Part shown: in pieces, positions 1 through 42,302 of the stretch
Numbering within the stretch: position 1 is the stretch's first letter
Layout of the letters: every line of letters begins with the position of its first letter
Virus record (IMG/VR): IMGVR_UViG_3300006201_000047
DNA from: a virus
Reading direction: 5' to 3' (one strand)
Length of the DNA: 42,302 nt
Notes under the pieces: model-generated
Seen by the model: the letters and a program-made list of their open reading frames with translations, nothing else
The model's database searches: none
Told to the model about the DNA's origin: nothing
Program-made: the position numbers and the translations under genes

Positions 1-173
1 AACGGACAGATGATAAATGCACAGTCCGTTTTGGATAATATTGCTGGCTGGCTGGAAGATGTAGAAAATCTTCCAAAATTAACAGGAAACAGAAAAATAA
101 CGAAGTTTACCGCAAGTGACAGTTTTTCAGCCGTTGAAGAAGTCGAGGGTGACAAAGCAACTGTCTATGTATC
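1..173. repeat. Terminal direct repeat, copy 1 (identical to 42130-42302)
   Basis: Base-by-base reading: AACGGACAGATGATAAATGC...CTGTCTATGTATC occurs at both ends of the window. Confidence 0.95.
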
Positions 174-210
174 AAATGTGGTAATGGAATATCGAAAGAA
201 AGGAGCATAA
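1..210 (+). CDS. 3' part of the wrap-around gene that starts at 41884 (minor-capsid / head-tail joining type protein, 151 aa when joined)
   Basis: Frame of 1-210 is continuous with the open ORF 41884-42302 across the 173-bp overlap. It lies between the connector genes and the major tail gene. Confidence 0.6.
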   Translation, partial: NGQMINAQSVLDNIAGWLEDVENLPKLTGNRKITKFTASDSFSAVEEVEGDKATVYVSNVVMEYRKKGA

Positions 211-212
211 AA

Positions 213-737
213 TTGAAAAGACATGAATTACAGCATTTTGTAGATATAGCGATGGATAAAACGCTGTCAAAGACAGATTATCACTTGCTTGGAGAAGGTA
301 TAGCGTCTTTATCAGAAGAATTTAATGCAGAAGAGGAAACAGAACAGTGGATTAATCAGAAAAACGGCACAACTGATACGAAATCCTATACGCCTTCCAT
401 TTCTGTCGAAATTCAGGACGTGGACCAGGAAGATGTAGCACTTGCTGAATGGATTAATAATCTTGTAGATACTCTCCCGACTGGAAGCGAGGCAGTATCA
501 TCTTATGTCCGAGTAAGAATAAAAGGAGAAGGGCCATCTTATCCTGCAGTACAGCGTATGTGCACGATTACAGTTGGAAATACAGGAGGGGACGCAGGAG
601 CCAATGTGACAAACTCTATTACACTTGGTGGACGCGGCGATGGTATCACGGGAACGTTCAATGCAGAAACCAAGAAATTCACAGCAGGAGGAGCTTCGGG
701 AGCCTCTTTGGATAAATCGAAATCATTAAGCGATTAA
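213..737 (+). CDS. Probable major tail protein (174 aa, TTG start)
   Basis: First gene after the head-tail joining genes and just before the chaperone/tape-measure genes. Size and Gly/Thr-rich C-terminus fit siphovirus tail tube proteins. The call is positional. Confidence 0.5.
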   Translation: MKRHELQHFVDIAMDKTLSKTDYHLLGEGIASLSEEFNAEEETEQWINQKNGTTDTKSYTPSISVEIQDVDQEDVALAEWINNLVDTLPTGSEAVSSYVRVRIKGEGPSYPAVQRMCTITVGNTGGDAGANVTNSITLGGRGDGITGTFNAETKKFTAGGASGASLDKSKSLSD

Positions 738-746
738 GGAGGGAAT

Positions 747-1199
747 ATGGATAGTTTACGCATTGATAATGGTCTGAAAAAGATTGAGGTGAATGACGCA
801 GGGGAATGCATAGAATTTTCTGTTTTGGACAATGGCTTTTTCAGGGGATTTTCAGAATTGATGCAATGGTTTGATGGGAAAAACACCCAGGGAAACATTA
901 AGGACATAGAGGAGCAGGCCGGGAAAGTTGTTTCTGACAATGGGGATGGAATCAACCATGAAGCACTTAGCAATGTCCTTGATATCCGGGATAAGGTAAG
1001 TAAAGAGGCCTGTGAAAAGATTGATAATATTTTCGGTGTCGGGGCATCGAAAAAGATTTTCGGAAGTATCATTCCAGATATGTATTCAATTGCGGAGTTT
1101 TTTGAAAAGATTGCTCCGTTTATTGAGAAGTATGCAAAAGAGCGAAATCAGACTATTAACAGGAAGTATAGCAAGGGCAGGAAGGGTTCTAAAAGCTGA
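747..1199 (+). CDS. Tail assembly chaperone-like protein (150 aa)
   Basis: Acidic 150-aa ORF with RBS AGGAGGG, between the tail tube gene and the Gp15-like gene. The call is positional. Confidence 0.5.
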   Translation: MDSLRIDNGLKKIEVNDAGECIEFSVLDNGFFRGFSELMQWFDGKNTQGNIKDIEEQAGKVVSDNGDGINHEALSNVLDIRDKVSKEACEKIDNIFGVGASKKIFGSIIPDMYSIAEFFEKIAPFIEKYAKERNQTINRKYSKGRKGSKS

Positions 1200-1789
1200 T
1201 GTTCAATATCATGCTTGACAGACTTCCAACAGAATACAAAGGTTATCCCATCAACAGCGATTTCCGCATAGGAGTACAGATGTTTCAGGCTTTAAGTGAC
1301 AATGGATTAACTGACATGGAAAAGATGTCTATATCCTGTGCGCTGTTGTTTGATGTGGAGGGCGCCGAGGAATACCCCGACATGACGACCATGCAGGAGG
1401 GCATACAGTGGTTTTTATCTGACTGGTATACGGACAACCCTGTCAAGGGCAAGGAAGAACAGAAAAAGGATATGGACTATGATGTAGACCAGTGGCGCAT
1501 CTTCTCTGCCTTTTTGGCACAATTTGGGATAAATTTGAATACTGTTGATATGCACTTTTGGGTGTTTATGGGGCTTTTGTCCACACTGGAAGAATGCGCT
1601 TTTACTAGAATTGTGGATATCCGCACAAAGAAGATTGACCCGAAGTTGAAGCCGTCCGACAAAACAGAACTTAAAAAGGTCAAAGAACGTTATGCACTTG
1701 AGAGCGTAGAAGATTTCCAAATGTCTCCGCAGGAGCAGGCGGAATATGACGCGTTTATGAAATATGTGAAGAAAGGAAAGGAGCAGTGA
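1199..1789 (+). CDS. Phage Gp15-like tail assembly protein (196 aa)
   Basis: N-terminus MLDRLPTEYKGYPINSDFRIGVQMFQ resembles the Listeria A118 Gp15 family (PF06854), from memory. The ATG overlaps the upstream TGA. Confidence 0.6.
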   Translation: MFNIMLDRLPTEYKGYPINSDFRIGVQMFQALSDNGLTDMEKMSISCALLFDVEGAEEYPDMTTMQEGIQWFLSDWYTDNPVKGKEEQKKDMDYDVDQWRIFSAFLAQFGINLNTVDMHFWVFMGLLSTLEECAFTRIVDIRTKKIDPKLKPSDKTELKKVKERYALESVEDFQMSPQEQAEYDAFMKYVKKGKEQ

Positions 1790-2841
1790 AAGATAAAAAA
1801 ATAGGAATATATACCATGCAATGTGGAACGCAGTGCGTTGGATGCGATTACCCAATACATTTTGATACATATACAGGATGCTCTTTTGCCTGCTCATATT
1901 GCTTCGCAAACGAAAAGCCGAATAAAAACATTGTTGCACCTACAAACGGAGGAATTAACGCTTTGCGTCTATTTATCAGTGGCAAACGGACAAGTGAAAC
2001 GAGGTTCTGCGACTGGAGTATACCCATACACTGGGGTTCGACGAGCGACCCATTCCAACCGATAGAAAAGACGGAGTGCAAAACCCTTGAATGTCTGAAA
2101 TTGCTTGCAGAAACAAAATATCCGTTTATCATCAGCACAAAAGGAACGCTGATAGCAGAAGAACCTTATGTAAACCTTATTTCGAGATGCGAGTGTGTCG
2201 TGCAGATTTCCGTCGCTTGTAAGGAATATGACTCATTAGAAAGCGGCGCGCCAAAGTTTGAAGAGCGCGTAAAAACGGTTGAAAAGTTAAACAGTAAGGC
2301 TAAAAGGGTAATCATAAGGATTCAGCCATATTTCCCGGTGTACTTTTCTGAAATCAAAGAAAATCTCAAGGTTTTTTCGGATGCAGGAGCATACGGAATT
2401 ATAATAGAGGGATTCTCCACGAGAAGAAAGAAGAAATGTACAGACGGAATGGAATGGAACGGTAGCAGGTATCAGTATTCGGTTGAGATTCTTTCAGAAC
2501 ATTTCAAAGAAATAAAGAAAGAAGCGCATAAGTGCGGACTTAAATTCTTTTGCGGCGAAACAAGACTGCAATTTCTTGGAGATGATTTGACCTGTTGCGG
2601 GACGTTAGGACTTAGTAATTTTGTTCCAAATAAATACAATTTGCCACATATGGCCTATGACAAGAATTATCCTGCGCCAACAAAAGCAATGAAGCGTCCG
2701 GGAACTGCAAGGCCATTCCGAAGTGTCAATCAGAGCACAGAATGGTATAACAAAATAAAAGACGCGAGTTTTGAAGAAATGATGAACGATAACAAAGAAT
2801 ATGTAGACTGGCTCAGAGATTTAAAGGAGGTGTATGGATAA
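1786..2841 (+). CDS. Radical-SAM superfamily protein (351 aa), SPL/COG1533-like context
   Basis: CX3CX2C motif CSFACSYC in ...DTYTGCSFACSYCFAN, with an extra Cys pair (CGTQCVGC) upstream. GTG start overlaps the Gp15 stop, and AGGAG lies 6 nt upstream. Confidence 0.75.
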   Translation: MKDKKIGIYTMQCGTQCVGCDYPIHFDTYTGCSFACSYCFANEKPNKNIVAPTNGGINALRLFISGKRTSETRFCDWSIPIHWGSTSDPFQPIEKTECKTLECLKLLAETKYPFIISTKGTLIAEEPYVNLISRCECVVQISVACKEYDSLESGAPKFEERVKTVEKLNSKAKRVIIRIQPYFPVYFSEIKENLKVFSDAGAYGIIIEGFSTRRKKKCTDGMEWNGSRYQYSVEILSEHFKEIKKEAHKCGLKFFCGETRLQFLGDDLTCCGTLGLSNFVPNKYNLPHMAYDKNYPAPTKAMKRPGTARPFRSVNQSTEWYNKIKDASFEEMMNDNKEYVDWLRDLKEVYG

Positions 2842-3308
2842 TGTGTACGAATATGGGTGGAAAAGGGAAGACGGGGGGGACAAAAAGAACTTCTCAGAAG
2901 CCGAGTAAGCCATCATATTTTAAAGAATCAGAAAAAGCTGTTCAGTTGCAGGCTAATTTTCAACGGAGAGATACAGGAAAAGAATATTCTAAAATGGTGT
3001 GGGTTCCAAAATCCCAGCTTACAGATGATGGAAGACCATCAAGATGGATTGAGGGACAGAAACAGGACCAGGAAGGTTCTTATGTAATGTCCTGGCAGGA
3101 TTCAAAGGGAAAGAAATTTGGTTCTGGCATGACCCAAAGAGAAAAAGAATATGCACAGAACAGGCAGAAAAGATTTGAGTCGGGTGCAAAATCTTATAAT
3201 GATTTGCTTGCAAAGGCAAAATCAATGGGAGTTAAGGGAGTCCGGGTTGGAATGAAGAGAAAAACCATTCTGAAAAAAATAGAAGAATTTGAAAAGAAAA
3301 AGAAATGA
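2841..3308 (+). CDS. Lys/Arg-rich basic protein of unknown function (155 aa)
   Basis: By my count 38 of 155 residues are K or R, and the C-terminus is EKKKK. ATG overlaps the upstream TAA, and AGGAGG lies 10 nt upstream. Confidence 0.65.
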   Translation: MCTNMGGKGKTGGTKRTSQKPSKPSYFKESEKAVQLQANFQRRDTGKEYSKMVWVPKSQLTDDGRPSRWIEGQKQDQEGSYVMSWQDSKGKKFGSGMTQREKEYAQNRQKRFESGAKSYNDLLAKAKSMGVKGVRVGMKRKTILKKIEEFEKKKK

Positions 3309-3368
3309 TTGTTTACCGACACGTAAATGGAGCGTGCCGCTAACCTGAAAAAGCTACGGGCAGGGAAT

Positions 3369-3403
3369 AAAGACATCTCTGCTATGTGGAGGTGTCTTTT
3401 TAT
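3369..3403 (+). terminator. 11-bp stem-loop plus T-tract, terminator-like, that sequesters the tape-measure RBS
   Basis: AAAGACATCTC (3369-3379) pairs with GAGGTGTCTTT (3389-3399), including one G-U pair, around a 9-nt loop, followed by TTAT. GGAGG at 3388-3392 lies in the 3' arm. Confidence 0.6.
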
Positions 3404-6400
3404 ATGGCAGGATATGACGGAAGTATAAGAATAAACACGCAATTAAATACGAAAGATTTTGAAAAGGGCTCAAAGAGTCTTATTTCCGGAATAAAAAGCA
3501 TTGGAAACAGCCTCAGAGGGATTATAGGTTCTCTTGGATTTGGTCTCGGAATAGCAGGATTGGTTGCGCTTGGAAAACAGGCTATTGATACAGCCAGCGA
3601 TATCCAGGAAGTGCAAAATGTCGTTGATACAGCCTTTGGCAGCATGTCTTATAAGATGGAGGAGTTTGCTCAAAATTCTGTAAAACAATTTGGCATCTCT
3701 CAATTATCTGCAAAACAATTAGGCTCTACTTTTATGGCTATGGGGGCCTCTATGCTTGATAATATGGAAAAGTCCAGCGACATGGCAATAAATTTGACGG
3801 CGCGTGCGGCTGATATGGCTAGTTTCTATAACAAAAGTATAGAAGAGACCTCTTTTGCCTTAAAGTCTATATATACCGGAGAAACAGAATCTTTAAAAGA
3901 ATATGGCGTTGTAATGACTCAGGTTAATCTCCAGGAGTTCGCAAGGCAGCAGGGGATTAACAAGAGCATCCAAGCCATGACACAGGCAGAAAAAGTGGAG
4001 CTGCAATATGCTTATGTCATGCAGCAGACTGCACTTGCGGCCGGGGATTTTGCAAAGACTTCCGATAGCTGGGCAAATCAGACAAGAATACTGTCGGAGC
4101 AGTTCAAAGAATTGCTATCTATCTTGGGTTCTGGGCTTATCACCGTCCTCACACCTGTCATTAAATTTCTGAATACAGTGCTTACTATGCTTATAGCGAT
4201 TGCGAAACAAATCGGAGCCGTTTTGTCGAGTTTGTTTGGCATAAAAATCCCAACAGCAGATTCCGGCAAGTTTGCATCGGATTTATCCGCAGCGGCAGGA
4301 GGGGCGGACGACCTGGCAAATGGAATGGATGCAGCTGGAAAGTCGGCAGAGAAAGCCGGGAAAGCCGCAAGCAAAGCCCTTGCCCCATTCGATAGGCTGA
4401 ATGTTCTGAGCAAGGATTCAGGCGGGGGAGGGGGTTCTGGCTCAGGAGCCGGTGGAGGTGCTGGCGGCGGTGGATTTGAAATGCCGGAACTTTCTTTCAA
4501 GGAAGACACGGCGGGCGCAGCTGCGCTCGGCGGCGCGCTTGACGGAATCCTGGATAGGCTTAAGCAGCTGAAAGATTTATTTGTCAAGGGATTCTTTGAG
4601 GGGCTTGGGGACTATAAGCCAGTACTTGAAGAATTGAAAAAAGACATCTTATCAATAGGGAAGACTTTGAAAGAAATTTTTACCGACCCGGAAGTTGTCG
4701 CCGCGGCAAACAGATTCGCAGAACAGTTAGCGTATTCCCTGGGGCAGGTCGTAGGCTCCATTGCAAGCATTGGGCTTACGATAGCGCAAAATCTTGTGGG
4801 CGGCATGGAAAAATACCTCACGCAAAACAAAGAAAGAATCAAACAATATATTGTTTCCATGCTTGATATTGGAACAGAAATAGCAGCAATAATCGGAAAT
4901 TTTTCTGTTGCTCTGGCAGACATCTTTTCGGTATTTGGCAGCGATACGGCGCAGCAGATTACTGGAAATTTAATTGGTATATTTGTAGAAGTAGGTATGC
5001 TGATTTCTGAAAATGCTGCAAAACTTGGTCGGGATATCTTAAATATGATTGCCCAGCCAATTATTGACAACAAGGATAAAATCAAAGATGCAATAGAGGG
5101 AACTTTGAAGGCTATTGAACCTTTTACAAGTGGGCTTTTGTCAATCGTACAAAACATAAGGGGCGCAGTTTCGAAAGTGTACGATGAGCATTTGAAACCT
5201 TTGTTTGATTCTGTTACGAATGGACTTTCAAAAATTGTAGGCAAGTTACTGGATGGATATAACAAATACATAGTTCCAGTATTTCAAGGACTTGGAGATA
5301 AATTCAAAGAAATCATGGAAGGTCCGTTTGGTGATACGATTGGAAAGGTTGCAGAATTTATCGGGAAGTTGGTAGATGCAGTAAAACTCCTTTGGGAAAA
5401 CGTATTAATTCCATTTTTTTCTTGGGCCGCAGAAAACATTATGCCCGTTCTTGCCCCGATTGTTAATTTTATCGGAGAAACTGTACTGATAGTTCTTGAA
5501 AAAATTATAAAAATAATCGGAAATATTTCTGGTGCACTTAGCGGGATTATAGACTTTGTTGTTTGTGTTTTTACTGGAGACTGGGAAAAGGCGTGGAACG
5601 GGATAAAAAAATATTTTTCAGAAACATGGGACTCTATAAAAAATCTCCTTTCTACAACATGGGAAATTATCGGTAGCCTTATTAAAAATGGAGTTGAATT
5701 AGTAAAATCAGTGATAATAGCAGCATGGGAACGTATTAAGACAACTACTTCTATAGTTTGGAATGCAATAAAAGGCATTCTATCTACAGTTCTCGGTGCA
5801 ATGAAAGCACTTGTTGCCACTGTATTTAATGTAATAAAAACTACAATAACGACGGTATGGAACGGGATAAAATCCGTTACTTCCATAGTATGGAATGGGA
5901 TAAAATCTTCGTTGACTGTAATTTGGAATATATTAAAAACCTTAGTTTCTACAGTATTTAATGCAATAAAAAAATCAATTATAAACGCATGGAATAATGT
6001 GAAAGTCGTAACTTCAACAGTTTGGAATGCAATAAAAACTACAACTTCAAATATATGGAATGGAATCAAGAAAACAGTAACAGGTATTTGGAATGAGCTC
6101 AAGAGCTCTGTATCTACAGTATTTAATGGAATAAAAGACACAATCACAAATGTCTGGGATTCAGTAAAAACTGCTACCTCCACAATATGGGAAGGAATTA
6201 AGAACGCAATAAAGGCGCCAATTAACGCGATTATTGGTTTTATAAACGGAATGATAAGAGGTGTCATAAATGGAATAAACGGGGTGATAGGTGTGTTAAA
6301 CGGCCTTAATTTTAAAATCCCTGATTGGATTCCTGAGTTTGGAGGAAAAAGTTTTGGTTTTAATATTCCAAAAAAGACAGCACCGCAGATTCCATATCTT

Positions 6401-6658
6401 GCGTCTGGTGCGGTAATCCGTGGCGGAGACCCTTTTATGGCAGTACTTGGAGACCAGCCACGCGGACAAACGAACATAGAAACTCCACTTCCAACAATGA
6501 TAAAAGCATTTAAACAGGCCATGGAAGAAATGGGTGGTCCAGGTGGCGGAGAATATACTTTCATCGCACAGATTGACGGAAAAACAATTTTTAATGAAAC
6601 AGTAAAACAAGACCGCATGTATAGAAAGACTACCGGCCGTAGCGGATTCGCATATTAG
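3404..6658 (+). CDS. Tail tape measure protein (~1084 aa; alternative GTG start at 3386)
   Basis: Largest ORF in the window, downstream of the chaperones. It has helical and TM-like segments, a Gly-rich linker (SGGGGGSGSGAGGGAGGGG) and 11-residue aromatic repeats. Confidence 0.9.
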   Translation: MAGYDGSIRINTQLNTKDFEKGSKSLISGIKSIGNSLRGIIGSLGFGLGIAGLVALGKQAIDTASDIQEVQNVVDTAFGSMSYKMEEFAQNSVKQFGISQLSAKQLGSTFMAMGASMLDNMEKSSDMAINLTARAADMASFYNKSIEETSFALKSIYTGETESLKEYGVVMTQVNLQEFARQQGINKSIQAMTQAEKVELQYAYVMQQTALAAGDFAKTSDSWANQTRILSEQFKELLSILGSGLITVLTPVIKFLNTVLTMLIAIAKQIGAVLSSLFGIKIPTADSGKFASDLSAAAGGADDLANGMDAAGKSAEKAGKAASKALAPFDRLNVLSKDSGGGGGSGSGAGGGAGGGGFEMPELSFKEDTAGAAALGGALDGILDRLKQLKDLFVKGFFEGLGDYKPVLEELKKDILSIGKTLKEIFTDPEVVAAANRFAEQLAYSLGQVVGSIASIGLTIAQNLVGGMEKYLTQNKERIKQYIVSMLDIGTEIAAIIGNFSVALADIFSVFGSDTAQQITGNLIGIFVEVGMLISENAAKLGRDILNMIAQPIIDNKDKIKDAIEGTLKAIEPFTSGLLSIVQNIRGAVSKVYDEHLKPLFDSVTNGLSKIVGKLLDGYNKYIVPVFQGLGDKFKEIMEGPFGDTIGKVAEFIGKLVDAVKLLWENVLIPFFSWAAENIMPVLAPIVNFIGETVLIVLEKIIKIIGNISGALSGIIDFVVCVFTGDWEKAWNGIKKYFSETWDSIKNLLSTTWEIIGSLIKNGVELVKSVIIAAWERIKTTTSIVWNAIKGILSTVLGAMKALVATVFNVIKTTITTVWNGIKSVTSIVWNGIKSSLTVIWNILKTLVSTVFNAIKKSIINAWNNVKVVTSTVWNAIKTTTSNIWNGIKKTVTGIWNELKSSVSTVFNGIKDTITNVWDSVKTATSTIWEGIKNAIKAPINAIIGFINGMIRGVINGINGVIGVLNGLNFKIPDWIPEFGGKSFGFNIPKKTAPQIPYLASGAVIRGGDPFMAVLGDQPRGQTNIETPLPTMIKAFKQAMEEMGGPGGGEYTFIAQIDGKTIFNETVKQDRMYRKTTGRSGFAY
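5580..6215 (+). repeat. Tandem 33-nt (11-aa) repeats inside the tape measure gene
   Basis: About 19 consecutive units of the form (V/I)W(N/D/E)xIKxxxxx, for example VWNAIKGILST, VWNGIKSVTSI, IWNGIKKTVTG. Confidence 0.85.
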
Positions 6659-6667
6659 GAGGAAAAA

Positions 6668-7084
6668 ATGTTTGAAGGATGGCTTATAAAATTCGGGAAT
6701 GTGATTCTTCCAAATAGTTTTATTCTTACAGACGGCTGGGAATCCACGCCAAACCAGAGAGTGGAAATCGATGCATACAGAGATGCGAATGTCCTCCTAC
6801 ATCGAGAAACCAGTGAGAATTTTAAAACCTCTTTAACGCTTAATATCCGCTCTATGGATTTGGTGGAAATGACAGCCTTCAAAAATGTGATAGGCCTTGC
6901 GACACTTGAAATAACCAGCAAGAGAGAGCGAAGGCTTAGTGTTACATATTGGAACGATGAGGAATTAACATATAAAACAGCAACAATGTATATGCCAGAT
7001 ATTACATATTCCATTCGCACAGTCGATGAAGCTGCAAAAAATATAGAATATAATTCTTTTTCGATAGAACTGATTGAATATTGA
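6668..7084 (+). CDS. Distal tail (Dit)-position protein (138 aa)
   Basis: Immediately follows the tape measure gene and has RBS AGGAGG. It is shorter than typical Dit proteins, and the call is positional. Confidence 0.45.
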   Translation: MFEGWLIKFGNVILPNSFILTDGWESTPNQRVEIDAYRDANVLLHRETSENFKTSLTLNIRSMDLVEMTAFKNVIGLATLEITSKRERRLSVTYWNDEELTYKTATMYMPDITYSIRTVDEAAKNIEYNSFSIELIEY

Positions 7085-7093
7085 GGCAGGAAA

Positions 7094-9382
7094 ATGATTG
7101 ATTATAAATATAAAGATTTGTTTTTAGATAACAGTATACCAAAACAGGTGACAATCTCATTTGATAATGTGGTTTTAACCAATGAGGATTTATATAATCA
7201 AGAAATGACGCTGGAAGAAAATCTTTGTTCCGAAGAGGAGCTTCGTTTTGGCTCCTGCGAATCAAGTATACTCAGTTTTAAGATATCTGATGTATTCTCT
7301 CCAATGGCTGGAAAATGGCTAGATGTCAAAATGACGATAGATAAAAATACAGATTCTCCTTTTTTAATCGGAAAATACAAAGTGAACTCGGACAAACTTT
7401 CTGGAGACAAGAGTTACCGGGAGATAGTAGCATACGATGCCATGTATGACATCATAAATTCAAGTGCAATAAAATGGTATAACACTATATTGCCACACAA
7501 AGACAGCAAAGTCACAATGAAGCAATTCCGCACAAGTTTCATACATCACTTCGGCTTAGAACAAGAAGAAGTAGAGCTTATAAATGATGGAATGATAATA
7601 AAAAAAACAATCCAGGTTGAAGAAGATATTGAAACAGATCAGGTGAGTGTTTTAAATGAATCCGCACTTAGCGGCCTTGATGTGATAAAAGCGATATGCG
7701 AAATAAACGGATGTTTTGGACATATTGGCCGAGATGGAAAATTTCATTATATTTACCTCAAGCAGAATATTCAAGGATTATATCCAGCTAATAATTTATT
7801 CCCGGACCACGCACCAGATTATCTTCCCCAGACCAAAACAGGACATTTATATCCACAGGACCCAAAATCAAACCGTATTGGAAAATCTTATTACATAGAA
7901 TGTATTTATGAAGATTTTGCCACGAAATCAATTGATAAACTACAAATAAGGCAAGAGGAGAATGATATAGGACAGGTATGGCCGGAAGTAGGACTTCGCC
8001 CAGAAGATAACTGTTATATTATTGAAAATAACTTCTTAGTGTATGGGAAGTCCGCGGCGGAGCTTCGAATTGTTGCAAAAAATATTTATGATAAAATTCA
8101 CGAAATTTCATACAGGCCATTTGAGTGTGATGTGATTGGAAACCCTTGTTTGGAAGTCGGGGACCCTATAAGGATTTTAACAAGACATGATGTTGTAGAA
8201 AGTTATGTATTGCAGAGAACATTGAAAGGCACGCAGGCTCTTCGTGATAGTTTTAAATCTGATGGAGTAGAAAAATATTCAAAAAAAGTAAACGGAATGC
8301 AAAATTCCATTATTCAATTAAAAGGAAAAACAAATATCCTGGAAAGAAACGTCGACGAAACGAGACTTGAAATGAGGGATATGGGAGAGGAGCTGTCCAC
8401 GGAGATTTCCGTTACTGCCGCCGGGATAAACGAGACGATAAAAAATACCAAAGAAGGCCTGGAAACAAAAATTTCCAAAACGGTAAGAAGCATAGAAATG
8501 TCCGTATCGAATAATAAAACTGGAAAAACAGCGGAGGTGAAGTTGTTAATCACTGACGAAGGAGGGACCCAGTATGAGGTTACTGCAGATAAGATAGATT
8601 TAACCGGCCTGGTTTCTTTTACAAATCTTGAGACTGGAGGACAGACAATCATAAACGGAAACAACATCACTACTGGGCAGATAAATTGTGATTTATTAAA
8701 CGGGGGAAAAATACTGGGACAAACAATAGAAGGAGGGCGCATAAACGGAACTATTATTAAAGCGAAAGACGGTATTTATCTGCAGTACATAAATCCAATC
8801 GAAAGACCGCCGGGAGGATATGAATTTGCTTTTGCAGAAGTTGAAGCTGTCAGCAGTGGAATTAACGGTTCTGTAATAAACATAAACGCTCCTTCTGGGG
8901 AGACGTGCATAAGCCTTGGGTATGGAGGAATTCCTGCACCTAACATGGTTTTTTATCCTGTAAGTTTCCCGAAAGGGGCAATGATAAATGGAGCAGTTAT
9001 AAGTGAAGCATTGATACACAGCGTAAGTAAAGAAAGTGCATCAGCGAATTTTTTTTATTCTAGTGATATACCAGGAGATGTTGCAGAAGCGACATTTAAT
9101 CTTAAAACTTCCGGAGTTTTTAACACAATATATGGAAAATATTATACAAACAAGCATTTAGCTGGCGAATCAAAAGTACTTACAGCACTTTTTGATGGAG
9201 AAAATCCAAATTTTTTTCCAAAATATCAAAGAGTTAAAGGTGTTTCCTATGTTGGAAAAAGAACATTCGTTTTTGTTTTTGATGTGGAAGGAAAACTTAT
9301 CGTAAGAAATGCGAGTTCTTCTGATTTAATATCAGAAGAAAGAACAGAAATAGAATACAGGATTGACTATTTTAATTTATGA
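7094..9382 (+). CDS. Tail-associated (Tal-position) minor structural protein (762 aa)
   Basis: Second gene after the tape measure. It has a central coiled-coil segment (KGKTNILERNVDETRLEMRDMGEELS). The call rests on position and architecture. Confidence 0.6.
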   Translation: MIDYKYKDLFLDNSIPKQVTISFDNVVLTNEDLYNQEMTLEENLCSEEELRFGSCESSILSFKISDVFSPMAGKWLDVKMTIDKNTDSPFLIGKYKVNSDKLSGDKSYREIVAYDAMYDIINSSAIKWYNTILPHKDSKVTMKQFRTSFIHHFGLEQEEVELINDGMIIKKTIQVEEDIETDQVSVLNESALSGLDVIKAICEINGCFGHIGRDGKFHYIYLKQNIQGLYPANNLFPDHAPDYLPQTKTGHLYPQDPKSNRIGKSYYIECIYEDFATKSIDKLQIRQEENDIGQVWPEVGLRPEDNCYIIENNFLVYGKSAAELRIVAKNIYDKIHEISYRPFECDVIGNPCLEVGDPIRILTRHDVVESYVLQRTLKGTQALRDSFKSDGVEKYSKKVNGMQNSIIQLKGKTNILERNVDETRLEMRDMGEELSTEISVTAAGINETIKNTKEGLETKISKTVRSIEMSVSNNKTGKTAEVKLLITDEGGTQYEVTADKIDLTGLVSFTNLETGGQTIINGNNITTGQINCDLLNGGKILGQTIEGGRINGTIIKAKDGIYLQYINPIERPPGGYEFAFAEVEAVSSGINGSVININAPSGETCISLGYGGIPAPNMVFYPVSFPKGAMINGAVISEALIHSVSKESASANFFYSSDIPGDVAEATFNLKTSGVFNTIYGKYYTNKHLAGESKVLTALFDGENPNFFPKYQRVKGVSYVGKRTFVFVFDVEGKLIVRNASSSDLISEERTEIEYRIDYFNL

Positions 9383-9398
9383 TATATGAGGTGAGTAT

Positions 9399-11945
9399 AT
9401 GAATAAGTGTTATTACCGAATTGTCTGGGAGAACTACCCAAGTGACAGAACGCCGCTAAATGAGCAAAATTTGAATAAAATCGACGTGGCAACGGATGAG
9501 ATGGACAACCGTATTATCTCTTTAGATTCCACAAAGTTTGATAAGTCAGAAGCGCAGATGCTTGTCAAGTACATAGAGTATGATGAGGAAACAGGAATTT
9601 TCAAAATCACACATTATAACGGAGCAAGTTACACCATTGATACGCTACTTGAAAAACTGGCCGTTAATTTCGATTATGACTACCAGACACAGCGTCTTAT
9701 TATCATGCTTTCAGATGGCGAGATAAAATATGTTGATTTGTCGGCCCTCATTACACAATATGAATTTTTGGACAGCGAAACCGTGCATTTTACCATAAGC
9801 GGAGATGGAAAGGTAAAGGCAGAGGTAAAAGAAGGGAGCATACAGGAAAGGCACCTGCGGCCGGAATACTTGGCGGATATACGGGTGGAGTCCGCCAAGG
9901 CGGAAGCCAGCGCAGTGGCGGCCGATACAAGCGAGAAAGCAGCAAAAGTGAGCGAAACTGCAGCCAAAGAATCTGAGATAAATGCTGCTAGCTCCGCTAC
10001 GGAATCAGCAAACAAAGCAACGGAGGCGGCAGTATCTGCAACTACAGCAACTCAAAAGTCAGAAGAGGCGGCAATATCAGCACAAGAAGCAGCGGACAGC
10101 GCGAAAGAATCAGCGGAATCAGAGGCGAGTTCCTTAGCTTCAGCAGAAACAGCTGGGCAACATGCTGCCGCCGCTTCCACTGAGGCGGAAAAAGCGGCTG
10201 GAAGCGCAATAGCTTCTACCGTAAAAGCAGAAGAATCAGCGGAATCTGCCAGATTATCCCAAAGTTATGCCATTGGAACTGGTGGAGAAGTTCGGGAGAA
10301 TGACGATACGGATTGCGCAGAATACTATTATGAACAGGCAAAAAGAGTAATCCAAGGTGTCAGTGGAATTGTTCCGATGGGAACGATAACCTTTGAGGGA
10401 CTCTCCGATACCGAACATCAGAAAACAGGATATATGTTTAATATATCAGATTCTTTTGTTTCCGATGAGCGCTTTTCTGATGGCGGAGGAATATTTTACG
10501 GCGCTGGAAACAATGTTCTTTACACAGCAGAGGGAAAGTGGGATGTTCTGGCTGGCGCAATGGTTTCTGGAGTAAAAGGAGCCGAAGAGACGGAATACAG
10601 ACAAGGATTCGTAAATATAACAGCCATGGATATCGGGGCAATTGCAAAGCACAAAAAAACTATCTTATTAAACGATGACATATATGACACAAATACTTAT
10701 TATCCTGTAACAGGTACGAGAATGCGTAACAACGAAATTAATCAAATGGAAGTTATGACAACGCTTGGAAGAAGCGGTACGCCACCATGGTCGACGCATG
10801 CAGAAGGTTTCTTCTTTCATTTAGCAATAGAAGAAGTAGGTAGCGGCTGGGGAGCAAATAACGGTAATAGATTGATTTTAGCAAACAATTCTATGTGGAC
10901 AGATAAAAATTGCGGTTGGTATAGACAATTAAACTCGATATCTATGCCTGTTTTCTTCTTGAGAGGCGGAGGAATTTATTATGTTACTACAGATTATGAA
11001 TGTGATTGGACAATTCATGCCTCCACATATGAACCAAATGAATACGAGAGCGTTTCTCCAACAACAACACTAGAAACGACGGATTGGGGAGCGAATCTCG
11101 GAACTGATATAAGGGGAAATTCCTCTTCGTCTGGAAGGGCAAGATATTTGCAATCAATACAAAACGACGGTACGCCATATGAAAATTTCTATTTATTACA
11201 GAGTAGATTTGTTGGAAACGATGATTTTAAATTAGAGATTTCAAATAACAGTAATGTTGACAGCACAAAATACAATGTTTGCGTTGATTATTCGCAAAAT
11301 GCAAATTCTGCGAACAGTGCTGGGAGTGCCACTACTGCCGGAAGCGCGGCTATTTCTTCCAAGCTAGGAAGAGACGGCAATATAAATAATCCAATGACGT
11401 TTCTTTGGCGTGGACAGAGCGGACAGCCTACATGGCTGTGGGGCAGTAATGATGGTAGTAATAATTATGTGTATAATCCATCCAATTTTAGCGTGAATTA
11501 TGCTGCAAGTGCGAACGTTGCTAATTCTGCAACCAGAGCCGTACAAGACCAGCATGGCAATAATATTTCCGACGCTTATTTGAGAAAATCAGATGCTGGT
11601 ATAGTTTATGCAACAAGCCAGAATAATATATCTTTATCAAGTGGTTCATGGAATAATAGTTTTTGTGGTTTAACGATACCTGCAGGAGTATATGTTGGAA
11701 CTTTTCAATTTCATTTCAATGCCTTTGGAAGTGGAAGCACAACCGGAAAAAGAATGGTTCGATTTGCAGGTACTCCTTTTGGAGGCATAAATAATGCTCC
11801 TGCAACCGGCTCTGCGCAGCATTTAACATCTTCTGCTGTATTTAGCCTTTCGTCAACAACCACGATTCATGGCGGTGCGTATCAAAATAGTGGATCAACA
11901 GCCACAGGATGCAGTTGTGTGATATATGTTGTAAAGATTAAATAA
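9399..11945 (+). CDS. Tail fibre / receptor-binding protein (848 aa)
   Basis: BppU-like N-terminus (RTPLNEQNLNKID), a long Ala/Ser/Glu-rich helical stalk (~9891-10269) and SANSA-type fibre motifs near the C-terminus. It is the last tail gene before the lysis cassette. Confidence 0.65.
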   Translation: MNKCYYRIVWENYPSDRTPLNEQNLNKIDVATDEMDNRIISLDSTKFDKSEAQMLVKYIEYDEETGIFKITHYNGASYTIDTLLEKLAVNFDYDYQTQRLIIMLSDGEIKYVDLSALITQYEFLDSETVHFTISGDGKVKAEVKEGSIQERHLRPEYLADIRVESAKAEASAVAADTSEKAAKVSETAAKESEINAASSATESANKATEAAVSATTATQKSEEAAISAQEAADSAKESAESEASSLASAETAGQHAAAASTEAEKAAGSAIASTVKAEESAESARLSQSYAIGTGGEVRENDDTDCAEYYYEQAKRVIQGVSGIVPMGTITFEGLSDTEHQKTGYMFNISDSFVSDERFSDGGGIFYGAGNNVLYTAEGKWDVLAGAMVSGVKGAEETEYRQGFVNITAMDIGAIAKHKKTILLNDDIYDTNTYYPVTGTRMRNNEINQMEVMTTLGRSGTPPWSTHAEGFFFHLAIEEVGSGWGANNGNRLILANNSMWTDKNCGWYRQLNSISMPVFFLRGGGIYYVTTDYECDWTIHASTYEPNEYESVSPTTTLETTDWGANLGTDIRGNSSSSGRARYLQSIQNDGTPYENFYLLQSRFVGNDDFKLEISNNSNVDSTKYNVCVDYSQNANSANSAGSATTAGSAAISSKLGRDGNINNPMTFLWRGQSGQPTWLWGSNDGSNNYVYNPSNFSVNYAASANVANSATRAVQDQHGNNISDAYLRKSDAGIVYATSQNNISLSSGSWNNSFCGLTIPAGVYVGTFQFHFNAFGSGSTTGKRMVRFAGTPFGGINNAPATGSAQHLTSSAVFSLSSTTTIHGGAYQNSGSTATGCSCVIYVVKIK

Positions 11946-11978
11946 TGGTACAACAAAATAATAAAAATAACTTAGAAT
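11945..11978 (+). promoter_or_regulatory. Copy of the phage-specific promoter motif (ATGGTACAAC-N17-tTAGAAT), upstream of the lysis cassette
   Basis: Matches the five other copies in sequence and exact spacing. It lies in the intergenic gap before the xhlA-like gene. Confidence 0.6.
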
Positions 11979-12006
11979 AATTACAAGAAAATACAGGAGA
12001 ATGATT

Positions 12007-12333
12007 ATGGATAACGATTTAACCAGACGGGAGCATGATGGTTTCCACAAAGAATTTGCAGAGCGGATGGACGCTGAAAATACGAGACAAAACAAGCGCC
12101 TGGACCTTCTTGAGAAAAACGCTAATCATATTACTGATTTAACTGTTTCAGTAGAAAAAATCGCAGTAAACATGAGTAATATGTTGGAAGAGTTAAGAAA
12201 TCAAGGGGAACGTCTGGAAGCCCTAGAAAACGAACCAGTAGAAACTTATAAACAAATACGAACAACAATCATAGCCTCGTTGATAGGAACTGTTGTAGGT
12301 TCTGTTGCAACGGCAATAACTATGTTTTTTTGA
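12007..12333 (+). CDS. xhlA: XhlA-like haemolysin/lysis accessory protein (108 aa)
   Basis: Coiled-coil N-terminus plus a single C-terminal TM helix (IIASLIGTVVGSVATAITMFF). It sits directly upstream of the holin and endolysin, as in PBSX-type cassettes. Confidence 0.7.
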   Translation: MDNDLTRREHDGFHKEFAERMDAENTRQNKRLDLLEKNANHITDLTVSVEKIAVNMSNMLEELRNQGERLEALENEPVETYKQIRTTIIASLIGTVVGSVATAITMFF

Positions 12334-12344
12334 AAGGAGAAAAT

Positions 12345-12563
12345 ATGAAGAAAAAGAACTTAAATGAATGGCTGAAAGCGGCTGGAATCCGTGCTGTTAA
12401 AACCATGGCGCAGACAGCGGCAGCCATGCTTCCTGCAGCGGCCACTATCAGTGCAGTGGACTGGACAACTGTACTAGGCACTGCGGCTCTGGCCGGAATA
12501 GCTTCCCTGCTGACATCAGCGGCAGGCCTGCCGGAACTGGACAAATCAGAAACCCTATGTTAA
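12345..12563 (+). CDS. Holin (72 aa, two TM segments; r1t/phiLC3-like pattern)
   Basis: AVKTMAQTAAAML...VDWTTVLGTAALAGIASLLTSAAGLPE. AAGGAG lies 6 nt upstream of the ATG, and the endolysin gene is adjacent. Confidence 0.8.
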   Translation: MKKKNLNEWLKAAGIRAVKTMAQTAAAMLPAAATISAVDWTTVLGTAALAGIASLLTSAAGLPELDKSETLC

Positions 12564-12634
12564 TCATCAACAGCAACATTCACAAACGTAACAATAACTG
12601 CATTCAATAAAAGAAAAAGAAAAGAGGAAAAACT

Positions 12635-13723
12635 ATGAATATTAACAAAGACTACATCTCAACGCAAAACACCTATACTGGAAAAAATTCTCCTAAATAT
12701 ATCGTCATCCACGAAACGGATAATTTTTCAGCAGGGGCGGATGCACAGCGTCACGCTTCTGCACAGGCGGCCGGACATTTAAGTACTTCTGTCCACTATT
12801 ACAGCGGCTCAGACGGCGTCTACCAGGCCGCCAGCCACACAGACGGAACTTTATCCGTGGGACGTGAATACGGAGGAAATCACGCTATTCATGACGCCGC
12901 AAACCGTAATACCATAAACATTGAAATCTGTGTAAATCCAGATGGAGACTACGCAAAGGCCCGCAGCAATGCCATTGAGCTGGTAAAGTACCTGATTCAA
13001 CAGACAGGCATTCCGGCAGAACGTGTTATCCGTCATTTTGACGCCAAAGGAAAATATTGCCCCAGAAACATGATGGACAATCCTGCTTTGTGGGAGGATT
13101 TCAAAAAACAGATTGGGCAGGCTCCTGCAGAACAGCAGGAAAGCACTAAGCCGGCCCAGCCATCTCAGGCACCAGAGGATAAGAAGGAAGTATGGTATCG
13201 TGTAGGTTCCGGCTGGAAAAACGGAATCTGCTTGAATCAGACCGGCGCTTACCACAATAAAGACTTTGCCATTGCAGACTGCAAGCCAGGCCAAAATGTC
13301 TATGATAAAAAAGGAACTGTCATTTATTCTCGAGAAAATACAGCAGGGAAAACCTCTGGAGAAAATACTCCAGCGGCCGACGGTACAGTTTACACTCAGA
13401 AACAATTCATCCTGGACGTGCAGAAAGCCACGGGCTCCAATCCAGATGGCATTGCCGGAGATGAGACGCTTGGAAATACTGTGACAGTTTCCAGAAGCAC
13501 ACATAAGTATCATGCGGTTGTGACGCCGCTGGAACGACGTATGAAGGCCCTGGGGTATTATCGGGGAGAAGTGGAAGCGGACCGGGGAGAGCCGCCTTGT
13601 TTTGGAAAAGGAATGGAATCTGCGGTAATTTCTTACCAGAAAAAAGTTTTGAAATATAAGAATACGGATGGGGAGATTACGGCCGGAAAGAAGATGTGGA
13701 AATCTCTGCTGGGAATGATTTGA
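12635..13723 (+). CDS. Endolysin: N-acetylmuramoyl-L-alanine amidase (Amidase_2/PGRP type) with C-terminal PG-binding repeats
   Basis: YIVIHETDN...INIEICV...VIRHFDAKGKYCPRNM is the zinc-amidase signature. The C-terminus carries NPDGIAGDETL and LGYYRGEVE motifs typical of PG_binding_1. Confidence 0.9.
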   Translation: MNINKDYISTQNTYTGKNSPKYIVIHETDNFSAGADAQRHASAQAAGHLSTSVHYYSGSDGVYQAASHTDGTLSVGREYGGNHAIHDAANRNTINIEICVNPDGDYAKARSNAIELVKYLIQQTGIPAERVIRHFDAKGKYCPRNMMDNPALWEDFKKQIGQAPAEQQESTKPAQPSQAPEDKKEVWYRVGSGWKNGICLNQTGAYHNKDFAIADCKPGQNVYDKKGTVIYSRENTAGKTSGENTPAADGTVYTQKQFILDVQKATGSNPDGIAGDETLGNTVTVSRSTHKYHAVVTPLERRMKALGYYRGEVEADRGEPPCFGKGMESAVISYQKKVLKYKNTDGEITAGKKMWKSLLGMI

Positions 13724-13731
13724 TTTTTCTC

Positions 13732-13760
13732 TTGACATAAGAGAAAAATATACATATAAT
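13732..13760 (+). promoter_or_regulatory. Consensus sigma-A-type promoter TTGACA-17-TATAAT with no protein gene downstream
   Basis: TTGACA at 13732-13737, an exact 17-nt spacer and TATAAT at 13755-13760. The -35 lies in the loop of a 10-bp hairpin (13724-13748). Confidence 0.6.
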
Positions 13761-13766
13761 TAAGAT

Positions 13767-13890
13767 GTGCATAAGCACATCGCGTGAATTTATATGTTAT
13801 TACCGGCGGGTCCCACTTGAGTTCCCGCGGTCAGGTAAAACACCTTGGAGCTCTGACCCCTGTATTTTTAAAACAGGGGTCATCTTCGTT
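13767..13890 (+). ncRNA. Candidate small RNA (~120 nt) between the consensus promoter and the hairpin terminator
   Basis: Bracketed by the promoter at 13732-13760 and the stem-loop at 13855-13881. It contains internal hairpins ATGTGC/GCACAT and GCGGG/CCCGC. No RBS-preceded ORF is present. Confidence 0.4.
13855..13890. terminator. Stem-loop between convergent transcription units
   Basis: GACCCCTGT (13855-13863) pairs with ACAGGGGTC (13873-13881) around a 9-nt loop, followed by the interrupted T-tract ATCTTCGTTT. Confidence 0.55.
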
Positions 13891-13906
13891 TAAAAGTTTT
13901 TTAAAA

Positions 13907-14176
13907 TTAAAAACTAAATTTTTCGAATCCAATTAATTCATAATCCTCCGGCTCTCCTCCTTCGTCAAATGAAATCGGTTTTTTTACCTCGTTAAATATC
14001 ATATTTTTTTCATCTGGATTCAGCGCACGCCCATATTCATCACAAATCCAAGCTTCCATATTCATACCCCCAGAACCTTCGTAATTCACAGCAACAAGTC
14101 CAAGCTCCTCCAACTTATAAATTTCTATCAAATCGTGAAATTTTGCGCATCCTTTTTTTTCCAATATTTTAAACAT
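13907..14176 (-). CDS. Acidic hypothetical protein (89 aa)
   Basis: Last gene of the minus-strand operon. Its ATG overlaps the stop of the upstream HTH gene (ATGTTTAA). Confidence 0.65.
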   Translation of the reverse strand: MFKILEKKGCAKFHDLIEIYKLEELGLVAVNYEGSGGMNMEAWICDEYGRALNPDEKNMIFNEVKKPISFDEGGEPEDYELIGFEKFSF

Positions 14177-14348
14177 TCTTTTTCCTCCTCAAATCTGTAT
14201 GCTCTTCGGATTCACTGATAAGCCAGTCCCTTCCGACTTTCCGGGCTGTTTTAAATCCTCCTTTTAGCGCTTTGTGTCTGGCTGTCGAAGGGTCAATACC
14301 GTTTTTTCTGGCCCAGTCAGCCAATGCTATTTCTCTATCTTCTTTCAT
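14169..14348 (-). CDS. Small HTH DNA-binding protein, excisionase/MerR-like (59 aa; below the ORF-track cutoff)
   Basis: Hand translation: MKEDREIALADWARKNGIDPSTARHKALKGGFKTARKVGRDWLISESEEH.... This is the W-x-...-VSxxTVRR-like excisionase-family HTH pattern. Confidence 0.6.
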   Translation of the reverse strand: MKEDREIALADWARKNGIDPSTARHKALKGGFKTARKVGRDWLISESEEHTDLRRKKNV

Positions 14349-14349
14349 T

Positions 14350-14640
14350 TTATAACTCCTGTTCTCGAAACATTTTCAAATACTCTTTCAAACGTTTTGA
14401 AACACCGTAGTGTTTGTCTAGTGGAATGATATTTTTGCTTGTTTTTTTCATAATTTCTTCCTGCCCACCAAAACTGATTCCTCTCAGCTCAAGTCCCTCG
14501 TTTGACAATTGTTCTACGAGCAACAAATTGATTTCCATACAATTTAATTTTTTACGAAATCCTTCTGGAATTTTTAATTTTAATTTTTCAAAATCTGTTA
14601 CATCTCCAGCCTTAAAGTTGTTTTCAAAATATTTTTCCAT
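14350..14640 (-). CDS. Hypothetical protein (96 aa)
   Basis: Tightly packed in the minus-strand operon. I recognise no motif. Confidence 0.6.
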   Translation of the reverse strand: MEKYFENNFKAGDVTDFEKLKLKIPEGFRKKLNCMEINLLLVEQLSNEGLELRGISFGGQEEIMKKTSKNIIPLDKHYGVSKRLKEYLKMFREQEL

Positions 14641-14697
14641 ATTATTTCTCCATTCTCCCCGTTGAGCCGATAGGTCAGCTTATTTGTCAGCTTATTT

Positions 14698-15165
14698 TCA
14701 AGCGGTTACGGTTTGTCTGTAATTTTTATATCCGTCAAACTTCACACAGTAACCCTTCTTATTATAAACTGCGTTTATCGGTACGACTCTTAAAACTTCG
14801 ATGGTGTTTTTATCAAGAACTTTAATTTCTCCATTACAGAACTCCATTCCTGGTTTCACTTTTGAAACTTCTAAGTCATCATGATATCTAGAGGGCTCAT
14901 TTCCAGCCTTCATCCATAGGTCATTTTCTTCATGTGCCGGATTCCAAACGCAAACAACTCCCATCACTTTTGAGAAAATTTTTTCGCCGTCGGTGTAAAA
15001 CCCTTTTTTAATATTCTGTACGTTCATCATCCTCCCTCCTTTTCTGGTGGGCCTCTTAAATTCGGCCCATGCCATTTTCAGGCAGAGAGAGAAGATATTC
15101 TCTGTATTTTCTTTTTTAATTGTCCATGCTCTTTTCATTATCTTTTTCAACTCTGCCTTTTTCAT
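14698..15165 (-). CDS. Hypothetical protein (155 aa; possible internal restart at MMNVQN)
   Basis: RBS GGAGGA lies 8 nt upstream of the ATG at 15165. An internal strong RBS, GGAGGGAGG, precedes the in-frame ATGATG at ~15029. Confidence 0.6.
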   Translation of the reverse strand: MKKAELKKIMKRAWTIKKENTENIFSLCLKMAWAEFKRPTRKGGRMMNVQNIKKGFYTDGEKIFSKVMGVVCVWNPAHEENDLWMKAGNEPSRYHDDLEVSKVKPGMEFCNGEIKVLDKNTIEVLRVVPINAVYNKKGYCVKFDGYKNYRQTVTA

Positions 15166-15195
15166 TTTTATTTCCTCCGTTCCTTTGATGATTAT

Positions 15196-15224
15196 ATATT
15201 ACCACGTATACGTGGTAATGTCAA
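15196..15224 (-). promoter_or_regulatory. Promoter TTGACA-17-TAATAT whose whole spacer is a 22-bp perfect palindrome (operator)
   Basis: ATTACCACGTATACGTGGTAAT (15198-15219) is self-complementary. On the minus strand it sits between TTGACA (15224-15219) and TAATAT (15201-15196). Confidence 0.65.
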
Positions 15225-15240
15225 TATATTTTTTTAAAAT

Positions 15241-15259
15241 TTGTCACAAATATTGTCAC
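15241..15259 (+). repeat. Arm-type direct repeats TTGTCAC-N5-TTGTCAC (candidate integrase arm sites, left of the core)
   Basis: The same motif pair recurs at 15451-15468 in the same orientation, and the two pairs flank the tRNA-like core. Confidence 0.5.
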
Positions 15260-15305
15260 GAAAAATAAAAAGTGTTATATTTAAAGCAATTATAGAGTTT
15301 TTAAA

Positions 15306-15331
15306 GGCGGGTTCGACTCCCGTTATCTGCT
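15306..15331 (+). other. Probable attP core: 3' end of a tRNA gene (T-arm plus acceptor 3' strand)
   Basis: GCGGG-TTCGACT-CCCGT forms a T-arm with the canonical TTCGA loop, followed by the 7-nt TATCTGC. No 5' half of a tRNA lies upstream, and the integrase gene is adjacent. Confidence 0.6.
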
Positions 15332-15450
15332 TATCTAGTAAATATCCGTAAACATAAATAGTCCCTAGCAAAATCAAGGGTTTCTGGATATTTTATTAAC
15401 ACAATTTATGATGTAAGTTAATTCTATATTATATGTATTTATATCATTTT

Positions 15451-15468
15451 TTGTCATAAATTTGTCAC
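15451..15468 (+). repeat. Arm-type direct repeats TTGTCAT-N4-TTGTCAC (right of the core, overlapping the integrase 3' end)
   Basis: Second pair of the TTGTCAY motif (see 15241-15259). Confidence 0.5.
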
Positions 15469-16467
15469 AGGATTATCCAGGATTTCCCTGCGTAATTTCT
15501 CCGCCGCTTTCCTTTTCGCCTGCTCGTCTTTATCCATCATAGAATGTCGATATACAGTTTTCATAACGTGGTCCGTTTTCCACCCGCCCATTTTTATTAT
15601 ATCGGCTTCTGGAATATTCATGGAGCTCATTTTAGAAGCAAAGTAGTGCCGCATCTTATGTAAAGAGAATTTAGGCAGGCCCATGGAGCGCTGGGCCTTA
15701 TATAAAAAACATGTGATACTGTTTGGGTGCCCATCATATACATACCCTTGCTCTATTATCTTCTTTGCCACATCTTCTGGAATAATAACTTCTCTAGTGC
15801 TTTCAGGCGTCTTGGTAATTTTAATAATCCAGTTCTTATTTTCATCCTGAACCATGTTTTTATTTATTTTGATAATATCTCCTTTTATGTCATTCAAAGA
15901 CAATGCACATATCTCAGACCTTCTTAGACCATAGCAGCCAAGAATGATTGGAATTTCAAACATGGTCCCGCTGGAGTAATCCAATATCTTTCTTACATCA
16001 TCGTCAGTCGGTATATATGGCTCTTTTTTAATTTTTTGTGGGAGAGTAGTAGTAAGTTTCAGGTTGGGGCAAAAAATACCTAGAACAGACGATATGAAGC
16101 CATGGCGGTTTTTTACGGTCTTAGGGCTAAGGCTTTTCGACATCTCATTTATTTCCGTTTGCACATCGAGAGCTGTAATGTCATGCACATTTTTTTCAAG
16201 GAAATAGGTTGATAAATTTTTTATGATGGTTTTATATCCCCGGACCGTACTGGGAGATAAGATATTGCGCCTTGATTCTATGTATTCTTCAGCGGCAGCC
16301 TGGAAGGTCATGCTCTTATATTTCTTCTGCATTTTGTCCAGCTCTTCCGCCATGGCCTGTATGGCTTCTTTTTGCGTAGGTTTTTTATCAAAAATAACAG
16401 AGTAGGCCTTTCCTTTGTACATTTTTCGGACCCGGTAGGAGCCGGATGGCAATTTTTCGATTTTCAT
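15454..16467 (-). CDS. int: Tyrosine recombinase / phage integrase (337 aa)
   Basis: N-terminal SAM-like domain (KLPSGSYRVRKMYKGKAY). The catalytic region contains GLRRSEICAL, LHKMRHYFAS and GGWKTDHVMKTVYRH (R..HxxR..Y). RBS AAGGAGGA precedes the ATG at 16467. Confidence 0.9.
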   Translation of the reverse strand: MKIEKLPSGSYRVRKMYKGKAYSVIFDKKPTQKEAIQAMAEELDKMQKKYKSMTFQAAAEEYIESRRNILSPSTVRGYKTIIKNLSTYFLEKNVHDITALDVQTEINEMSKSLSPKTVKNRHGFISSVLGIFCPNLKLTTTLPQKIKKEPYIPTDDDVRKILDYSSGTMFEIPIILGCYGLRRSEICALSLNDIKGDIIKINKNMVQDENKNWIIKITKTPESTREVIIPEDVAKKIIEQGYVYDGHPNSITCFLYKAQRSMGLPKFSLHKMRHYFASKMSSMNIPEADIIKMGGWKTDHVMKTVYRHSMMDKDEQAKRKAAEKLRREILDNPVTNL

Positions 16468-16548
16468 GATTATCCTCCTTAAAAATGAGTATAAAAAATA
16501 CAGCCTGTGAACCATACGCTATTTTCGTACATTTCACTTGCAAGCTGC

Positions 16549-16599
16549 CCCTGAAAATGATATAATGATTTCGTCAAAAGAAGTATATCATTTTCAGGG
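16549..16599. repeat. 16-bp perfect inverted repeat with a 19-nt loop, between the Zn-ribbon gene and int
   Basis: CCCTGAAAATGATATA (16549-16564) and TATATCATTTTCAGGG (16584-16599). Confidence 0.85.
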
Positions 16600-16644
16600 T
16601 ATATTTTAAAATCGTTCGGTGTTTGCGGCACCGGGCGATTTTGT

Positions 16645-16932
16645 TTAATATTCGTATTTAGGCCTGACAATCATCCATATTATCCACAATCCACCTGTGC
16701 AAAATATAAGCAAAAGGTCCAATAATAAATTATATTTTTTCTTTCTTTTCGTAGGTGAAGTTACTGTAGCAGCTGCAGAAGCTGAAGCAGATGCGCTTGA
16801 AGAATTATTTACGATAATATTCGGATTAATATTTCCTATATTTTCCACTTGTTTTCCGCATTTCGGACACACAACGCATTCTCTGTCTATAACTTCCCCA
16901 CAATGTTTGCAGTACTTTTGTTTTTCTTCCAT
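16645..16932 (-). CDS. Zinc-ribbon membrane protein (95 aa)
   Basis: CKHCG...CVVCPKCG zinc ribbon, a Ser/Ala linker and a C-terminal TM helix (LLLDLLLIFCTGGLWIIWMIV). It occupies the position of prophage exclusion-type genes. Confidence 0.7.
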   Translation of the reverse strand: MEEKQKYCKHCGEVIDRECVVCPKCGKQVENIGNINPNIIVNNSSSASASASAAATVTSPTKRKKKYNLLLDLLLIFCTGGLWIIWMIVRPKYEY

Positions 16933-17038
16933 AACTTTCCCTCCTTTTCTCCCTTCTTTGGTTTATTTTTTATTAAAACGCCTATGGCGATTTAATCTTT
17001 GTATATTGATATTTTTTCCATACCGTTTATTTATTTCC

Positions 17039-17067
17039 TTGACAAATCAGAATGTAAGTACTATCAT
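17039..17067 (+). promoter_or_regulatory. Promoter TTGACA-17-TATCAT upstream of the 32-aa ORF
   Basis: TTGACA at 17039-17044 and TATCAT at 17062-17067. The 7-bp inverted repeat GAATGTA/TACATTC (17051-17057 / 17081-17087) brackets the -10. Confidence 0.55.
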
Positions 17068-17095
17068 ACTATCAGAACATACATTCTAAAAATTA

Positions 17096-17106
17096 GGGGG
17101 GGGGGG
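17096..17106. repeat. G11 homopolymer tract
   Basis: Eleven consecutive G, ending 7 nt before the ATG at 17114. It is the only SD-like sequence for that ORF. Confidence 0.9.
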
Positions 17107-17113
17107 TACGGTC

Positions 17114-17212
17114 ATGAATTATAAAAAACTCATCATCGAACTTATCAACAACTCCGATGATGAAGAAATTTTGGAATTAATATACCGGTTTATTAAAAAA
17201 CTTTTGGGCTAG
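17114..17212 (+). CDS. Small acidic helical peptide (32 aa; below the ORF-track cutoff)
   Basis: Hand translation: MNYKKLIIELINNSDDEEILELIYRFIKKLLG. It has its own promoter and a GNRA-loop terminator. Confidence 0.45.
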   Translation: MNYKKLIIELINNSDDEEILELIYRFIKKLLG

Positions 17213-17231
17213 GGAAACCTAGTCCTTTTTT
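17206..17231. terminator. Hairpin with GAAA tetraloop plus T6, shared by the convergent 32-aa ORF and the repressor gene
   Basis: GGGCTAGG-GAAA-CCTAGTCC followed by TTTTTT. Confidence 0.65.
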
Positions 17232-17590
17232 ATAAGTTCATTTGCCAGTTTTTCCAGTGCAATCCATCCCGGTTCATCCATCTTTGCCAGAGCTTCAATC
17301 AAGCGTTTTCTAAATGTCCCATCCTCTTTTATTAAATCCCCGGCAAAATCAGTGATTATTTGATTTCTGGTTAAAGGATTAAATATTTCCCCCTCCCCTG
17401 TACGGAGCCAGGTTTCATTTACATTAAATTCCCGGCAGATAGACATTAAAACAGAATTAGAAGGATTTCTATTTCCATTTTCATAATTGGCAATTGTATT
17501 TCTTGCTGAGCCAATTCTTTTTCCAAATTCCTCTTGGGTAAGATTTAAGGAATCTCTTATTTCTTTTATCCGTGTCAAATTTTTAATCAC
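17219..17590 (-). CDS. cI-like repressor, XRE-family HTH (123 aa, GTG start)
   Basis: LTQEEFGKRIGSARNTIANYENGNRNPS is the classic HTH_3 motif. It is divergent from the early operon. Confidence 0.85.
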   Translation of the reverse strand: MIKNLTRIKEIRDSLNLTQEEFGKRIGSARNTIANYENGNRNPSNSVLMSICREFNVNETWLRTGEGEIFNPLTRNQIITDFAGDLIKEDGTFRKRLIEALAKMDEPGWIALEKLANELIKKD

Positions 17591-17604
17591 CTGCCTTTAT
17601 CGCT

Positions 17605-17633
17605 ATAATATCATCTTTTGTTCTCAAAGTCAA
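17605..17633 (-). promoter_or_regulatory. Leftward (repressor maintenance-type) promoter TTGACT-17-TATTAT
   Basis: Read on the minus strand. The -10 ends ~15 nt before the GTG start of the repressor gene, so the leader would be very short. Confidence 0.5.
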
Positions 17634-17679
17634 CAAAAAAGTTGTTGACAAAATTCTCAAAGAGAACTATAATGTTCTC
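17620..17679. promoter_or_regulatory. Operator set built from GTTCTC/GAGAAC half-sites
   Basis: GTTCTCAAAGTCAAC at 17620-17634. ATTCTCAAAGAGAAC at 17653-17667 is palindromic. GAGAAC-TATAAT-GTTCTC at 17662-17679 brackets the rightward -10. Confidence 0.6.
17645..17673 (+). promoter_or_regulatory. Rightward early promoter, perfect TTGACA-17-TATAAT
   Basis: TTGACA at 17645-17650 and TATAAT at 17668-17673, with an exact 17-nt spacer. Confidence 0.75.
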
Positions 17680-17705
17680 ATAAGGACAAAGGAGGTGAAG
17701 TACAT

Positions 17706-17870
17706 ATGACAGATAAAGAAATGGAAATTTTATTGACAATCTCAAAAGCCCTGCCCCTTATGTCCCCATTTGAAAAGGGCTATTTTCTTGGAGTTGCAGA
17801 GAGTAAGGCAAGCGAAGCTGGGAAGTTACATATTGAAGAAGATAAGGAACCAGACAAGGTTCTGGTGTGA
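17706..17870 (+). CDS. First early gene (cro position), 54 aa, no obvious HTH
   Basis: Hand translation: MTDKEMEILLTISKALPLMSPFEKGYFLGVAESKASEAGKLHIEEDKEPDKVLV. RBS AAAGGAGG is present. Confidence 0.55.
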   Translation: MTDKEMEILLTISKALPLMSPFEKGYFLGVAESKASEAGKLHIEEDKEPDKVLV

Positions 17871-17883
17871 GGAGGTGTAAAAA

Positions 17884-18303
17884 ATGAAATATGAAATATG
17901 TAAAAAAACTGGTGAAGTATGGACCAGAATCGCTATGGCCGACACTTGGAACTGGGCTTATGAAATATGTGAAAGTCTTAAAATTCATACAGATAGAGAG
18001 TTTTCTGTATTTATAAGCGGAGTTAAAGTTGAGGGCATAGAAGAGTTGATGGAGAAGAAGGAGAAAAAGAAAGATAAACCGATGAAACGGTATTTCTGTT
18101 GGAGGTCTTGTTTGGTATGGAAATGCATGGGGCCGGAGGCAGAGACATTAAGAGACGTGATAAAAGCAAGAACTAAGAAAGAAGCGAAAGAAAAATTTAG
18201 AAAACAAAATCATAATTCGCCCGCTCAAGTCTGCGTGGAAATCACGGAATCAGAAGAAGAGCTCCCATATGCTGACGCTTTGAAAAAATACGACAGATAT
18301 TAA
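17884..18303 (+). CDS. Hypothetical early protein (139 aa)
   Basis: RBS GAGGAGG is present. It has a Lys-rich central linker and no motif I recognise. Confidence 0.65.
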   Translation: MKYEICKKTGEVWTRIAMADTWNWAYEICESLKIHTDREFSVFISGVKVEGIEELMEKKEKKKDKPMKRYFCWRSCLVWKCMGPEAETLRDVIKARTKKEAKEKFRKQNHNSPAQVCVEITESEEELPYADALKKYDRY

Positions 18304-18314
18304 AGGAGGGAACC

Positions 18315-18551
18315 ATGTACATACCGGAGTTTTTATGCGGAGTTATCGCAACCATCATAGCGGAGGTTCTTTTGGCCGCTGCATGCACAGCGTACGACGA
18401 ATGGAAAAAGAAAGATGAGAAAAAGGAGCAAGTTCTACATCCGGACGTTTCAATGTCCAGATTGCGGCGGGAGCCTGTTCGCTCCCAAGGTGAAGAGGCC
18501 CACCGGAAACGGACATATAAAAACCCTGTATTGCACGTGGTGCAAGGCTGA
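18315..18551 (+). CDS. Hypothetical protein with an N-terminal TM helix (78 aa); its 3' part overlaps a zinc-ribbon ORF
   Basis: Strong RBS AAGGAGGG. FLCGVIATIIAEVLLAAACTAY is TM-like. The sequence after the KKKDEKKE stretch looks non-protein-like. Confidence 0.45.
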   Translation: MYIPEFLCGVIATIIAEVLLAAACTAYDEWKKKDEKKEQVLHPDVSMSRLRREPVRSQGEEAHRKRTYKNPVLHVVQG

Positions 18552-18591
18552 CAAGGACATGGAGCAGGTGGGGATGGAGAAGTGCAAGTAA
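18415..18591 (+). CDS. Zinc-ribbon protein (58 aa) in the +1 frame relative to 18315-18551
   Basis: Hand translation: MRKRSKFYIRTFQCPDCGGSLFAPKVKRPTGNGHIKTLYCTWCKADKDMEQVGMEKCK. It contains a CxxC...CxxC motif. Confidence 0.5.
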   Translation: MRKRSKFYIRTFQCPDCGGSLFAPKVKRPTGNGHIKTLYCTWCKADKDMEQVGMEKCK

Positions 18592-18593
18592 AA

Positions 18594-18622
18594 GCCCCGG
18601 CGGTGTAAGGGCACCCCGGGGC
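18594..18622 (+). other. GC-rich 11-bp stem-loop (one bulge) without a T-tract
   Basis: GCCCCGG-c-GGTG / CACC-CCGGGGC with loop TAAGGG. Confidence 0.6.
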
Positions 18623-18721
18623 ACGGCAACAAAACTTACGTTCTTGCATGTTACGGGATTATATTACCATAATTTTCCTGTAATTGCAAGAACAAATGTT
18701 CAAAAAAATGGAGGAAAATTC

Positions 18722-18874
18722 ATGGATGAGATTATTTTGAGAAGTGGCAAGAAAAACCGGGAGCCGATGGATTTTGAAAAATTTAAGTTTATTTGCTATT
18801 TCATCGCCGGAATGGCGGCGATGGTGATGGGATTCATCGCTCTTTACATGATTATTTATTTTATGGGGAGGTAG
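18722..18874 (+). CDS. Small membrane protein (50 aa)
   Basis: MDEIILRSG... with TM helix FICYFIAGMAAMVMGFIALYMIIYF. RBS GGAGGA lies upstream. Confidence 0.55.
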   Translation: MDEIILRSGKKNREPMDFEKFKFICYFIAGMAAMVMGFIALYMIIYFMGR

Positions 18875-18926
18875 TTAAGACTAGGGATAAAAAATTTAAA
18901 AGAGTTTCTCAAAGGAGGGAAGAGGA

Positions 18927-19193
18927 ATGCCGAGGGTGACGATTAACAAGAAGGATTATAAAATCAAGGACCTGCCAGGATGGATTGTAGGACGCATGCA
19001 CGTTCTTGGGCTGAAACAGGAAGATATTGCGAGAGAACTTGGACTTTCTCAGTCTGCAGTTTCTACGAGACTTAATAAGAAAAAATATGAAAGTGGAGAA
19101 GTGAAAGACCCTTTCAGTTACGGGGAGCTTCTGACATTGTTTCAGGTTCTTGAGGCCACGGACGAAGAGAAAAATCATCTTTTAACTTTGTAG
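18927..19193 (+). CDS. HTH DNA-binding protein (88 aa)
   Basis: LKQEDIARELGLSQSAVSTRLNKK is an HTH motif of the sigma region-4 / terminase-small-like type. Confidence 0.65.
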   Translation: MPRVTINKKDYKIKDLPGWIVGRMHVLGLKQEDIARELGLSQSAVSTRLNKKKYESGEVKDPFSYGELLTLFQVLEATDEEKNHLLTL

Positions 19194-19215
19194 TTGTAAG
19201 AAAGGAGAGAAAAAA

Positions 19216-19326
19216 ATGAATTTAAAACGAATTACAATCCAGGATTGCCTGGACATGTACGAAAAAAGAGGATGGTCCACTGTTTTGGAGGACGGCGGAG
19301 TCTCCCGGTTTGTGAAAGAAGGGTAG
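19216..19326 (+). CDS. Small ORF (36 aa)
   Basis: Hand translation: MNLKRITIQDCLDMYEKRGWSTVLEDGGVSRFVKEG. RBS AAAGGAGAG is present. Confidence 0.4.
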   Translation: MNLKRITIQDCLDMYEKRGWSTVLEDGGVSRFVKEG

Positions 19327-19330
19327 AGAA

Positions 19331-19537
19331 ATGTTGACGTGTGAATGCTGCGGCGGGAACTGCGACCACGGCGAGCTTGTTCAGGGAATTTGCGCAGAAT
19401 GCAGGGATTTAAAGAAAAGGAAAAAGGAAGGGGCTGCGTCCATAGAAGATTTAATGAGTGACCTGTTTTATCAAATGGAATTGAATTTGGAGGGAATGGA
19501 AAATGCCAGAAGTCACAATACAAGTGGAGGAATATAA
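19331..19537 (+). CDS. Cys-rich small protein (68 aa)
   Basis: CECCGGNCDHG...CAEC is a zinc-finger-like motif. Confidence 0.55.
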   Translation: MLTCECCGGNCDHGELVQGICAECRDLKKRKKEGAASIEDLMSDLFYQMELNLEGMENARSHNTSGGI

Positions 19538-19673
19538 GGATTTAATAGAAAGAACGTCAGATATGGCGGCCAGGATAGAAGCATTTAAAGAATTTGTAAA
19601 CAATTCAGAATACGCTATTGACAGGAGGATGTGCGGAATTTTTCTGGGGTTTAAAGTGGAGGAAAAAGGATGA
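19503..19673 (+). CDS. Small ORF (56 aa)
   Basis: Hand translation: MPEVTIQVEEYKDLIERTSDMAARIEAFKEFVNNSEYAIDRRMCGIFLGFKVEEKG. Its stop overlaps the next ATG (ATGA). Confidence 0.45.
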   Translation: MPEVTIQVEEYKDLIERTSDMAARIEAFKEFVNNSEYAIDRRMCGIFLGFKVEEKG

Positions 19674-19888
19674 TTGAAATAGTGGATAAGGAGAGAAAAC
19701 TGGACGGCTCTGGATGGAGCGAAATATCAACAGGGACTTTCGTGGCCGATGAGGACGCGTTTAATTATGCGTTAGAAAATTGCTTTGAAGTTATTCCGGA
19801 AGGATTGAAAAATTTTAAATGGACGCAGGAGTTTAAAGACATGCTTACTGAGTGGTTTTTCAGCAGAAATTGGGTTAAGGAGGATTAG
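19670..19888 (+). CDS. Hypothetical protein (72 aa)
   Basis: Translationally coupled to the upstream ORF. No motif recognised. Confidence 0.6.
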   Translation: MIEIVDKERKLDGSGWSEISTGTFVADEDAFNYALENCFEVIPEGLKNFKWTQEFKDMLTEWFFSRNWVKED

Positions 19889-19891
19889 GAA

Positions 19892-20773
19892 ATGGAAGGA
19901 TTTGAAATGACAGCAGGAAGAAGCGTGACAGCAGAGATGGTTACAAGCAGGCAAACCCAGGAAGTGCAGGGGCAGATTATTATGGCAAAGAAGTTTCCAC
20001 GGGACTACGTGGCGAGTTGCAACCGCATTATGCAGGCGTGTCAGCGCAAAGGATTAGCGGAAAAAGCTATGTATGAGTACCCCCGCGGAGGGACAAAGGT
20101 TATCAGTCCGTCTATCCGGCTTGCAGAGGCTTTGGCGCAGAATTGGGGAAACATGAGTTTTGGAATCGTGGAGCTGGAACAGAAAGTAGGAGAAAGCCAG
20201 GTAATGGCGTATGCATGGGATTTGGAAACTAACACACGGCAGGAAAAGATTTTCAGCGTGCCGCATATCCGTAGCACAAAGAAGGGGAATATACCCTTGA
20301 CAGACCCCAGAGACATTTATGAGATGGTAGCCAATCAAGGTGCGAGGCGGCTCCGGGCATGCATTCTTGGTATTATTCCAGGCGATGTGGTAAAGGATGC
20401 CATGGAGCAATGCAACCAGACCCTGATTGGTGATACAGGAAAGCCAGCTATTGACCTTACAAAAGAGATGGCGGCAATCTTTGAGAAAGAATTTTCTGTT
20501 CCACTAAAAGCGATTGAGAAGTACATCGGTTGCAAATCCACGGCATTCTCCATGAATGACCTTGTACGACTTAGGAGGGTGTATACTTCTCTTAAGGACG
20601 GAATGGCAAAACGTGAGGAGGTCTTTGAGCTTCCGGGAGTGGAGAAGAAAGAGGCAGAGGATGCTTTTGCTAGTAAAGAAAAGAAGGATAAGAAAGATAA
20701 GAAAGAAGAAAAGACGACTGATGGACAGCAGAAACTTGATTTAGGTGGTAAGGTCGATGAAGATAAGCGATGA
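19892..20773 (+). CDS. Probable single-strand annealing / recombination protein (293 aa)
   Basis: Paired with a downstream PD-(D/E)XK exonuclease, as in RecT/Erf-exo modules. It has a conserved-looking core (SPSIRLAEALAQNWGN) and a K/E/D-rich tail. The family was not determined. Confidence 0.5.
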   Translation: MEGFEMTAGRSVTAEMVTSRQTQEVQGQIIMAKKFPRDYVASCNRIMQACQRKGLAEKAMYEYPRGGTKVISPSIRLAEALAQNWGNMSFGIVELEQKVGESQVMAYAWDLETNTRQEKIFSVPHIRSTKKGNIPLTDPRDIYEMVANQGARRLRACILGIIPGDVVKDAMEQCNQTLIGDTGKPAIDLTKEMAAIFEKEFSVPLKAIEKYIGCKSTAFSMNDLVRLRRVYTSLKDGMAKREEVFELPGVEKKEAEDAFASKEKKDKKDKKEEKTTDGQQKLDLGGKVDEDKR

Positions 20774-21491
20774 TGTGTATTACAGCAAAGAAGCAAATCA
20801 AGCGTTTTTCAGCGTAAGCCAGTACAAGGATTTCTGTAAATGTGAAGCCATGGCTATGGCGAAAATCCGCGGAGAATACGAACCACCGATTACGGAAGCC
20901 TTGATTTTGGGCAGCTATCTCGATTCTTGGATGGACGGAACACGTGATGATTTCCGTAAGTTGCATCCAGAAATATTTAAAAGAGATGGAACGCTCAAGG
21001 CGGAATATAAAAAGGCTGATGTTGCAATCGAAAAAATAAGAAAAGACGAATTGTTCATGAAATACATCGGCGGCGAACATCAGAAAATTTTAACATTTGA
21101 ATTGTGCGGCGTCCCATGGAAAGCAAAACTTGACAGCTTCCATGATGGGATTTGCATTGCTGATTTAAAGTATGTAAGAAACTACGACAGCCTTTGGAAA
21201 TACCACTACGATACGCAGGGGGCGGTATATGTGTACGGTGCTGAAGCATGTGGATTTGGCAAACTCCCGTTTTACCTTGCTGCAGTAACGAAAGAGGAAG
21301 TTCCAGATTGTGATATTTTTCAGGTTACGCAACCGCAGCTTGACCTCTCCTTGTCAGAGATAAATAAAAATATGGAAAGATTTGTTTTAGTAAAAGCAGG
21401 GGTTGAGCCGCCAAAGCATTGCGGAACTTGCAATTATTGTAAATCCGTTAAAAAGGCAAGAATAAGGGATTTTTCGGAGCTTTTGCTGTAG
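20757..21491 (+). CDS. PD-(D/E)XK exonuclease, Cas4/RecB-like, with Cys cluster (244 aa)
   Basis: DSFHDGICIADLKY fits the D...(D/E)xK motif. Cys residues sit near the N-terminus (CKCE), and the C-terminal HCGTCNYCK is consistent with a Cas4-type Fe-S cluster. Confidence 0.65.
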   Translation: MKISDDVYYSKEANQAFFSVSQYKDFCKCEAMAMAKIRGEYEPPITEALILGSYLDSWMDGTRDDFRKLHPEIFKRDGTLKAEYKKADVAIEKIRKDELFMKYIGGEHQKILTFELCGVPWKAKLDSFHDGICIADLKYVRNYDSLWKYHYDTQGAVYVYGAEACGFGKLPFYLAAVTKEEVPDCDIFQVTQPQLDLSLSEINKNMERFVLVKAGVEPPKHCGTCNYCKSVKKARIRDFSELLL

Positions 21492-21644
21492 TTGGTGATG
21501 CGTGTCCGATACCACTTAAAATCCATGTGGAGCTGGCACAGGAGCGTCCGCAGAGTAAGACCATAGATTTCTGGACGGAGTGGGGCAAAGAGCGTGAGGG
21601 CGTTGATTATGCGGCTTGCCTGGAGGAATATTTGGAGGATTAAA

Positions 21645-22022
21645 ATGAAAGATAATGAACAATATTTAAGCCATATATTGGTTGTGAGAAAAAGTTGGCT
21701 TATGAAAGATACAGGTTATATAGAAGCGCATTTCGATTGTATTTGTTGCGGTAAATCTCACAAATGTTTGAGAAAACTTTTTAATAAACCGATTGATTAC
21801 AAACTTTGTGGAAACGATGGAATTAGAAGATTTGATGTTGATATACATGGAAATCATTTGAATTATGCAACTGTCCAAGAAGTTATTGATTTTTTAGAAG
21901 AAGAAATGAAGACGAAGGAATGTGCAAGGCAAAAACCTTTTTTGGCATTATTGAAAGAGTTTAATGAATTGAACTTGGGTAAAGACGAAATATTCCTTGT
22001 TCTGGCCGGAGGTTGTCTTTAA
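21645..22022 (+). CDS. Hypothetical protein (125 aa)
   Basis: RBS GGAGGA precedes the ATG at 21645. Contains a CICCGKSHKC motif. Confidence 0.55.
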   Translation: MKDNEQYLSHILVVRKSWLMKDTGYIEAHFDCICCGKSHKCLRKLFNKPIDYKLCGNDGIRRFDVDIHGNHLNYATVQEVIDFLEEEMKTKECARQKPFLALLKEFNELNLGKDEIFLVLAGGCL

Positions 22023-22048
22023 AAATATTTAGAGAATTAGGAGGGAAT

Positions 22049-22195
22049 ATGACAGTAAGAGAATTAGGGAATGAGTGCAAAAAAACTGATTGTGATGACT
22101 GCCAATATCAAAATAAATGTCAAAAAATGACAGTTTTGTTGGGTGGAATATCTCCAGAAGCACTTTTGAAGTTTATGGAAGTGGAATTGGATTAG
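22049..22195 (+). CDS. Small Cys-rich ORF (48 aa)
   Basis: MTVRELGNECKKTDCDDCQYQNKCQ.... RBS AGGAGGG is present. Confidence 0.5.
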   Translation: MTVRELGNECKKTDCDDCQYQNKCQKMTVLLGGISPEALLKFMEVELD

Positions 22196-22278
22196 GTAAC
22201 TATCAACCGTAGTATTTGTTTATGCGATATATCACGGACCTGGGCGGCAGGTTGAAATGCCGCCAGAAAGGAGGAATT

Positions 22279-22401
22279 ATGACTATTCAAGAAGCAATTG
22301 ATATTCTTTCTGCTTACGGTATTGAAGAAGCAGCAAATGGGGATGTGGAAATTTGTGAGGCTTTGGATATTGCGATAAAGTCATTAAAGAATGAGAAGTG
22401 A
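22279..22401 (+). CDS. Small ORF (40 aa)
   Basis: MTIQEAIDILSAYGIEEAANGDVE.... RBS AAAGGAGGA is present. Confidence 0.45.
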   Translation: MTIQEAIDILSAYGIEEAANGDVEICEALDIAIKSLKNEK

Positions 22402-22407
22402 TAGAAT

Positions 22408-22785
22408 ATGGAATATTTTTTAATAATTCCTGGCGTTCTCCCGAATCTTAACGATTACATAGCTGCAGAGCGCACAAATCGCCATAAAGGGGCGAAGATG
22501 AAAGCTGATAGCGGAAATATCGTTTCAGTGTCAATCAGACGGTGTTTGATGGGCGTTAGGATTGAGGCGCCGGTATTTATGGAATACACATGGATTGAGC
22601 CAAGTAGGCGGCGGGATAAGGATAATATCTCGTCATTTGGCCGAAAAGTAATCCAGGATGCACTTGTCCAGTGTGGAGTATTAAAAGATGATGGATGGAA
22701 ACATGTTGTCGGATTTTCCGACAGGTTCGAAGTGGATAAAGAAAATCCAAGGATAGAAATTTTGATAAAGGAGGTGGAATCTTGA
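22408..22785 (+). CDS. rusA: RusA-family Holliday junction resolvase (125 aa)
   Basis: PNLNDYIAAERTNRHKGAKMK...RRRDKDNISSFGRKVIQDALVQCGVLKDDGW matches the RusA pattern D.DN....K...D.L.....L.DD. Confidence 0.75.
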   Translation: MEYFLIIPGVLPNLNDYIAAERTNRHKGAKMKADSGNIVSVSIRRCLMGVRIEAPVFMEYTWIEPSRRRDKDNISSFGRKVIQDALVQCGVLKDDGWKHVVGFSDRFEVDKENPRIEILIKEVES

Positions 22786-22809
22786 AATTACGGATAGGAG
22801 GTGCAAAAA

Positions 22810-23604
22810 GTGCCGAACCGGATTATTAAGGAATCTATCTGTCGGAGTGATTCCGTAAATTCCCTTTCCTGGTTCGAAGAAGTTTTGTTTTACAGATTGA
22901 TTGTGGTATGTGATGATTATGGCCGGTTTGATGGAAGGCCTGCAGTAATAAGAGGCTCATGCTTCCCGTTAAAAGATGTTAGGCTGGAACAGATTGAGAA
23001 TGCTCTTAGTAAGTTGTCCACGGTTGGGATGGTCTGGAGATATGAAGTCGAGGATAGACCCTTCCTTCAATTGATAGCTTGGGAGCGGCACCAGCAAAGA
23101 CGTGCAAAAAACAGTAAATATCCAGCACCAGAAACCGAATGCAATCACATGATATCACATGATATCAAATGTCCCCGAGGAATCGAGGAATCGAGGAATC
23201 GAGGAATCGAGGAATCGAGAAACGAATGCGTGCGCGCGCGCGAGGCGGGAGAAGTGCGCCGTTTTGAGGAGTTTTTATCTGCATACCCAAAAGACTGCAA
23301 TCGTTTTTTGGCAGAACGAGAGTATGTTTCTTTGTTGTTGACTGGAAAAATAACAGAGGATGAGCTGGTTTTCTGTGCGGTAAATTATGCTGATTCTTGC
23401 AAGATTCTTGAAACACCAAAGAAATATATCAAAAACGCTGAGAATTTCTTGAGGGAATTTGTGTTTGAGGGATATCTTCCGGGAAATTACGAGAAGCCAG
23501 AAAAGAAAAAAACGAAAAATAAATTCACTGATTTTCACCAAAGGGCATATGACTTTGATAAGCTGGAAAGCCAGATTTTAAACAATAATCTGGGAGGTGG
23601 TTAA
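22810..23604 (+). CDS. Replisome organiser / DnaD-like replication initiation protein (alternative GTG start at 22801)
   Basis: N-terminus SLSWFEEVLFYRLIVVCDDYGRFDGRPAVIRGSCFP resembles the Phage_rep_org_N domain. It carries internal iterons. Confidence 0.7.
   Translation: MPNRIIKESICRSDSVNSLSWFEEVLFYRLIVVCDDYGRFDGRPAVIRGSCFPLKDVRLEQIENALSKLSTVGMVWRYEVEDRPFLQLIAWERHQQRRAKNSKYPAPETECNHMISHDIKCPRGIEESRNRGIEESRNECVRAREAGEVRRFEEFLSAYPKDCNRFLAEREYVSLLLTGKITEDELVFCAVNYADSCKILETPKKYIKNAENFLREFVFEGYLPGNYEKPEKKKTKNKFTDFHQRAYDFDKLESQILNNNLGGG
23177..23216 (+). repeat. Five tandem copies of the 8-mer GAGGAATC (candidate ori iterons) inside the organiser gene
   Basis: Direct reading. It encodes GIEESRNRGIEESRN and is followed by an alternating GCGTGCGCGCGCGCG tract (23228-23242). 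Confidence 0.85.
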
Positions 23605-24054
23605 ATGCGCAAAAGGTGCCGCAACTGCCTATGCTGGACATGTCTGTATTCCTGCATGTGCAGAAAATGCAGAGGAAGGATAAAGGAGTGCAATCAGTAC
23701 AGCGGATGTTGCCAGCTTAGTATTTTTGAGACGAAACCGCAGATGCAGACGGTCACACCTAGATACTCTTGGCAGTATTATGGAATCACCAAAGAGCGTT
23801 ATAGGCAGCTTACAGAGTACATACAGTCCGGAAGATATGACTCTCTCGCTTTGCAGGCGGCCCATGAAGCCAACGAAATGATTGCAGAATACATTCTTCT
23901 TTCTGTGACACAAAATAAGTCCTATGACGCTCTCAGGATGAAATGGGAATTGAAAGAAATGGAGCGGATTCCATACTGCCGGACTGATTTCTATGGGATT
24001 AGGAGATATTTCTTTAGTATATTTAACGAGAAAATGAAGGAGATAGGAAAATGA
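23605..24054 (+). CDS. Candidate late-gene activator (RinA/ArpU-like C-terminus) with a Cys-rich N-terminus (149 aa)
   Basis: Located just upstream of the first late promoter copy and the terminase block. The C-terminal IPYCRTDFYGIRRYFFSIF resembles the sxrTfYRiKrkal ending of that family, from memory. Confidence 0.4.
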   Translation: MRKRCRNCLCWTCLYSCMCRKCRGRIKECNQYSGCCQLSIFETKPQMQTVTPRYSWQYYGITKERYRQLTEYIQSGRYDSLALQAAHEANEMIAEYILLSVTQNKSYDALRMKWELKEMERIPYCRTDFYGIRRYFFSIFNEKMKEIGK

Positions 24055-24263
24055 TGATTAGCGGAATACAGATGGGAAACGTTGTATGGAAATATCTTGT
24101 GGATAACGATATAGATGCGACAAAATTTTATAAAAATGCATACAATTTTTTACAAAACCATGTAGAAAAGATAAAAAAGGGAGAGGGACATGGAACAAGG
24201 TATTGTTACCGAGAAGAGAATATTATAACAATATTGGAAGAGTGGAAAAAACAACAATTTTAA
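24051..24263 (+). CDS. Hypothetical protein (70 aa)
   Basis: Overlapping start (ATGA). No motif recognised. Confidence 0.55.
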   Translation: MMISGIQMGNVVWKYLVDNDIDATKFYKNAYNFLQNHVEKIKKGEGHGTRYCYREENIITILEEWKKQQF

Positions 24264-24264
24264 A

Positions 24265-24298
24265 TTGGTACAACTCCCCCTAAAATCTCCTGTACAAT
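24265..24298 (+). promoter_or_regulatory. Copy of the phage-specific promoter motif (TTGGTACAAC-N17-gTACAAT), head of the packaging/late operon
   Basis: Matches the other five copies in sequence and spacing. Confidence 0.6.
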
Positions 24299-24341
24299 AG
24301 AATTAGGGGATTTAGGGGGATTGTGGAAAGGTGGGAAAAAT

Positions 24342-24587
24342 ATGAAATGGATAAAAGAAAGAGAGCCTTGGAGGGCTGAGCTTATTCATGACTGTGAATT
24401 AGAATGCGATGGGAAATTTCTGGTATCTGCAAGTAAAGAGAAGCCTGTTCTTGGTACAGTAACCCATTATGGCTATAAAAAGATTGGGAGAAATAATGTT
24501 CATATGTGCAGTTTTTCTCCCGATATTGCTCCAGATAAGCGTTGGGCATTCAGCCACAGGTGGTTGAAAAGAATCAAAAACCAGTAA
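24342..24587 (+). CDS. Hypothetical protein (81 aa)
   Basis: Preceded by the conserved leader GGGATTGTGGAAAGGTGGGA. Confidence 0.6.
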   Translation: MKWIKEREPWRAELIHDCELECDGKFLVSASKEKPVLGTVTHYGYKKIGRNNVHMCSFSPDIAPDKRWAFSHRWLKRIKNQ

Positions 24588-24612
24588 AGGGATTGTGGAA
24601 AGGTAGGAGAAT

Positions 24613-25011
24613 ATGGAGAGATTAACAAGAAGACATGCGGACGGGGAGTTATTTCGTCCAGTTTATGTCATTGATGGAAGAAAAGGATATGTGAACGAAA
24701 CGGATATAATTGATAAACTAGCAGAATATGAGGACTTAGAAGAACAAAACAGACTGCTGAAACTGCCTTGTGCGGTGGGGGATACGGTGTACCACTTATG
24801 CACACTTAAAAGCGGTGAAACAGAAATGATTGAAATGAAAGTTGGATGTGTTGAACCTTATGGCGCAATCAGAAATCACAAGGGAGTATGCGAAATCTGG
24901 AACGTATATGCAGAAACGGATTGCACAAAAGCATATTTCAGGTTCTCTGATTTTAACAAAACCGTTTTCCTCACCAGAGAAGAAGCCGAAGCCGCATTGA
25001 AAGAATTATGA
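24613..25011 (+). CDS. Hypothetical protein (132 aa)
   Basis: Preceded by a near-identical leader, GGGATTGTGGAAAGGTAGGA. Confidence 0.65.
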   Translation: MERLTRRHADGELFRPVYVIDGRKGYVNETDIIDKLAEYEDLEEQNRLLKLPCAVGDTVYHLCTLKSGETEMIEMKVGCVEPYGAIRNHKGVCEIWNVYAETDCTKAYFRFSDFNKTVFLTREEAEAALKEL

Positions 25012-25043
25012 ATATCGGATATGTCGGGAAAGGATAGGAAAAT

Positions 25044-25178
25044 ATGTTTATACCATATAGATGTGAAGATTGTATTTACGGAATATATAACCATGAAGAT
25101 AGCTGTTATGAAAATGGTTGTTCCGCATCAGATGATGATGAATGTGAAGAATTATTTCAGGAAGATGATAGGAAATGA
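25044..25178 (+). CDS. Small acidic Cys-rich ORF (44 aa)
   Basis: Hand translation: MFIPYRCEDCIYGIYNHEDSCYENGCSASDDDECEELFQEDDRK. Its stop overlaps the next ATG. Confidence 0.45.
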   Translation: MFIPYRCEDCIYGIYNHEDSCYENGCSASDDDECEELFQEDDRK

Positions 25179-25438
25179 ACATCCGAGCAACCATAAACAA
25201 ACTCCAAAAAGCGCTGATACAGCGTGGCTATATCTATAAAATCAACACATACCAGTTCTACAGCGAACAGCAGAACCGCATGATTACCGGCTACCGCATT
25301 ACGCAGAAACAGCCGTACCGTAAGAAAAACGGGGAAATGTCTAAGAAAGATGTGGAGCTGCTGAATAGCTGTTCTCAGGTGGAAGTGTTGAAGTGGTTTG
25401 CGGAGAAGTGGAAAGAGGTAAAAGAAAGTAGTGGTTAA
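25175..25438 (+). CDS. Hypothetical protein (87 aa)
   Basis: Directly abuts the terminase ATG. No motif recognised. Confidence 0.6.
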   Translation: MNIRATINKLQKALIQRGYIYKINTYQFYSEQQNRMITGYRITQKQPYRKKNGEMSKKDVELLNSCSQVEVLKWFAEKWKEVKESSG

Positions 25439-27064
25439 ATGGAAAAACTAACGCCAAAGCAAAAGGCATTTGCAGACAATTATATAAAAAATGGTGGAAA
25501 TGCCGAAAAAGCGGCGTTAGACGCAGGGTATTCAAAAAATTACGCAAAAGCACAATCATATAAAATGTTGGACAATGTCGGAATTTCCACCTATATAGCG
25601 GAAAAACAGAAAGAAATCGAAAAACAGAACGGTTACGACATTATGACCTTGACCGAGATTCAGGAGCGGCGTTCAAGAATCGGTAAAGGATTGGAAGTGG
25701 ATTCTTTCGGATTCGCCGCCGACTTTTCCAGTCAGTTAAAGGCAATGAGCGACCTTGAAAAGATTTTGCTTATTAAACAGGAGCAGGAAGAAAAGCAGAG
25801 AGCGGCAGAAGAAGCGTTGCGAAATAAGACTTATCACATGGACTTGGACAATATCCCGGACGCTTTTCACGCCGCTATCCGTGCGATAAGGAACCGTGTG
25901 TATCTGGAATACATATTCAAGGGCGGGCGTGGTTCTACGAAGTCCTCCACTGTCGGAATGGTGATTGTGGAGCTCCTCAAAAATCACCATGACATACACG
26001 CTCTTGTCTGCCGTAAGGTTGCGAACACTATCAAGGATTCTGTCTATAACAAGATTAAGTGGGCGATAGGAAAGCAGGAATTTGACGAGGAATTTACTTC
26101 CACAAAATCACCATATGAAATCACGCTGAAAGCCACGGGGCAGAAGATATATTTCAGAGGTGCAGACGACCCGGACAAGATTAAATCTATCAACCCGGAG
26201 TTTGGCTATATCGGTATCCTGTGGTACGAGGAATTAGACCAGTTCGCCGGAGATTCCGAAGTACGAAAAATAGAACAGTCTGCTATCCGTGGCGGCGAGT
26301 TGGCGTGGATATTCAAATCATTTAACCCGCCAAAGACCGCCAACAACTGGGCGAATGAGTATGTGCAGGAGGTTGGAGAAAATACTCTTGTCCACAGCTC
26401 CACATACAAAGACGTGCCTAAAGAGTGGCTAGGGCAACCATTTATTGATAAGGCGGAGCATTTGAAAGAAATCAATCCAGAAGCCTACGAGCATGAGTAC
26501 GGCGGCGTGGCGAATGGTAACGGCGGTATGGTGTTTGAATATCTTGAATTTCGGACGATTACGGACGAAGAAATCAGCCACATGGACAAAATTTTTCAGG
26601 GGGCTGACTGGGGATATTTCCCTGACCCTTACGCATTTATCAGAGCTTATTACAATGCTTCAAAGGAAACAATCTATCTGATTGATGAAAACTATGTCAA
26701 TAAGCAGCAGAACGCAGTAACGGCGCAATGGATAAAGGATAAAGGCTATACAGATTATGCTGTCACTTGCGACAGTGCAGAACCTAAATCCGTGGTGGAT
26801 TATCGGGACATGGGGATATCTGCAAGGGGAGCAATAAAAGGTCCCGGTTCCGTTGAATATGGTATGAAGTGGTTGCAGAGTAGACATATTGTTATTGATA
26901 TGAAAAGGACGCCGAACGCCGGAAAAGAGTTAAAAGAATATGAGTATGAAAGGGATAAGGACGGAGAAGTTATTTCCGGCTATCCTGACGCAAATAATCA
27001 CGCAATAGACGCTTTGCGGTATGCGTTTGAGCAATTCTATAACAGGAGAGGAAATCACGCATAA
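25439..27064 (+). CDS. Terminase: small-subunit (Terminase_2-like) N-terminal domain fused to a PBSX-type large subunit (541 aa)
   Basis: The N-terminus KLTPKQKAFADNYIKNGGNAEKAALDAGYSKNYAKAQSYKML is the TerS HTH signature. Walker A KGGRGSTKS begins the TerL ATPase, and the C-terminal part is nuclease-like. Confidence 0.85.
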   Translation: MEKLTPKQKAFADNYIKNGGNAEKAALDAGYSKNYAKAQSYKMLDNVGISTYIAEKQKEIEKQNGYDIMTLTEIQERRSRIGKGLEVDSFGFAADFSSQLKAMSDLEKILLIKQEQEEKQRAAEEALRNKTYHMDLDNIPDAFHAAIRAIRNRVYLEYIFKGGRGSTKSSTVGMVIVELLKNHHDIHALVCRKVANTIKDSVYNKIKWAIGKQEFDEEFTSTKSPYEITLKATGQKIYFRGADDPDKIKSINPEFGYIGILWYEELDQFAGDSEVRKIEQSAIRGGELAWIFKSFNPPKTANNWANEYVQEVGENTLVHSSTYKDVPKEWLGQPFIDKAEHLKEINPEAYEHEYGGVANGNGGMVFEYLEFRTITDEEISHMDKIFQGADWGYFPDPYAFIRAYYNASKETIYLIDENYVNKQQNAVTAQWIKDKGYTDYAVTCDSAEPKSVVDYRDMGISARGAIKGPGSVEYGMKWLQSRHIVIDMKRTPNAGKELKEYEYERDKDGEVISGYPDANNHAIDALRYAFEQFYNRRGNHA

Positions 27065-28512
27065 TGGGAATAATACAATCAATAAAAAGGTGGTGGGACA
27101 GTTTGTGGCAGAAAGAAGCGCAGGACAAATTCGGGGTTGAAACAATCGAAAGCGACGTGATGAAAGCGGCTCTTAATGATTGGGTGAATATCTACCAGGG
27201 AAAGCCGGACTGGACACTGCCGGACGACAGAGGGAACATTGACATAGAATCCTTTAACTTTGCAAAGAAGCTGTGCAACGAAACCGCAAGGCTTACCACG
27301 CTTGCACTGGGTATCACTGTAGAGGGTTCTGCAAGGGCAGAATGGATAAATAGCTTCATGGAAAGTTATATTGCACGGATGAAGAATGAAGAATGCGAGA
27401 AGGCCTGTGCTTTTGGGTATATCATCTTAAAACCTAACGGTGAGGGCATAGATTATGTCATGCCGTGGGATTTCTGCCCGACGCACGCCACGGACGGGAA
27501 GGTTGACGGAGGTATATTTTTCGACCATTACCATGAGCCAGGAGATAAATGGTATTATACAAGGCTTGAATGGCAGAGGTTCGAGGACGTATCAGAAGAT
27601 TTTCGGATATTCCGAATAACTAACAAAACGTACAAGGCGACCGGGGCGACCGGCATAGGGCAGGAGTGCAGCATAAAAGAAACCGTGTGGGTGAATTTAC
27701 AGGAGGACGTAGCATACCAGAATATTGAGCAGCCGCTTTTCTCCATCTTCAAAATTCCGTTAGCCAATAACATTGATATGAGTAGTCCTCTTGGCGTGTC
27801 TATCTTCTCCAATGCACAGAAGGAATTAAAGAGCCTGGATATTGCTTGGACGCGCTTAGAAGATGAAATATTTGACAGCCAGAAGATTACATTCCTAGGT
27901 GACATGCTGATAGATGAACCTGGCCGACCAGTAAGAAGCCGGTTCTCTCCCGGCGGTGCGGTGGACAAGACTGGGAAACCATTGCCCCGTCATGTGCGTA
28001 TCTTGCCTGGTAGCACTACGGGAGATGAATACCACGAAGTAAATCCGGCATTGCAGACAGCGGACAGATTGAGCGGAATAGACCACTTTTTAAATCTTGT
28101 CGGTGTGAAGTGTGGATACAGTACAGGGCAGTTTGTGTTAAACGGTAGGACGGGGCACGTTACCGCAACACAGGTGGAAGCAGACGACCGGGAGACCATA
28201 CAGTACATAAAGCAGATACGGGACAGCTTCCAGTCGGCTACGGACGGACTTATCTATGCGCTGGATAAATACGCTGATATATACAGCCTTGCGCCGGTTG
28301 GGGTGTACGAGGTAAATTATGACTTTGGGGATATCACGTACAACTGGGAGGAGGATAGGTCAAGGCACTGGGGATACGTTATGCAAGGGAAATATCCTCT
28401 CTGGCTTTACTACACAAAATTTGAGGGCATGAGTGAAGAGGAGGCTAAACTACTTGTGGCAGAAGCCAAAAGTGAGAATGAGCCGCAGGAAGGATTGTTT
28501 GGAGAGGAATAG
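27064..28512 (+). CDS. Portal protein (SPP1 gp6-like, 482 aa)
   Basis: Immediately follows the terminase gene with an ATG overlapping its stop. Size and the acidic C-terminus are typical. Confidence 0.8.
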   Translation: MGIIQSIKRWWDSLWQKEAQDKFGVETIESDVMKAALNDWVNIYQGKPDWTLPDDRGNIDIESFNFAKKLCNETARLTTLALGITVEGSARAEWINSFMESYIARMKNEECEKACAFGYIILKPNGEGIDYVMPWDFCPTHATDGKVDGGIFFDHYHEPGDKWYYTRLEWQRFEDVSEDFRIFRITNKTYKATGATGIGQECSIKETVWVNLQEDVAYQNIEQPLFSIFKIPLANNIDMSSPLGVSIFSNAQKELKSLDIAWTRLEDEIFDSQKITFLGDMLIDEPGRPVRSRFSPGGAVDKTGKPLPRHVRILPGSTTGDEYHEVNPALQTADRLSGIDHFLNLVGVKCGYSTGQFVLNGRTGHVTATQVEADDRETIQYIKQIRDSFQSATDGLIYALDKYADIYSLAPVGVYEVNYDFGDITYNWEEDRSRHWGYVMQGKYPLWLYYTKFEGMSEEEAKLLVAEAKSENEPQEGLFGEE

Positions 28513-28515
28513 GGA

Positions 28516-28725
28516 ATGTATGAATGGAAAGTAACTATTATTTTGAAAAGCGGCAATATACTTAAAGGAATATATAAAACAGATAAGTATAACAGCGAAC
28601 AGGTAGCAAAAGAAATGTTCCAAAATGTCAATTCTAATTCTGTTACAGGCTTTTCATCAGAAGATGGAAAGGAAAAAATATTCTTTTTATTGTCAGAAGT
28701 AGCAGCTTTTACAATCGGAGTGTGA
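28516..28725 (+). CDS. Hypothetical protein (69 aa)
   Basis: Compact ORF after the portal gene. Confidence 0.55.
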   Translation: MYEWKVTIILKSGNILKGIYKTDKYNSEQVAKEMFQNVNSNSVTGFSSEDGKEKIFFLLSEVAAFTIGV

Positions 28726-28729
28726 TTTT

Positions 28730-29161
28730 ATGAAAATCAGACAGCACATAGGGAATGTCGATATAAATATTGACACTAAGCGGATAGACCGAAATTTTAA
28801 AGAAGCCCAAAAATTGCTGAATATGCAAGTGGTGGCCGACTGCGACCCTCTGATACCATTCCAGCAGGGAACGCTCCGTAACAGCGTGAATTATCCGCAG
28901 GGGATATATGGCGGCGAGATTGAGTATAACACACCTTATGCACATTATCAGTATAAAGGTGAGGTATATGGTCCAAATATCCCTATAAAGGACGCAGAGG
29001 GCAATATAACCAGCTGGTACTCTCCACCAAAGAAGAACCCGACAGGGCGACCTCTTACATACCACACATCAGGGACGGGAGACCATTGGTTTGAAAAAGC
29101 GAAAGCGCAGCACGGTGATGATTGGGTAAGGTTGGTAAAAAGAACCGCAGGAAAGGAATGA
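28730..29161 (+). CDS. Minor capsid-type structural protein (143 aa)
   Basis: LIPFQQGTLRNSV...YNTPYAHYQYKG resembles the tG.Lr.S pattern of HK97 gp10-like / minor capsid families, from memory. Confidence 0.45.
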   Translation: MKIRQHIGNVDINIDTKRIDRNFKEAQKLLNMQVVADCDPLIPFQQGTLRNSVNYPQGIYGGEIEYNTPYAHYQYKGEVYGPNIPIKDAEGNITSWYSPPKKNPTGRPLTYHTSGTGDHWFEKAKAQHGDDWVRLVKRTAGKE

Positions 29162-29165
29162 TATT

Positions 29166-29345
29166 ATGATTAAGTATTTTGAATATGGAGTACATAGAAA
29201 TTCTGATGATACTCTGGAAATTGAAGCGTACTTGATTGATGATGTTATCAATAATTATGCAGAGGAAAACGGATTAGAAGTTGTTTCAGCAACTTGCTAT
29301 AAGGAAGAGGGAATATTTGTTGTATTTAAGAAGATGAATGGATAG
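29166..29345 (+). CDS. Small ORF (59 aa; below the track cutoff)
   Basis: Hand translation: MIKYFEYGVHRNSDDTLEIEAYLIDDVINNYAEENGLEVVSATCYKEEGIFVVFKKMNG. Confidence 0.45.
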   Translation: MIKYFEYGVHRNSDDTLEIEAYLIDDVINNYAEENGLEVVSATCYKEEGIFVVFKKMNG

Positions 29346-29381
29346 ATTTAGTCAAGAGGACAGCAGGAAAGGAGTAGTGGA

Positions 29382-29612
29382 ATGAAAAATTTTAGAGGAT
29401 GGCAACCAATATCAGAGTATAGCAGAGAAAAATATGATTGGGTGCTTATTAAGTATTTTGACGGGGAGGAAGAATGTCTGCCACAAGTTGCAGAGTTAAG
29501 GTCTGACGGAAAGTGGCATATAAGCACAGACTTTGACGGAGATTTTGTTATACCGTCACAGTTTGATGTTAGATACTTTTTCGATATGCAACAGCTTGAC
29601 AGGATGGATTGA
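29382..29612 (+). CDS. DUF551-like small protein (76 aa)
   Basis: WQPISEY...WVLIKYFDGEE...DGKWHI resembles the DUF551 pattern. Confidence 0.45.
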   Translation: MKNFRGWQPISEYSREKYDWVLIKYFDGEEECLPQVAELRSDGKWHISTDFDGDFVIPSQFDVRYFFDMQQLDRMD

Positions 29613-29615
29613 GCT

Positions 29616-30884
29616 ATGTTGCCGCCGGAATACTTCGACCACAAAGAGGATAGATTGCTTGAACTCTACCGACAACTCGAAAACTTTATCCTCAAAGACA
29701 TCACCCGACGCCTACTCTCCGCTGGGGAAATGACCGCAACCGCCGACCGCCTTATCTGGAAATTGCAGCAGATGGGCGAGAGCCAGGCGGCGATTGAGCA
29801 GAAATTGCAGAAGTTGACGGGTCTGACACGAAAAGAACTTCGCTTCCTCCTGCAAGATGCCGTTCTGACTTCGTGGGAGGACGATAGAGCAACTTTAGGA
29901 CAGTTAGGCATAGAATTATCGAACCCACTTGAAAATGCCGCTGTAATCCGTATTATGGACGCTGAATATAAAAAGAGCTTAAGTGAATTAACGAACCTCA
30001 CACGAACGACCATGAATCAGTCGCAGATTGACCTTATAAATATGCTTGATGAAGCTGATTTGAAGGTTTCTTCTGGTGCACAAAGCTATTCAGAGGCGGT
30101 ATGTGATATTCTGGATAGGTATGCTGTCCGAGGGATATATGTGGATTATCCGAGTGGTGCACGCCGGACACTGGAAGCGGCGGTTAGATTGTGCGTTGTC
30201 ACATCAATGAACCAGACAGCAGCACAGGTCACGAATCAGTACATAGTTGAGGGCGGAATTGAGTATGTCCTTGTATCGGCGCATCTGGGGGCGAGAGTGG
30301 CGCAGAAAGGACAGCCAGCTCTTGCTTCTCATGCAGACTGGCAAGGCAAGGTGTATAAAATCCGAGGGACCACATCAGAATACCCGAATTTACTGGAACG
30401 GACAGGCTATGATGTGGACCCGAACACCGGGCAAGGGACCGTTAAAAATCCGCTTGGATTACACGGATACAACTGCCGGCACTCACACAAGCCTTGGGAT
30501 AAGCTCCTACGCAATCCCTATGTGGACGAAAAAGGCAATCTGAAAATAGACAGCGAGGAAAACAAAAAGCGGTATGAACTCCAACAGAAACAGCGTGCAA
30601 TGGAGCGGAGTCTGCGGGCATGGAAACGAAAGCTGATTGTGAAAGAGCAGGAAATATCCGGCGTGGCAGAAACGGACGTTAAGGAGATATTGCAGAGGGA
30701 TTATGACCGCATGGCGTACCAGCTCACACAGAAAAACAAGGCGTACAACGATTTCTGCAAACAGAACGACTTGCAGCCGCAGTATGACCGCATAAAGGTA
30801 GCTGATTTCGGCAGGGAGCAGACAAAGCGGAGTAATGCTGGGGCAAGGAGATATAAGAAAGAAAAGGAGAAGGAAGAATCATGA
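29616..30884 (+). CDS. Head morphogenesis / minor capsid protein (SPP1 gp7, Phage_Mu_F / minor-capsid-2 type, 422 aa)
   Basis: The MLPPEYFDHKEDRLLELYRQLENFILKDITRRL N-terminus and the GYNCRHSHKPW motif are typical of this family. It sits in the portal-proximal position. Confidence 0.75.
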   Translation: MLPPEYFDHKEDRLLELYRQLENFILKDITRRLLSAGEMTATADRLIWKLQQMGESQAAIEQKLQKLTGLTRKELRFLLQDAVLTSWEDDRATLGQLGIELSNPLENAAVIRIMDAEYKKSLSELTNLTRTTMNQSQIDLINMLDEADLKVSSGAQSYSEAVCDILDRYAVRGIYVDYPSGARRTLEAAVRLCVVTSMNQTAAQVTNQYIVEGGIEYVLVSAHLGARVAQKGQPALASHADWQGKVYKIRGTTSEYPNLLERTGYDVDPNTGQGTVKNPLGLHGYNCRHSHKPWDKLLRNPYVDEKGNLKIDSEENKKRYELQQKQRAMERSLRAWKRKLIVKEQEISGVAETDVKEILQRDYDRMAYQLTQKNKAYNDFCKQNDLQPQYDRIKVADFGREQTKRSNAGARRYKKEKEKEES

Positions 30885-31039
30885 TGGACGTTAAAGACGC
30901 ACATAAGGTAACTGATAATTTGTGGAAAAGACCATTTATATGCCACGAGAATTACATTGAGCTGGACAATGGATATGTGATTGCGAAGAAAGAGTATTTT
31001 AATGAGTTACAGAGAAAGGCAGAGAAAACCTCTGAATAA
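30881..31039 (+). CDS. Small ORF (52 aa)
   Basis: Hand translation: MMDVKDAHKVTDNLWKRPFICHENYIELDNGYVIAKKEYFNELQRKAEKTSE. Its ATG overlaps the upstream TGA. Confidence 0.45.
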   Translation: MMDVKDAHKVTDNLWKRPFICHENYIELDNGYVIAKKEYFNELQRKAEKTSE

Positions 31040-31073
31040 TTGGTACAACCCCCGCACGAATCTGTTGTAAAAT
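31040..31073 (+). promoter_or_regulatory. Copy of the phage-specific promoter motif (TTGGTACAAC-N17-gTAAAAT), head of the cargo island
   Basis: Matches the other copies. It is followed by the leader ATTGTGGTAGGAGGTAGGGA. Confidence 0.6.
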
Positions 31074-31093
31074 TGTGGTAGGAGGTAGGGAAG

Positions 31094-31411
31094 ATGAGTA
31101 TAATAAGCGAACAGGTAAGAGAACTGCGTTATAAAGCTGATATTTACAACGCTGTCGGGAGCGCATGGGAATTAAACCGTGCGGAGGCAAAGATATTACA
31201 GAGATTGCTTAGAAAAGCCGCTGACACCATAGAGGCATTATCCAAAAAGTTGGCGACAAACGGCGGCTGGATTCCATGCAGTGAGCCGCCAAAGCATGAC
31301 AAAGAAGTTTTGATATTCAACGGGAAATCATACTCTGTGGGATATTATGATGGGAAAACATGGGTAAATGCAATACACCCCGTGGAATGGCAGGAGATAC
31401 AGCATGAATAA
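31094..31411 (+). CDS. Coiled-coil plus DUF551-like protein (105 aa)
   Basis: The C-terminus reads NGGWIPCSEPPKHDKEVLIFNGK...DGKTW. Confidence 0.5.
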   Translation: MSIISEQVRELRYKADIYNAVGSAWELNRAEAKILQRLLRKAADTIEALSKKLATNGGWIPCSEPPKHDKEVLIFNGKSYSVGYYDGKTWVNAIHPVEWQEIQHE

Positions 31412-31775
31412 TAGATGGGTAGAATATAACAGCAATCCTTTAAAAAGACGTGTCGGCGACTGCGCCATTCGTGCGTGCTGCAAGGCTACAAACCGCACAT
31501 GGAATGAAGTCTTTGACGACCTTGTGCAGATTGCGTACCGTCAAAAGGATGTTTTGTCAGCAAATAAAGTATGGGGTGAATACCTGGCAGATAACGGCTA
31601 TGTTCGCTATGAGCCGGATTACCCTATGGACGTTTACAAATTTTGCTGCAACTTTCCGCATGGTACATACGTTCTTGGGCTTGACGGTCATGTAGTGACG
31701 GTGGTGGACGGGCGGTTCTATGATACTTGGGATTCGTCCGGGAAGAGTGTGATTTATTTTTGGGAGAGGGGATAG
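31404..31775 (+). CDS. Putative papain-like Cys/His enzyme (123 aa)
   Basis: NPLKRRVGDCAIRACCKA (a GDC nucleophile-like motif) and later LDGHVVTVVDGRFYDTWDS (a GH motif). This is inferred from a motif pattern seen in phage proteins. Confidence 0.4.
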   Translation: MNNRWVEYNSNPLKRRVGDCAIRACCKATNRTWNEVFDDLVQIAYRQKDVLSANKVWGEYLADNGYVRYEPDYPMDVYKFCCNFPHGTYVLGLDGHVVTVVDGRFYDTWDSSGKSVIYFWERG

Positions 31776-31778
31776 GCA

Positions 31779-32102
31779 TTGACAAGGAAAGAAGCTATAG
31801 GAGAATTTCAAGTACAGATAAGCACTCTTGAAAGCATGATTGCGTATAATAATGACTTTGAACCCAAAAGTGATAATTCAAGGCTGATAGAGAGAATGGA
31901 AGCGGCGAAAGTGGCTATATCTGCATTGGAAGAATTGGAACGCTGGCACACCGACCGTATCAATGAGAAAATCAAGAATCCGTTTGCATGGACTTCTACC
32001 TCTATTTGCCACAACTGCGACCATAAAGACGAATACATAGAGGAATTGGAAACAGAGATTCAAGAGTTGAAACAGAAATATGAGATTGCAACCACTCCCT
32101 AA
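31779..32102 (+). CDS. Hypothetical coiled-coil protein (107 aa, TTG start)
   Basis: An ORF with a CHNCDH motif and a C-terminal coiled coil. Confidence 0.5.
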   Translation: MTRKEAIGEFQVQISTLESMIAYNNDFEPKSDNSRLIERMEAAKVAISALEELERWHTDRINEKIKNPFAWTSTSICHNCDHKDEYIEELETEIQELKQKYEIATTP

Positions 32103-32142
32103 AATTGCTATAATGAGGGAAATACAGAGCGGAGGTTTGGGA

Positions 32143-32292
32143 ATGGAAATGCCAGTAATAATAGGCTCATTGGTGATACTTGGTGAAATATCAATTTTGG
32201 CTTTTATGCTGATGAAAGAGTGGTTTCTTCCGTTTGTCGGTCAATGTGTTTGTGATTTTTGTGGAAAGGTTAAGGGAAGATATGGAAAATAG
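32143..32292 (+). CDS. Small membrane protein (49 aa)
   Basis: MEMPVIIGSLVILGEISILAFMLM is TM-like, followed by a CVCDFC motif. Confidence 0.45.
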   Translation: MEMPVIIGSLVILGEISILAFMLMKEWFLPFVGQCVCDFCGKVKGRYGK

Positions 32293-32548
32293 GGATAATG
32301 TGAAGGAAAAAGAAAACGGCGCAACCGATGTATTGGGCGCACTGGTTAAGCAGCTTAAAACAATGTGGATAGTGATTGTTCTTTTAATTATTCTGCTTGT
32401 CGGAACAAATATGGCTTGGTTGTATGTGTTCCAGTCCTATGACTATGTATCACAGGACGGCGAGGGATATAATTATTACAACAAAGAGATTGAAGGTGAT
32501 GTGCATAATGGGACAGAAGATAAGAAGCAAGAAGAAGGGCAGAACTAG
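32282..32548 (+). CDS. Single-pass membrane protein (88 aa)
   Basis: TM helix MWIVIVLLIILLVGTNMAWLYVF followed by an acidic, Tyr-rich tail. Confidence 0.5.
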   Translation: MENRDNVKEKENGATDVLGALVKQLKTMWIVIVLLIILLVGTNMAWLYVFQSYDYVSQDGEGYNYYNKEIEGDVHNGTEDKKQEEGQN

Positions 32549-32580
32549 GGGAACTAAGAAGAAAAGAAAGTAGCGGTGGC

Positions 32581-32853
32581 ATGAGGAAGAAAAAAGAAAA
32601 GGAAGTTGAAGGATTTGTCAAATGGGAGTTGGAACTTTTTAAAAATGAGTGCAATTTCACGCCGGACGAATCCATGTTCTTTGATTTGAGGAATGAGGGC
32701 GATGGAATGAGTTTTGAAGAAATCGCCGGTCAAATGGGATATTGCATGACTAAAATCAATAAACTTTCTGAATCCGTCACCAAAAAGATTATAAAGGTAT
32801 TGCCGCTTAAAGAGGCATTTTTCAAGAAATACCGCGATAAATACGGAGAATAA
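32581..32853 (+). CDS. Sigma-70 region-4-like HTH protein (90 aa)
   Basis: MSFEEIAGQMGYCMTKINKLSESVTKKIIKVL matches the LSyeEIAe.lg.s..tVk.rl.ra.kkl pattern. Confidence 0.55.
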   Translation: MRKKKEKEVEGFVKWELELFKNECNFTPDESMFFDLRNEGDGMSFEEIAGQMGYCMTKINKLSESVTKKIIKVLPLKEAFFKKYRDKYGE

Positions 32854-32954
32854 TTGAATAAAAAACGCAACAAAAACGAGGGTTTTCCGAGTATGGGAAA
32901 CTCTCTATTTTTATGCAAAAATTTACCCATAGAAAGAAATCGGAGGGCATTCAG

Positions 32955-33476
32955 ATGGCATATTCAAATCAATACCAACCATATCAGTACCAATATGCGC
33001 CACAGGTGCAGCCGCCTATGGACAGGCTGGCGCAGTTGCAGGCGCAGCAGTATCAGCCTATGCAGCAACCAGCACAATCAAATCAATCATTGATTTATGT
33101 GCAAGGAGAGGCGGCGGCTAAAAGCTGGATTGTAGGAGCCGGGCAGTCCGTATTGCTGATGGACAGTGAGAATCCAGTGTTTTATATCAAATCTGCAGAT
33201 GCTTCTGGGATTCCGTTGCCGCTTCGGGTATTTGATTATACAGAACGCAATCAGAGTATGCCGCAGAACGCACCACAATCCGTAAATCCGGCTCAAATAG
33301 ATTTAGATAGACAATATGTCACAAGAGCGGAATATGACGACTTGCAGGGAAAATATGCGGAGATTTTGGACAGACTGAATAACTTTCCTGTCAATATTTC
33401 AACTGGCGATGATACCAAGAGAACAACGGCAGGAACAAGCAAGCCAAGAAATAAGGGAGGGAATGCTAATGAGTAG
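32955..33476 (+). CDS. Gln/Pro/Tyr-rich N-terminus plus conserved-looking core protein (173 aa)
   Basis: MAYSNQYQPYQYQYAPQVQPP...QQYQPMQQPAQSNQ, followed by VQGEAAAKSWIVGAGQSVLLMDSENPVFYIKSADASGIP. Confidence 0.6.
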   Translation: MAYSNQYQPYQYQYAPQVQPPMDRLAQLQAQQYQPMQQPAQSNQSLIYVQGEAAAKSWIVGAGQSVLLMDSENPVFYIKSADASGIPLPLRVFDYTERNQSMPQNAPQSVNPAQIDLDRQYVTRAEYDDLQGKYAEILDRLNNFPVNISTGDDTKRTTAGTSKPRNKGGNANE

Positions 33477-33681
33477 TCCGGTTTTCGGAGCAATGGGCGG
33501 TCGGGGCGGCGGAAATATGATGCAGCAGTTCCAACGCTTTATGCAGGAAATGAAAGGGAAGAACCCACAGGAGGAAATAAATAAGCTGCTCCAATCTGGA
33601 AAAGTAAGTCAGCAGCAACTTAATCAAGTACAACAGCAAGCCCAGCAGATGCAGGGGATGTTTAAAGGATTTTTTAAGTAG
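33469..33681 (+). CDS. Gln/Met-rich small protein (70 aa)
   Basis: MSSPVFGAMGGRGGGNMMQQFQRFMQEMKGKNPQEE...QQQLNQVQQQAQQMQGMF. RBS AAGGGAGGG is present. Confidence 0.55.
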   Translation: MSSPVFGAMGGRGGGNMMQQFQRFMQEMKGKNPQEEINKLLQSGKVSQQQLNQVQQQAQQMQGMFKGFFK

Positions 33682-33730
33682 ATACATAACTTTGCGCAAA
33701 GTTTGTAAATAAATTTCAAGGAGTAAAAAC

Positions 33731-34528
33731 ATGATGGAATCAGGAGTACCAATTACGATGAACGTAGAGCCTAGTGGCTGTAATAACAATAACGGCGGCT
33801 TCGGCGGAGATTGGGGCGCATGGATTATCCTTTTCCTTATCTTTGGTATGTTCGGCTGGGGCGGTTTCGGCGGCTTTGGTGGAGGATTCGGCGGAAATTC
33901 CGCAGGATTACAGGGAGCTTTAACCCGCGCGGATATCAATGAAGGATTTGCCCTTAATAACTTGCAGAGCGGTATCAATGCCATTCAGCAGGGCATCTGT
34001 GACAGCACCTATGCACTCACAAACGCCGTAAACAGCGGCTTCAACAGCACGCAGATGGGAATGATGCAGGGATTTAACGGTGTTGAGCGTGGATTTTGCA
34101 ACCTGTCCAGTCAGATTTCCGATTGTTGCTGCCAGACGCAGCGCGCGATTGACGGCGTGAACTACAACATGGCGAAGAACACATGTGATTTACAAAATAC
34201 CATGAATGTAAACACACGCGACATTATCGACAGCCAGAACGCAGGCACAAGGGCAATCCTCGACTATCTGTGCCAGGAGAAGATTTCTGACTTACAGGCA
34301 GAGAACCAGACGCTGAAACTGGCAGCATCCCAGGCGAACCAGAACGCAACACTTATGGCAGCCATGGACGCTAACACGGCGCAGATTATCCGCAGAACCG
34401 GCAACGACTGCCCTATTCCGGCATATGTCGTACAGCCCCCGGCGCAGGTATCTTTCCCGACAAATTGTTGCGGACAGTTCAACGGCGGCGGTTGGGGCGG
34501 TAACTGCAATCAGTGTGGCAACTGCTAA
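33731..34528 (+). CDS. Gly/Cys/Asn-rich membrane-anchored protein (265 aa), YjcZ-like N-terminal segment
   Basis: GGFGGDWGAWIILFLIFGMFGWGGFGGFGGGFGG near the N-terminus, a CCC triplet, and the C-terminus NCCGQFNGGGWGGNCNQCGNC. Confidence 0.65.
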   Translation: MMESGVPITMNVEPSGCNNNNGGFGGDWGAWIILFLIFGMFGWGGFGGFGGGFGGNSAGLQGALTRADINEGFALNNLQSGINAIQQGICDSTYALTNAVNSGFNSTQMGMMQGFNGVERGFCNLSSQISDCCCQTQRAIDGVNYNMAKNTCDLQNTMNVNTRDIIDSQNAGTRAILDYLCQEKISDLQAENQTLKLAASQANQNATLMAAMDANTAQIIRRTGNDCPIPAYVVQPPAQVSFPTNCCGQFNGGGWGGNCNQCGNC

Positions 34529-34599
34529 AAACTGAAAAATGAGTATCTTTTCCGTGAAACATCGGAAATGTTCGGCATGAGCCGTTATTACAACGTGGG

Positions 34600-34626
34600 A
34601 GGGCAGAACATTGATTCTGTCCTTTT
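34600..34626 (+). terminator. Hairpin plus T4 after the Gly/Cys-rich gene
   Basis: AGGGCAG / CTGTCCT (one G-U pair) with a 10-nt loop, followed by TTTT. Confidence 0.45.
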
Positions 34627-34645
34627 GCGATTAACTGGACATTGA

Positions 34646-34665
34646 CAACTGAATATAGCTGATAG
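34646..34665. repeat. Left inverted repeat flanking the methyltransferase-like cassette
   Basis: CAACTGAATATAGCTGATAG. Its reverse complement recurs at 35343-35361 with one 1-nt indel. Confidence 0.85.
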
Positions 34666-34666
34666 A

Positions 34667-34700
34667 ATGGTACAAATCACACCTTGAAATATGAGATAAT
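34667..34700 (+). promoter_or_regulatory. Copy of the phage-specific promoter motif (ATGGTACAAA-N17-aGATAAT)
   Basis: Matches the other copies in spacing. It is the most divergent copy. Confidence 0.5.
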
Positions 34701-34734
34701 ATGTGTATGAAAGCAAAGAGAGGATAGGTGTGGA

Positions 34735-35331
34735 ATGAGAGTTTTAGTTGCTTGTGAGGAAAGTCAAGCTGTAACAATAGAATTGCGGAGATTGGGGCAT
34801 GAAGCGTATTCGTGCGACATTGAGGAATGTTCCGGCGGACACCCGGAATGGCATTTACAGCAGGACGTGACACAGCTTTTGAAAATGAAATGGGATATGA
34901 TTATAGCATTCCCACCATGTACATATCTTTCCAATGCAGGAGCGAAGCATTTATGGAAAGACCATGTTTTGAATGAAGAACGGTACATGAAAGGACTTGA
35001 AGCAAAGAAATTCTTTATGCAGTTTCTCAATGCGGATTGTCCGAGGATTGCGGTAGAAAATCCCGTATCAAGCCGGATATTCGGTATGCCGCCGCACACG
35101 CAGGAAATACAGCCTTACCAATTTGGACACCCGGTACAGAAAAAGACACGCTTATGGCTGCGTGGATTGCCGAAGTTGATACCGACAAATGAGGTTGATT
35201 ATAAATGCAACTGTCACGAAGCAGGAACATGGTTTATGAAAGGCGGCAAAGATAGGCAGAAAAACAGAGCAAAGACATTTCCGGGAGTTGCTAAGGCAAT
35301 GGCGGAACAATGGGGAGGAAAAACAGAATAA
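34735..35331 (+). CDS. C5-cytosine-methyltransferase-like protein lacking a canonical motif I (198 aa)
   Basis: IAFPPCTYLS looks like motif IV (PC) and IAVENPVSS like motif VI (ENV). The N-terminus MRVLVACEESQ replaces FxGxG. The protein is far shorter than a complete Dcm-type enzyme. Confidence 0.55.
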   Translation: MRVLVACEESQAVTIELRRLGHEAYSCDIEECSGGHPEWHLQQDVTQLLKMKWDMIIAFPPCTYLSNAGAKHLWKDHVLNEERYMKGLEAKKFFMQFLNADCPRIAVENPVSSRIFGMPPHTQEIQPYQFGHPVQKKTRLWLRGLPKLIPTNEVDYKCNCHEAGTWFMKGGKDRQKNRAKTFPGVAKAMAEQWGGKTE

Positions 35332-35342
35332 GACCATTAAAA

Positions 35343-35361
35343 CTATCAGCTATATCAGTTG
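35343..35361. repeat. Right inverted repeat flanking the methyltransferase-like cassette (overlaps an AT-rich terminator-like hairpin plus T-run)
   Basis: CTATCAGCTATATCAGTTG is the reverse complement of 34646-34665 minus one A. Confidence 0.85.
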
Positions 35362-35388
35362 GTAGTTTTTTATTTGGAGGAAAATAAC

Positions 35389-35811
35389 ATGGCAGAATAT
35401 ACTGGAATTGCCTTGCAGACCGTAGAAGCAGGGCAGAATGTTGTATTAACCGAAACCCCCGTGTGCGGTTCAAACTGCATACAGCACAGGGAGGGGAGCG
35501 GCATTGTAAAATTGAGAGGACTTACCAATAACTGCAAGGCAAGATTTCTTGTCAGCTTTTCGGGAAATATCCAGATTCCGACAGGCGGCACGGTTGAAGC
35601 TATCTCCGTAGCGATTGCGGTTGACGGAGAGCCTTTGCAGTCCACCAGAATGATTGTAACCCCGTCGGCGGTTGAGAACTTCTTTAATGTGTCCGCACAG
35701 GCTTACATAGACGTGCCGAGAGGGTGCTGTGCAACCGTGGCGGTCGAAAACACGTCCACACAGGCGATTCAGGTGCAGAACGCTAACCTGATTGCAGTAA
35801 GGGAGGGTTGA
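35389..35811 (+). CDS. BclA-C-terminal-domain-like (C1q/TNF-type jelly-roll) protein (140 aa)
   Basis: The pattern ...GQNVVLTE...GSGIVKL...ARFLVSFSGNIQIP.GGTVEAISVAIAVDGEPL...NANLIAV resembles BclA/BclB CTD proteins, from memory. RBS GGAGGA is present. Confidence 0.45.
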   Translation: MAEYTGIALQTVEAGQNVVLTETPVCGSNCIQHREGSGIVKLRGLTNNCKARFLVSFSGNIQIPTGGTVEAISVAIAVDGEPLQSTRMIVTPSAVENFFNVSAQAYIDVPRGCCATVAVENTSTQAIQVQNANLIAVREG

Positions 35812-35813
35812 TC

Positions 35814-36353
35814 ATGCATAAATTAAGAGAAAACGCAGAAAAAGAGTTAAAAGCGATTGAGGAAAAAGGCTTATCCCAGTCCAACATTGACAATGCCTAT
35901 AAGCTTGTGGAGATTGTGAAGGGCGTGGACAAAATCAACATGATGGAAGAGGGCGGCGGTTATTCCAGAGATGGGTACAGTCGTGATATGGAGGATTACA
36001 GCCGGGATAGTGGTTATGGTGGTGGTAACAGCCGTGACCGTGGGTATTCCCGTGATAACTACGACAACGGCAATTCATACCGCAGAGGACGCAACCAGCG
36101 CACCGGGGAATATATGCACCGTCCGAACCATTCCCGCCTTTCTGGAGATGATACCGACATGGACGAGTATCGTAGCCGGAAAATGGAATACTCCAACAGC
36201 CGGGATGATGGTGCGAAGAACAGAATGCTTGACGCTTTGGAAGATTTTATGTCTGGCGTGCATGGCATGATGAAACAGATGTTCAAGGATGCGGACTGTC
36301 GGGAAGAAAGGGAGATTATCCAGAACTGGGCAAGGAAAATTGCAGAGATGTAA
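35814..36353 (+). CDS. Protein with a central (Y/N)SRD-repeat low-complexity region (179 aa)
   Basis: GGGYSRDGYSRDMEDYSRDSGYGGGNSRDRGYSRDNYDNGNSYRRGRN is flanked by helical N- and C-terminal domains. Confidence 0.6.
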   Translation: MHKLRENAEKELKAIEEKGLSQSNIDNAYKLVEIVKGVDKINMMEEGGGYSRDGYSRDMEDYSRDSGYGGGNSRDRGYSRDNYDNGNSYRRGRNQRTGEYMHRPNHSRLSGDDTDMDEYRSRKMEYSNSRDDGAKNRMLDALEDFMSGVHGMMKQMFKDADCREEREIIQNWARKIAEM

Positions 36354-36363
36354 TATTGCAGAG

Positions 36364-36390
36364 GGGCGGCAGTGATGCCGCTCTTTTGCT
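36364..36390 (+). terminator. Intrinsic terminator
   Basis: GGGGCGGCA-GTGA-TGCCGCTC forms an 8-bp stem with one G-U pair, followed by TTTTGCTTT. Confidence 0.7.
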
Positions 36391-36395
36391 TTAAG

Positions 36396-36429
36396 TTGGT
36401 ACAAATAATTTATTCATTCGTGGTATGAT
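36396..36429 (+). promoter_or_regulatory. Copy of the phage-specific promoter motif (TTGGTACAAA-N17-gTATGAT)
   Basis: Matches the other copies. It lies immediately after a terminator. Confidence 0.55.
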
Positions 36430-36478
36430 AATTTCAGTAGGGGAGTTTTCCCCTGTCGGAAACCGCAAAAGGGAGGAT

Positions 36479-36790
36479 ATGGGAATGGTAAAGTTACAGT
36501 CAAAAGATGAACCGATAACAGTTTTTTATTTTAGAAATATGCAGGATTGCGAAGCATTTATGCATGTGTTTAAAGACCACTGGTGCAATGTTGAATGGAA
36601 TGAAGTGATAGAAAGACCAGATTTTCCGGAAATGAGCAGGTATCAGAGAGAGGCTTTGAACAAAGACCCGAAAGAGCGCGCAGAAAGCAATTTGTCATGG
36701 GGATTCAACCTTGATAGGAAGTTTAACAGGGGATTAAACGACAACCAAAACGCTTTTGTTTCTGCTATGATTTGGAGGATGACCGTTTAA
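36479..36790 (+). CDS. Hypothetical protein (103 aa; alternative ATG at 36485)
   Basis: RBS GGGAGG is present. No motif recognised. Confidence 0.6.
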   Translation: MGMVKLQSKDEPITVFYFRNMQDCEAFMHVFKDHWCNVEWNEVIERPDFPEMSRYQREALNKDPKERAESNLSWGFNLDRKFNRGLNDNQNAFVSAMIWRMTV

Positions 36791-36791
36791 T

Positions 36792-36825
36792 TTGGTACAA
36801 CTACCCCACCAAACTGCGGTACAAT
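36792..36825 (+). promoter_or_regulatory. Copy of the phage-specific promoter motif (TTGGTACAAC-N17-gTACAAT)
   Basis: Matches the copy at 24265 in the 10-mer and the -10. Confidence 0.6.
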
Positions 36826-36833
36826 ATAAGCAT

Positions 36834-36944
36834 AAAAGGCATTAGGAAATGGGCGCGACATAAGGTAAGACCGATATGTAGGCACTGAATATAATCAAAG
36901 ACAGGGACAAATGGGAAGCGTTTTCTGCGGTACTAATGCTTTTT
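36834..36944 (+). promoter_or_regulatory. Long structured 5' leader: a 12-bp closing stem around ~87 nt
   Basis: AAAAGGCATTAG (36834-36845) pairs with CTAATGCTTTTT (36933-36944), including one G-U pair. It lies between the promoter and the first ORF of the operon. Confidence 0.4.
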
Positions 36945-36972
36945 ATAAATGGAAATCAGGAGGGATAGGAAA

Positions 36973-37158
36973 ATGGAATCGGTAAGAGGTATATTTTGTT
37001 TGAACAGTAAATGCAAAAATTATTATGAAGATAATTGCATGAAAATTTTTGAAGATAATACAGTACATATTTCGGAAGATGGAAGATGTGAAGATTTTGA
37101 AAAGGGAAAATACATAGGTTACAGTGACAGTCCTGAACCGATAGGAGAACAGCCATGA
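36973..37158 (+). CDS. Small Cys-rich protein (61 aa)
   Basis: CLNSKCKNYYEDNC...DGRCEDF. RBS AGGAGGG is present. Confidence 0.55.
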   Translation: MESVRGIFCLNSKCKNYYEDNCMKIFEDNTVHISEDGRCEDFEKGKYIGYSDSPEPIGEQP

Positions 37159-37316
37159 CACAATACCAATGGGTACTCTGCCCCATCTGCGGAGGAAAAA
37201 CCAGGACGAAAATCAGACCGGACACGGAGGCGAAAAATCTCATTGTGTTCTGCCCGAAGTGCAAGAGGGAAACGGTTATAGATATTAAAGAGGGCAAGAC
37301 AGAAAATATAAAATAA
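37155..37316 (+). CDS. Cys-rich KTR-type zinc-ribbon protein (53 aa; below the track cutoff)
   Basis: Hand translation: MTQYQWVLCPICGGKTRTKIRPDTEAKNLIVFCPKCKRETVIDIKEGKTENIK. The CPxCGxKTR...FCPKCK pattern matches PF14205. Confidence 0.6.
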   Translation: MTQYQWVLCPICGGKTRTKIRPDTEAKNLIVFCPKCKRETVIDIKEGKTENIK

Positions 37317-37340
37317 ATAAAATTTGTGGAGGGAATTTGC

Positions 37341-38099
37341 ATGAACAAAACAAAGATTGACTGGTGTGATTCAACATGGAATCCGGTTACTGGGTGTAAT
37401 CATGGGTGTGAATACTGCTATGCAAGAGGTATAGCGCACAGATTCGGATTTCACGCAAGCGAACCGGATATTAACGAAAGAGTATTACTTGAATGTCCGG
37501 TAAGCGCAGGAAAGAAAGTTCCATATCCATTTGACTTTCATCCGACATTCCATAAATACCGCTTGAATGATTATATCGGAAAACAAGGAAGGAACATTTT
37601 TGTCTGCTCTATGGCTGATTTGTTCGGGAAGTGGGTGCCAGACAGTTGGATTGAGGAAGTGTTTAGGTCTTGCGAAAAAGCACCACATCACAATTATTTG
37701 TTTCTGACAAAGAATCAGCAAAGATATATTGAACTGTCAGAAAAAGGATTGTTGCCAAATAAACATTGGTATGGTTACTCTGTAACAAAGCAATCTGATT
37801 TATGGGAATTTCATCATGCAGACGATTGTGCAGTGAAAAATCTGTTTGTTAGCATAGAACCTATACTAGAACCAATAAGCCCCGGATTTTGTTCGCATTG
37901 TCCGGCTGATTGGGTAATAATCGGAGCTGAAACTGGACGGAGAAAAGACAAGGTTGTTCCAAAGCGAGAATGGGTTGAAAGAATTGTGATGGAATGTGAA
38001 TATTCCGATATTCCGGTATTTATGAAATCAAGCCTTGCAGATATATGGGGCGAACCACTCATACAGGAATTTCCAAAAGAATTAATGAAAATTAAATAG
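37341..38099 (+). CDS. Phage Gp37/Gp68 family (DUF5131) protein with a CX3CX2C motif (252 aa)
   Basis: MNKTKIDWCDSTWNPVTGCNHGCEYCYARG is the characteristic N-terminus of PF07505. Confidence 0.75.
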   Translation: MNKTKIDWCDSTWNPVTGCNHGCEYCYARGIAHRFGFHASEPDINERVLLECPVSAGKKVPYPFDFHPTFHKYRLNDYIGKQGRNIFVCSMADLFGKWVPDSWIEEVFRSCEKAPHHNYLFLTKNQQRYIELSEKGLLPNKHWYGYSVTKQSDLWEFHHADDCAVKNLFVSIEPILEPISPGFCSHCPADWVIIGAETGRRKDKVVPKREWVERIVMECEYSDIPVFMKSSLADIWGEPLIQEFPKELMKIK

Positions 38100-38124
38100 T
38101 TTAGTGTCAGTAACAAAGTTTCAG

Positions 38125-38168
38125 TGCCAGTAGATACGAGAAATCGTGTTTGCTGGCATTTTTATTTT
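38125..38168 (+). terminator. Intrinsic terminator after the Gp37/Gp68 gene
   Basis: Outer stem TGCCAG / CTGGCA with inner hairpin ACGA-GAAA-TCGT, followed by TTTTTATTTT. Confidence 0.7.
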
Positions 38169-38214
38169 GACATTATCTAATATTTGATAGATTTCCTAAC
38201 CCTCCTAAGAGGGT

Positions 38215-38265
38215 GCATCCGTCAGTAATGGTGCTGTAAAGGCGGTTCGATTCCGCACAGGTGCA
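38215..38265 (+). ncRNA. Truncated tRNA-like element (acceptor stem plus T-arm, no complete D or anticodon arms)
   Basis: GCATCCG pairs with CAGGTGC (6 of 7 positions). The T-arm is GGCGG-TTCGATT-CCGCA, with T at position 8. Only ~18 nt lie where the D and anticodon arms should be. Confidence 0.4.
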
Positions 38266-38367
38266 TTTGCGCTTGTGGTTATGCTTTCTGCTTGCAGGTG
38301 GTCTATGGCGCAGGTGCAACATTTCCCTTATCCTAGCGTCTGCCCCTTGTGGGTGGGCGCACTCCCT

Positions 38368-38446
38368 TGAAGCGTAGCCTAACGGATAGAGCGACCATTG
38401 CTTTAACAGGCAAGGGAAGATGTTGGTTCGATTCCAGCCGCTTCAA
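38368..38446 (+). tRNA. tRNA-like gene (79 nt) with an irregular anticodon arm; anticodon unresolved
   Basis: Perfect 7-bp acceptor TGAAGCG/CGCTTCA, a D-arm with GG, and T-arm GTTGG-TTCGATT-CCAGC. The anticodon region only folds with a bulge and an 8-nt loop, TTTAACAG. Confidence 0.6.
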
Positions 38447-38531
38447 TTTTGGACAAGCCAAGTCCTACAAAATGGCAGACCGTTGGTGGACGGTTACACA
38501 CCTATAAATAACCTAATAACGGAGGGAATAC

Positions 38532-39149
38532 ATGAAAACAGATGAATTAAAGGCTTGGGGGCTGACAGATGAACAGTCCGAAAAGGTTATGGCGCAGTAT
38601 GGGAAGGACGTTTCCAAATTGCAGAAAGAGAATGAGAATCTGACCGCTGACCGTGACAAGGAGAAGGAGCGGGCTGACACCGCAGAGGAAACGCTGAAAA
38701 AGTTTGACGGCGTGGACGTGGAAACCATGCAGGCAGAGCTTGCAACATGGCAGCAGAAAGCAAAGGACGCTGAAAAGGATTATGCGGACAAGCTGGCGCA
38801 GCGTGATTTCGAGGACGCTTTGAAAGAGGAAATCAGCAGCTACAAGTTCACTTCCGAAGCGGCAAAAGAAGCAATCATGGCAAGAATCAGAGGAGCCGGA
38901 CTGAAAGTAAAGGACGGAAAAATTTTAGGACTGTCTGACTTGCTGGCGCAGATGAAAGAGAAAGACGCTTCCGCTTTTGTTGACGAAAAGCAGGAAGAAC
39001 TTGAAGCAGGACGGGCGAAACCGTTCACGGGGCCGCTGAATCCGAATGGCGGCGGCGCAAAGAAAATGACAAGGGAGGAAATCTTCGGCATTAAAGACAG
39101 GACAGAAAGGCAGAAAGCCATAGCCGAGAATCTCTCTGAATTTCAGTAA
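38532..39149 (+). CDS. Scaffolding protein (205 aa)
   Basis: Highly charged coiled-coil protein directly upstream of the major capsid gene. It resembles GP20/DUF4355-type scaffolds. Confidence 0.75.
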   Translation: MKTDELKAWGLTDEQSEKVMAQYGKDVSKLQKENENLTADRDKEKERADTAEETLKKFDGVDVETMQAELATWQQKAKDAEKDYADKLAQRDFEDALKEEISSYKFTSEAAKEAIMARIRGAGLKVKDGKILGLSDLLAQMKEKDASAFVDEKQEELEAGRAKPFTGPLNPNGGGAKKMTREEIFGIKDRTERQKAIAENLSEFQ

Positions 39150-39161
39150 AGGAGAATAATA

Positions 39162-40142
39162 ATGGCAGAAATTACAACGGCGGCACATGAGAATTTAATT
39201 AAAAGTGCTGACATACAGGTTACATCAAGAAAAATCGACTTTGTAACGCAGTTCGCCCGTAACTGGGAAGCGTTACAGGAAGTTATGGGTATTACACGCC
39301 CTATTGAGAAGCCGAACGGCACAGAACTCACGTCAAAGTACGCAGAGGGTGAGTTACAGGACGGAAAAGTCGGCGAGGGTGAGTTTATTCCCCGTTCCCA
39401 CTTTACCGTAAAAGAAAAGCCGTATGCAAAGATTACGGTTGAGAAGTATGCAAAAGAGGTATCTATCGAAGCAGTCGCAGAACACGGAGAGGAAGCGGCT
39501 ATCAACATGACAGACGAAGAGTTTCTTGTCGAGTTGCAGGAAAACGTGACCGGCAGATTTTACGACTACCTCAAGACAGGCACAATGACATTCGAGGAAA
39601 AGACTTTTCAGATGGCTTTCGCTATGGCTCTTGGCAAGGTGAAGGACAAGTTCAAGAAAATGCACAGGAACGTTACCGGAATTGCGGTATTTGTAAATAC
39701 ACTTGACTTGTACGCATATCTTGGCAGTTCCGAAATTACCATGCAGACGGCTTTCGGTTTTACCTATCTGAAAAACTTTCTCGGCGCAGAACTGACTTTC
39801 GTTTCCAGCGAGATTCCGAGAGGGCAGATGATTGCAACGCCTATCAATAATATTGTTTCCTACTATGTAAATCCACAGAACAGCGGATTTGCAAAACTTG
39901 GATTGCATTACACCACAGATGGCGTGACAAATCTGATTGGTTTTGCGGTAGCAGGAGATTATGACCGAGCAACAGGCGTTTCATATGCTCTGATGGGCTT
40001 TACACTCTTTGCAGAATACATTGACGCTATTGCGGTTGTAACAATCAACCCAAACAGCACAAACCCGGAATCTGAAAATGTTACCCCGGTAACTCCGACG
40101 GCAAAAACCGCAAAAGCGGCAAAAGAGAGCAATCTCTCATAA
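39162..40142 (+). CDS. Major capsid protein (326 aa)
   Basis: Follows the scaffold gene. Size and composition are typical of SPP1 gp13-like HK97-fold capsid proteins. RBS AAGGAG is present. Confidence 0.8.
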   Translation: MAEITTAAHENLIKSADIQVTSRKIDFVTQFARNWEALQEVMGITRPIEKPNGTELTSKYAEGELQDGKVGEGEFIPRSHFTVKEKPYAKITVEKYAKEVSIEAVAEHGEEAAINMTDEEFLVELQENVTGRFYDYLKTGTMTFEEKTFQMAFAMALGKVKDKFKKMHRNVTGIAVFVNTLDLYAYLGSSEITMQTAFGFTYLKNFLGAELTFVSSEIPRGQMIATPINNIVSYYVNPQNSGFAKLGLHYTTDGVTNLIGFAVAGDYDRATGVSYALMGFTLFAEYIDAIAVVTINPNSTNPESENVTPVTPTAKTAKAAKESNLS

Positions 40143-40151
40143 GGAGTAGGC

Positions 40152-40709
40152 ATGTACGCAGATTATACCTATTACCAAACTGAATACGGCGGAAAAATGT
40201 CTGCGGACGATTACAAGCGATTTAGTCGGAGGGCAGAACGCAGGATTGACGGCATAACCGGAAATAAACTGCAATTTGCCTTTCCGACCAATGAGCGAGA
40301 CGTGGAAGCGGTCAAGGATTGCGTTTGTGAAATGGCGGACTTCCTTTATCAGATTGACAGTTACAATGCCGCCGCTATGGAGAGCATGGGAACGGTGGCG
40401 CAGGCTGACGGGACGGTAAAGGGCAAGGTTATAACGTCCATTTCAAGCGGTTCTGAAAGCATTGGATATTCTGCCGCTGGTTCTGCCAGTACCGCCACAA
40501 TGGAGGCGGCAAAAGATAAGAAAGTGGCTGACGCTATGGTGTATGGTATTGTGCGTGACGGTTTGGGCGGCGTGCCGGACGCAAACGGTGTCAATCTTCT
40601 GTATGCCGGAATCCCCTACCCACGCCGCAATGCCCCGATAAGCAGGCCGCCGGAGGATAAGCCAGTGGATAAGCCAACGGAGCCAGAGGAAAGCGAGGGC
40701 GGCGAATAA
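40152..40709 (+). CDS. Head-tail connector / adaptor (gp6/gp15-like, 185 aa)
   Basis: The N-terminus YADYTYYQTEYGG...DDYKRFSRRAERRID is typical of DNA-packaging / head-tail connector proteins. It is the first gene after the capsid gene. Confidence 0.55.
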   Translation: MYADYTYYQTEYGGKMSADDYKRFSRRAERRIDGITGNKLQFAFPTNERDVEAVKDCVCEMADFLYQIDSYNAAAMESMGTVAQADGTVKGKVITSISSGSESIGYSAAGSASTATMEAAKDKKVADAMVYGIVRDGLGGVPDANGVNLLYAGIPYPRRNAPISRPPEDKPVDKPTEPEESEGGE

Positions 40710-40984
40710 TGGGAACTATATCACAAATGGCTGAAAAGTGCCAGAAATGCCCCAAGAGGGATAAATGCGACTACAAAAAAATGTGTGCTTGTGCATACAT
40801 TGATGAACCGCAGATTGCCAGAGAAGCCGGTATCAGTGCCGGAGTGAGCGCGGCGGCTCCTGCTTTGCGTGAAACCATGCAAATCAATGTCGGCGGCGTA
40901 ATGACTACCGTTTACAAAGATGAAATTGAAAAAGAGATATACAAGGCATTACGTGAGCCTTTTATGTTGAATTACGGAGCGTGA
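40709..40984 (+). CDS. Cys-rich small protein in the connector module (91 aa)
   Basis: CQKCPKRDKCDYKKMCAC. The ORF is translationally coupled. Confidence 0.55.
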   Translation: MGTISQMAEKCQKCPKRDKCDYKKMCACAYIDEPQIAREAGISAGVSAAAPALRETMQINVGGVMTTVYKDEIEKEIYKALREPFMLNYGA

Positions 40985-41463
40985 CCGCTATGGGAATAGG
41001 CTATGTTGACAGCGTTGTTGTCTATAATCGGTACATAAACGGTCTGATGGAAACCGAAACATATTTCGGCACACGGTTTGATAATGTGCGGATTGAGTTC
41101 ACGCAGGAAGAAAACCAGACCAGGGCAGGAAAAGAGAATGTAAGTACTTGTCTACTGAAAATCAAAAATAACAGCACACTTCCAAAGCCATTCAAAGACC
41201 CTAAAAAGTGGGAAAAGCTGACTACGGAAGAAATGCTTGAATACTTCACTCTGAATACTGGCGGTGATTTCTTCGTTATCGTGAAGCGAGAAGGACTTAA
41301 CCTTGACATTGAACCCCCTACTGGATTGATAGAAAGCAGTACAAGTGAACTTTACAACGGTAATTTCTTTGAGTACATGAAAGCGAATTACGGTTATGTG
41401 TATTCTTTGAATAGCTTTGCACAGCTTGATTTGATTCCGCATTTCCAAGTGGGTGGATTGTAA
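40981..41463 (+). CDS. Minor capsid / head-tail joining protein (160 aa; ATG at 40990 possible)
   Basis: The C-terminus FFEYMKANYGYVYSLNSFAQLDLIPHFQVGG resembles the minor-capsid family ending ...IPH.E.GG, from memory. Confidence 0.5.
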   Translation: MTAMGIGYVDSVVVYNRYINGLMETETYFGTRFDNVRIEFTQEENQTRAGKENVSTCLLKIKNNSTLPKPFKDPKKWEKLTTEEMLEYFTLNTGGDFFVIVKREGLNLDIEPPTGLIESSTSELYNGNFFEYMKANYGYVYSLNSFAQLDLIPHFQVGGL

Positions 41464-41537
41464 TATGGCTATGCGTTCAGCGTTGATACGGTGGACGTTT
41501 ATACCTTAATACCAAGATTTGAAATAGGAGGAAGATA

Positions 41538-41702
41538 ATGAATCCAGAAGAATTTTATAAAAGAATGGCAGAGTTGGCAGAAGATTATGACATAGAAGAC
41601 GGCCATTACACAATGGATATGCTTATGTGTGAAGTTCTTAAATCTCTTGGGTACGAGAAAGGTATTGAAGTGTTTGAAAATGTAGACAGATGGTATGCAT
41701 GA
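41538..41702 (+). CDS. Small ORF (54 aa; below the track cutoff)
   Basis: Hand translation: MNPEEFYKRMAELAEDYDIEDGHYTMDMLMCEVLKSLGYEKGIEVFENVDRWYA. RBS AGGAGGA is present. Confidence 0.5.
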   Translation: MNPEEFYKRMAELAEDYDIEDGHYTMDMLMCEVLKSLGYEKGIEVFENVDRWYA

Positions 41703-41717
41703 TGAAGGGAGTAGCCT

Positions 41718-41927
41718 ATGCCCGAAGAAATCAAAGAACGCCTGTCAAAAACGGAATATGATTTGGAATTTAGCAAAATAAATTTTGAAAAGTTAAGTAA
41801 TATTAAACCGACAGAAGATAACAGGGAATATAAAATCACCACAGGAGAACTCCCAGTAGAATTATTAAAGGCAGGTGTAAGTTATGGCAGAAGAGATAAA
41901 AGAAAGATTATCGAAAACGGAATATGA
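41718..41927 (+). CDS. Short protein sharing its first 15 residues with the next gene (69 aa)
   Basis: MPEEIKERLSKTEYD... compared with MAEEIKERLSKTEYD... at 41884. Its 3' end reads the start of the next gene out of frame. Confidence 0.45.
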   Translation: MPEEIKERLSKTEYDLEFSKINFEKLSNIKPTEDNREYKITTGELPVELLKAGVSYGRRDKRKIIENGI

Positions 41928-42302
41928 TAAGGTCGGGGAAATGCTGCTGGAACTGATTGCGGAGTGTCCGTTTATTCCAAAGGACGCAAAGATTAAGTAC
42001 AACTCTAAAGATGTTGGAAAGTGCGTGTATATCATAACTGCCGGGGGCGGAATAAAAAAATGGGACATTTCCGGAGGGTTTACGGCAGAGCTTAATATCC
42101 AGCTTGCCTACCAGAGCTTTCCAACCGGAAACGGACAGATGATAAATGCACAGTCCGTTTTGGATAATATTGCTGGCTGGCTGGAAGATGTAGAAAATCT
42201 TCCAAAATTAACAGGAAACAGAAAAATAACGAAGTTTACCGCAAGTGACAGTTTTTCAGCCGTTGAAGAAGTCGAGGGTGACAAAGCAACTGTCTATGTA
42301 TC
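41884..42302 (+). CDS. 5' part of the wrap-around minor-capsid / tail-joining gene (continues at 1-210)
   Basis: Open to the window end, in frame with 1-210 through the 173-bp overlap. Confidence 0.6.
   Translation, partial: MAEEIKERLSKTEYDKVGEMLLELIAECPFIPKDAKIKYNSKDVGKCVYIITAGGGIKKWDISGGFTAELNIQLAYQSFPTGNGQMINAQSVLDNIAGWLEDVENLPKLTGNRKITKFTASDSFSAVEEVEGDKATVYV
42130..42302. repeat. Terminal direct repeat, copy 2 (identical to 1-173)
   Basis: Base-by-base reading. Confidence 0.95.

Follow-up and report, generated by a model that had tools for sequence, protein, structure and literature searches.

A mobile two-gene cargo lies between a tail chaperone gene and the tape-measure gene of a gut-bacterial virus, and the first of the two codes for a divergent radical-SAM (rSAM) enzyme, which sequence profiles and a predicted structure place in the branch of spore photoproduct lyase (SPL) and of gp53 of Pseudomonas phage M6. 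The cargo is swappable, and the enzyme family to which it belongs is widespread and unstudied. Judging function from homology and gene neighbourhood, we give an even chance to the reading that the enzyme performs late-expressed radical chemistry on phage DNA, with modification likelier than repair. Coordinates below refer to the window, that is, the whole 42,302-nt stretch of viral DNA that was analysed.

All features of the locus lie on the plus strand. The slot is bounded on the left by the gene for a Gp15-type tail assembly chaperone (1199..1789; PF06854, 1e-25) and on the right by the tape-measure gene (3404..6658), whose ATG at 3404 lines up with the start codons of three relatives; between them come the rSAM gene (1786..2841; 351 aa, GTG start), the gene for a basic 155-aa partner protein (2841..3308), an intergenic stretch (3309..3368) and a 14-bp hairpin with a U-run (3369..3399). 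An earlier note, made from the letters of the DNA, had described two extra ORFs at this junction, starts that overlap the upstream stops and a strong hairpin at the end of the block, and each of these descriptions holds: both ORFs are present, and the overlaps are GTGA at 1786–1789 and TAATG at 2839–2843. Most of the distant homologues of the enzyme begin at the equivalent of M11 (ATG 1816). A 10-residue N-terminal extension, K-K-x-[GA]-[IV]-Y-T, is conserved within the window's own rSAM clade, its start codon is ATG in relatives L014 and L001 and TTG in L013, and Leu replaces M11 in the L101 protein, so that the start at 1786 is probably real. No promoter or terminator of the block's own was found upstream of it and the starts overlap the preceding stops; the block is accordingly read as a part of the late tail operon.

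Alignment with related phages, which the earlier note had proposed as a check, identified the 1.6-kb block as an indel. The Gp15 DNA alignments with L096, L097 and L093 diverge at the Gp15 stop codon. In L096, where MTP, DUF6673, Gp15 and Dit are 79–96% identical to those of the window (Gp15, 89%), both genes are missing, and the Gp15 gene is followed by a 45-aa ORF and then by the tape-measure gene (a 300-nt gap). Unrelated cargo occupies the same slot in L093, L094 and L099, and the intergenic stretch 3309..3368, near the block's 3′ end, is conserved with L097 and absent from block-less relatives. These comparisons show that the block 1786–3399 is a mobile accessory cassette (a moron) in a hypervariable Gp15/tape-measure slot and not part of the tail machinery. 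Its G+C content of 0.39–0.41 equals that of the flanks and thus gives no sign of recent foreign origin. The GenBank phage collection held no DNA relative of the region except short tape-measure matches, and yielded one unannotated tblastn match to the rSAM enzyme.

Folding gave the hairpin at 3369–3399 a stability of -16.9 kcal/mol (z = -4.7), which none of 200 shuffles reached, and UUUUUAUAU comes after it; a simple terminator scan did not flag the hairpin, whose stability is taken from the folding results and not from that scan. The structure is conserved in L097 and absent in L096 and L099. Its 3′ arm includes the GGAGG Shine–Dalgarno sequence of the tape-measure gene, and the predicted ribosome-binding site would thus be sequestered in the stem. 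A cargo slot with a 3′ hairpin overlaying the tape-measure ribosome-binding site makes a small, concrete point on how an essential operon tolerates morons.

Of the 17 cysteines of the enzyme, C13, C17 and C20 precede the cluster motif CSFACSYC (CX3CX2C), which occupies residues 32–39 in the context TYTGCSFACSYCFA. Across 47 homologues, C32, C36, Y38 and C39 are invariant (C32-X3-C36-X-Y38-C39), C13, C20, C75, C135, C145, C270 and C271 are also conserved, and a GGE-like HWG..SDPFQP.E motif is present in the family. The window protein itself scores 16.9 bits against PF04055 (E 0.007; gathering score 29.5), but full-length homologues score above that value (34.6, 39.4 and 32.5 bits) and many carry a precomputed PF04055 match. 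An AF2 model of the enzyme (pLDDT 94.2, pTM 0.92) had 44 PDB fold matches at E<1e-3, of which the top 35 are rSAM enzymes; SPL took the six best ranks (best E 8e-9, TM 0.54), SkfB, anSME and SuiB formed a second tier, and the annotated BFVD fold matches were mostly rSAM or Fe–S enzymes. Among NCBIfam models the best matches were the COG1533-type families PA0069 (6.5e-13) and Rv2578c (3.3e-12). The earlier note had called this protein a radical-SAM enzyme from the motif and the cysteines upstream of it, and had likened the motif context to COG1533/SPL-like enzymes. The NCBIfam matches bear out that likeness, and the homologue profiles, the invariant motif and the predicted fold place the family in that superfamily. 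No SPASM or twitch domain was detected in the window enzyme by Pfam or NCBIfam. Homologues are numerous (199 word-indexed; 304 50%-identity clusters at E<1e-30) and dN/dS is 0.08–0.13 for the rSAM gene and 0.15 for the gene of the basic protein; these numbers together put the pattern beyond chance and indicate purifying selection on both genes.

SPL is the best solved-structure match (SplB; PDB 4fhc and others), with 293–296 aligned columns at 14% identity and, close to the N-terminal end of the barrel, a cluster motif of the same form (CX3CX-aromatic-C). The likeness is confined to the fold: neither phmmer nor the family profile matched an SPL sequence in the PDB at E<=1–10, no SPL model was among the NCBIfam matches at E<=1, and PDB sequence searches with the single protein and a 47-sequence profile returned nothing meaningful (with the profile, no PDB sequence at E<=1), the fold search alone giving matches. 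SPL is a DNA-acting rSAM enzyme of anaerobic Firmicutes, whereas the family described here is phage-borne and paired with a ParB protein. The cellular families PA0069 (NF033668) and Rv2578c (NF038135), the best curated-model matches, align with the rSAM core only (residues 26–210), and the window enzyme falls far short of their cutoffs (48.4 bits against 360 for PA0069, 46.1 against 430 for Rv2578c); the C-terminal half, with invariant D266 and CCG270–272, is specific to the phage family.

By sequence, the closest characterised relative is M6 gp53. In the thymidine hypermodification pathway of that phage, gp53 is the radical-SAM N-alpha-glycinylthymine isomerase, shown to isomerise glycinyl-thymine in DNA, and gp52 is a PLP-dependent decarboxylase (Lee et al., NAR 2021/22, PMC8989533); no rSAM enzymes other than SPL and gp53 are known to act on DNA (PMC8989533). 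Alignment by hhalign of rSAM A1 with gp53 gave 95.7% and E 9e-9, and a sister subfamily of 400–470 aa bridges the two, matching A1 at E 1e-77 and gp53 at 98.7% and E 3e-16 (phmmer down to 6e-11). The homology is thus remote but significant. Both proteins belong to the same rSAM branch, and gp53 is likewise phage-encoded and annotated 'DNA repair photolyase', but it is 480 aa long against 351 aa and shares a core identity of about 22%. M6 is a virulent Pseudomonas phage, whereas the family here belongs to temperate phages of anaerobes. Where M6 has the gp51, gp54 and gp55 genes, the loci of the family have a ParB/Srx-fold partner instead. No homologue of gp51 (the aGPT-Pplase amino acid:DNA transferase), gp54 (the 5-hmdU kinase) or gp55 was found by phmmer at E<=1e-3 among the ORFs of 172 loci, a set that leaves out the window's own ORFs; Pfam and PHROG scans of about 37 window ORFs gave no family of these types, and inspection of the rSAM neighbourhoods revealed no dUMP hydroxymethylase gene. 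Membership of the M6 pathway was rejected for want of kinase and transferase homologues.

The family spans 323 IMG/VR contigs and 73 GTDB species across several phyla, mostly anaerobes, and occurs in phages and prophages only; the closest copies carry the label "hypothetical protein". A prophage of Eubacterium sp. 14-2 (C805_00085/86) is 86% identical. A ParB_N-like (ParB/Srx-fold) gene with conserved NPR and GHQR NTP-binding motifs lies within 1.5 kb of the rSAM gene at 143 of 153 loci (77/80 IMG/VR, 66/73 GTDB). At 48 loci (about 31%; 38/80 IMG/VR, 10/73 GTDB), a PALP-family gene for a PLP enzyme adjoins it, and its product, of the ACC-deaminase/D-Cys-desulfhydrase family, is a full-length homologue of M6 gp52 (25% identity, residues 10–275 vs 6–277). 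The usual position of the rSAM gene is directly upstream of terS/terL, with others by the portal gene; phage DNA-modification genes are commonly found near terminase. These counts show a ParB/Srx-fold NTP-binding protein to be the ancestral partner of the family and a gp52-like PLP enzyme to be a frequent third partner. ParB_N, PALP and DUF4417 genes are absent from the window phage by HMM and hhalign searches, ParB having been lost from the window's clade, in which the rSAM gene has relocated to the tail operon. Apparent ParB–rSAM and rSAM–PALP fusions (P0275, P0218 and P0235) hold partial domains, look like fragmentary gene calls and were not used.

NTP binding is a property of ParB/Srx folds (10.1101/2025.10.10.680097). 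In prophages, ParB is reported as fused to MTases and to DUF4417, and DndB has been described as ParB-like. DndB–DndC and the phage ParB–methyltransferase and ParB–DUF4417 fusions resemble the present family in joining a ParB-fold helper to an enzyme with DNA-acting relatives, and differ from it in the enzyme, which here is a radical-SAM protein. In the literature searched we found no paper describing the pairing of ParB with radical SAM, and searches on DUF5131, COG1533 and ParB with radical SAM returned no functional study of the family.

The second gene of the cassette encodes the most basic of the window proteins of at least 80 aa (pI 10.1), and the 38 K/R residues counted in it by the earlier note are 28 K and 10 R. 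The protein matched no Pfam, PHROG or NCBIfam family and its AF2 model (pLDDT 80) had no PDB fold match at E<0.2; it is small and conserved, and its predicted structure resembles no known fold. Its N-terminal peptide, MCTNMGGKGKTGG, contains the motif M-C-T-N-M-G-G-K-G, and further conserved motifs are YFKESEKAVQL, VWVPKSQL..DGRPS.WI and AK.MGVKGVRVGMKRKTI. A SAP/Rho_N-like C-terminal motif, seen in 2 of 27 members at E 0.05, was set aside and kept as a weak hint. Every gene downstream of the rSAM gene in the window's larger clade starts x-C-x-[NS]-x-G-G-[KRG]-G, the remainder of the proteins differing, and one of them has an ART-PolyVal effector domain. A Gly-rich N-terminus, without the Cys, is also found after an unrelated DUF4417 gene and is therefore not specific to the rSAM enzyme. 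The constant presence of the Cys/Gly-rich downstream protein in the larger clade also fits a protein substrate, and in that respect counts against DNA as the target.

The earlier note had offered as candidate roles repair or modification of injected DNA, an anti-defence function and modification of a virion protein; homology and neighbourhood narrow this list and favour chemistry directed at DNA. The DNA-directed reading is favoured because the characterised rSAM relatives act on DNA, and because of the ParB, PLP-enzyme and terminase neighbourhood, the status of the genes as cargo, their purifying selection and the anaerobic hosts. We propose that a [4Fe–4S] cluster on C32, C36 and C39 would reductively cleave SAM and that the 5′-deoxyadenosyl radical would take a hydrogen from a substrate in DNA, most likely a C5-methyl-type position on a pyrimidine or an adduct there. 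The enzyme would act on phage DNA that has just been replicated, either during packaging or a little earlier, and the product would be a modified base that shields this DNA against nucleases of the host. The ParB-like protein of most relatives may load or activate the enzyme on DNA, and where a PLP enzyme is present it could trim an amino-acid-derived adduct; in the window's clade, which lost ParB, the basic 155-aa protein would be the likeliest DNA-contacting helper. The window lacks ParB, PLP-enzyme and DUF4417 genes, and the argument from partners is therefore transferred from relatives that are 45–50% identical, which counts against the DNA reading. The missing gp51, gp54 and gp55 homologues, the purely fold-level likeness to SPL, and the basic protein's lack of a fold match and weak Rho_N/SAP-like hint count against it as well.

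In anaerobes, the O2-dependent TET/JBP routes to base hydroxylation are unavailable. More tentatively, and as a minority prospect, the family may be the catalytic centre of a so far undescribed system by which phages of anaerobes modify DNA bases independently of oxygen. The SPL/gp53-like enzyme would there activate a pyrimidine methyl-type position directly, replacing the TET/JBP or the dUMP-hydroxymethylase and kinase steps of aerobic pathways; a ParB/Srx-fold NTPase would help and, in a third of cases, a gp52-like PLP enzyme would tailor an amino-acid adduct. The version in the window's clade would be streamlined, with ParB replaced by interchangeable small proteins with Cys/Gly-rich N-termini, which may be carried in the virion. 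Even apart from this, the finding adds to the SPL/gp53 branch an rSAM family that is common in gut prophages and has a near-obligate ParB-fold partner. Should the family modify DNA, it would show by what means hypermodified bases can be made in phages of strict anaerobes where oxygen-dependent enzymes are not used, would offer a new enzyme class for DNA chemistry and would bear on restriction evasion, the host range of gut phages and sequencing artefacts in gut viromes.

Within the same DNA-directed mechanism, light-independent repair of a thymine lesion ranks second, and on its own we regard it as rather unlikely. An SPL-like lyase would directly reverse a thymine–thymine lesion of the spore-photoproduct type, or another radical-reversible lesion, that could arise in the densely packed, dehydrated virion DNA outside the host, and it would do so in the gut, where conditions are dark and anoxic and photolyase is of no use. 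The fold match to SPL, the 'DNA repair photolyase' names of the COG1533-type NCBIfam matches, the anaerobic hosts and the occurrence of the window-clade enzyme without adduct-building partners all speak for such a lyase. Incoming DNA would, however, need an early enzyme, and the gene sits in late operons, by terminase and structural modules; packaging of the protein would remove this difficulty, but an O2-labile Fe–S enzyme is a poor virion passenger. Similarity to SPL is moreover missing at the level of sequence and of NCBIfam models, and the PLP-enzyme partner has no part in lesion reversal.

Modification of a protein or peptide, which we consider unlikely and somewhat less probable than repair, would direct a thioether-forming, epimerising or other radical reaction at the Cys/Gly-rich N-terminus of the downstream protein (MCTNMGGKGK...) or at a virion protein, the small variable proteins then being effectors that are perhaps packaged and injected. 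This would account for the shared N-terminal motif and the ART-PolyVal domain of one downstream protein, and it agrees with the location of the genes inside structural modules and with the second-tier fold matches; an auxiliary cluster of the kind found in peptide-modifying rSAM enzymes could sit on the conserved C13, C20, C75, C135, C145 and C270/271. Most of the family, however, has no such downstream protein, the PLP enzyme or terS coming next there, and the occurrence of a Gly-rich N-terminus after the DUF4417 gene also tells against a dedicated substrate. Nor was the SPASM or twitch domain detected, and those fold matches, to SkfB, anSME and SuiB, are generic for the superfamily.

Slightly less probable again is a small-molecule or anti-defence role apart from DNA chemistry, for example the making or destruction of a nucleotide-type signal, or the consumption of SAM so as to starve the SAM-dependent restriction or BREX systems of the host. 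The slot also carries a candidate restriction-endonuclease-like ORF, predicted from its sequence, and anti-repressor-like, ART-PolyVal and Tad2-like genes, ACC deaminase, which acts on a SAM-derived substrate, belongs to the PLP partner family, and the NTP binding of ParB/Srx folds (10.1101/2025.10.10.680097) is a further point in favour of this role. Against it, no PHROG family annotated as defence or anti-defence was matched by the rSAM or the basic protein, rSAM enzymes cleave SAM only slowly when uncoupled, and the fold and sequence neighbours of known function both act on DNA. That both proteins are ordinary, conserved parts of the chaperone and tape-measure machinery, as their position in the tail operon and translational coupling to it might suggest, is scarcely credible and is already refuted by the indel and context data, in keeping with the earlier note's view that the enzyme has no obvious structural role: the genes are missing from L096, replaced by unrelated cargo in other relatives and mostly terminase-adjacent (or by the portal gene) elsewhere in the family, and the fold is enzymatic.

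The second CX3CX2C protein that the earlier note had pointed out in this genome, at 37341–38099, is a DUF5131 protein encoded on the plus strand at 37326..38099 (PF07505, 8e-44; TIGR04471, 2e-32); its gene belongs to another cargo island, within the head module. It matches component A of the 'radical SAM mobile pair' (TIGR04471, 2e-32) and the 1786 protein matches component B (TIGR04470, 8e-5), and a location on mobile elements is common to the pair and the window genes. Both window proteins, however, miss the cutoffs by a wide distance (112.6 vs 355 bits for A, 22.1 vs 410 bits for B), and the genes of the pair are encoded side by side, whereas those of the window (1786 and 37326) lie at opposite ends, in different cargo islands. 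Membership of the pair was rejected on these scores, on the lack of adjacency and on the presence of DUF5131 in just 15% of the loci of the rSAM family (23/153; 17/80 IMG/VR, 6/73 GTDB). In the window-clade relatives L001 and L013, a DUF5131 gene lies upstream of the rSAM gene, about 3–7 kb away.

The tail region of this temperate siphovirus genome, a 42.3-kb JGI/IMG metagenome contig, carries a major-tail-protein-like gene (213-737), DUF6673 (747-1199) and a Phage_Gp15 chaperone gene (1199-1789; PF06854, 1e-25), followed by ORFs of 351 aa (1786-2841) and 155 aa (2841-3308) and the tape-measure gene (3404-6658). The earlier note had described the two ORFs as a radical-SAM (rSAM) enzyme and a Lys-rich protein coupled to the tail operon and closed by a strong hairpin. 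Its observations were reproduced: CSFACSYC lies at residues 32-39, with upstream cysteines at 13, 17 and 20; 38 of the 155 residues of the second protein are basic (28 K and 10 R; pI 10.1), making it the most basic among window proteins of at least 80 aa; both starts overlap the preceding stops (GTGA, 1786-1789; TAATG, 2839-2843); and a 14-bp hairpin at 3369-3399 (dG -16.9 kcal/mol, z -4.7) precedes a U-run. Distant rSAM homologues start at the equivalent of M11. The start at 1786 is probably real, because the window clade keeps the N-terminal extension at the protein level with its own ATG or TTG starts, and in one member position 11 is Leu. Purifying selection acts on both genes (dN/dS 0.08-0.15).

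Relatives of the junction between Gp15 and the tape-measure gene, found via the Gp15 protein, occupy four states. In L096 (Gp15 89%, DUF6673 96% and Dit 90% identical), a 45-aa ORF and 300 nt are all that precede the tape measure; L099 holds 2.5 kb with lipoprotein-like and anti-repressor-like genes; L093 and L094 (Gp15 91%) hold a gene read from its sequence as DUF4417-like, which NCBIfam did not confirm, along with a 169-aa 'MMGGRGG...' protein and additional cargo; and L013/L097/L100 (Eubacterium sp. 14-2 prophage) share the window's two genes. DNA similarity to relatives ends precisely at the Gp15 stop codon and picks up again at the tape-measure Shine-Dalgarno sequence and ATG. The 1.5-kb block, suspected to be an indel, thus behaves as one, absent from L096 and exchanged for other cargo in L093, L094 and L099; the rSAM and 155-aa genes are cargo, not tail machinery. 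The hairpin, kept in L097 and missing from block-less relatives, is by sequence comparison part of the block. Since the GGAGG ribosome-binding site of the tape-measure gene lies within its 3′ arm (region 3369-3403), cassette insertion may change tape-measure translation or give partial termination. In L093 (2114-8624) the slot is filled by 6 kb or more of different cargo, in which we read, besides the DUF4417-like and MMGGRGG genes, a pair of anti-repressor-like genes, a lipoprotein resembling DUF4352 and a protein resembling restriction endonucleases; the 7 kb of L093 covered by the analysis showed no homologue of the tape measure.

Taken alone, the 351-aa protein matches radical-SAM profiles weakly: it scores 16.9 bits against PF04055 (gathering score, 29.5 bits), and its NCBIfam matches (PA0069, 6.5e-13; Rv2578c, 3.3e-12; TIGR04470, 8e-5) are all far under cutoffs. 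It also matches phrog_13321 (3e-13) and has 199 word-indexed homologues; a search of 1.84 billion representatives gave 304 family clusters at E<1e-30 and 1320 at E<1e-10, and several full-length members pass the Pfam threshold. Across a 47-sequence alignment, C32, C36, Y38 and C39 are invariant, as are C20, C270 and C271, while C13, C75, C135 and C145 are at least 90% conserved; a GGE-like block (HWG..SDPFQP.E) and polar residues at predicted strand ends are also conserved. The AF2 model (pLDDT 94.2, pTM 0.92) gave 44 PDB fold matches at E<1e-3, of which the top 35 are radical-SAM enzymes and ranks 1-6 are spore photoproduct lyase (SPL; E ~1e-8, TM 0.54, ~295 columns, 14% identity); sequence-only PDB searches with the protein and with the family profile gave no match. 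Because of the family conservation, the Pfam-passing members and the fold matches, we place the protein among the radical-SAM enzymes of the SPL/COG1533 neighbourhood, which the earlier note had also suggested and where the best NCBIfam (PA0069/Rv2578c) and fold (SPL) matches lie. No curated family includes it, and its closest copies are annotated 'hypothetical protein'. Megacluster 5 of RadicalSAM.org groups SPL, MJ0683-like and DUF5131 proteins (PMC9477430).

By profile comparison, the closest characterised relative is Pseudomonas phage M6 gp53, an SPL-like rSAM enzyme shown to isomerise N-alpha-glycinylthymine in DNA and neighbours the PLP decarboxylase gp52 (PMC8989533). In hhalign, the family profile and gp53 align at a probability of 95.7% (E 9e-9), and a sister subfamily of 400-470 aa bridges the two (E 1e-77 to the family; 98.7%, E 3e-16 and phmmer down to 6e-11 to gp53), E-values that come from pairwise or small-database comparison and show homology, not orthology. 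The family is related to both DNA-acting rSAM enzymes, SPL and gp53.

The rSAM gene has a near-obligate neighbour, a ParB_N-like gene no more than 1.5 kb away in 77 of 80 IMG/VR loci and 66 of 73 species-dereplicated GTDB loci; a PALP-family PLP-enzyme gene is a frequent one, found within that distance at 38 and 10 of these loci, respectively. The commonest order is a late-regulator-like HTH gene, ParB (often twice), rSAM, sometimes PALP, terS, terL and portal; a minority of rSAM genes lie between the portal gene and those for head morphogenesis, accompanied by DUF4417 and an ART-PolyVal protein. The ParB partner retains the NTP-binding signatures NPR and GHQR. The PALP partner, of the ACC-deaminase/D-cysteine-desulfhydrase family, aligns end to end with gp52; none of the 172 loci searched has a homologue of M6 gp51, gp54 or gp55. 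In a neighbour-joining tree, ParB accompanies nearly every rSAM clade, its loss is limited to the window clade (window, L013, L014 and L101), and the sister of that clade bears ParB; the window itself lacks ParB, PALP and DUF4417 genes, also by hhalign. Hosts are mostly Clostridia, with Collinsella, Eggerthella, Bacteroidota, Elusimicrobia and Victivallis, and are therefore anaerobes. On one viral contig (L075) two rSAM paralogues (7499-8356 and 8905-9891; 285 and 340 aa) flank a single ParB_N-like gene. Apparent ParB + rSAM and rSAM + PALP fusions with partial domains (P0275, P0218, P0235) probably come from fragmented gene calling; were they genuine, they would show directly that the genes are functionally linked.

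Just 26 homologues of the 155-aa protein were detectable, and they share strongly conserved motifs; its AF2 model (pLDDT 80; three strands plus helices) matched no solved fold. Outside the window clade its homologue follows DUF4417, not rSAM, so its pairing with the enzyme is not obligatory. Its Cys/Gly-rich N-terminus recurs in otherwise unrelated small proteins, as x-C-x-[NS]-x-G-G-[KRG]-G directly after rSAM and MGGRG[GS]SSG directly after DUF4417 genes (window, 2841-2870; L001, 9062; L003, 9024 and 6340; L009, 7001-8383; L014, 7899; L018, 3297; L093, 3100; also L021-L024, L107 and L108). Up to three stand in series, and one has an ART-PolyVal domain; they look like interchangeable, perhaps effector, cassettes sharing an N-terminal handle.

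With enzyme class, cargo status and late-operon placement established, we give roughly an even chance to DNA-directed chemistry, in its favoured version a modification. The cluster on C32/C36/C39 would cleave SAM reductively, and a hydrogen atom would be taken from a substrate carried on progeny phage DNA at about the time of packaging, yielding a protective modification; ParB would load or activate the enzyme, the PLP enzyme would tailor the adduct, and in the window clade the basic 155-aa protein may replace ParB as the DNA-contacting helper. SPL-like repair, which the fold ranking would suit, is unlikely. Somewhat less probable is that the enzyme modifies virion proteins or the Cys/Gly-rich N-termini, which occur after DUF4417 as well as after rSAM; a small-molecule or anti-defence role ranks marginally lower still. 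A structural tail role for proteins of a block that L096 does without is effectively excluded. Neither the radical-SAM class nor the notion that phage rSAM enzymes act on DNA is new. The literature searched contained no study of this family or of ParB-rSAM pairing, and against that background the new elements are a phage family paired with ParB, the orphan variant of it in the tail operon, and the cassette proteins with their N-terminal motif.

Elsewhere in the window, a 541-aa ORF (25439-27064) joins a Terminase_2 small-terminase domain (residues 4-127, 69 bits) to the ATPase and nuclease domains of a large terminase (Terminase_3, Terminase_3C), an apparent TerS-TerL fusion. A second cargo island of ~7.6 kb (30881-38507) is flanked by Phage_min_cap2, the head-morphogenesis gene (29616-30884), and by the scaffold gene (38532). 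Nearly all of its ~17 small ORFs lack a Pfam family; the island includes a DUF5131 rSAM-like gene and a 198-aa protein matching phrog_757 ('DNA methyltransferase') with no Pfam match. A tRNA-like element (38367-38447), to which ARAGORN assigned no anticodon, precedes an Rfam GP20-b cis-regulatory motif (38451-38515, 41.6 bits) directly upstream of the scaffold gene.

Follow-up and report, generated by a model that had tools for sequence, protein, structure and literature searches.

Six box motifs and the genes behind them

The stretch of DNA analysed here (the window, 42,302 nucleotides) is the complete, circularly permuted genome of a temperate siphophage of mouse-gut Lachnospiraceae. It contains six exact matches to the 10-mer WTGGTACAAM (hereafter the box), at positions 11945, 24265, 31040, 34667, 36396 and 36792, all on the + strand and all in intergenic gaps, compared with a mean of 0.43 and a maximum of three matches in shuffles of the window. 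Because intergenic DNA makes up only 8.7% of the genome, the chance of finding six out of six boxes there is ~4e-7. The sequence TGGTACAA is the top-ranked intergenic 8-mer, is found in six different gaps and has no further copy on either strand of the genome beyond the six sites. Exactly 18 nt separate the 10-mer from a -10-like hexamer at each of the six sites (in their order: TAGAAT, TACAAT, TAAAAT, GATAAT, TATGAT and TACAAT), hexamers of this type being present at only 2.7% of positions. An earlier note on this DNA, which had described a non-canonical intergenic + strand motif in six rigidly spaced copies, is thus confirmed; its formula for the -10 region, nTAnnAT, holds for five copies and fails for the one at 34667. 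A scan with a position weight matrix built from the six sites revealed no seventh copy in the genome, the next best score being 13 against at least 30 for the six. Each copy lies exactly at a module boundary, 0-2 nt past a stop codon, and is followed by a ribosome-binding site (RBS) and a start codon.

The predicted late promoter of the lysis unit (11945..11978, + strand; box 11945-11954, -10 hexamer 11973-11978) precedes a gene with no function assigned (12001-12333), a holin gene (12330-12563) and a gene for an amidase endolysin (12635-13723), and a box promoter stands ahead of the homologue of the first of these genes in the relative L224. The predicted late promoter of the packaging and head unit (24265..24298, + strand; box 24265-24274, -10 hexamer 24293-24298) heads a unit that starts at 24321 and includes genes for the terminase (25439-27064), the portal (27064-28512) and a minor capsid protein (29616-30884). 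The orthologous site is kept in relatives, 150-1500 bp downstream of a homologue of the gene that we call A1. The -10 hexamer of this promoter falls in the loop of an inverted repeat of 16-17 bp (24275..24320; tccccctaaaatctcct / aggggatttaggggga), which is kept in ~30 relatives with fold energies of ~-20 to -29 kcal/mol (RNA parameters); its pairs are mostly invariant, with one compensatory pair only, and it is lost in the three loci (L052, L126 and L189) where homology ends just after the promoter.

Three further sites, likewise on the + strand, are predicted late promoters of accessory genes. The one at 31040..31073 (box 31040-31049, -10 hexamer 31068-31073) heads a cassette at 31094-34528, including a gene for a sigma region-4-like protein (32581-32853); sites of this type form the commonest class in IMG/VR and lie ahead of homologues of the genes at 31094 and 31368 in many relatives. 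The promoter at 34667..34700 (box 34667-34676, -10 hexamer 34695-34700), with a terminator-like hairpin and T-run upstream of it around 34600-34628, precedes a unit (34735-36353) encoding a DNA-methyltransferase-like protein (PHROG 757) and members of two PHROG families with no assigned function. The promoter at 36396..36429 (box 36396-36405, -10 hexamer 36424-36429) stands directly behind a strong terminator (36358-36389) and heads a small gene that ends at 36790; sites of homologous classes are present in L152, L167, L168, L181 and L221. From this arrangement it is reasonable to infer that the accessory genes are wired into the late programme.

The last site (36792..36825, + strand; box 36792-36801, -10 hexamer 36820-36825) heads the genes at 36949-38099 and had been counted by the earlier note as one of four cargo promoters. 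Synteny with relatives leads us to reject this assignment: it is a predicted head-morphogenesis (scaffold/capsid) promoter with accessory genes inserted behind it. In L166 this promoter class lies ~130-340 nt ahead of the tRNA-like region and the scaffold gene, and in L152, L168 and L204 small genes stand between it and the scaffold gene, the gene at 37326-38099 being missing. In the window a terminator-like hairpin (38123..38160, + strand; 17 pairs plus a T-run) separates the 36792 unit from the scaffold/capsid block and belongs to a 147-nt non-coding element (38122-38268) that is 89-95% conserved in relatives. If transcription passes this hairpin, the 36792 promoter would drive the tRNA-like gene, the scaffold (38532), capsid (39162), connector and tail genes, round to 1-11945. 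The proposal that a box heads every late unit hence stands for the lysis, packaging and several accessory units, but for scaffold-to-tail, the largest late block, only under that proviso, as the matrix scan detected no box directly ahead of it and the conserved hairpin lies between the block and the nearest box.

Promoter architecture and its conservation in relatives

The canonical promoters that the earlier note had ascribed to early and lysogeny genes are indeed present, TTGACA-17-TATAAT being matched at 12/12 positions at 13732 and 17645, at 11/12 at 17039 and at 10/12 at 15224 (minus strand). Since the early promoters are perfect matches, the host sigma-A would be expected to recognise the standard consensus. 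No TTGACA is found in the six box promoters; the box itself occupies positions -40 to -31, and together with the fixed 18-nt spacing this supports the existence of a dedicated promoter class with the consensus tAAn-WTGGTACAAM-N8-AAtCT-n-TGn-TAnnAT.

The same architecture recurs in related phages: TGGTACAA-N10-AATCT-N4-TAnnAT occurs in 92 IMG/VR stretches (54 distinct sequences), and the architecture is also found in Lachnospiraceae prophages. Across 41 dissimilar promoter classes, bases left unspecified in the search are conserved too, namely tAA at -44..-42, AAtCT at -21..-17 and TG at -15/-14. Among 60 unique TGGTACAA boxes from loci fetched by protein homology only, 52 have a -10-like hexamer exactly 18 nt away, and in no case does it lie at 17 or 19 nt. 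At 88 of 103 sites an RBS, a start codon and an open reading frame follow within 300 nt (median distance 32 nt), and in relatives the box precedes packaging, head (scaffold/capsid), tail, lysis and accessory genes. These features would fit extended -10 promoters used by sigma-A and dependent on a factor that substitutes for -35 recognition.

Extended -10 promoters can function without a -35 element, and the TGn ahead of the hexamer in most promoter classes could mean that these promoters are self-sufficient, with the box serving as an operator for a repressor that silences the late genes. In the window, however, the TG is missing at 11945 and 36792 and shifted by one base, to -14/-13, at 24265 and 31040, leaving TGa at 34667 and TGg at 36396. 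An operator, moreover, needs neither an exact 18-nt spacing nor a fixed orientation to the -10 hexamer, both of which are kept in 52 of the 60 boxes above, and the cI-like repressor of the window is encoded in only seven of 16 loci carrying both A1 and the box, so it cannot be the common binder. We consider an operator role very unlikely.

Even less probable, to the point of being nearly negligible, is that the box is a recombination or module-junction sequence with no part in transcription. The position of each copy at a module boundary would suit such a role, and L052, L126 and L189 have unrelated DNA behind the same promoter sequence, homology ending right after it. Such a role would leave unexplained why the -10 hexamer is conserved at a constant distance, why only one orientation occurs and why an RBS and a start codon come after the box, and the shuffling of modules is more readily understood as resulting from shared promoter sequence.

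Candidates for the factor reading the box

For these promoters a dedicated phage-encoded late factor, as envisaged by the earlier note, is the most economical explanation. The best candidate, judged by position and conserved linkage to the box, is A1 (23605..24054, + strand), a basic, Cys-rich protein of 149 aa (pI 9.2). Its N-terminal part carries a conserved Cys cluster (CxxCxCxxC...C), and its C-terminal part is predicted with confidence to fold into a five-helix domain. The A1 gene is the last conserved one of the early operon, the slot of known late activators (PMC3753634). The canonical promoter at 17645..17673 (+ strand), facing the cI-like repressor gene (17219-17590, minus strand), presumably drives this operon, to judge from gene order. 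The earlier note had singled out the same protein as RinA/ArpU-like; its candidacy survives, but the RinA/ArpU identity is rejected by HMM, profile and fold comparisons. A1 has no match in Pfam, NCBIfam yields neither a RinA/ArpU nor a sigma match even at E<=1 (a genuine RinA scores 5e-61 in the same library), the hhalign probability of A1 against RinA is 0.1%, and neither a recognisable DNA-binding domain nor any fold match was detected in Pfam, NCBIfam, PDB sequences, the PDB by Foldseek or annotated BFVD entries. A1 thus appears to belong to no described regulator family.

The linkage was assessed in loci partly chosen through A1 itself: 17 of 20 close loci, and nearly all IMG/VR loci with enough downstream sequence, have a box promoter 0-1.5 kb behind the A1 homologue. 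When loci were instead selected by the motif (one spacer class, enough upstream sequence), 16 carried A1 within 1.6 kb upstream of the box. The exceptions are L149, with packaging genes downstream of the box and no A1 within 3.3 kb upstream (the contig is only 7.6 kb), and L052, with a different cassette downstream. Other early proteins of the window are rare among 16 A1/box loci (HTH protein 3/16, replication initiator 4/16, RusA 6/16, 70-aa neighbour 0/16). The GTACAA box promoter trails A1 homologues at 31-100% identity, including seven distant loci in which the box is at most ~200 nt away from the A1 stop codon or the 3' end of A1 runs into it: L250 (53% identity), L224 (51%), L233 (44%), L255 (41%), L227 (40%, with CGGTACAA at both sites), L235 (39%, TTGTACAA) and L257 (31%, GGGTACAA). 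No box was found behind the distant A1 homologues of L229, L230, L253 and L254.

A host factor, either an alternative sigma factor or a Lachnospiraceae activator, might also read the box, the phage borrowing a host regulon and the linkage to A1 being positional only. Rigid spacing between box and hexamer is typical of promoters served by a single sigma factor, the box hardly changes between phages with A1 proteins that are up to 60% different, and A1 shows no recognisable DNA-binding fold. On the other hand, the -10 region is of the ordinary sigma-A type with an extended TG, and the box matches no Firmicute sigma-factor consensus known to us. The box also lies directly behind the A1 gene in the seven divergent lineages despite different neighbours, and the two bases flanking GTACAA vary only in the most divergent A1 lineages (CGG, TTG, GGG). 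We regard a host factor as quite unlikely.

The sigma region-4-like protein (32581..32853, + strand; gp90, 90 aa, AF2 pLDDT 84) comes second, as a weaker candidate for a factor that binds the box or has a modulating role. It could suffice by itself, form part of a positive-feedback loop or be the partner through which A1 binds DNA; in this reading A1 would be a cofactor or unrelated. Its predicted fold matches sigma region 4 as bound to -35 DNA, the top Foldseek matches in the PDB being structures of sigma region 4, among them 1ku7, 2h27, 1or7 and 4g6d (probability 0.97-1.0), and the -35 position of the box fits such a reader. Known Ltr activators are themselves sigma-4-like: RinA matches the region-4 part of a sigma70-ECF model, and the LtrA family is described as Sigma70_r4 (PMC3753634). 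In 31 loci, the distant L227 among them, the same cassette holds a member of the gp90 family, and a sigma-A-like promoter upstream of the gene (32086; TTGCAA-17-TATAAT with TG) could provide expression independent of the box. The Foldseek E values are weak (0.1-0.7), however, and no sigma-family HMM matches the protein, so that the resemblance noted earlier holds for the predicted fold and not at the HMM level. Homologues are absent, even at E<=1, from a contiguous 24-kb packaging-to-tail stretch of contig 3300006198_000003, which has A1 and four TGGTACAA promoters, and were not found in the L224-226 element with its four box promoters. As its gene is also part of a box-driven unit, at a depth of 8 kb in the late region and away from the early/late junction, gp90 would make a poor primary activator, and we think it unlikely that the box is read by gp90.

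A proposed late switch and its known counterparts

Taken together, the six boxes very probably mark late promoters of a temperate Lachnospiraceae siphophage, and we favour, with a probability of roughly 0.6, the reading that these are switched on by a phage factor, most likely A1. The motif, its fixed spacing, its placement, its conservation and its linkage to the A1 family are observed; promoter activity, late timing, the use of sigma-A and binding by A1 are predictions of this reading. Each promoter would combine a sigma-A-type -10 hexamer (TAnnAT), in most cases preceded by TG at -15/-14, with the box fixed at -40 to -31, and would have no -35 hexamer. The factor would bind the box and replace recognition of the -35 by sigma region 4, acting as a class-II or PhoB/MotA-style activator or as a sigma-4 surrogate. 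As A1 is encoded last among the conserved genes of the early operon, which is under repressor control, the late genes would fire only after early transcription has run; A1 would then switch on the packaging/portal unit, the lysis cassette, the head-to-tail block and three accessory cassettes, six dispersed units in all.

A close parallel in genetic layout is the Ltr superfamily of Gram-positive temperate phages, comprising RinA, ArpU, LtrA/Sigma70_r4, LtrB/DUF1492 and LtrC with their terS promoters (PMC3152322, PMC3753634). As proposed for A1, the gene of a small basic protein closes an early operon under repressor control shortly before the packaging genes, the cognate DNA element comes immediately after this regulator gene, morphogenesis and lysis genes are controlled, and the promoter has no usable -35 element. 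A1 differs in its N-terminal Cys cluster and in resembling neither RinA nor ArpU nor sigma region 4 in sequence, profile or fold. The Ltr promoters have two to four direct 7-nt repeats upstream, whereas here a single near-palindromic 10-bp box overlaps the -35 position; and one terS promoter serves the whole Ltr late operon, as opposed to six dispersed promoters here, some ahead of accessory cassettes.

The zinc-finger late activators Ogr of P2 and Delta of P4, from phages of Proteobacteria, are likewise small Cys-containing, presumably metal-binding proteins serving several late promoters without a -35, as A1 is proposed to do. Their sites are dyads centred near -55, in contrast to the box at -40 to -31, and we know of no sequence relationship between them and A1. 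In promoter design, the middle promoters of T4 offer a different likeness: a MotA box is combined with a sigma-70 -10 in the AsiA-dependent ‘sigma appropriation’, and PhoB-type activation similarly replaces the -35. There, as here, a good -10 is kept, a factor-specific box at a fixed distance takes the place of the -35 hexamer and many promoters are scattered. The MotA box is centred near -30 and differs from ours in sequence and position, no MotA or AsiA homologues were found, and the present case concerns a temperate phage with a Firmicute host. The kind of system, a phage late activator with its cognate promoters, is already known; the variant proposed here is new.

Architecture of the six putative promoters

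The six matches to the 10-mer WTGGTACAAM (the box) reported in the earlier note, at positions 11945, 24265, 31040, 34667, 36396 and 36792, are all found at these coordinates and on the + strand only. Dinucleotide-preserving shuffles of the window give a mean of 0.43 and a maximum of 3 such matches, and the 8-mer TGGTACAA, without any further copy on both strands, is the top-ranked intergenic 8-mer, distributed over six separate gaps of a genome with an intergenic share of 8.7%. The note had also described an exactly spaced hexamer of the form nTAnnAT downstream; the spacing stands, the hexamer lying exactly 18 nt from the 10-mer in all six cases (TAGAAT, TACAAT, TAAAAT, GATAAT, TATGAT and TACAAT, in order), while the literal pattern fails at 34667 with its GATAAT. 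Such -10-like hexamers start at just 2.7% of window positions. Each box begins 0-2 nt past a TAA or TAG, which terminates the upstream gene at 4/6 sites, and a ribosome-binding site with a start codon follows all six copies. The box is near-palindromic and its conservation is asymmetric. Neither a position weight matrix built from the six sites nor a search for a degenerate seventh copy upstream of the scaffold/capsid block revealed an additional copy in the window.

Placing the hexamer at -12 to -7 puts the 10-mer at -40 to -31, so that it covers part of the region expected for a -35 hexamer. The hexamers match the sigma-70 (sigma-A) consensus TATAAT at four to five of its six positions, always with A2 and T6. 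The segment from -35 to -30 reads ACAAC or ACAAA plus one variable nucleotide, unlike TTGACA, and TTGGTA taken as a -35 element would be 22 nt away instead of the required 16-18 nt. The six sites are not listed in a consensus scan for sigma-70-type promoters, whose single overlap (24259, 9/12 match) combines a different -35, TTTAAA, with a hexamer that lies in the spacer. Canonical TTGACA-17-TATAAT promoters are present in the early and lysogeny region, as the note had cited them.

A sigma-54 promoter (TGGCAC-N5-TTGCW, with GG at -24 and GC at -12, 10 nt apart) can be discarded, since TTGC is missing at the required distance past TGGTAC at all six sites. The sporulation, ECF and sigma-I promoters, with what we take to be their consensus sequences, were considered for the box and rejected; C-rich spacers occur at only 3/6 sites. 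A reading at the RNA level, with a nut-like box followed by a hairpin, was rejected because a hairpin is present at the packaging site (24265) alone. The inverted repeat there (24275-24320), conserved and 16-17 bp long, has the packaging promoter's -10 hexamer within its loop. It might shield the late operon against read-through from the early genes, or be a dyad bound by a protein; its pairs show almost no covariation, which is compatible with an RNA as well as a DNA role. With its exact spacing and fixed orientation, the box is more likely to take a direct part in the complex of RNA polymerase and promoter than to be an operator for a repressor.

Conservation of the motif and the genes behind it

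The note had proposed conservation in related phages as a check, and the motif is indeed present both in other IMG/VR stretches and in loci fetched by homology to A1, the 149-aa protein encoded at 23605-24054. In 20 loci of the latter kind, TTGGTACAAC-tccccctaaaatctcct-GTACAAT recurs 3' of the A1 gene and a second site, orthologous to that at 31040, lies 8-10 kb beyond the first. The bare pattern TTGGTACAAC-N17-NTANNAT returned mostly single chance matches from IMG/VR, and the tripartite pattern TGGTACAA-N10-AATCT-N4-TAnnAT was used instead; it is found in 92 stretches with 54 distinct sequences and many unrelated spacers, against a roughly estimated chance expectation of a handful. After all sites had been collapsed to 41 mutually dissimilar classes, the bases left unspecified by the search were seen to be kept at -44 to -42 (tAA), -40 (W), -31 (M) and -21 to -17 (AAtCT), and an extended -10 emerged, with T at -15 in 27 and G at -14 in 25 of the 41 classes. 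Among loci retrieved by protein homology only, the hexamer is exactly 18 nt off in 52/60 unique boxes and never at 17 or 19 nt. The motif is real, highly non-random and conserved, and the set of boxes is best read as the late-promoter class of a group of Lachnospiraceae phages. Mouse-gut Lachnospiraceae are the hosts of the window's relatives; candidate lysogens in culture include Lachnospiraceae bacterium JLR.KK009 (CP143549.1, locus L126), strain 1XD21-87 (QXWO01000003) and the MGBC isolates B94_19_ER_BP and C64_1.

The window has no close relative among GenBank phages. With half of the genome as query, megablast gave a single 311-bp match to them, and tblastn of A1 against 50,697 GenBank phage records gave none. 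A literature query with the 8-mer returned primer noise alone, and nothing relevant was found on late promoters of Lachnospiraceae or Clostridia.

Across 103 sites, a ribosome-binding site, start codon and open reading frame follow within 300 nt in 88, at a median of 32 nt. In relatives, box promoters precede packaging genes, homologues of the genes at 31094 and 31368, scaffold and capsid genes (L151, L163, L166, L168 and L197), tail genes (L177 and L203), a homologue of the first lysis-unit gene (L224) and many accessory genes. The window comprises its entire contig of 42,302 bp, the circularly permuted genome of a temperate siphophage. There, the box at 11945 follows the tail genes (1-11945, assigned by position and size and by tape-measure and tail homologues in relatives) and heads the lysis unit with holin and amidase (12001-13723). 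The integrase (15454-16515) and a cI-like repressor (17219-17590), both on the - strand, come next, and then the early operon (17706-24263), with genes for a PDDEXK-like protein, RusA, a replication initiator and A1. Behind the box at 24265 lie the terminase (25439-27064), portal (27064-28512) and minor capsid (29616-30884) genes. In the 541-aa terminase, encoded by one reading frame, residues 4-127 form a small-subunit domain (Terminase_2), which is fused to the ATPase and nuclease domains of the large subunit; L233 and L235 have this fusion too.

The remaining boxes, at 31040, 34667, 36396 and 36792, head small cassettes, which the note had counted as four cargo units. This count has to be revised to three accessory cassettes and a head promoter that has gained accessory genes on its downstream side, because sites of the 36792 class lead to the scaffold gene in relatives: in L166 such a site lies ~130-340 nt 5' of the tRNA-like region and the scaffold gene, and in L152, L156, L168 and L204 it is followed by small genes, a 147-nt element and then the scaffold gene. 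This context identifies sites of the 36792 class as head promoters; transcripts from 36792 would have to pass a terminator-like hairpin (38123-38160) to reach the scaffold gene. Under the circuit proposed below, the cassettes that lie between minor capsid and scaffold genes would be late rather than lysogenic-conversion genes. Two accessory genes, at 33731-34528 and 35808-36353, one Gly- and Cys-rich and the other acidic with 'YSRD' repeats, have strong matches to PHROG families of unknown function, 16490 and 28802. The gene at 37326-38099 is radical-SAM-like, matching 'rSAM mobile pair protein A' in part (PHROG 2045); it is missing in L152, L156, L168 and L204, where a shorter segment, ~200-270 nt long, is found instead.

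Several non-coding elements separate the head promoter unit from the scaffold gene. The 147-nt element (38122-38268), with 89-95% identity in relatives, is better conserved than the flanking coding DNA and holds a 17-bp terminator-like hairpin (38123-38160) and, just past it at 38167, a sigma-A-like TTGACA with an extended -10 (TGaTAGATT). An 81-nt tRNA-like gene (38367-38447), labelled 'tRNA-???' by ARAGORN, has an aberrant anticodon loop and no assignable anticodon and scores 37 bits with the Rfam tRNA model; a T-arm-like sequence, GGTTCGATTCCGC (38190-38265), occurs ~130 nt 5' of it. The tRNA-like region is kept in relatives right upstream of the scaffold gene. A GP20-b RNA motif (RF03003; 38451-38515, 41.6 bits, with the gathering threshold at 36.2) stands directly 5' of 38532, the start of the scaffold-like gene, which is assigned by its position and this motif. 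A capsid-like gene (from 39162, by position and sequence) and putative connector genes (40152-42302, by position) complete the block and run on into the tail genes at position 1.

In L052, L126 and L189, the DNA that comes after one and the same packaging-type promoter sequence is unrelated; because homology stops a few bases past the -10, shared promoter sequences, as these alignments suggest, may act as recombination junctions for cassette exchange. The ENA/NCBI contigs L224-L226, of Lachnospiraceae type, encode a 51%-identical A1 and carry four box promoters, one on the opposite strand, ahead of Band_7 and Bro-N genes among others. Their structural module ends after the minor capsid gene and is followed by a Tn916-type Xis/integrase pair and then by host groES/groEL. 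The element could be a prophage that has been truncated or that another element has interrupted.

Candidate regulators

A1 owes its place as first candidate to its linkage with the box. It is encoded no more than 1.6 kb upstream in 16 motif-selected loci with a packaging-type spacer and enough upstream sequence, L149 and L052 being without it there; of three apparent exceptions, L145 and L189 have A1 on the same contig, and L170 has it at the end of a sister contig from the same genome. The window's other early proteins occur in 0-7 of the 16 A1/box loci. The association persists as A1 diverges. A box lies shortly past the A1 gene in L250 (53% identity to A1; ATGGTACAAC at +69), L224 (51%; TGGTACAAT at +204), L233 (44%; ATGGTACAAA at +117), L255 (41%; also ATGGTACAAA, at +14) and L257 (31%; TGGGTACAAA at +24), and it overlaps the 3' end of the gene in L227 (40%; ACGGTACAAC, with CGG at both sites and the short form CGGTACAA) and L235 (39%; ATTGTACAAA, short form TTGTACAA). 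For GTACAA with a hexamer at most 200 nt from the end of a gene, the chance expectation is well below 1%. The distant, ~100-aa A1 homologues of L229 and L230 are accompanied by no box and no obvious alternative motif. The 70-aa gene at 24051-24263 was rejected as a co-factor, with 0 homologues in related loci; in many relatives the interval from A1 to the box is too short for such a gene. From this linkage, the so far unannotated A1 family is probably the activator of the box promoters.

The note had called A1 RinA/ArpU-like, and this assignment has to be withdrawn. Searching A1 against NCBIfam at E<=1 returned no match to RinA (TIGR01636), ArpU (TIGR01637) or sigma models, and the corresponding Pfam families, including Sigma70_r4 and DUF1492 of the Ltr proteins (the late regulators of Gram-positive temperate phages), are absent from 85 family members at the same threshold; RinA of 80alpha, the positive control, scored 5e-61 (RinA), 7e-7 (ArpU) and 4e-6 (sigma70-ECF). 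The probability given by hhalign for A1 against RinA is 0.1%. The A1 family, for which 548 close members and 123 clusters at 50% identity were counted, is without Pfam or NCBIfam domains and without a PDB relative. A1 itself has a pI of 9.2 and 11 cysteines, with a conserved N-terminal cluster CxxCxCxxC...C, and AlphaFold2 confidently predicts a C-terminal five-helix domain (residues 55-149, pLDDT >90). Foldseek found nothing at E<1 in PDB, and its sole fold matches are three uncharacterised metagenomic phage proteins in BFVD.

The second candidate of the note, the 90-aa protein gp90 (32581-32853), had been described as sigma region-4-like, and its predicted fold agrees with this: structures of sigma region 4 top its Foldseek matches in PDB (1ku7_A, 4g6d_A, 2h27, 1or7 and 3hug), with probabilities of 0.87-1.0 overall and 0.97-1.0 for the best of them, a TM-score on the target of 0.32-0.76 and weak E-values of 0.1-0.7, the alignment-based AlphaFold2 model having a pLDDT of 84. 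At the sequence level, gp90 matches neither Pfam Sigma70_r4 or r4_2 nor NCBIfam sigma models, none of 75 homologues has a precomputed Pfam domain, and hhalign detects no relation to RinA or to A1. The family occurs in 31 related loci, every time in the head-accessory cassette. No homologue at E<=1 is encoded in the L224-L226 element or in the contiguous 24-kb packaging-to-tail stretch of 3300006198_000003, a contig with A1 and four TGGTACAA promoters. We do not rank gp90 as the primary activator, because its gene sits within the 31040 unit and is absent from some box-bearing relatives; it is possibly a modulator or partner. A strong sigma-A-like promoter (32086-32114, TTGCAA-17-TATAAT with TG) lies inside the same unit, 5' of the gp90 gene, and could offer a box-independent route of expression.

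A putative late regulon and its nearest known counterparts

The following circuit is proposed. Judging by gene order, transcription of the early operon would start from the repressor-controlled promoter at 17645, and A1, encoded by the last conserved gene of this operon, would build up and bind the box at -40 to -31; host sigma-A holoenzyme would recognise the extended -10, and the two would jointly fire the six promoters. More broadly, we give roughly even odds to the proposal that A1 founds a new family of late activators, composed of an N-terminal Cys cluster and a novel five-helix domain, which recognises extended -10 promoters through one GTACAA box at their -35 position and governs, in phages of gut Lachnospiraceae, a multi-promoter late regulon that has taken up accessory ('moron-like') cassettes. 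Under the same proposal, specificity for the two bases that flank the box (TGG, CGG, TTG or GGG) co-evolves with the protein, and gp90 might be a second-tier modulator.

To our knowledge, late-gene control is essentially uncharacterised in phages of the Lachnospiraceae, a host family that is dominant in the gut and genetically difficult. A short, rigid and specific promoter with a single candidate activator would allow late regulons to be annotated directly in gut viromes and late-expressed accessory genes to be told from true lysogenic-conversion genes, and the pair could serve as an orthogonal genetic tool for Lachnospiraceae.

In functional terms, the arrangement of the box resembles the replacement of the -35 element by activators of the T4 MotA or PhoB type. 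The nearest known system is the Ltr superfamily (RinA/ArpU/LtrA/LtrB/LtrC; PMC3753634). Like the Ltr proteins, A1 is small and basic, has its gene where the early cluster ends, after the RusA and replication-initiator genes and ahead of the terminase unit, has a putative cognate element right distal to that gene, and would control both morphogenesis and lysis. Unlike them, it falls in none of the Ltr families or folds and shows no sigma-4-like C-terminal DNA-recognition domain. The Ltr binding region lies directly past the gene of the regulator, comprises 2-4 direct 7-nt repeats and serves one terS promoter (PMC3753634), whereas the window has six promoters, each with one 10-bp box at -40 to -31. 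If the proposed role of A1 is true, a sixth, structurally unrelated family would be added to the late activators of Gram-positive phages, and such activators would be able to drive many dispersed promoters rather than one terS promoter.

Follow-up and report, generated by a model that had tools for sequence, protein, structure and literature searches.

A putative plasticity zone of variable cargo and a conserved cassette between the gp7-like and scaffold genes of a temperate siphovirus

Genome context and the gp7/scaffold seam

The analysed stretch of DNA (42,302 nt; in the following, the window) is a complete temperate siphovirus genome of 42.3 kb, whose kin are prophages in Lachnospiraceae genomes and MAGs, many of them from a mouse-gut catalogue. 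Tail genes (10-11945) are followed by holin (12330) and amidase (12635) genes, by minus-strand integrase (15454-16515) and CI-like repressor (17219-17590) genes and by early genes up to 24263, while late genes run from a promoter at 24266. Here, we study positions 30881-38531, where the original prediction placed a ~7.6-kb island of ~20 genes. The flanks and all island features named below lie on the plus strand. The left flank (29616..30884) encodes a 422-aa gp7/MuF-like minor capsid protein (Pfam PF06152 Phage_min_cap2, E 3e-78) and the right flank (38532..39149) a scaffolding protein (Pfam PF06810 Phage_scaffold, E 9e-29; phrog_194), with the major head protein gene (39162-40142; phrog_544) beyond it. 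The gp7-to-scaffold distance is 7,651 bp, in agreement with the prediction. The island is multi-genic as proposed, with 17 plausible plus-strand ORFs (i01 to i17) in place of ~20. Searches of Pfam, PHROGs and NCBIfam matched none of them to a structural family, again as anticipated. Island GC (0.38-0.47) is the same as in the remaining genome, such that there is no compositional mark of recent import.

To place the island in context, about 100 related loci were compared. Among close relatives, gp7 is 82-90% identical even when portal and scaffold differ; in these relatives, scaffold identity ranges from 37 to 91% and portal identity from 33 to 94%. That is, the modules flanking the seam appear to recombine independently. 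In relatives with a short gap, two promoter copies are present in the gp7-to-scaffold interval. Furthermore, Tn916-type xis and integrase genes lie immediately 3' of gp7 in five loci (L009, L010, L016, L081, L088), and in the integrated copies among them the host rimP-nusA or LMW phosphatase gene comes next. With xis-int-attP at the seam, the prophage end of these sister prophages is therefore the seam itself. The island was thought to split the head operon in an unusual place. We find it more likely that it sits between two transcription units, i.e., that the seam is a junction of two such units and of two exchangeable modules. Nor is the place unusual, given the promoter copies of short-gap relatives, the independent recombination of the flanks and the likeness to SPP1, whose moron ORFs 8-10 occupy the same gp7/scaffold junction (PMC6316719).

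Late-type promoters and hairpins

The motif TGGTACAA occurs six times in the window (11946, 24266, 31041, 34668, 36397, 36793), always on the plus strand, vs 0.86 expected copies, and none of 100 shuffles attained this number. Each of the six is followed by TAnAAT exactly 19 nt 3' of the motif. In 1.75 Mb of related loci, we counted 204 plus-strand vs 4 minus-strand copies, and 151 of the 203 plus-strand copies examined there show TAnnnT at +28..+33. Within the island, the late-type promoter copies span 31041..31073 (copy 1, TGGTACAA-N19-TAAAAT), 34668..34700 (copy 2), 36397..36429 (copy 3) and 36793..36825 (copy 4); since both motif and TAnAAT spacing were recovered there, they are located where the original prediction had placed them. 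The packaging and lysis operons share the motif, which is found nowhere in the early and lysogeny regions, a distribution that fits late timing of the genes it drives. In this respect, the proposal of late rather than lysogenic timing agrees with the motif's distribution, from which the timing is inferred. A search for a late regulator among the ORFs just 5' of the promoter at 24266 gave no informative family match.

Relatives preserve some of these promoters while the genes behind them change. Copy 1 is near-identical in relatives and lies 53 nt 5' of whichever gene comes next (families i02, c37, c69, c71, c92, c144), and the promoter type of copy 4 stands before differing small genes ahead of scaffold.

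Terminator-like sites as such are not above chance in the region (21 vs 15.5 +/- 3.7). Five stable hairpins with U-rich tracts (-15.5 to -26.6 kcal/mol) are located at unit boundaries, four of them at the terminators expected at 34600, ~35340, 36364 and 38125 and a fifth at 32878-32905. The latter (-15.7 kcal/mol) is followed by the motif ATGCAAAAATTTACCCAT upstream of i08 (together 32878..32930); relatives carry other hairpin sequences at this site, followed by the identical motif ATGCAAAAATTTACCCAT. The remaining ones are a terminator after i10 (34597..34628, -19.6 kcal/mol), a hairpin abutting the i12 ribosome-binding site (35339..35369, -15.5 kcal/mol) and terminators after i13 (36358..36389, -25.4 kcal/mol) and i17 (38123..38160, -26.6 kcal/mol). 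The hairpins before i08 and i12 recur in place in relatives, some with a different hairpin sequence. The one at i12 travels with this gene, as it is near-identical in relatives regardless of the upstream gene. Taken together, the data support that 30881-38531 is accessory, non-structural DNA arranged in promoter-led and terminator-closed units.

Variable cargo

In the 37 loci with both flanks, between 128 bp and 9,688 bp separate gp7 from scaffold, and the 17 long-gap loci together contain 148 gene families, 116 of which were seen once. This supports the seam as a hotspot of gene exchange among related phages, in line with the cargo hotspot originally proposed.

Several island genes are correspondingly rare among the 17 long-gap loci. 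The 52-aa ORF i01 (30881..31039), whose start overlaps the gp7 stop codon, was seen in only 2, the 105-aa i02 (31094..31411) in 4, and i04 (31779..32102; 107 aa, coiled-coil-like, phrog_10714, E 4e-7) in 1. The C-terminus of i02 is weakly DUF551-like, yet its Pfam score of 15.6 bits is under the 22-bit cut-off, so the DUF551 label is not supported at this threshold. i05 (32080-32292) is a small protein with one hydrophobic helix; the Kyte-Doolittle 19-residue maxima of i05 and its neighbour i06 (together 32080..32548) are 2.46 and 2.47, respectively.

The 198-aa i11 (34735..35331) is C5-methyltransferase-like (phrog_757 'DNA methyltransferase', E 9e-57; no Pfam or PDB match) and forms a promoter-gene-terminator unit set between the i10 terminator and i12. 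A similar post-i10 hairpin runs straight into i12 in L085, Dulem virus 35 and L110, and relatives fill the slot with other genes, including radical-SAM-like and unknown proteins.

The start of i14 (36485..36790; ~101 aa) is probably 36485 because the earlier ATG, at 36425, overlaps the -10 element of promoter copy 3; profile searches gave no family match for this gene, which is present in 2/17 long-gap loci. The zinc-ribbon and Gp37/Gp68 assignments were confirmed: i15 (36949-37158; phrog_4279, E 5e-9) and i16 (37155-37316; Pfam Cys_rich_KTR, E 5e-22; 8/17 long-gap loci) are small Cys4 zinc-ribbon proteins, and i17 (37326..38099) is a DUF5131 (Gp37/Gp68) protein (Pfam PF07505, E 9e-44). The latter carries a radical-SAM-like Cys motif and is hit by the PADLOC candidate models PDC-M41B and PDC-M30B (E about 1e-42).

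A conserved cassette

The remaining genes, i.e., i03, i06-i10 and i12-i13, form what by sequence comparison is a conserved, syntenic and mobile cassette, whose families are found in 8-12 of the 17 long-gap loci. This core is neither random cargo nor a pile of independent morons.

i03 (31404..31775; ~123 aa, phrog_3754, E 6e-35) has invariant Cys, His and Asp residues. It matches no PDB entry by sequence or profile, and its labelling as papain-like found no profile support. Its homologues (at least 7,709) are without Pfam domain or name, and in Butyrivibrio virus Ceridwen one lies directly 5' of the cassette. The families of i03, i10 and i12 each have thousands of unnamed members. i06 (32234-32548), a small protein with one hydrophobic helix, is present in 10/17 long-gap loci, always immediately before i07. 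This 90-aa basic protein (32581..32853) precedes cassette part A and is possibly an HTH regulator: it has no Pfam match, and the 'sigma-like HTH' label lacks profile support, but it is 27% identical (E 5e-5, small search) to a 70-aa protein of L110-type phages that shows a weak GerE match and is encoded close to the cassette.

Part A comprises i08, i09 and i10. i08 (32955..33476; 173 aa, phrog_21718, E 4e-46, with the alignment beginning at residue 14 of the longer ORF) combines a Q/Y/P-rich N-terminus with a globular C-terminal half and has positional analogues in Dulem virus 35, Ceridwen, L110-type phages and C. perfringens phages. i09 (33469..33681; ~70 aa, 23% Gln, phrog_22984, E 9e-32) has analogues in the latter two groups. 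i10 (33731..34528; 265 aa, phrog_16490, E 1e-97) consists of a Gly-rich single membrane helix, long helices and a Cys-rich C-terminus, with 14 Cys that include an invariant CCC. The AF2 model, of poor quality (pLDDT 42), gives just the TM helix 29-41 and long helices. Homologues (at least 7,990, without Pfam domain or name) occur, among others, in crAss-like and C. perfringens phages.

Part B comprises i12 and i13. i12 (35389..35811; 140 aa, phrog_20016, E 8e-74) is predicted to be a stand-alone TNF/C1q-like jelly roll, with the BclA C-terminal domain and the TNF fold of ExsF as its nearest likenesses. The AF2 model (pLDDT 83.6, pTM 0.80) matches, via Foldseek, the F-BclA C-terminal domain 9h38 (E 1e-6, TM 0.70-0.75) and ExsF/ExsFA (E 1e-4) in the PDB as well as phage 'BclA protein' and C1q-domain entries in BFVD. 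Its homologues number 3,830 at 90% clustering (797 clusters at 50%) and are short among the 150 matches listed (80-196 aa, most 120-160 aa). i13 (35814..36353; ~179 aa, phrog_28802, E 1e-81; 12/17 long-gap loci) has a helical N-terminus and a low-complexity, R/D/G/Y-rich centre with YSRD repeats; R/G/Y-rich analogues are present in L110-type phages and crAss-like cr4_1.

The cassette, with five to eight genes, appears widespread. Dulem virus 35 has it between minor capsid and scaffold, and it follows the lysis genes in Ceridwen, C. perfringens phages and cr4_1. An i10 relative lies at most 2.4 kb 5' of an i12 relative in 79/79 IMG/VR loci with upstream sequence, which are not 79 independent events as the 80 loci come mostly from one phage lineage. 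Close relatives exist without the cassette (L006/L007, L089, L092), so it would be dispensable.

It is probably not a capsid component. Our best guess, weakly held, is that its products form a membrane-associated multi-protein assembly acting in the infected or lysogenic cell. Neither part A nor part B has its own late-promoter copy, and both are preceded by a hairpin; their late transcription may be poor, or another promoter may serve them. Alternatively, the cassette may be expressed in lysogens: in roughly 58-kb human-gut phages it adjoins integrase-attP, and an attP-adjacent prophage end is a typical site of lysogen-expressed genes. For the island's promoter-led units, we favor late expression, as suggested by the motif they share with the packaging and lysis operons.

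RNAs ahead of the scaffold gene

Between i17 and scaffold, a block at 38167..38265 combines a promoter-like element, a small hairpin and a tRNA-like minihelix. The element (38167-38193) is sigma-A-like, TTGACA-N15-TAGATT with TG 1 nt 5' of the -10. The minihelix (38215-38265) is truncated to acceptor and T arm without an anticodon arm, and its T-arm portion weakly matches the tmRNA model. The block is nearly invariant in 9-10 relatives with different scaffold types. Next follows a tRNA-like gene (38368..38446) that scores 37 bits with the Rfam tRNA model (gathering score 29) and whose anticodon arm is non-canonical, with an insert of 20 nt instead of 13 nt. ARAGORN reports this gene as tRNA-???; in relatives, the slot is taken by tRNA-Ile(TAT), Gln(TTG), Tyr(GTA) or Ala. 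Of two tRNA-like RNAs originally proposed, this gene stands while the second is the minihelix. A GP20-b RNA had been missed: it forms the scaffold-gene leader (38451..38515; RF03003, full length, 41.6 bits vs a gathering score of 36.2) and is conserved in L082 and L083, which share this scaffold type.

Proposed organisation

We consider it probable that 30881-38531 is the main plasticity zone of this lineage, located on the seam of the packaging/portal/gp7 and scaffold/capsid units and built from three components. First, four or more slots that each begin with a late-type promoter and end in a hairpin would hold fast-exchanged single genes or short strings (i01-i02, i04-i05, i11, i14, i15-i17). 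Second, a horizontally mobile cassette (i03, i06-i07, i08-i09-i10, i12-i13) would provide a membrane-anchored Cys-rich helical protein, a BclA-C-terminal/ExsF-like TNF-fold protein and low-complexity proteins that are Gln-rich or Arg/Gly/Tyr-rich. Third, a small tRNA slot and the GP20-b leader would precede the scaffold gene.

A phage-encoded late activator or sigma factor may switch on every promoter copy at the same time as the packaging and lysis operons; given such simultaneous firing, production of the cargo would fall late in the lytic cycle. Short homologous linkers for swapping units between co-infecting or resident phages could be provided by the conserved promoter-plus-5'UTR and hairpin sequences. 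We infer this from the breaks of conservation, which fall at these linkers, rather than from observed recombinants. Homing endonucleases in the relatives' zone may aid the exchange. Pfam-identified cargo of relatives includes a serine recombinase, radical SAM, Rha, a PBECR2 nuclease and a P22 antirepressor, as well as two GIY-YIG, HNH/NUMOD4 and YopX.

Genome layout and flanks of the island

The window is a complete temperate siphovirus genome that is cut within its structural genes. Tail genes (10-11945) are followed by a holin gene (12330-12563) and an amidase endolysin gene (12635-13723), a lysogeny block on the minus strand, comprising the genes of a tyrosine integrase (15454-16515) and of a CI-like repressor (17219-17590), genes for early functions and replication (up to 24263) and, from 24266 onward, packaging and head genes. 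The latter show the SPP1-type head order on one strand, i.e., terminase, portal, gp7/MuF-like, scaffold and major capsid protein. Here, the large-terminase-like (25439-27064) and portal-like (27064-28512) ORFs are labelled from their position and size rather than from a family-library scan. The gp7/MuF-like gene (29616-30884) matches Pfam Phage_min_cap2 (E 3e-78), the scaffold gene (38532-39149) Pfam Phage_scaffold (E 9e-29) and the major head/capsid gene (39162-40142) phrog_544. The island flanks named in the original prediction are thus borne out, with Phage_min_cap2 on the left and Phage_scaffold followed by the major capsid gene on the right. Between gp7 and scaffold lie 7,651 bp with 17 plausible ORFs (i01-i17), all on the plus strand. 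The island itself is confirmed, and the interpretation that had been attached to it is supported in part.

A megablast of 25400-42302 against GenBank phages returned a single short match, to Dulem virus 35; no close cultured relative of the window phage exists among them. The large insert size at this position raises the question of an assembly chimera or of a foreign element mis-joined to the phage contig. Beyond that size we found no support for such an artefact, and it is excluded in practice: an independent IMG/VR contig (L001) is 100% identical over the gp7-i01-i02-i03 junction, the gp7-island-scaffold arrangement recurs in dozens of independent assemblies including isolate genomes, and the genes are all co-oriented and of uniform composition.

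Two further places in the structural region hold small or additional genes. The portal-gp7 interval (28516-29612) contains four small ORFs, one of them a Minor_capsid_2 protein (28730-29161). Amid the tail genes, a 351-aa ORF (1786-2841) carries a radical-SAM-like CxxxCxxC motif (Pfam Radical_SAM, E 0.007) and forms a second accessory insertion within the structural region.

Variability at the gp7-scaffold seam

Relatives with a gp7-like protein were retrieved from IMG/VR (80 loci) and from bacterial genomes (27 loci); the close bacterial loci are mostly from Lachnospiraceae of a mouse-gut catalogue. For the 37 loci with both flanks, the gp7-scaffold gap ranges from 128 bp in the relative L106 over 0.4-1.5 kb in most of the distant clade (more than 20 relatives, compared with 7.65 kb in the window) to 2.7-9.7 kb in most relatives with a gp7 identity of at least 62%. 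The 17 long-gap loci hold 148 gene families, 116 of which are seen once. Pfam-annotated cargo in the relatives comprises two GIY-YIG and one HNH/NUMOD4 homing endonuclease as well as Rha, a P22-type antirepressor, YopX, a PBECR2 nuclease, a radical-SAM-like protein and a large serine recombinase. The spread of gap lengths, the one-off families and this mobile or accessory cargo all support the earlier view of the site as a cargo hotspot.

The gp7-scaffold junction is a seam and not the interior of an operon. Two promoter copies are found between gp7 and scaffold even in short-gap relatives. Furthermore, relatives with 82-90% gp7 identity show 37-91% identity for the scaffold, 33-94% for the portal and 62-98% for the capsid protein, if the latter is detectable at all. 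These unequal values imply that the flanking modules are exchanged independently, and the portal range relative to that of gp7 suggests a possible second mosaic joint on the portal side of gp7.

In five relatives (L009, L010, L016, L081, L088), a Tn916-type excisionase and a tyrosine integrase directly follow gp7 (L009 3526-5340; L010 11262-13185; L088 11266-15939; L081 5820-7994). In the integrated copies, the next genes belong to the host, i.e., rimP and nusA for L088, and for L081 the gene of an LMW phosphotyrosine phosphatase, such that the prophage end falls inside the island site there. In the excised forms L009 and L010, the xis-int region runs on into promoter copy 1, i03 and the cassette (i03, i06-i10 and i12-i13 in the window), and attP holds the first ~36 nt of the LMW phosphatase gene. 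The head gene cluster of these sister prophages is physically split, with the integration module and attP at the seam. This matters for the prediction of prophage boundaries and for prophages considered 'incomplete'.

The location had been called unusual, which does not hold: it is already known from SPP1, where ORFs 8-10 (gene 7-gene 11) part the packaging/portal/gp7 module from the scaffold-capsid module and are called morons (PMC6316719). In contrast to the three junction ORFs of SPP1, the window has 17 ORFs plus RNAs in 7.65 kb; SPP1 is moreover virulent, without an integration module at the seam. What stands out is the size of the island, i.e., 18% of the genome, and not its position.

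Late-type promoters, hairpins and possible exchange at unit boundaries

The octamer TGGTACAA is found six times in the window (0.86 expected), always on the plus strand and in intergenic position, and a TAnAAT hexamer is located exactly 19 nt 3' of every copy (6/6). One copy is ahead of the lysis cassette (11946), one ahead of the packaging genes (24266) and four are within the island (31041, 34668, 36397 and 36793; copies 1 to 4). Within 1.75 Mb of related loci, we counted 204 octamers on the gene strand and 4 on the opposite strand; 151/203 gene-strand octamers examined show a -10-like hexamer in register, with a conserved AAnCT in the spacer. Since the upstream element has no likeness to a sigma-A -35 hexamer at workable spacing, we infer that TGGTACAA-TAnAAT is a candidate phage-specific late promoter, which would depend on a phage factor. 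Expression of the island would accordingly be timed late. The ORFs considered for a late regulator (23605-24054 and 24051-24263) match nothing informative in Pfam or PHROGs. The copy at 11946-11978 directly follows the tail-fibre gene, ahead of holin and endolysin, and has a weaker -10 (TAGAAT).

Five stable U-tailed hairpins (-15.5 to -26.6 kcal/mol) are located at unit ends (32878, 34597, 35339, 36358, 38123). Neither part A (i08-i10) nor part B (i12-i13) of the cassette has a late-promoter copy of its own. The hairpin and T-run at 35339-35388 abut the ribosome-binding site of i12, with the same positions in L002-L091 and L113, and this hairpin is kept across contexts, whatever the upstream gene. 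Rather than a simple terminator, it may serve to attenuate transcription or to stabilise the RNA.

Conservation breaks at the regulatory elements of the island. Promoter copy 1 and its 53-nt leader are almost identical ahead of unrelated genes in the relatives. Upstream of i08, hairpins differ between relatives at one position, after which the common motif ATGC(A/G)AAAAT(T/A)TA(C/A)CCAT follows. The i10 terminator directly abuts i12 in Dulem virus 35 and in the loci L085 and L110; the window has promoter copy 2, i11 and a further hairpin in between, i.e., a clean promoter-gene-terminator insertion. Given these breaks, the short conserved promoter and hairpin elements may act as recombination linkers. 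The window provides a worked example of how a temperate gut phage can devote 18% of its genome to a gene pool of rapid turnover in the structural cluster and leave the cluster unbroken, by means of an inter-operon seam and of its own promoter and hairpin sequences reused as putative exchange points.

Gene content of the island

As stated in the original prediction, the island is free of recognisable structural genes: none of its proteins matches a structural family of Pfam or PHROGs. Only Cys_rich_KTR (i16) and DUF5131 (i17) exceed the curated Pfam cut-offs, and most island proteins are without match in Pfam, NCBIfam and PADLOC. Within PHROGs, i11 is assigned to a 'DNA methyltransferase' family, and i03, i08, i09, i10, i12 and i13 show strong matches to families of unknown function. 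PDB sequence searches with i03, i10, i11 and i12, as well as a profile search with the i03 family, returned nothing.

Individual assignments of the prediction fared differently. For i02, DUF551 (Pfam PF04448) stays below threshold (15.6 bits, gathering score 22; E 0.03). The papain-like enzyme proposed for i03 finds no match in Pfam, NCBIfam or PADLOC, nor in the PDB by sequence or profile. In the i03 family alignment, only Cys20, His96 and Asp102/107 are invariant; this small Cys/His/Asp protein may be an enzyme. The Gp37/Gp68 protein is recovered as i17 (DUF5131, Pfam PF07505) with 150.3 bits at a gathering score of 28.9. The protein i07, a possible Sigma-70 region 4 or GerE-type HTH protein, has no Pfam match at E below 0.1; in a search of 29 sequences (E 5e-5), it shows 27% identity to a protein of 70 aa, itself only weakly GerE-like. 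The i11 match to phrog_757 ('DNA methyltransferase') is strong (E 9e-57); Pfam gives no match and PADLOC MTase_II an E of 0.039. A complete C5 methyltransferase that includes a target-recognition domain does not fit into the 198 aa of i11; by eye, i11 has a PC motif (FPPC) and an ENP motif where ENV is usual.

A methyltransferase-like i11, an i17 that also matches the PADLOC candidate defence models PDC-M41B and PDC-M30B, and a possible small HTH protein (i07) would fit an island that chiefly serves counter-defence or defence. That is, its cargo would protect the phage DNA or block systems of host or competitors, comparable to anti-CRISPR and anti-restriction loci with small HTH regulators. 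The PBECR2 nuclease, antirepressors, Rha and radical-SAM proteins in equivalent slots of relatives, together with the very high turnover (116/148 families seen once), point in the same direction. Still, no island protein matches a named defence system of PADLOC, most of the cargo is without annotation, late timing would be odd given that anti-restriction is needed early, and the conserved cassette is left unaccounted for. We therefore consider counter-defence as the chief role doubtful; it would be compatible with a membrane-associated accessory role of the cassette.

Distribution and mobility of the cassette

Gene-order maps reveal a recurring gene string i03 ... i06-i07-i08-(i09)-i10 ... i12-i13; of the 17 long-gap loci, 8-12 carry a given family of this string, at 26-98% identity. 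The close relatives L006/L007, L089 and L092 are without the cassette, two of them with a 61-72% identical scaffold. Elsewhere, the placement varies. In Dulem virus 35, cassette genes are located between minor capsid and scaffold genes. Butyrivibrio virus Ceridwen has i03-, i08-, i09-, i10- and i12-like genes after the endolysin, and C. perfringens phages carry cassette genes between lysis and early genes. In ~58-kb human-gut phages, they are immediately beside integrase-attP. The crAss-like phage cr4_1 has, after its holin, an i10 homologue (HMM E 3e-25) that is flanked by a protein rich in R/G/Y and by a beta-rich one of 128 aa. Absence from close relatives and such varied placements imply that the cassette can move, that this capsid type does without it and that it is not bound to head genes. 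The moron hotspot of the original prediction stands as an accessory hotspot of promoter-led units; its core is a conserved mobile cassette.

All 79 IMG/VR loci that have an i12 relative and upstream sequence, most of them from one lineage, show an i10 relative at most 2.4 kb upstream of the i12 relative. Among the IMG/VR loci with i12 relatives (L122-L201), those of the ~55-60-kb human-gut lineage have either a Tn916-type tyrosine integrase or a large serine recombinase ~3.4 kb upstream of i12. Two integrase types at one position imply that the integrase was swapped and the adjoining cassette kept. A mobile element carried by a recombinase was considered, given that the relative L093 has a serine recombinase in its island; the latter is only 38% identical to the L110-type integrase, such that a shared carrier is not supported.

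Two observations on individual loci are added. In L111 (ENA ERZ28757570 contig_1670, 385 kb; 7693-8110, cf. L110 7890-8110), a ~58-kb prophage is inserted in the host's sigG, which codes for a sporulation sigma factor; the host operon reads spoIIGA-sigE-sigG', with SigG cut after ...STYAVPM at a CCCATGG junction, and an i08-i13-like cassette forms the first gene block at the prophage end, oriented as sigG. In cr4_1 (NC_055893.1), the ORFs annotated within L118 4689-7926 contain in-frame stops under table 11, which suggests that stop codons may be reassigned in this phage.

Likeness to morons and attP-adjacent cargo

The late-operon morons of lambdoid phages (HK97/HK022; PMC3594210) share with the island the extra DNA between neighbouring genes, unit-wise promoters and terminators, and horizontal spread. 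Here, the extra DNA separates genes that are adjacent in related phages (128 bp in L106 vs. 7.65 kb), and a promoter and terminator of its own can be read from the sequence for i11, which resembles a textbook promoter-gene-terminator insertion between i10 and i12. Unlike these morons, the units of the window use copies of the phage's own late-type promoter and no constitutive or lysogeny-active one, several of them are multigene units, and there is no GC contrast: the island's GC content is 0.38-0.47, compared with 0.43-0.50 for the head genes on either side and 0.35-0.48 for the rest of the genome. The promoter type, common to the packaging and lysis operons, argues against expression of the island units from a repressed prophage.

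Temperate phages can hold cargo regions next to attP, an example of which is the lambda b region. This is similar to the sister prophages with xis-int-attP at the seam and the cassette right beside attP; other phage lineages show the integrase-attP-cassette order, too. The window differs in that its integrase has the canonical place between lysis and early genes, which makes the cassette internal to the prophage and embeds it among late genes.

Cassette proteins and their possible role

The protein i10 has a Gly-rich membrane helix and long predicted helices, and its 14 Cys comprise an invariant CCC and those of a Cys-rich tail; its AF2 model (pLDDT 42) is not usable for a fold search. Both i08 and i09 are Gln-rich, and i13 is rich in Arg, Asp, Gly and Tyr. 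For i12, the AF2 model is confident (pLDDT 83.6, pTM 0.80). Best Foldseek matches in the PDB are the F-BclA C-terminal domain (9h38, E 1e-6, TM 0.70-0.75), followed by 9h3d and 7r1m (E 1e-4; ExsF/ExsFA) and then by TNF and C1q family members; viral matches (BFVD) include phage 'BclA protein', C1q-domain and tail-fibre entries. The predicted structure of i12 thus has a TNF-like jelly-roll fold.

As a modelled stand-alone domain of ~140 aa, i12 resembles ExsFA (BxpB) and superposes on the C-terminal domain of BclA. In contrast to BclA/ExsF, it shows only 9-13% identity to these proteins, matches no Pfam profile and is without collagen-like repeats, and its family is also present in a Butyrivibrio fibrisolvens phage. 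By sequence, i12 matches nothing in Pfam, NCBIfam or the PDB, none of 120 listed homologues has a precomputed Pfam domain, and a profile search of 1.84 billion representatives gave no link to a named family among the 150 relatives listed. The latter (150 of 797 clusters at 50% identity) are all short, i.e., 80-196 aa and mostly 120-160 aa. With at least 7,709 (i03), at least 7,990 (i10) and 3,830 (i12) members, three cassette families are without Pfam domain or name. The cassette is thus a defined, tractable target within viral dark matter, i.e., thousands of unnamed proteins per family in gut viromes, with i10 relatives that reach crAss-like phages.

In our ranking, a non-virion, membrane-associated accessory role comes first, followed by counter-defence, virion proteins, lysogenic or spore-surface functions, and an artefact. 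Tentatively, i03, i08, i09, i10, i12 and i13, in most cases accompanied by a small HTH gene, might form a single, so far undescribed multi-protein accessory system of gut phages. It would assemble at the cell membrane during infection or lysogeny and pass as one block between phage backbones that are unrelated (Lachnospiraceae and C. perfringens siphoviruses as well as crAss-like phages), tending to adjoin integrase-attP, so that prophage ends and cassette fell mid head cluster in this lineage. Its parts may be a Cys-rich coiled-coil protein anchored in the membrane, a BclA/ExsF-like protein with a stand-alone TNF fold, the small Cys/His/Asp protein with its possible enzymatic role, and disordered proteins rich in Gln or in Arg/Gly/Tyr.

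The cassette's place within the head cluster, adjoining gp7 (a dispensable, internal head protein in SPP1; PMC6316719), with late-type promoters on both sides, would also agree with i08-i10 and i12-i13 being dispensable virion-associated proteins, i.e., head fibres, decoration or internal/ejected proteins that are made with the head proteins. The island would then partly extend the head module. The TNF/C1q-like fold of i12 is common at phage fibre tips, as reflected in the tail-fibre and C1q-domain matches, and crAss-like i10-type genes are annotated as 'outer capsid protein/viral fiber' or 'spike protein' beside virion genes. These annotations, though, rest on remote coiled-coil matches, no cassette protein matches a structural family of PHROGs or Pfam, and i10 has a membrane helix. 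Furthermore, close relatives, two of them with a similar scaffold, do without the cassette, Ceridwen and C. perfringens phages place it between lysis and early genes, and the L110-type cassette is beside integrase-attP, distant from the head genes. We thus regard a virion function as unlikely.

Expression from the prophage instead of late lytic expression, possibly with a remodelling of the cell or spore surface, would turn the cassette into a lysogenic-conversion module. In structure, i12 is closest to spore-surface proteins, i10 has 14 Cys, the compositions of i08, i09 and i13 are coat-protein-like, and the hosts are Lachnospiraceae. Such a module would also agree with parts A and B being without a late promoter of their own, with the integrase ~3.4 kb upstream of i12 in many loci and with the L110-type cassette being the first block at the attP-adjacent prophage end, which in L111 lies in sigG in the same orientation. 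Yet the cassette or its i10 core is also found in a Butyrivibrio fibrisolvens phage and in crAss-like phages, whose hosts are not known to sporulate, and in C. perfringens phage records with no integrase seen nearby. In the window it sits among late-type promoters. The likeness to BclA/ExsF is unspecific, as the TNF/C1q fold is very widespread, and no Pfam match to BclA or exosporium families was found. We consider lysogenic conversion similarly unlikely. A spore-coat or exosporium function, initially suggested by the i12 fold, its Cys-, Gln- and Tyr-rich partners and the sigG-inserted L111, was downgraded given the Butyrivibrio fibrisolvens and crAss-like occurrences. Sporulation-sigma promoters upstream of i08 and i12 were sought by eye and dropped as unreliable.

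RNAs ahead of the scaffold gene

At least nine relatives whose scaffold types differ share the conserved block that follows the i17 terminator. It starts with a sigma-A-like promoter (38167-38193; TTGACA-N15-TAGATT and, 1 nt ahead of the -10, a TG) and a small hairpin, followed by a tRNA-like minihelix (38215-38265) that has a 7-bp acceptor stem and a T arm (GCGG-TTCGATT-CCGC) and no anticodon arm. Across at least nine relatives the minihelix hardly varies; one acceptor position changes from G·U to A-U between them.

The subsequent tRNA slot is occupied in relatives by tRNA-Ile(TAT), Gln(TTG), Tyr(GTA) or Ala. The tRNA of the window (38368-38446) folds into a cloverleaf and scores 37 bits (Rfam gathering score 29). 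It has no canonical 7-nt anticodon loop: ARAGORN reports tRNA-??? with a 2-base anticodon, and the Infernal alignment shows a 20-nt insert at the anticodon arm (vs. 13 nt). Given this abnormal arm, the window tRNA may be decayed or specialised.

The scaffold leader contains a GP20-b RNA (RF03003; 41.6 bits vs. 36.2) that covers model positions 1-62 of 62 and ends 16 nt ahead of the scaffold start codon. A literature search on GP20-b found nothing among the papers covered. As described by the Rfam motif, the copy is full-length, above the gathering score and directly upstream of a Phage_scaffold (formerly Phage_GP20) gene. Nothing about it is unusual, apart from its place behind the tRNA slot and the conserved sigma-A-like promoter. 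Just upstream of the scaffold-leader block of the close relative L002 (18002-18305), ARAGORN reports a 304-nt tmRNA with tag peptide ADRKLAMVA, which may be phage-borne or a false call.

Follow-up and report, generated by a model that had tools for sequence, protein, structure and literature searches.

Gp15 of phage HK97 is a moron, a membrane protein encoded among the tail genes that blocks DNA entry. In the prophages of Firmicutes, conversion genes (toxin, immune evasion) are found between the lysin gene and attR. We analyzed a viral cassette of five genes, A to E, located in a 42,302-nt stretch of DNA (IMG/VR record IMGVR_UViG_3300006201_000047; hereafter, the window). The cassette resembles phage morons and conversion cassettes in that its genes and their putative promoter, bracketed by two terminators, make up a self-contained unit, which is positioned among late genes or at prophage ends and exchanged between backbones. 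It differs from them in that five genes rather than one or two are co-conserved, that no known effector domain is present, that it is retained even by a phage for which only the lytic cycle has been observed and that its expression from a prophage is a prediction.

The five ORFs lie on the plus strand of the window (32955-36353; Table 1), where an earlier sequence-only reading had located them, and the peptide strings that it quoted for A, C and E were found in these ORFs at the places given. The compositions that it described are real when the 19 other proteins of the same phage are used as a baseline. Indeed, 30-residue segments with an entropy below 3.0 bits represent 3.3% of the background proteins, and 16/144, 8/41, 30/236 and 31/152 of the segments of A, B, C and E, respectively. 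No such segment was found in D (0/111), which is therefore not of low complexity. Each protein matches one PHROG family of unknown function. A, B, C and E presented no Pfam, NCBIfam, PADLOC or PDB sequence match, in agreement with the earlier remark that this gene set corresponds to none of the described systems. The cassette proteins gave no enzyme or defence-family match either (PADLOC included), and the cassette encodes no recognisable enzyme. None of the five proteins carries a signal peptide, which would fit an action on virions or spores after lysis, like that of BclA/ExsFA and phage fibres. The interval also holds a sixth gene that had been passed over, encoding a DNA methyltransferase.

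Table 1. Features of the cassette and its surroundings in the window.
Feature	Position	Strand	Description
Tyrosine integrase	15454-16515		integrase of the window phage
P	31368-31775	+	135 aa; phrog_3754, E 6e-35
Small HTH protein	32581-32853	+	90 aa; GerE/LuxR- or sigma-70 region-4-like; directly 5' of cassette
Intrinsic terminator hairpin	32878-32905	+	12 pairs and T-run; upstream of A
Leader motif TTTATGCAAAAAT	32910-32922	+	TRTG-n-NAAAAT; putative extended -10, sigma-A type
A	32955-33476	+	173 aa; phrog_21718, E 7e-46
B	33469-33681	+	70 aa, Q/M-rich; phrog_22984, E 3e-32
C	33731-34528	+	265 aa; phrog_16490, E 1e-97
Inserted cargo	34668-35369	+	C-D spacer; outside the cassette
Promoter-like motif TGGTACAA	34668-34675	+	5' of methyltransferase
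DNA methyltransferase	34735-35331	+	phrog_757, E 9e-57
Hairpin and T-run	35339-35369	+	3' of methyltransferase
D	35389-35811	+	140 aa, stand-alone jelly roll; phrog_20016, E 6e-74
E	35814-36353	+	about 179 aa; phrog_28802, E 1e-81
Intrinsic terminator	36358-36389	+	14 pairs (8 G-C); closes the unit after E

A starts with MAYSNQYQPYQYQYAPQVQPP. Its N-terminus is disordered and rich in Q, P and Y, and the protein further comprises a coiled coil, a small beta domain and a basic tail of the S/T/K type; Q represents 13.3% of its residues (3.5 times the background) and P 8.1% (2.6 times). B is basic (pI 10.3; Q 22.9%, 6.1 times the background; M 11.4%, 4.7 times) and is located between A and C in 90/95 loci. 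The reading frames of A and B share 8 nt, which suggests that their translation may be coupled. E presents an R/Y/D/G/S-rich repeat region flanked by helical N- and C-terminal parts (R 11%, 2.8 times the background; D 10.5%; M 7.7%) and has no significant PDB match. The five (Y/N)SRD repeats reported earlier correspond to four YSRD and one NSRD within GYSRDGYSRDMEDYSRDSGYGGGNSRDRGYSRD, followed by a further NSRDD. E most likely starts at the ATG at 35814, based on the ribosome-binding site GGGAGGG and on homologues starting with MHKLREN, rather than at the TTG at 35808, which overlaps the stop codon of D. The gene pairs A+B and D+E overlap or abut.

C comprises a short acidic N-terminal tail, a single hydrophobic helix between GGFGG runs (the only hydrophobic segment, residues 32-50; KD19 = 1.75), a long N/Q-rich region and a Cys/Gly-rich C-terminal tail. 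Both GGFGGDWGAWIILFLIFGMFGWGGFGGFGGGFGG and a CCC triplet are found in C, its C-terminus is NCCGQFNGGGWGGNCNQCGNC, and it is rich in G (14.3%), N (12.1%) and Cys (5.3%, 4.5 times the background). The sequences on either side of the helix carry almost no charge, leaving the membrane topology ambiguous. At least 7,990 proteins are related to C, none of them named or with a Pfam domain, and the columns invariant across relatives are the CCC of the N/Q-rich region, GxCD and Gly. C had earlier been likened to the small sporulation proteins of the YjcZ family for its Gly-rich run beside a short hydrophobic helix. However, C is 265 aa long with a large conserved C-terminal region and has no PDB or family match: the window protein matched nothing in NCBIfam or Pfam (E ≤ 0.1-1), and neither did 20 diverse relatives (E ≤ 0.01). 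By these profile comparisons, C is not a member of the YjcZ family.

The unusual compositions raise the possibility of a condensate, which we consider improbable. Contacts between Tyr and Arg would make the Tyr/Gln-rich, prion-like A condense together with the Arg/Tyr/Asp-rich E, with nucleation on membrane-bound C-D, giving a compartment in the infected cell; alternatively, the many cysteines, oxidized after lysis, would cross-link a protective matrix around virions. Consistent with such an assembly, A and E complement each other in sticker composition, low-entropy segments occur in A, B, C and E, C has an invariant CCC and a Cys/Gly tail, and D has a near-invariant CC. In addition, the fast-evolving low-complexity parts have kept their composition at 15-22% sequence identity, compared to at least 80% for D. 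However, the argument comes from composition alone, and we know of no precedent for condensate or matrix formation in tailed phages of Firmicutes.

D is the most conserved protein of the five. Its AF2 model (pLDDT 91, pTM 0.84) found F-BclA, ExsFA, BxpB and BclA as its best PDB structure matches with Foldseek (TM ~0.7). TM values ranged from 0.67 to 0.72 for 9h38, 7r1m, 8d02, 9h3d and 1wck, with TM 0.71 and E 7e-7 for 9h38. Although the D protein of the window itself matches neither the BclA_C HMM nor any PDB sequence, 6/66 of its relatives match Pfam BclA_C (PF18573). The model, the structure matches and these relatives confirm the BclA C-terminal (C1q/TNF-like) pattern that had been noticed in this 140-aa protein, which presumably forms a trimer. 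Like BclA, ExsFA and BxpB, D is a TNF/C1q-like jelly roll without signal peptide, and it is about the same size as the stand-alone ExsFA/BxpB of the exosporium of the Bacillus cereus group. In contrast, D shares 10-16% sequence identity with them and has neither a collagen-like stalk nor a region for exosporium targeting at its N-terminus. It is a phage product, some of these phages infecting hosts that we take to be non-sporulating, and no known exosporium protein corresponds to its partners A, B, C or E. We identified 3,830 relatives of D (808 clusters at 50% identity). Among the 150 best-scoring of the 808 clusters, these are 80-196 aa long (mostly 130-160 aa) and none is long enough for a collagen stalk. 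The PDB matches of D also include the phage fibre entries 8ke9 and 9k09, and its BFVD matches many collagen/fibre proteins. Since proteins of phages and giant viruses widely share the BclA_C fold, this fold is not a spore marker.

The fold of D could point to a remodelling of the spore surface, an explanation that we judge unlikely. Coat- or exosporium-like proteins supplied by a prophage (a BclA/ExsFA-like trimer, a cross-linkable Cys-rich protein and Tyr/Gln-rich proteins) would be deposited on the forespore in the mother-cell cytoplasm, altering spore properties or allowing the phage to be carried with the spore. Nearly all of the top structural matches of D are exosporium proteins of Bacillus, its relatives match BclA_C, signal peptides are missing as in coat and exosporium proteins, a small GerE-type HTH gene lies upstream, and the hosts of the cassette are Lachnospiraceae and other Clostridia. 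Moreover, a related prophage of ~60 kb, which carries the cassette and a large serine recombinase, is inserted in sigG after residue about 100, beside spoIIGA-sigE. Its host has spoIIGA-sigE-sigG, indicating that at least some cassette hosts sporulate. Sporulation genes are also interrupted by the prophages skin (in sigK) and SPbeta (in spsM), but it is this relative that splits sigG, the integrase of the window phage being a tyrosine integrase, and sigG acts in the forespore whereas skin and SPbeta split mother-cell genes. A literature search found no case of a prophage splitting sigG. The expected effect of such an insertion is a block of sporulation and not a decoration of spores, and between the sigG fragment and the cassette lies a terminator.

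Two further carriers of the cassette, the cultured phage Ceridwen of Butyrivibrio fibrisolvens and a Vescimonas fastidiosa prophage, weaken the spore reading, since we take both hosts to be non-sporulating. The gene at 1786, described earlier as SPL-like, corresponds instead to a radical SAM protein of the PA0069/Rv2578c type (below all cut-offs). Its matches at E ≤ 0.01 include no model of a spore photoproduct lyase, and the PA0069/Rv2578c type occurs in non-sporulating bacteria too. Together with the absence of a YjcZ relation for C, these results argue against the adaptation to a spore-forming host proposed in the sequence-only reading. The cassette is not tied to spores by this evidence, although D shares the BclA/ExsFA fold.

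The leader of the cassette points in the same direction. The hairpin upstream of A is predicted to shield the cassette from upstream transcription. An equivalent hairpin was found in 29 distinct leaders (median dG -13 kcal/mol, median z -3.6), whose stem sequences differ. The motif TTTATGCAAAAAT has one exact match in the whole window, and TRTGnNAAAAT, where R stands for either purine as it does in the TRTG motif of Gram-positive bacteria, is present within 400 nt 5' of A in 69/77 loci with few matches elsewhere. We infer that it acts as an extended -10 promoter; no conserved -35 element was found in the cassette leader. This sigma-A-like leader, in which inspection by eye showed no conserved sigma-E, -K, -F or -G consensus, argues against the spore reading. 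It also departs from the late promoters suggested earlier: A-B-C lie behind their own conserved terminator and extended -10, and the recurrent promoter-like motif TGGTACAA precedes the inserted methyltransferase and not A.

The order A-B-C-D-E is kept in nearly all of ~110 related loci and holds in essentially every related locus of sufficient extent, which indicates that the five genes are not chance neighbours and bears out their suspected co-occurrence. C is immediately 5' of D in 79/80 D-anchored viral loci, D is directly 5' of E in 13/16 E-anchored loci, and the overall order across 95 loci is HTH-A-B-C-D-E(-F). The genomic position of the cassette varies, with four different contexts observed. 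In the window, Dulem virus 35 and locus L097, it lies between the genes of the MuF minor head protein and the scaffold, on the same strand as the head genes, and in the 44-45-kb phage lineage it is always in the head-gene block on the same strand. Elsewhere, it directly follows a Tyr integrase (36 loci) or a Ser recombinase (9 loci) with attP, the lysis genes in Ceridwen, or the holin and amidase genes at the host junction of the Vescimonas prophage.

The position beside MuF would suit virion-associated proteins, with D trimers decorating the head or forming fibres, as had also been proposed, and anchored via the other proteins, or with the set acting as encapsidated ejection/pilot proteins that are delivered with the DNA and together with the neighbouring MuF protein, and whose entry channel the hydrophobic helix of C would help to form. 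We regard this as possible but doubtful. The missing signal peptides imply cytoplasmic assembly, TNF-like knobs are common in phage fibres, and the cassette is kept by a lytic phage, since only a lytic cycle has been observed for Ceridwen (PMC7372960). However, the cassette has no fixed place with respect to the capsid genes (at least 45 loci are beside an integrase and attP), the cassette has its own terminator-promoter leader, and the D relatives of the 150 best-scoring clusters are nearly all bare domains without stalk or anchor. Furthermore, loci L007 and L092 have D proteins of 80-84% identity but flanks in which no common structural genes were detected, whereas Dulem virus 35 has a D protein of 48% identity and a major capsid protein of 62% identity. 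In these comparisons, D identity does not track the phage backbone, which argues against a virion role since a capsid-binding protein should co-vary with the capsid. This distribution indicates that the cassette was transferred as a block among unrelated backbones and genome positions, and it behaves as a moron-type unit.

The neighbouring genes are more variable. P homologues are found directly 5' of A in Ceridwen (39% identity), Vescimonas and Dulem virus 35; P accompanies the cassette in some lineages and is outside its core. It has invariant Cys32, His108 and Asp114/119, no Pfam, NCBIfam or PDB match, and is possibly a papain-like peptidase. The small HTH protein, a candidate regulator of the cassette, weakly matches phrog_1190/phrog_36, and members of its family match Pfam GerE (11 members, best 9e-8) and Sigma70_r4. 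Its gene is upstream of A in 58/95 loci; in other lineages an integrase is inserted between the two, and a Tn916-Xis domain is fused to part of the copies. The methyltransferase insert was found in only 1/80 related viral loci, the near-identical L001. Different inserts occupy the C-D spacer in other lineages, with other ORFs in L007, L095 and L097, and Ceridwen carries an HNH gene between D and E. Such insertion-tolerant spacers fit a modular operon.

Overall, the five genes are real, widely conserved and moving between phage genomes. Our preferred explanation, to which we give a probability of about 40%, is a mobile accessory operon encoding a membrane-associated layer with a barrier or envelope role, neither spore-specific nor a fixed part of the virion. 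The absent signal peptides count against it, and the head-block position in the 44-45-kb lineage fits a virion role. Exclusion systems usually comprise one or two genes, not five, and PADLOC found nothing on the cassette, both of which argue against exclusion as the purpose. Moreover, lysogenic conversion cannot explain all cases, since the cassette is kept by a phage seen only in its lytic cycle. Under the preferred explanation, A-E would be the core genes of an accessory operon that is autonomous, moves horizontally and belongs to siphophages of gut and rumen Clostridia. Its own host-type extended -10 promoter would drive transcription, so that the cassette would be expressed at an early stage of infection or by the prophage and not via the late operon. 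C would span the membrane once as an anchor and carry a long helical domain with cysteines, and the BclA_C/TNF-like trimer of D would dock on C or on a conserved host component. The overlapping or abutting genes may set fixed ratios of A+B and of D+E, whose fast-evolving Q/Y- and R/Y/D-rich segments would serve as sticky, multivalent linkers. Our best guess is thus a membrane-anchored, non-enzymatic assembly, with A-E jointly forming a protein layer at the membrane within the infected or lysogenic cell. Judging from precedent, its most likely purpose would be a non-enzymatic barrier or envelope function, such as the exclusion of superinfecting phages.

We compared the five cassette genes (A to E) with the rest of the phage. 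All five open reading frames put forward by the sequence-only reading, with the sequence strings quoted from them, are present in the window, and the extreme compositions that it ascribed to A, B, C and E hold when set against other proteins of the phage. Over this background, A is enriched in Q (3.5-fold) and P (2.6-fold), B in Q (6.1-fold) and M (4.7-fold), C in Cys (4.5-fold, with 12% N and 14% G, and a single hydrophobic helix) and E in R (2.8-fold, with the (Y/N)SRD repeats present). D is not of low complexity. The interval contains one additional gene, a DNA methyltransferase, that had not been listed. There is an 8-nt overlap between A and B, D and E are abutting or overlapping, and E probably starts at the ATG at 35814. 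For each of the five proteins there is a PHROG match (E 1e-32 to 1e-97), in every case to a family without known function.

The proposed co-conservation of the five genes was confirmed across loci. C lies directly 5' of D in 79 of 80 D-anchored viral contigs. Family-level searches recovered the order HTH-A-B-C-D-E(-F) in practically all of the 95 loci that extend far enough, HTH being the gene of a 90-aa protein and F an HExxH gene found in other lineages only. A reciprocal scan anchored on E yielded 16 new loci, 13 of which carry D directly 5' of E, mostly along with HTH, A, B and C. One exception is locus L108 (3691-5507), which has the HTH and E families and where A, B, C and D were undetected in the intervening 1.1 kb. 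In a protein collection clustered at 90%, D has 3,830 relatives and C at least 7,990, none of them informatively named or assigned a Pfam domain. When the window is compared with the group of related locus L007, identity is 84% for D, about 50% for C and 15-22% for A and E, which keep their composition but not their sequence. We consider it firmly shown that the cassette is a widespread, co-conserved and portable five-gene operon, that three of its proteins are low-complexity and fast-evolving, and that it encodes no enzymes.

Positions of the cassette genes and of surrounding and related features (window coordinates unless a locus is named)
Feature	Position	Strand	Basis or remark
A	32955-33476	+	
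B	33469-33681	+	
C	33731-34528	+	
D	35389-35811	+	
E	35814-36353	+	
DNA methyltransferase	34735-35331		phrog_757
HTH	32581-32853		5' of A
P	31368-31775		
Hairpin (12 pairs) + T-run	32878-32905		leader of A (32854-32954)
TTTATGCAAAAAT	32910-32922		directly after hairpin/T-run
Strong terminator	36358-36389		after E
TGGTACAA sites	11946, 24266, 31041, 34668, 36397, 36793	+	window motif count
Accessory island	31094-38450		7.4 kb
Small protein with hydrophobic helix (MWIVIVLLIILLVGTNMAWLYVF)	32234-32548		
Cys_rich_KTR zinc-ribbon protein	37155-37316		E 5e-22
'Radical SAM mobile pair' A-like gene	37326-38099		DUF5131 and TIGR04471 (E 2e-32)
'Radical SAM mobile pair' B-like gene	1786-2841		weak TIGR04470 match, plus PA0069/Rv2578c-type models
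T-arm-like stretch GGTTCGATTCC	near 38245-38260		called by neither Rfam nor ARAGORN
tRNA	38368-38446		Rfam 37 bits
GP20-b RNA motif	38451-38515		RF03003, 41.6 bits
Large terminase	25439		PHROG/Pfam/NCBIfam
Portal	27064		PHROG/Pfam/NCBIfam
MuF-type minor head proteins	28730 and 29616		PHROG/Pfam/NCBIfam
Scaffold	38532		PHROG/Pfam/NCBIfam
Major capsid	39162		PHROG/Pfam/NCBIfam
Adaptor	40152		PHROG/Pfam/NCBIfam
Tail genes	from 213		PHROG/Pfam/NCBIfam
Tape measure	3386		PHROG/Pfam/NCBIfam
Endolysin	12635		PHROG/Pfam/NCBIfam
Tyrosine integrase	15454-16515	minus	PHROG/Pfam/NCBIfam
Replication genes	18-25 kb		PHROG/Pfam/NCBIfam
Spacer cargo, window	34529-35388		methyltransferase
Spacer cargo, L007	9734-9988		84-aa ORF
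Spacer cargo, L095	9615-9932		105-aa ORF
Spacer cargo, L097	11048-11593		181-aa ORF
Spacer cargo, Ceridwen (L100)	24928-25722		HNH endonuclease gene, D-E spacer

By PHROG, Pfam and NCBIfam scans of its genes, the window phage is a temperate siphophage of ~42 kb. The nearest cellular copies are prophages of mouse-gut Lachnospiraceae, namely of Lachnospiraceae bacterium 1XD21-87, whose D is 99% identical, and of Acetatifactor and Hungatella MAGs. The cassette is housed in an accessory island that extends from the MuF gene to the scaffold gene. This island also holds a zinc-ribbon protein, a small protein with a hydrophobic helix, a T-arm-like stretch and a tRNA whose anticodon was left unassigned by ARAGORN; a GP20-b RNA motif follows right after the tRNA, just 5' of the scaffold gene. 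The two genes resembling a 'radical SAM mobile pair' are far apart on the map, and the one at 1786 is flanked by tail genes.

We then modeled the structure of D, which had been likened to the C-terminal (C1q/TNF-like) domain of BclA. The likeness was borne out. Foldseek matches of the weak single-sequence AF2 model (pLDDT 60) already leaned towards BclA and TNF, and the model from a 113-sequence alignment (pLDDT 91, pTM 0.84) is all-beta, a compact ten-strand beta-sandwich of TNF-like topology. The top 20 PDB matches have E-values of 7e-7 to 1.5e-5, TM-scores of 0.64-0.76 and a probability of 1.0. Matches include the F-BclA tip domain of Bacillus thuringiensis F-ENA (9h38; E 7e-7, TM 0.71), ExsFA (7r1m, 7r5i, 9h3d), BxpB (8d02), BclA (1wck, 2z5w, 2r6q, 3tyj) and EDA, a TNF-family ligand. 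Among predicted viral structures, the best matches are stand-alone proteins of 130-142 aa from uncultured gut phages, two of them named 'BclA protein'. At the sequence level, window D has no match at E <= 1 in Pfam, PF18573 (BclA_C) included, and two D profiles found no match among PDB sequences. PF18573 is matched by 6 of 66 diverse D-family members (all matching the D profile at E <= 1e-25; best BclA_C match E 2.3e-10), a transitive link only. The relation to BclA_C is thus invisible in D's own sequence and rests on the fold comparison and the transitive Pfam matches. Taken together, these two lines place D, as modeled, in the BclA_C/TNF-like superfamily as a divergent member that lacks a stalk and is closest in architecture to ExsFA/BxpB; by analogy with the fold family it would form a homotrimer. 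An exhaustive profile search collected 808 D clusters at 50% identity, and the best-scoring 150 of these are 80-196 aa long (mostly 130-160 aa) and nearly all bare domains. D lacks the BclA-type N-terminal targeting motif and collagen-like GXX stalk. We ruled out that D is a BclA-type collagen-like exosporium glycoprotein, since the jelly roll (residues 2-138) takes up nearly the whole 140-aa protein.

The other cassette proteins gave no such leads. About 80 diverse relatives of A, B, C and E had no Pfam match at E <= 0.01, and sequence and profile searches of Pfam, NCBIfam, PADLOC and PDB returned nothing significant for A, B, C, E and P, a gene that precedes the cassette. No PADLOC-DB 2.0 profile matched A to E, HTH, F or P below E = 0.01, and none of A to E has a signal peptide. 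C is firmly shown to be a cysteine-rich single-helix protein. The helix has nearly uncharged flanks; an invariant Asp precedes it and invariant Gly residues follow. Other conserved features are a GxCD motif, a CCC that is likewise invariant and a Cys/Gly tail (CNQCGNC or GCGCNTGCGC), and a CxCxxxCxC motif is present as well. YjcZ family proteins are small peptides made of a Gly-rich run plus a helix only. The absence of NCBIfam matches for A, B, C and E means that none matches the YjcZ family; C, for which a YjcZ likeness had been proposed, has no Pfam match either, and it is 265 aa long with a conserved C-terminal region of 200 aa; this likeness was not upheld. A presumed GerQ-like architecture of A (Q-rich N-terminus plus small beta domain) was dropped, as 0 of 21 A relatives match Pfam.

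We further analyzed how the cassette might be expressed. The RBS and start codon of A stand 32 nt beyond TTTATGCAAAAAT, and in 69 of 77 loci the cassette is preceded by a leader made of hairpin, T-run and TRTGnNAAAAT. The hairpin stems of 29 distinct leaders are wholly different in sequence, yet all are stable and end at the T-run (median dG -13 kcal/mol), which argues that the hairpin is a conserved intrinsic terminator. The element TRTG-n-NAAAAT (R = A or G), in which the A2 and T6 positions are kept and which has no conserved -35, is by its sequence a Gram-positive extended -10 motif with canonical spacing. The motif and the terminator before it suggest a host sigma-A promoter that would be insulated from upstream transcription. 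A second motif, TGGTACAA, occurs in six copies in the window against 0.86 expected; all are intergenic and on the + strand, four are in the 31-37-kb accessory island, and each has TAnAAT ~21 nt 3' of it. It looks like a phage-specific promoter class. We rejected it as the cassette promoter, no copy being found upstream of A. Within the five-gene interval it stands only ahead of the inserted methyltransferase, and D and E could be reached from this copy (34668) by read-through of a weak hairpin (35339-35369). The earlier claim of late promoters is therefore unsupported for A-C and unproven for D-E.

Several genes accompany the cassette. HTH belongs to the GerE/LuxR or sigma-70 region-4 HTH family. 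At three loci (L040 5932-6408, L054 5984-6427 and L059 4610-5008), copies are fused to a Tn916-type excisionase (Xis) domain (E 3.5e-26). Because of this fusion and of an adjoining integrase in some lineages, HTH may belong to an integration module rather than to the cassette. F is a 107-aa HExxH protein of DUF6782/SprT/M78 type, added in many lineages and absent from the window. HTH was found in 58 and F in 74 of the 95 loci; we rejected HTH and this small metallopeptidase as core parts, since some lineages are without them and the window is without F, and treated both as accessory. P has invariant Cys, His and Asp and lies 5' of A in phage Ceridwen, Vescimonas and Dulem virus 35. A further conserved gene with the motif MDELMxTxxxxN follows E in Ceridwen (L100 26121-26447) and in the Vescimonas prophage (L101 14760-15152), standing where other lineages have F.

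The cassette occupies four genomic contexts. It lies between the MuF and scaffold genes in the window, in Dulem virus 35 (complete 45-kb genome) and in loci L097-L099. In phages of ~55-60 kb it is directly 3' of the integrase and attP, and the enzyme encoded there is of the tyrosine integrase type (36 loci) or is a large serine recombinase (9 loci). In Butyrivibrio phage Ceridwen it follows the lysis genes and a terminator and precedes the early genes, in the order P-A-B-C-D-[HNH]-E (22484-26124). In the 861-kb replicon of Vescimonas fastidiosa it is at a prophage host junction, after holin and amidase. Dulem virus 35 is 48% identical to the window in TerL, 62% in MCP and 48% in D, and loci L007 and L092 are 80-84% identical to the window in D, with no structural genes detectably in common in the 10-kb flanks. 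These discordances indicate that D identity is decoupled from the backbone. The C-D spacer (D-E in Ceridwen) is an insertion hot spot with different cargo per lineage, and the HTH-A spacer holds integrases in some lineages. Morons are expected to have their own promoter and terminator, to vary in position and to differ in phylogeny from the backbone, and we found a predicted promoter, terminators on both sides, the four contexts and discordant D/MCP identities. A capsid decoration or head-fibre gene should show fixed synteny and co-variation with the major capsid protein. Synteny is not fixed and D does not co-vary with the capsid, so that association of the cassette proteins with the virion appears unlikely. 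The four contexts, the backbone decoupling and the spacer inserts are unlike a fixed structural gene, and the cassette is, on this comparative evidence, a unit that behaves like a moron or like a cassette for lysogenic conversion.

The sequence-only reading had also suggested a phage adapted to a spore-forming host, and a role in remodelling the spore surface would fit the exosporium proteins that are D's nearest structural neighbours and the Clostridia hosts. It would also fit a relative, L093, whose prophage splits sigG directly 3' of spoIIGA-sigE. Comparison of L093 7693-8100 (a 385-kb Clostridia metagenome contig) with L092 places this ~60-kb cassette prophage, with a large serine recombinase, after about residue 100 of sigG, the crossover CCCATGG falling within the YAVPM codons. 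sigG is a forespore gene; skin and SPbeta split mother-cell genes. We rejected that the cassette of L093 is read from the forespore sigG promoter, because a stop codon closes the sigG fragment and the leader terminator separates it from the cassette. Other observations also speak against a spore role. The cassette is present in a prophage of Vescimonas, which, like Butyrivibrio fibrisolvens, is not known to sporulate. The BclA_C fold is widespread among phage and giant-virus proteins. By eye, no sigma-E, -K, -F or -G promoter element is conserved in the leader, CATA appearing in some lineages without conservation. Gene 1786, which had been called SPL-like in support of this idea, is not a spore photoproduct lyase: it matches best, with 46-48 bits, radical SAM models of the PA0069/Rv2578c type, whose cut-offs of 360-430 are far higher, and no spore photoproduct lyase model is among its matches at E <= 0.01. 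Finally, the cassette is carried by Ceridwen, which was isolated on Butyrivibrio fibrisolvens and for which only a lytic cycle was seen (PMC7372960). Adaptation to a spore-forming host was therefore not upheld, and we regard spore-surface remodelling as improbable.

Our preferred reading is a mobile cassette that would build a membrane-anchored layer. Host RNA polymerase would transcribe it, C would serve as membrane anchor, and the partner of a D trimer would be either C or some conserved component of the host. The coupled pairs A/B and D/E would contribute sticky segments that assemble into a multivalent layer. Judging from membrane-protein morons and exclusion genes, the cassette would most likely serve the phage in a non-enzymatic way, as a barrier or through an envelope function. 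We give this statement as a whole a probability of about 0.4. A condensate or cross-linked matrix is a much more doubtful explanation. Equally speculative is a phage kit for an exosporium-like or occlusion-like protein layer, a viral functional analogue of the spore coat. In such a kit, a Cys-rich membrane scaffold (C) would be capped by the BclA_C trimer (D) and thickened by condensate-forming Tyr/Gln-rich A and B together with Arg/Tyr-rich E; it would assemble in the reducing cytoplasm of the anaerobe and be cross-linked upon lysis and exposure to oxygen. If true, virions or cell remnants would be coated, which would help phage survival outside the gut, and in sporulating hosts the layer would be deposited on spores.

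Literature searches on sigG-intervening prophages, phage BclA/exosporium proteins and TNF-like decoration proteins turned up no account of this gene set. The cassette is an autonomous phage accessory unit of a known kind with an undescribed gene content. It is very common in phages of gut and rumen Clostridia (at least 7,990 clusters at 90% identity for C; 808 at 50% for D), and is wholly unannotated; for four of the five proteins no relative with a known function could be detected. Compact and portable, with a control region that can be recognised, the unit joins a putative spore-surface-type trimer, a putative Cys-rich membrane protein and prion-like or Arg/Tyr-rich proteins. Experiments on the question are within reach, since phage Ceridwen and the lysogen candidate Lachnospiraceae bacterium 1XD21-87 are both in culture. 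Its function, once known, would annotate thousands of phage genes together, and could uncover a novel means by which phages of anaerobes alter the envelope of their host, keep competitors out or gain protection.
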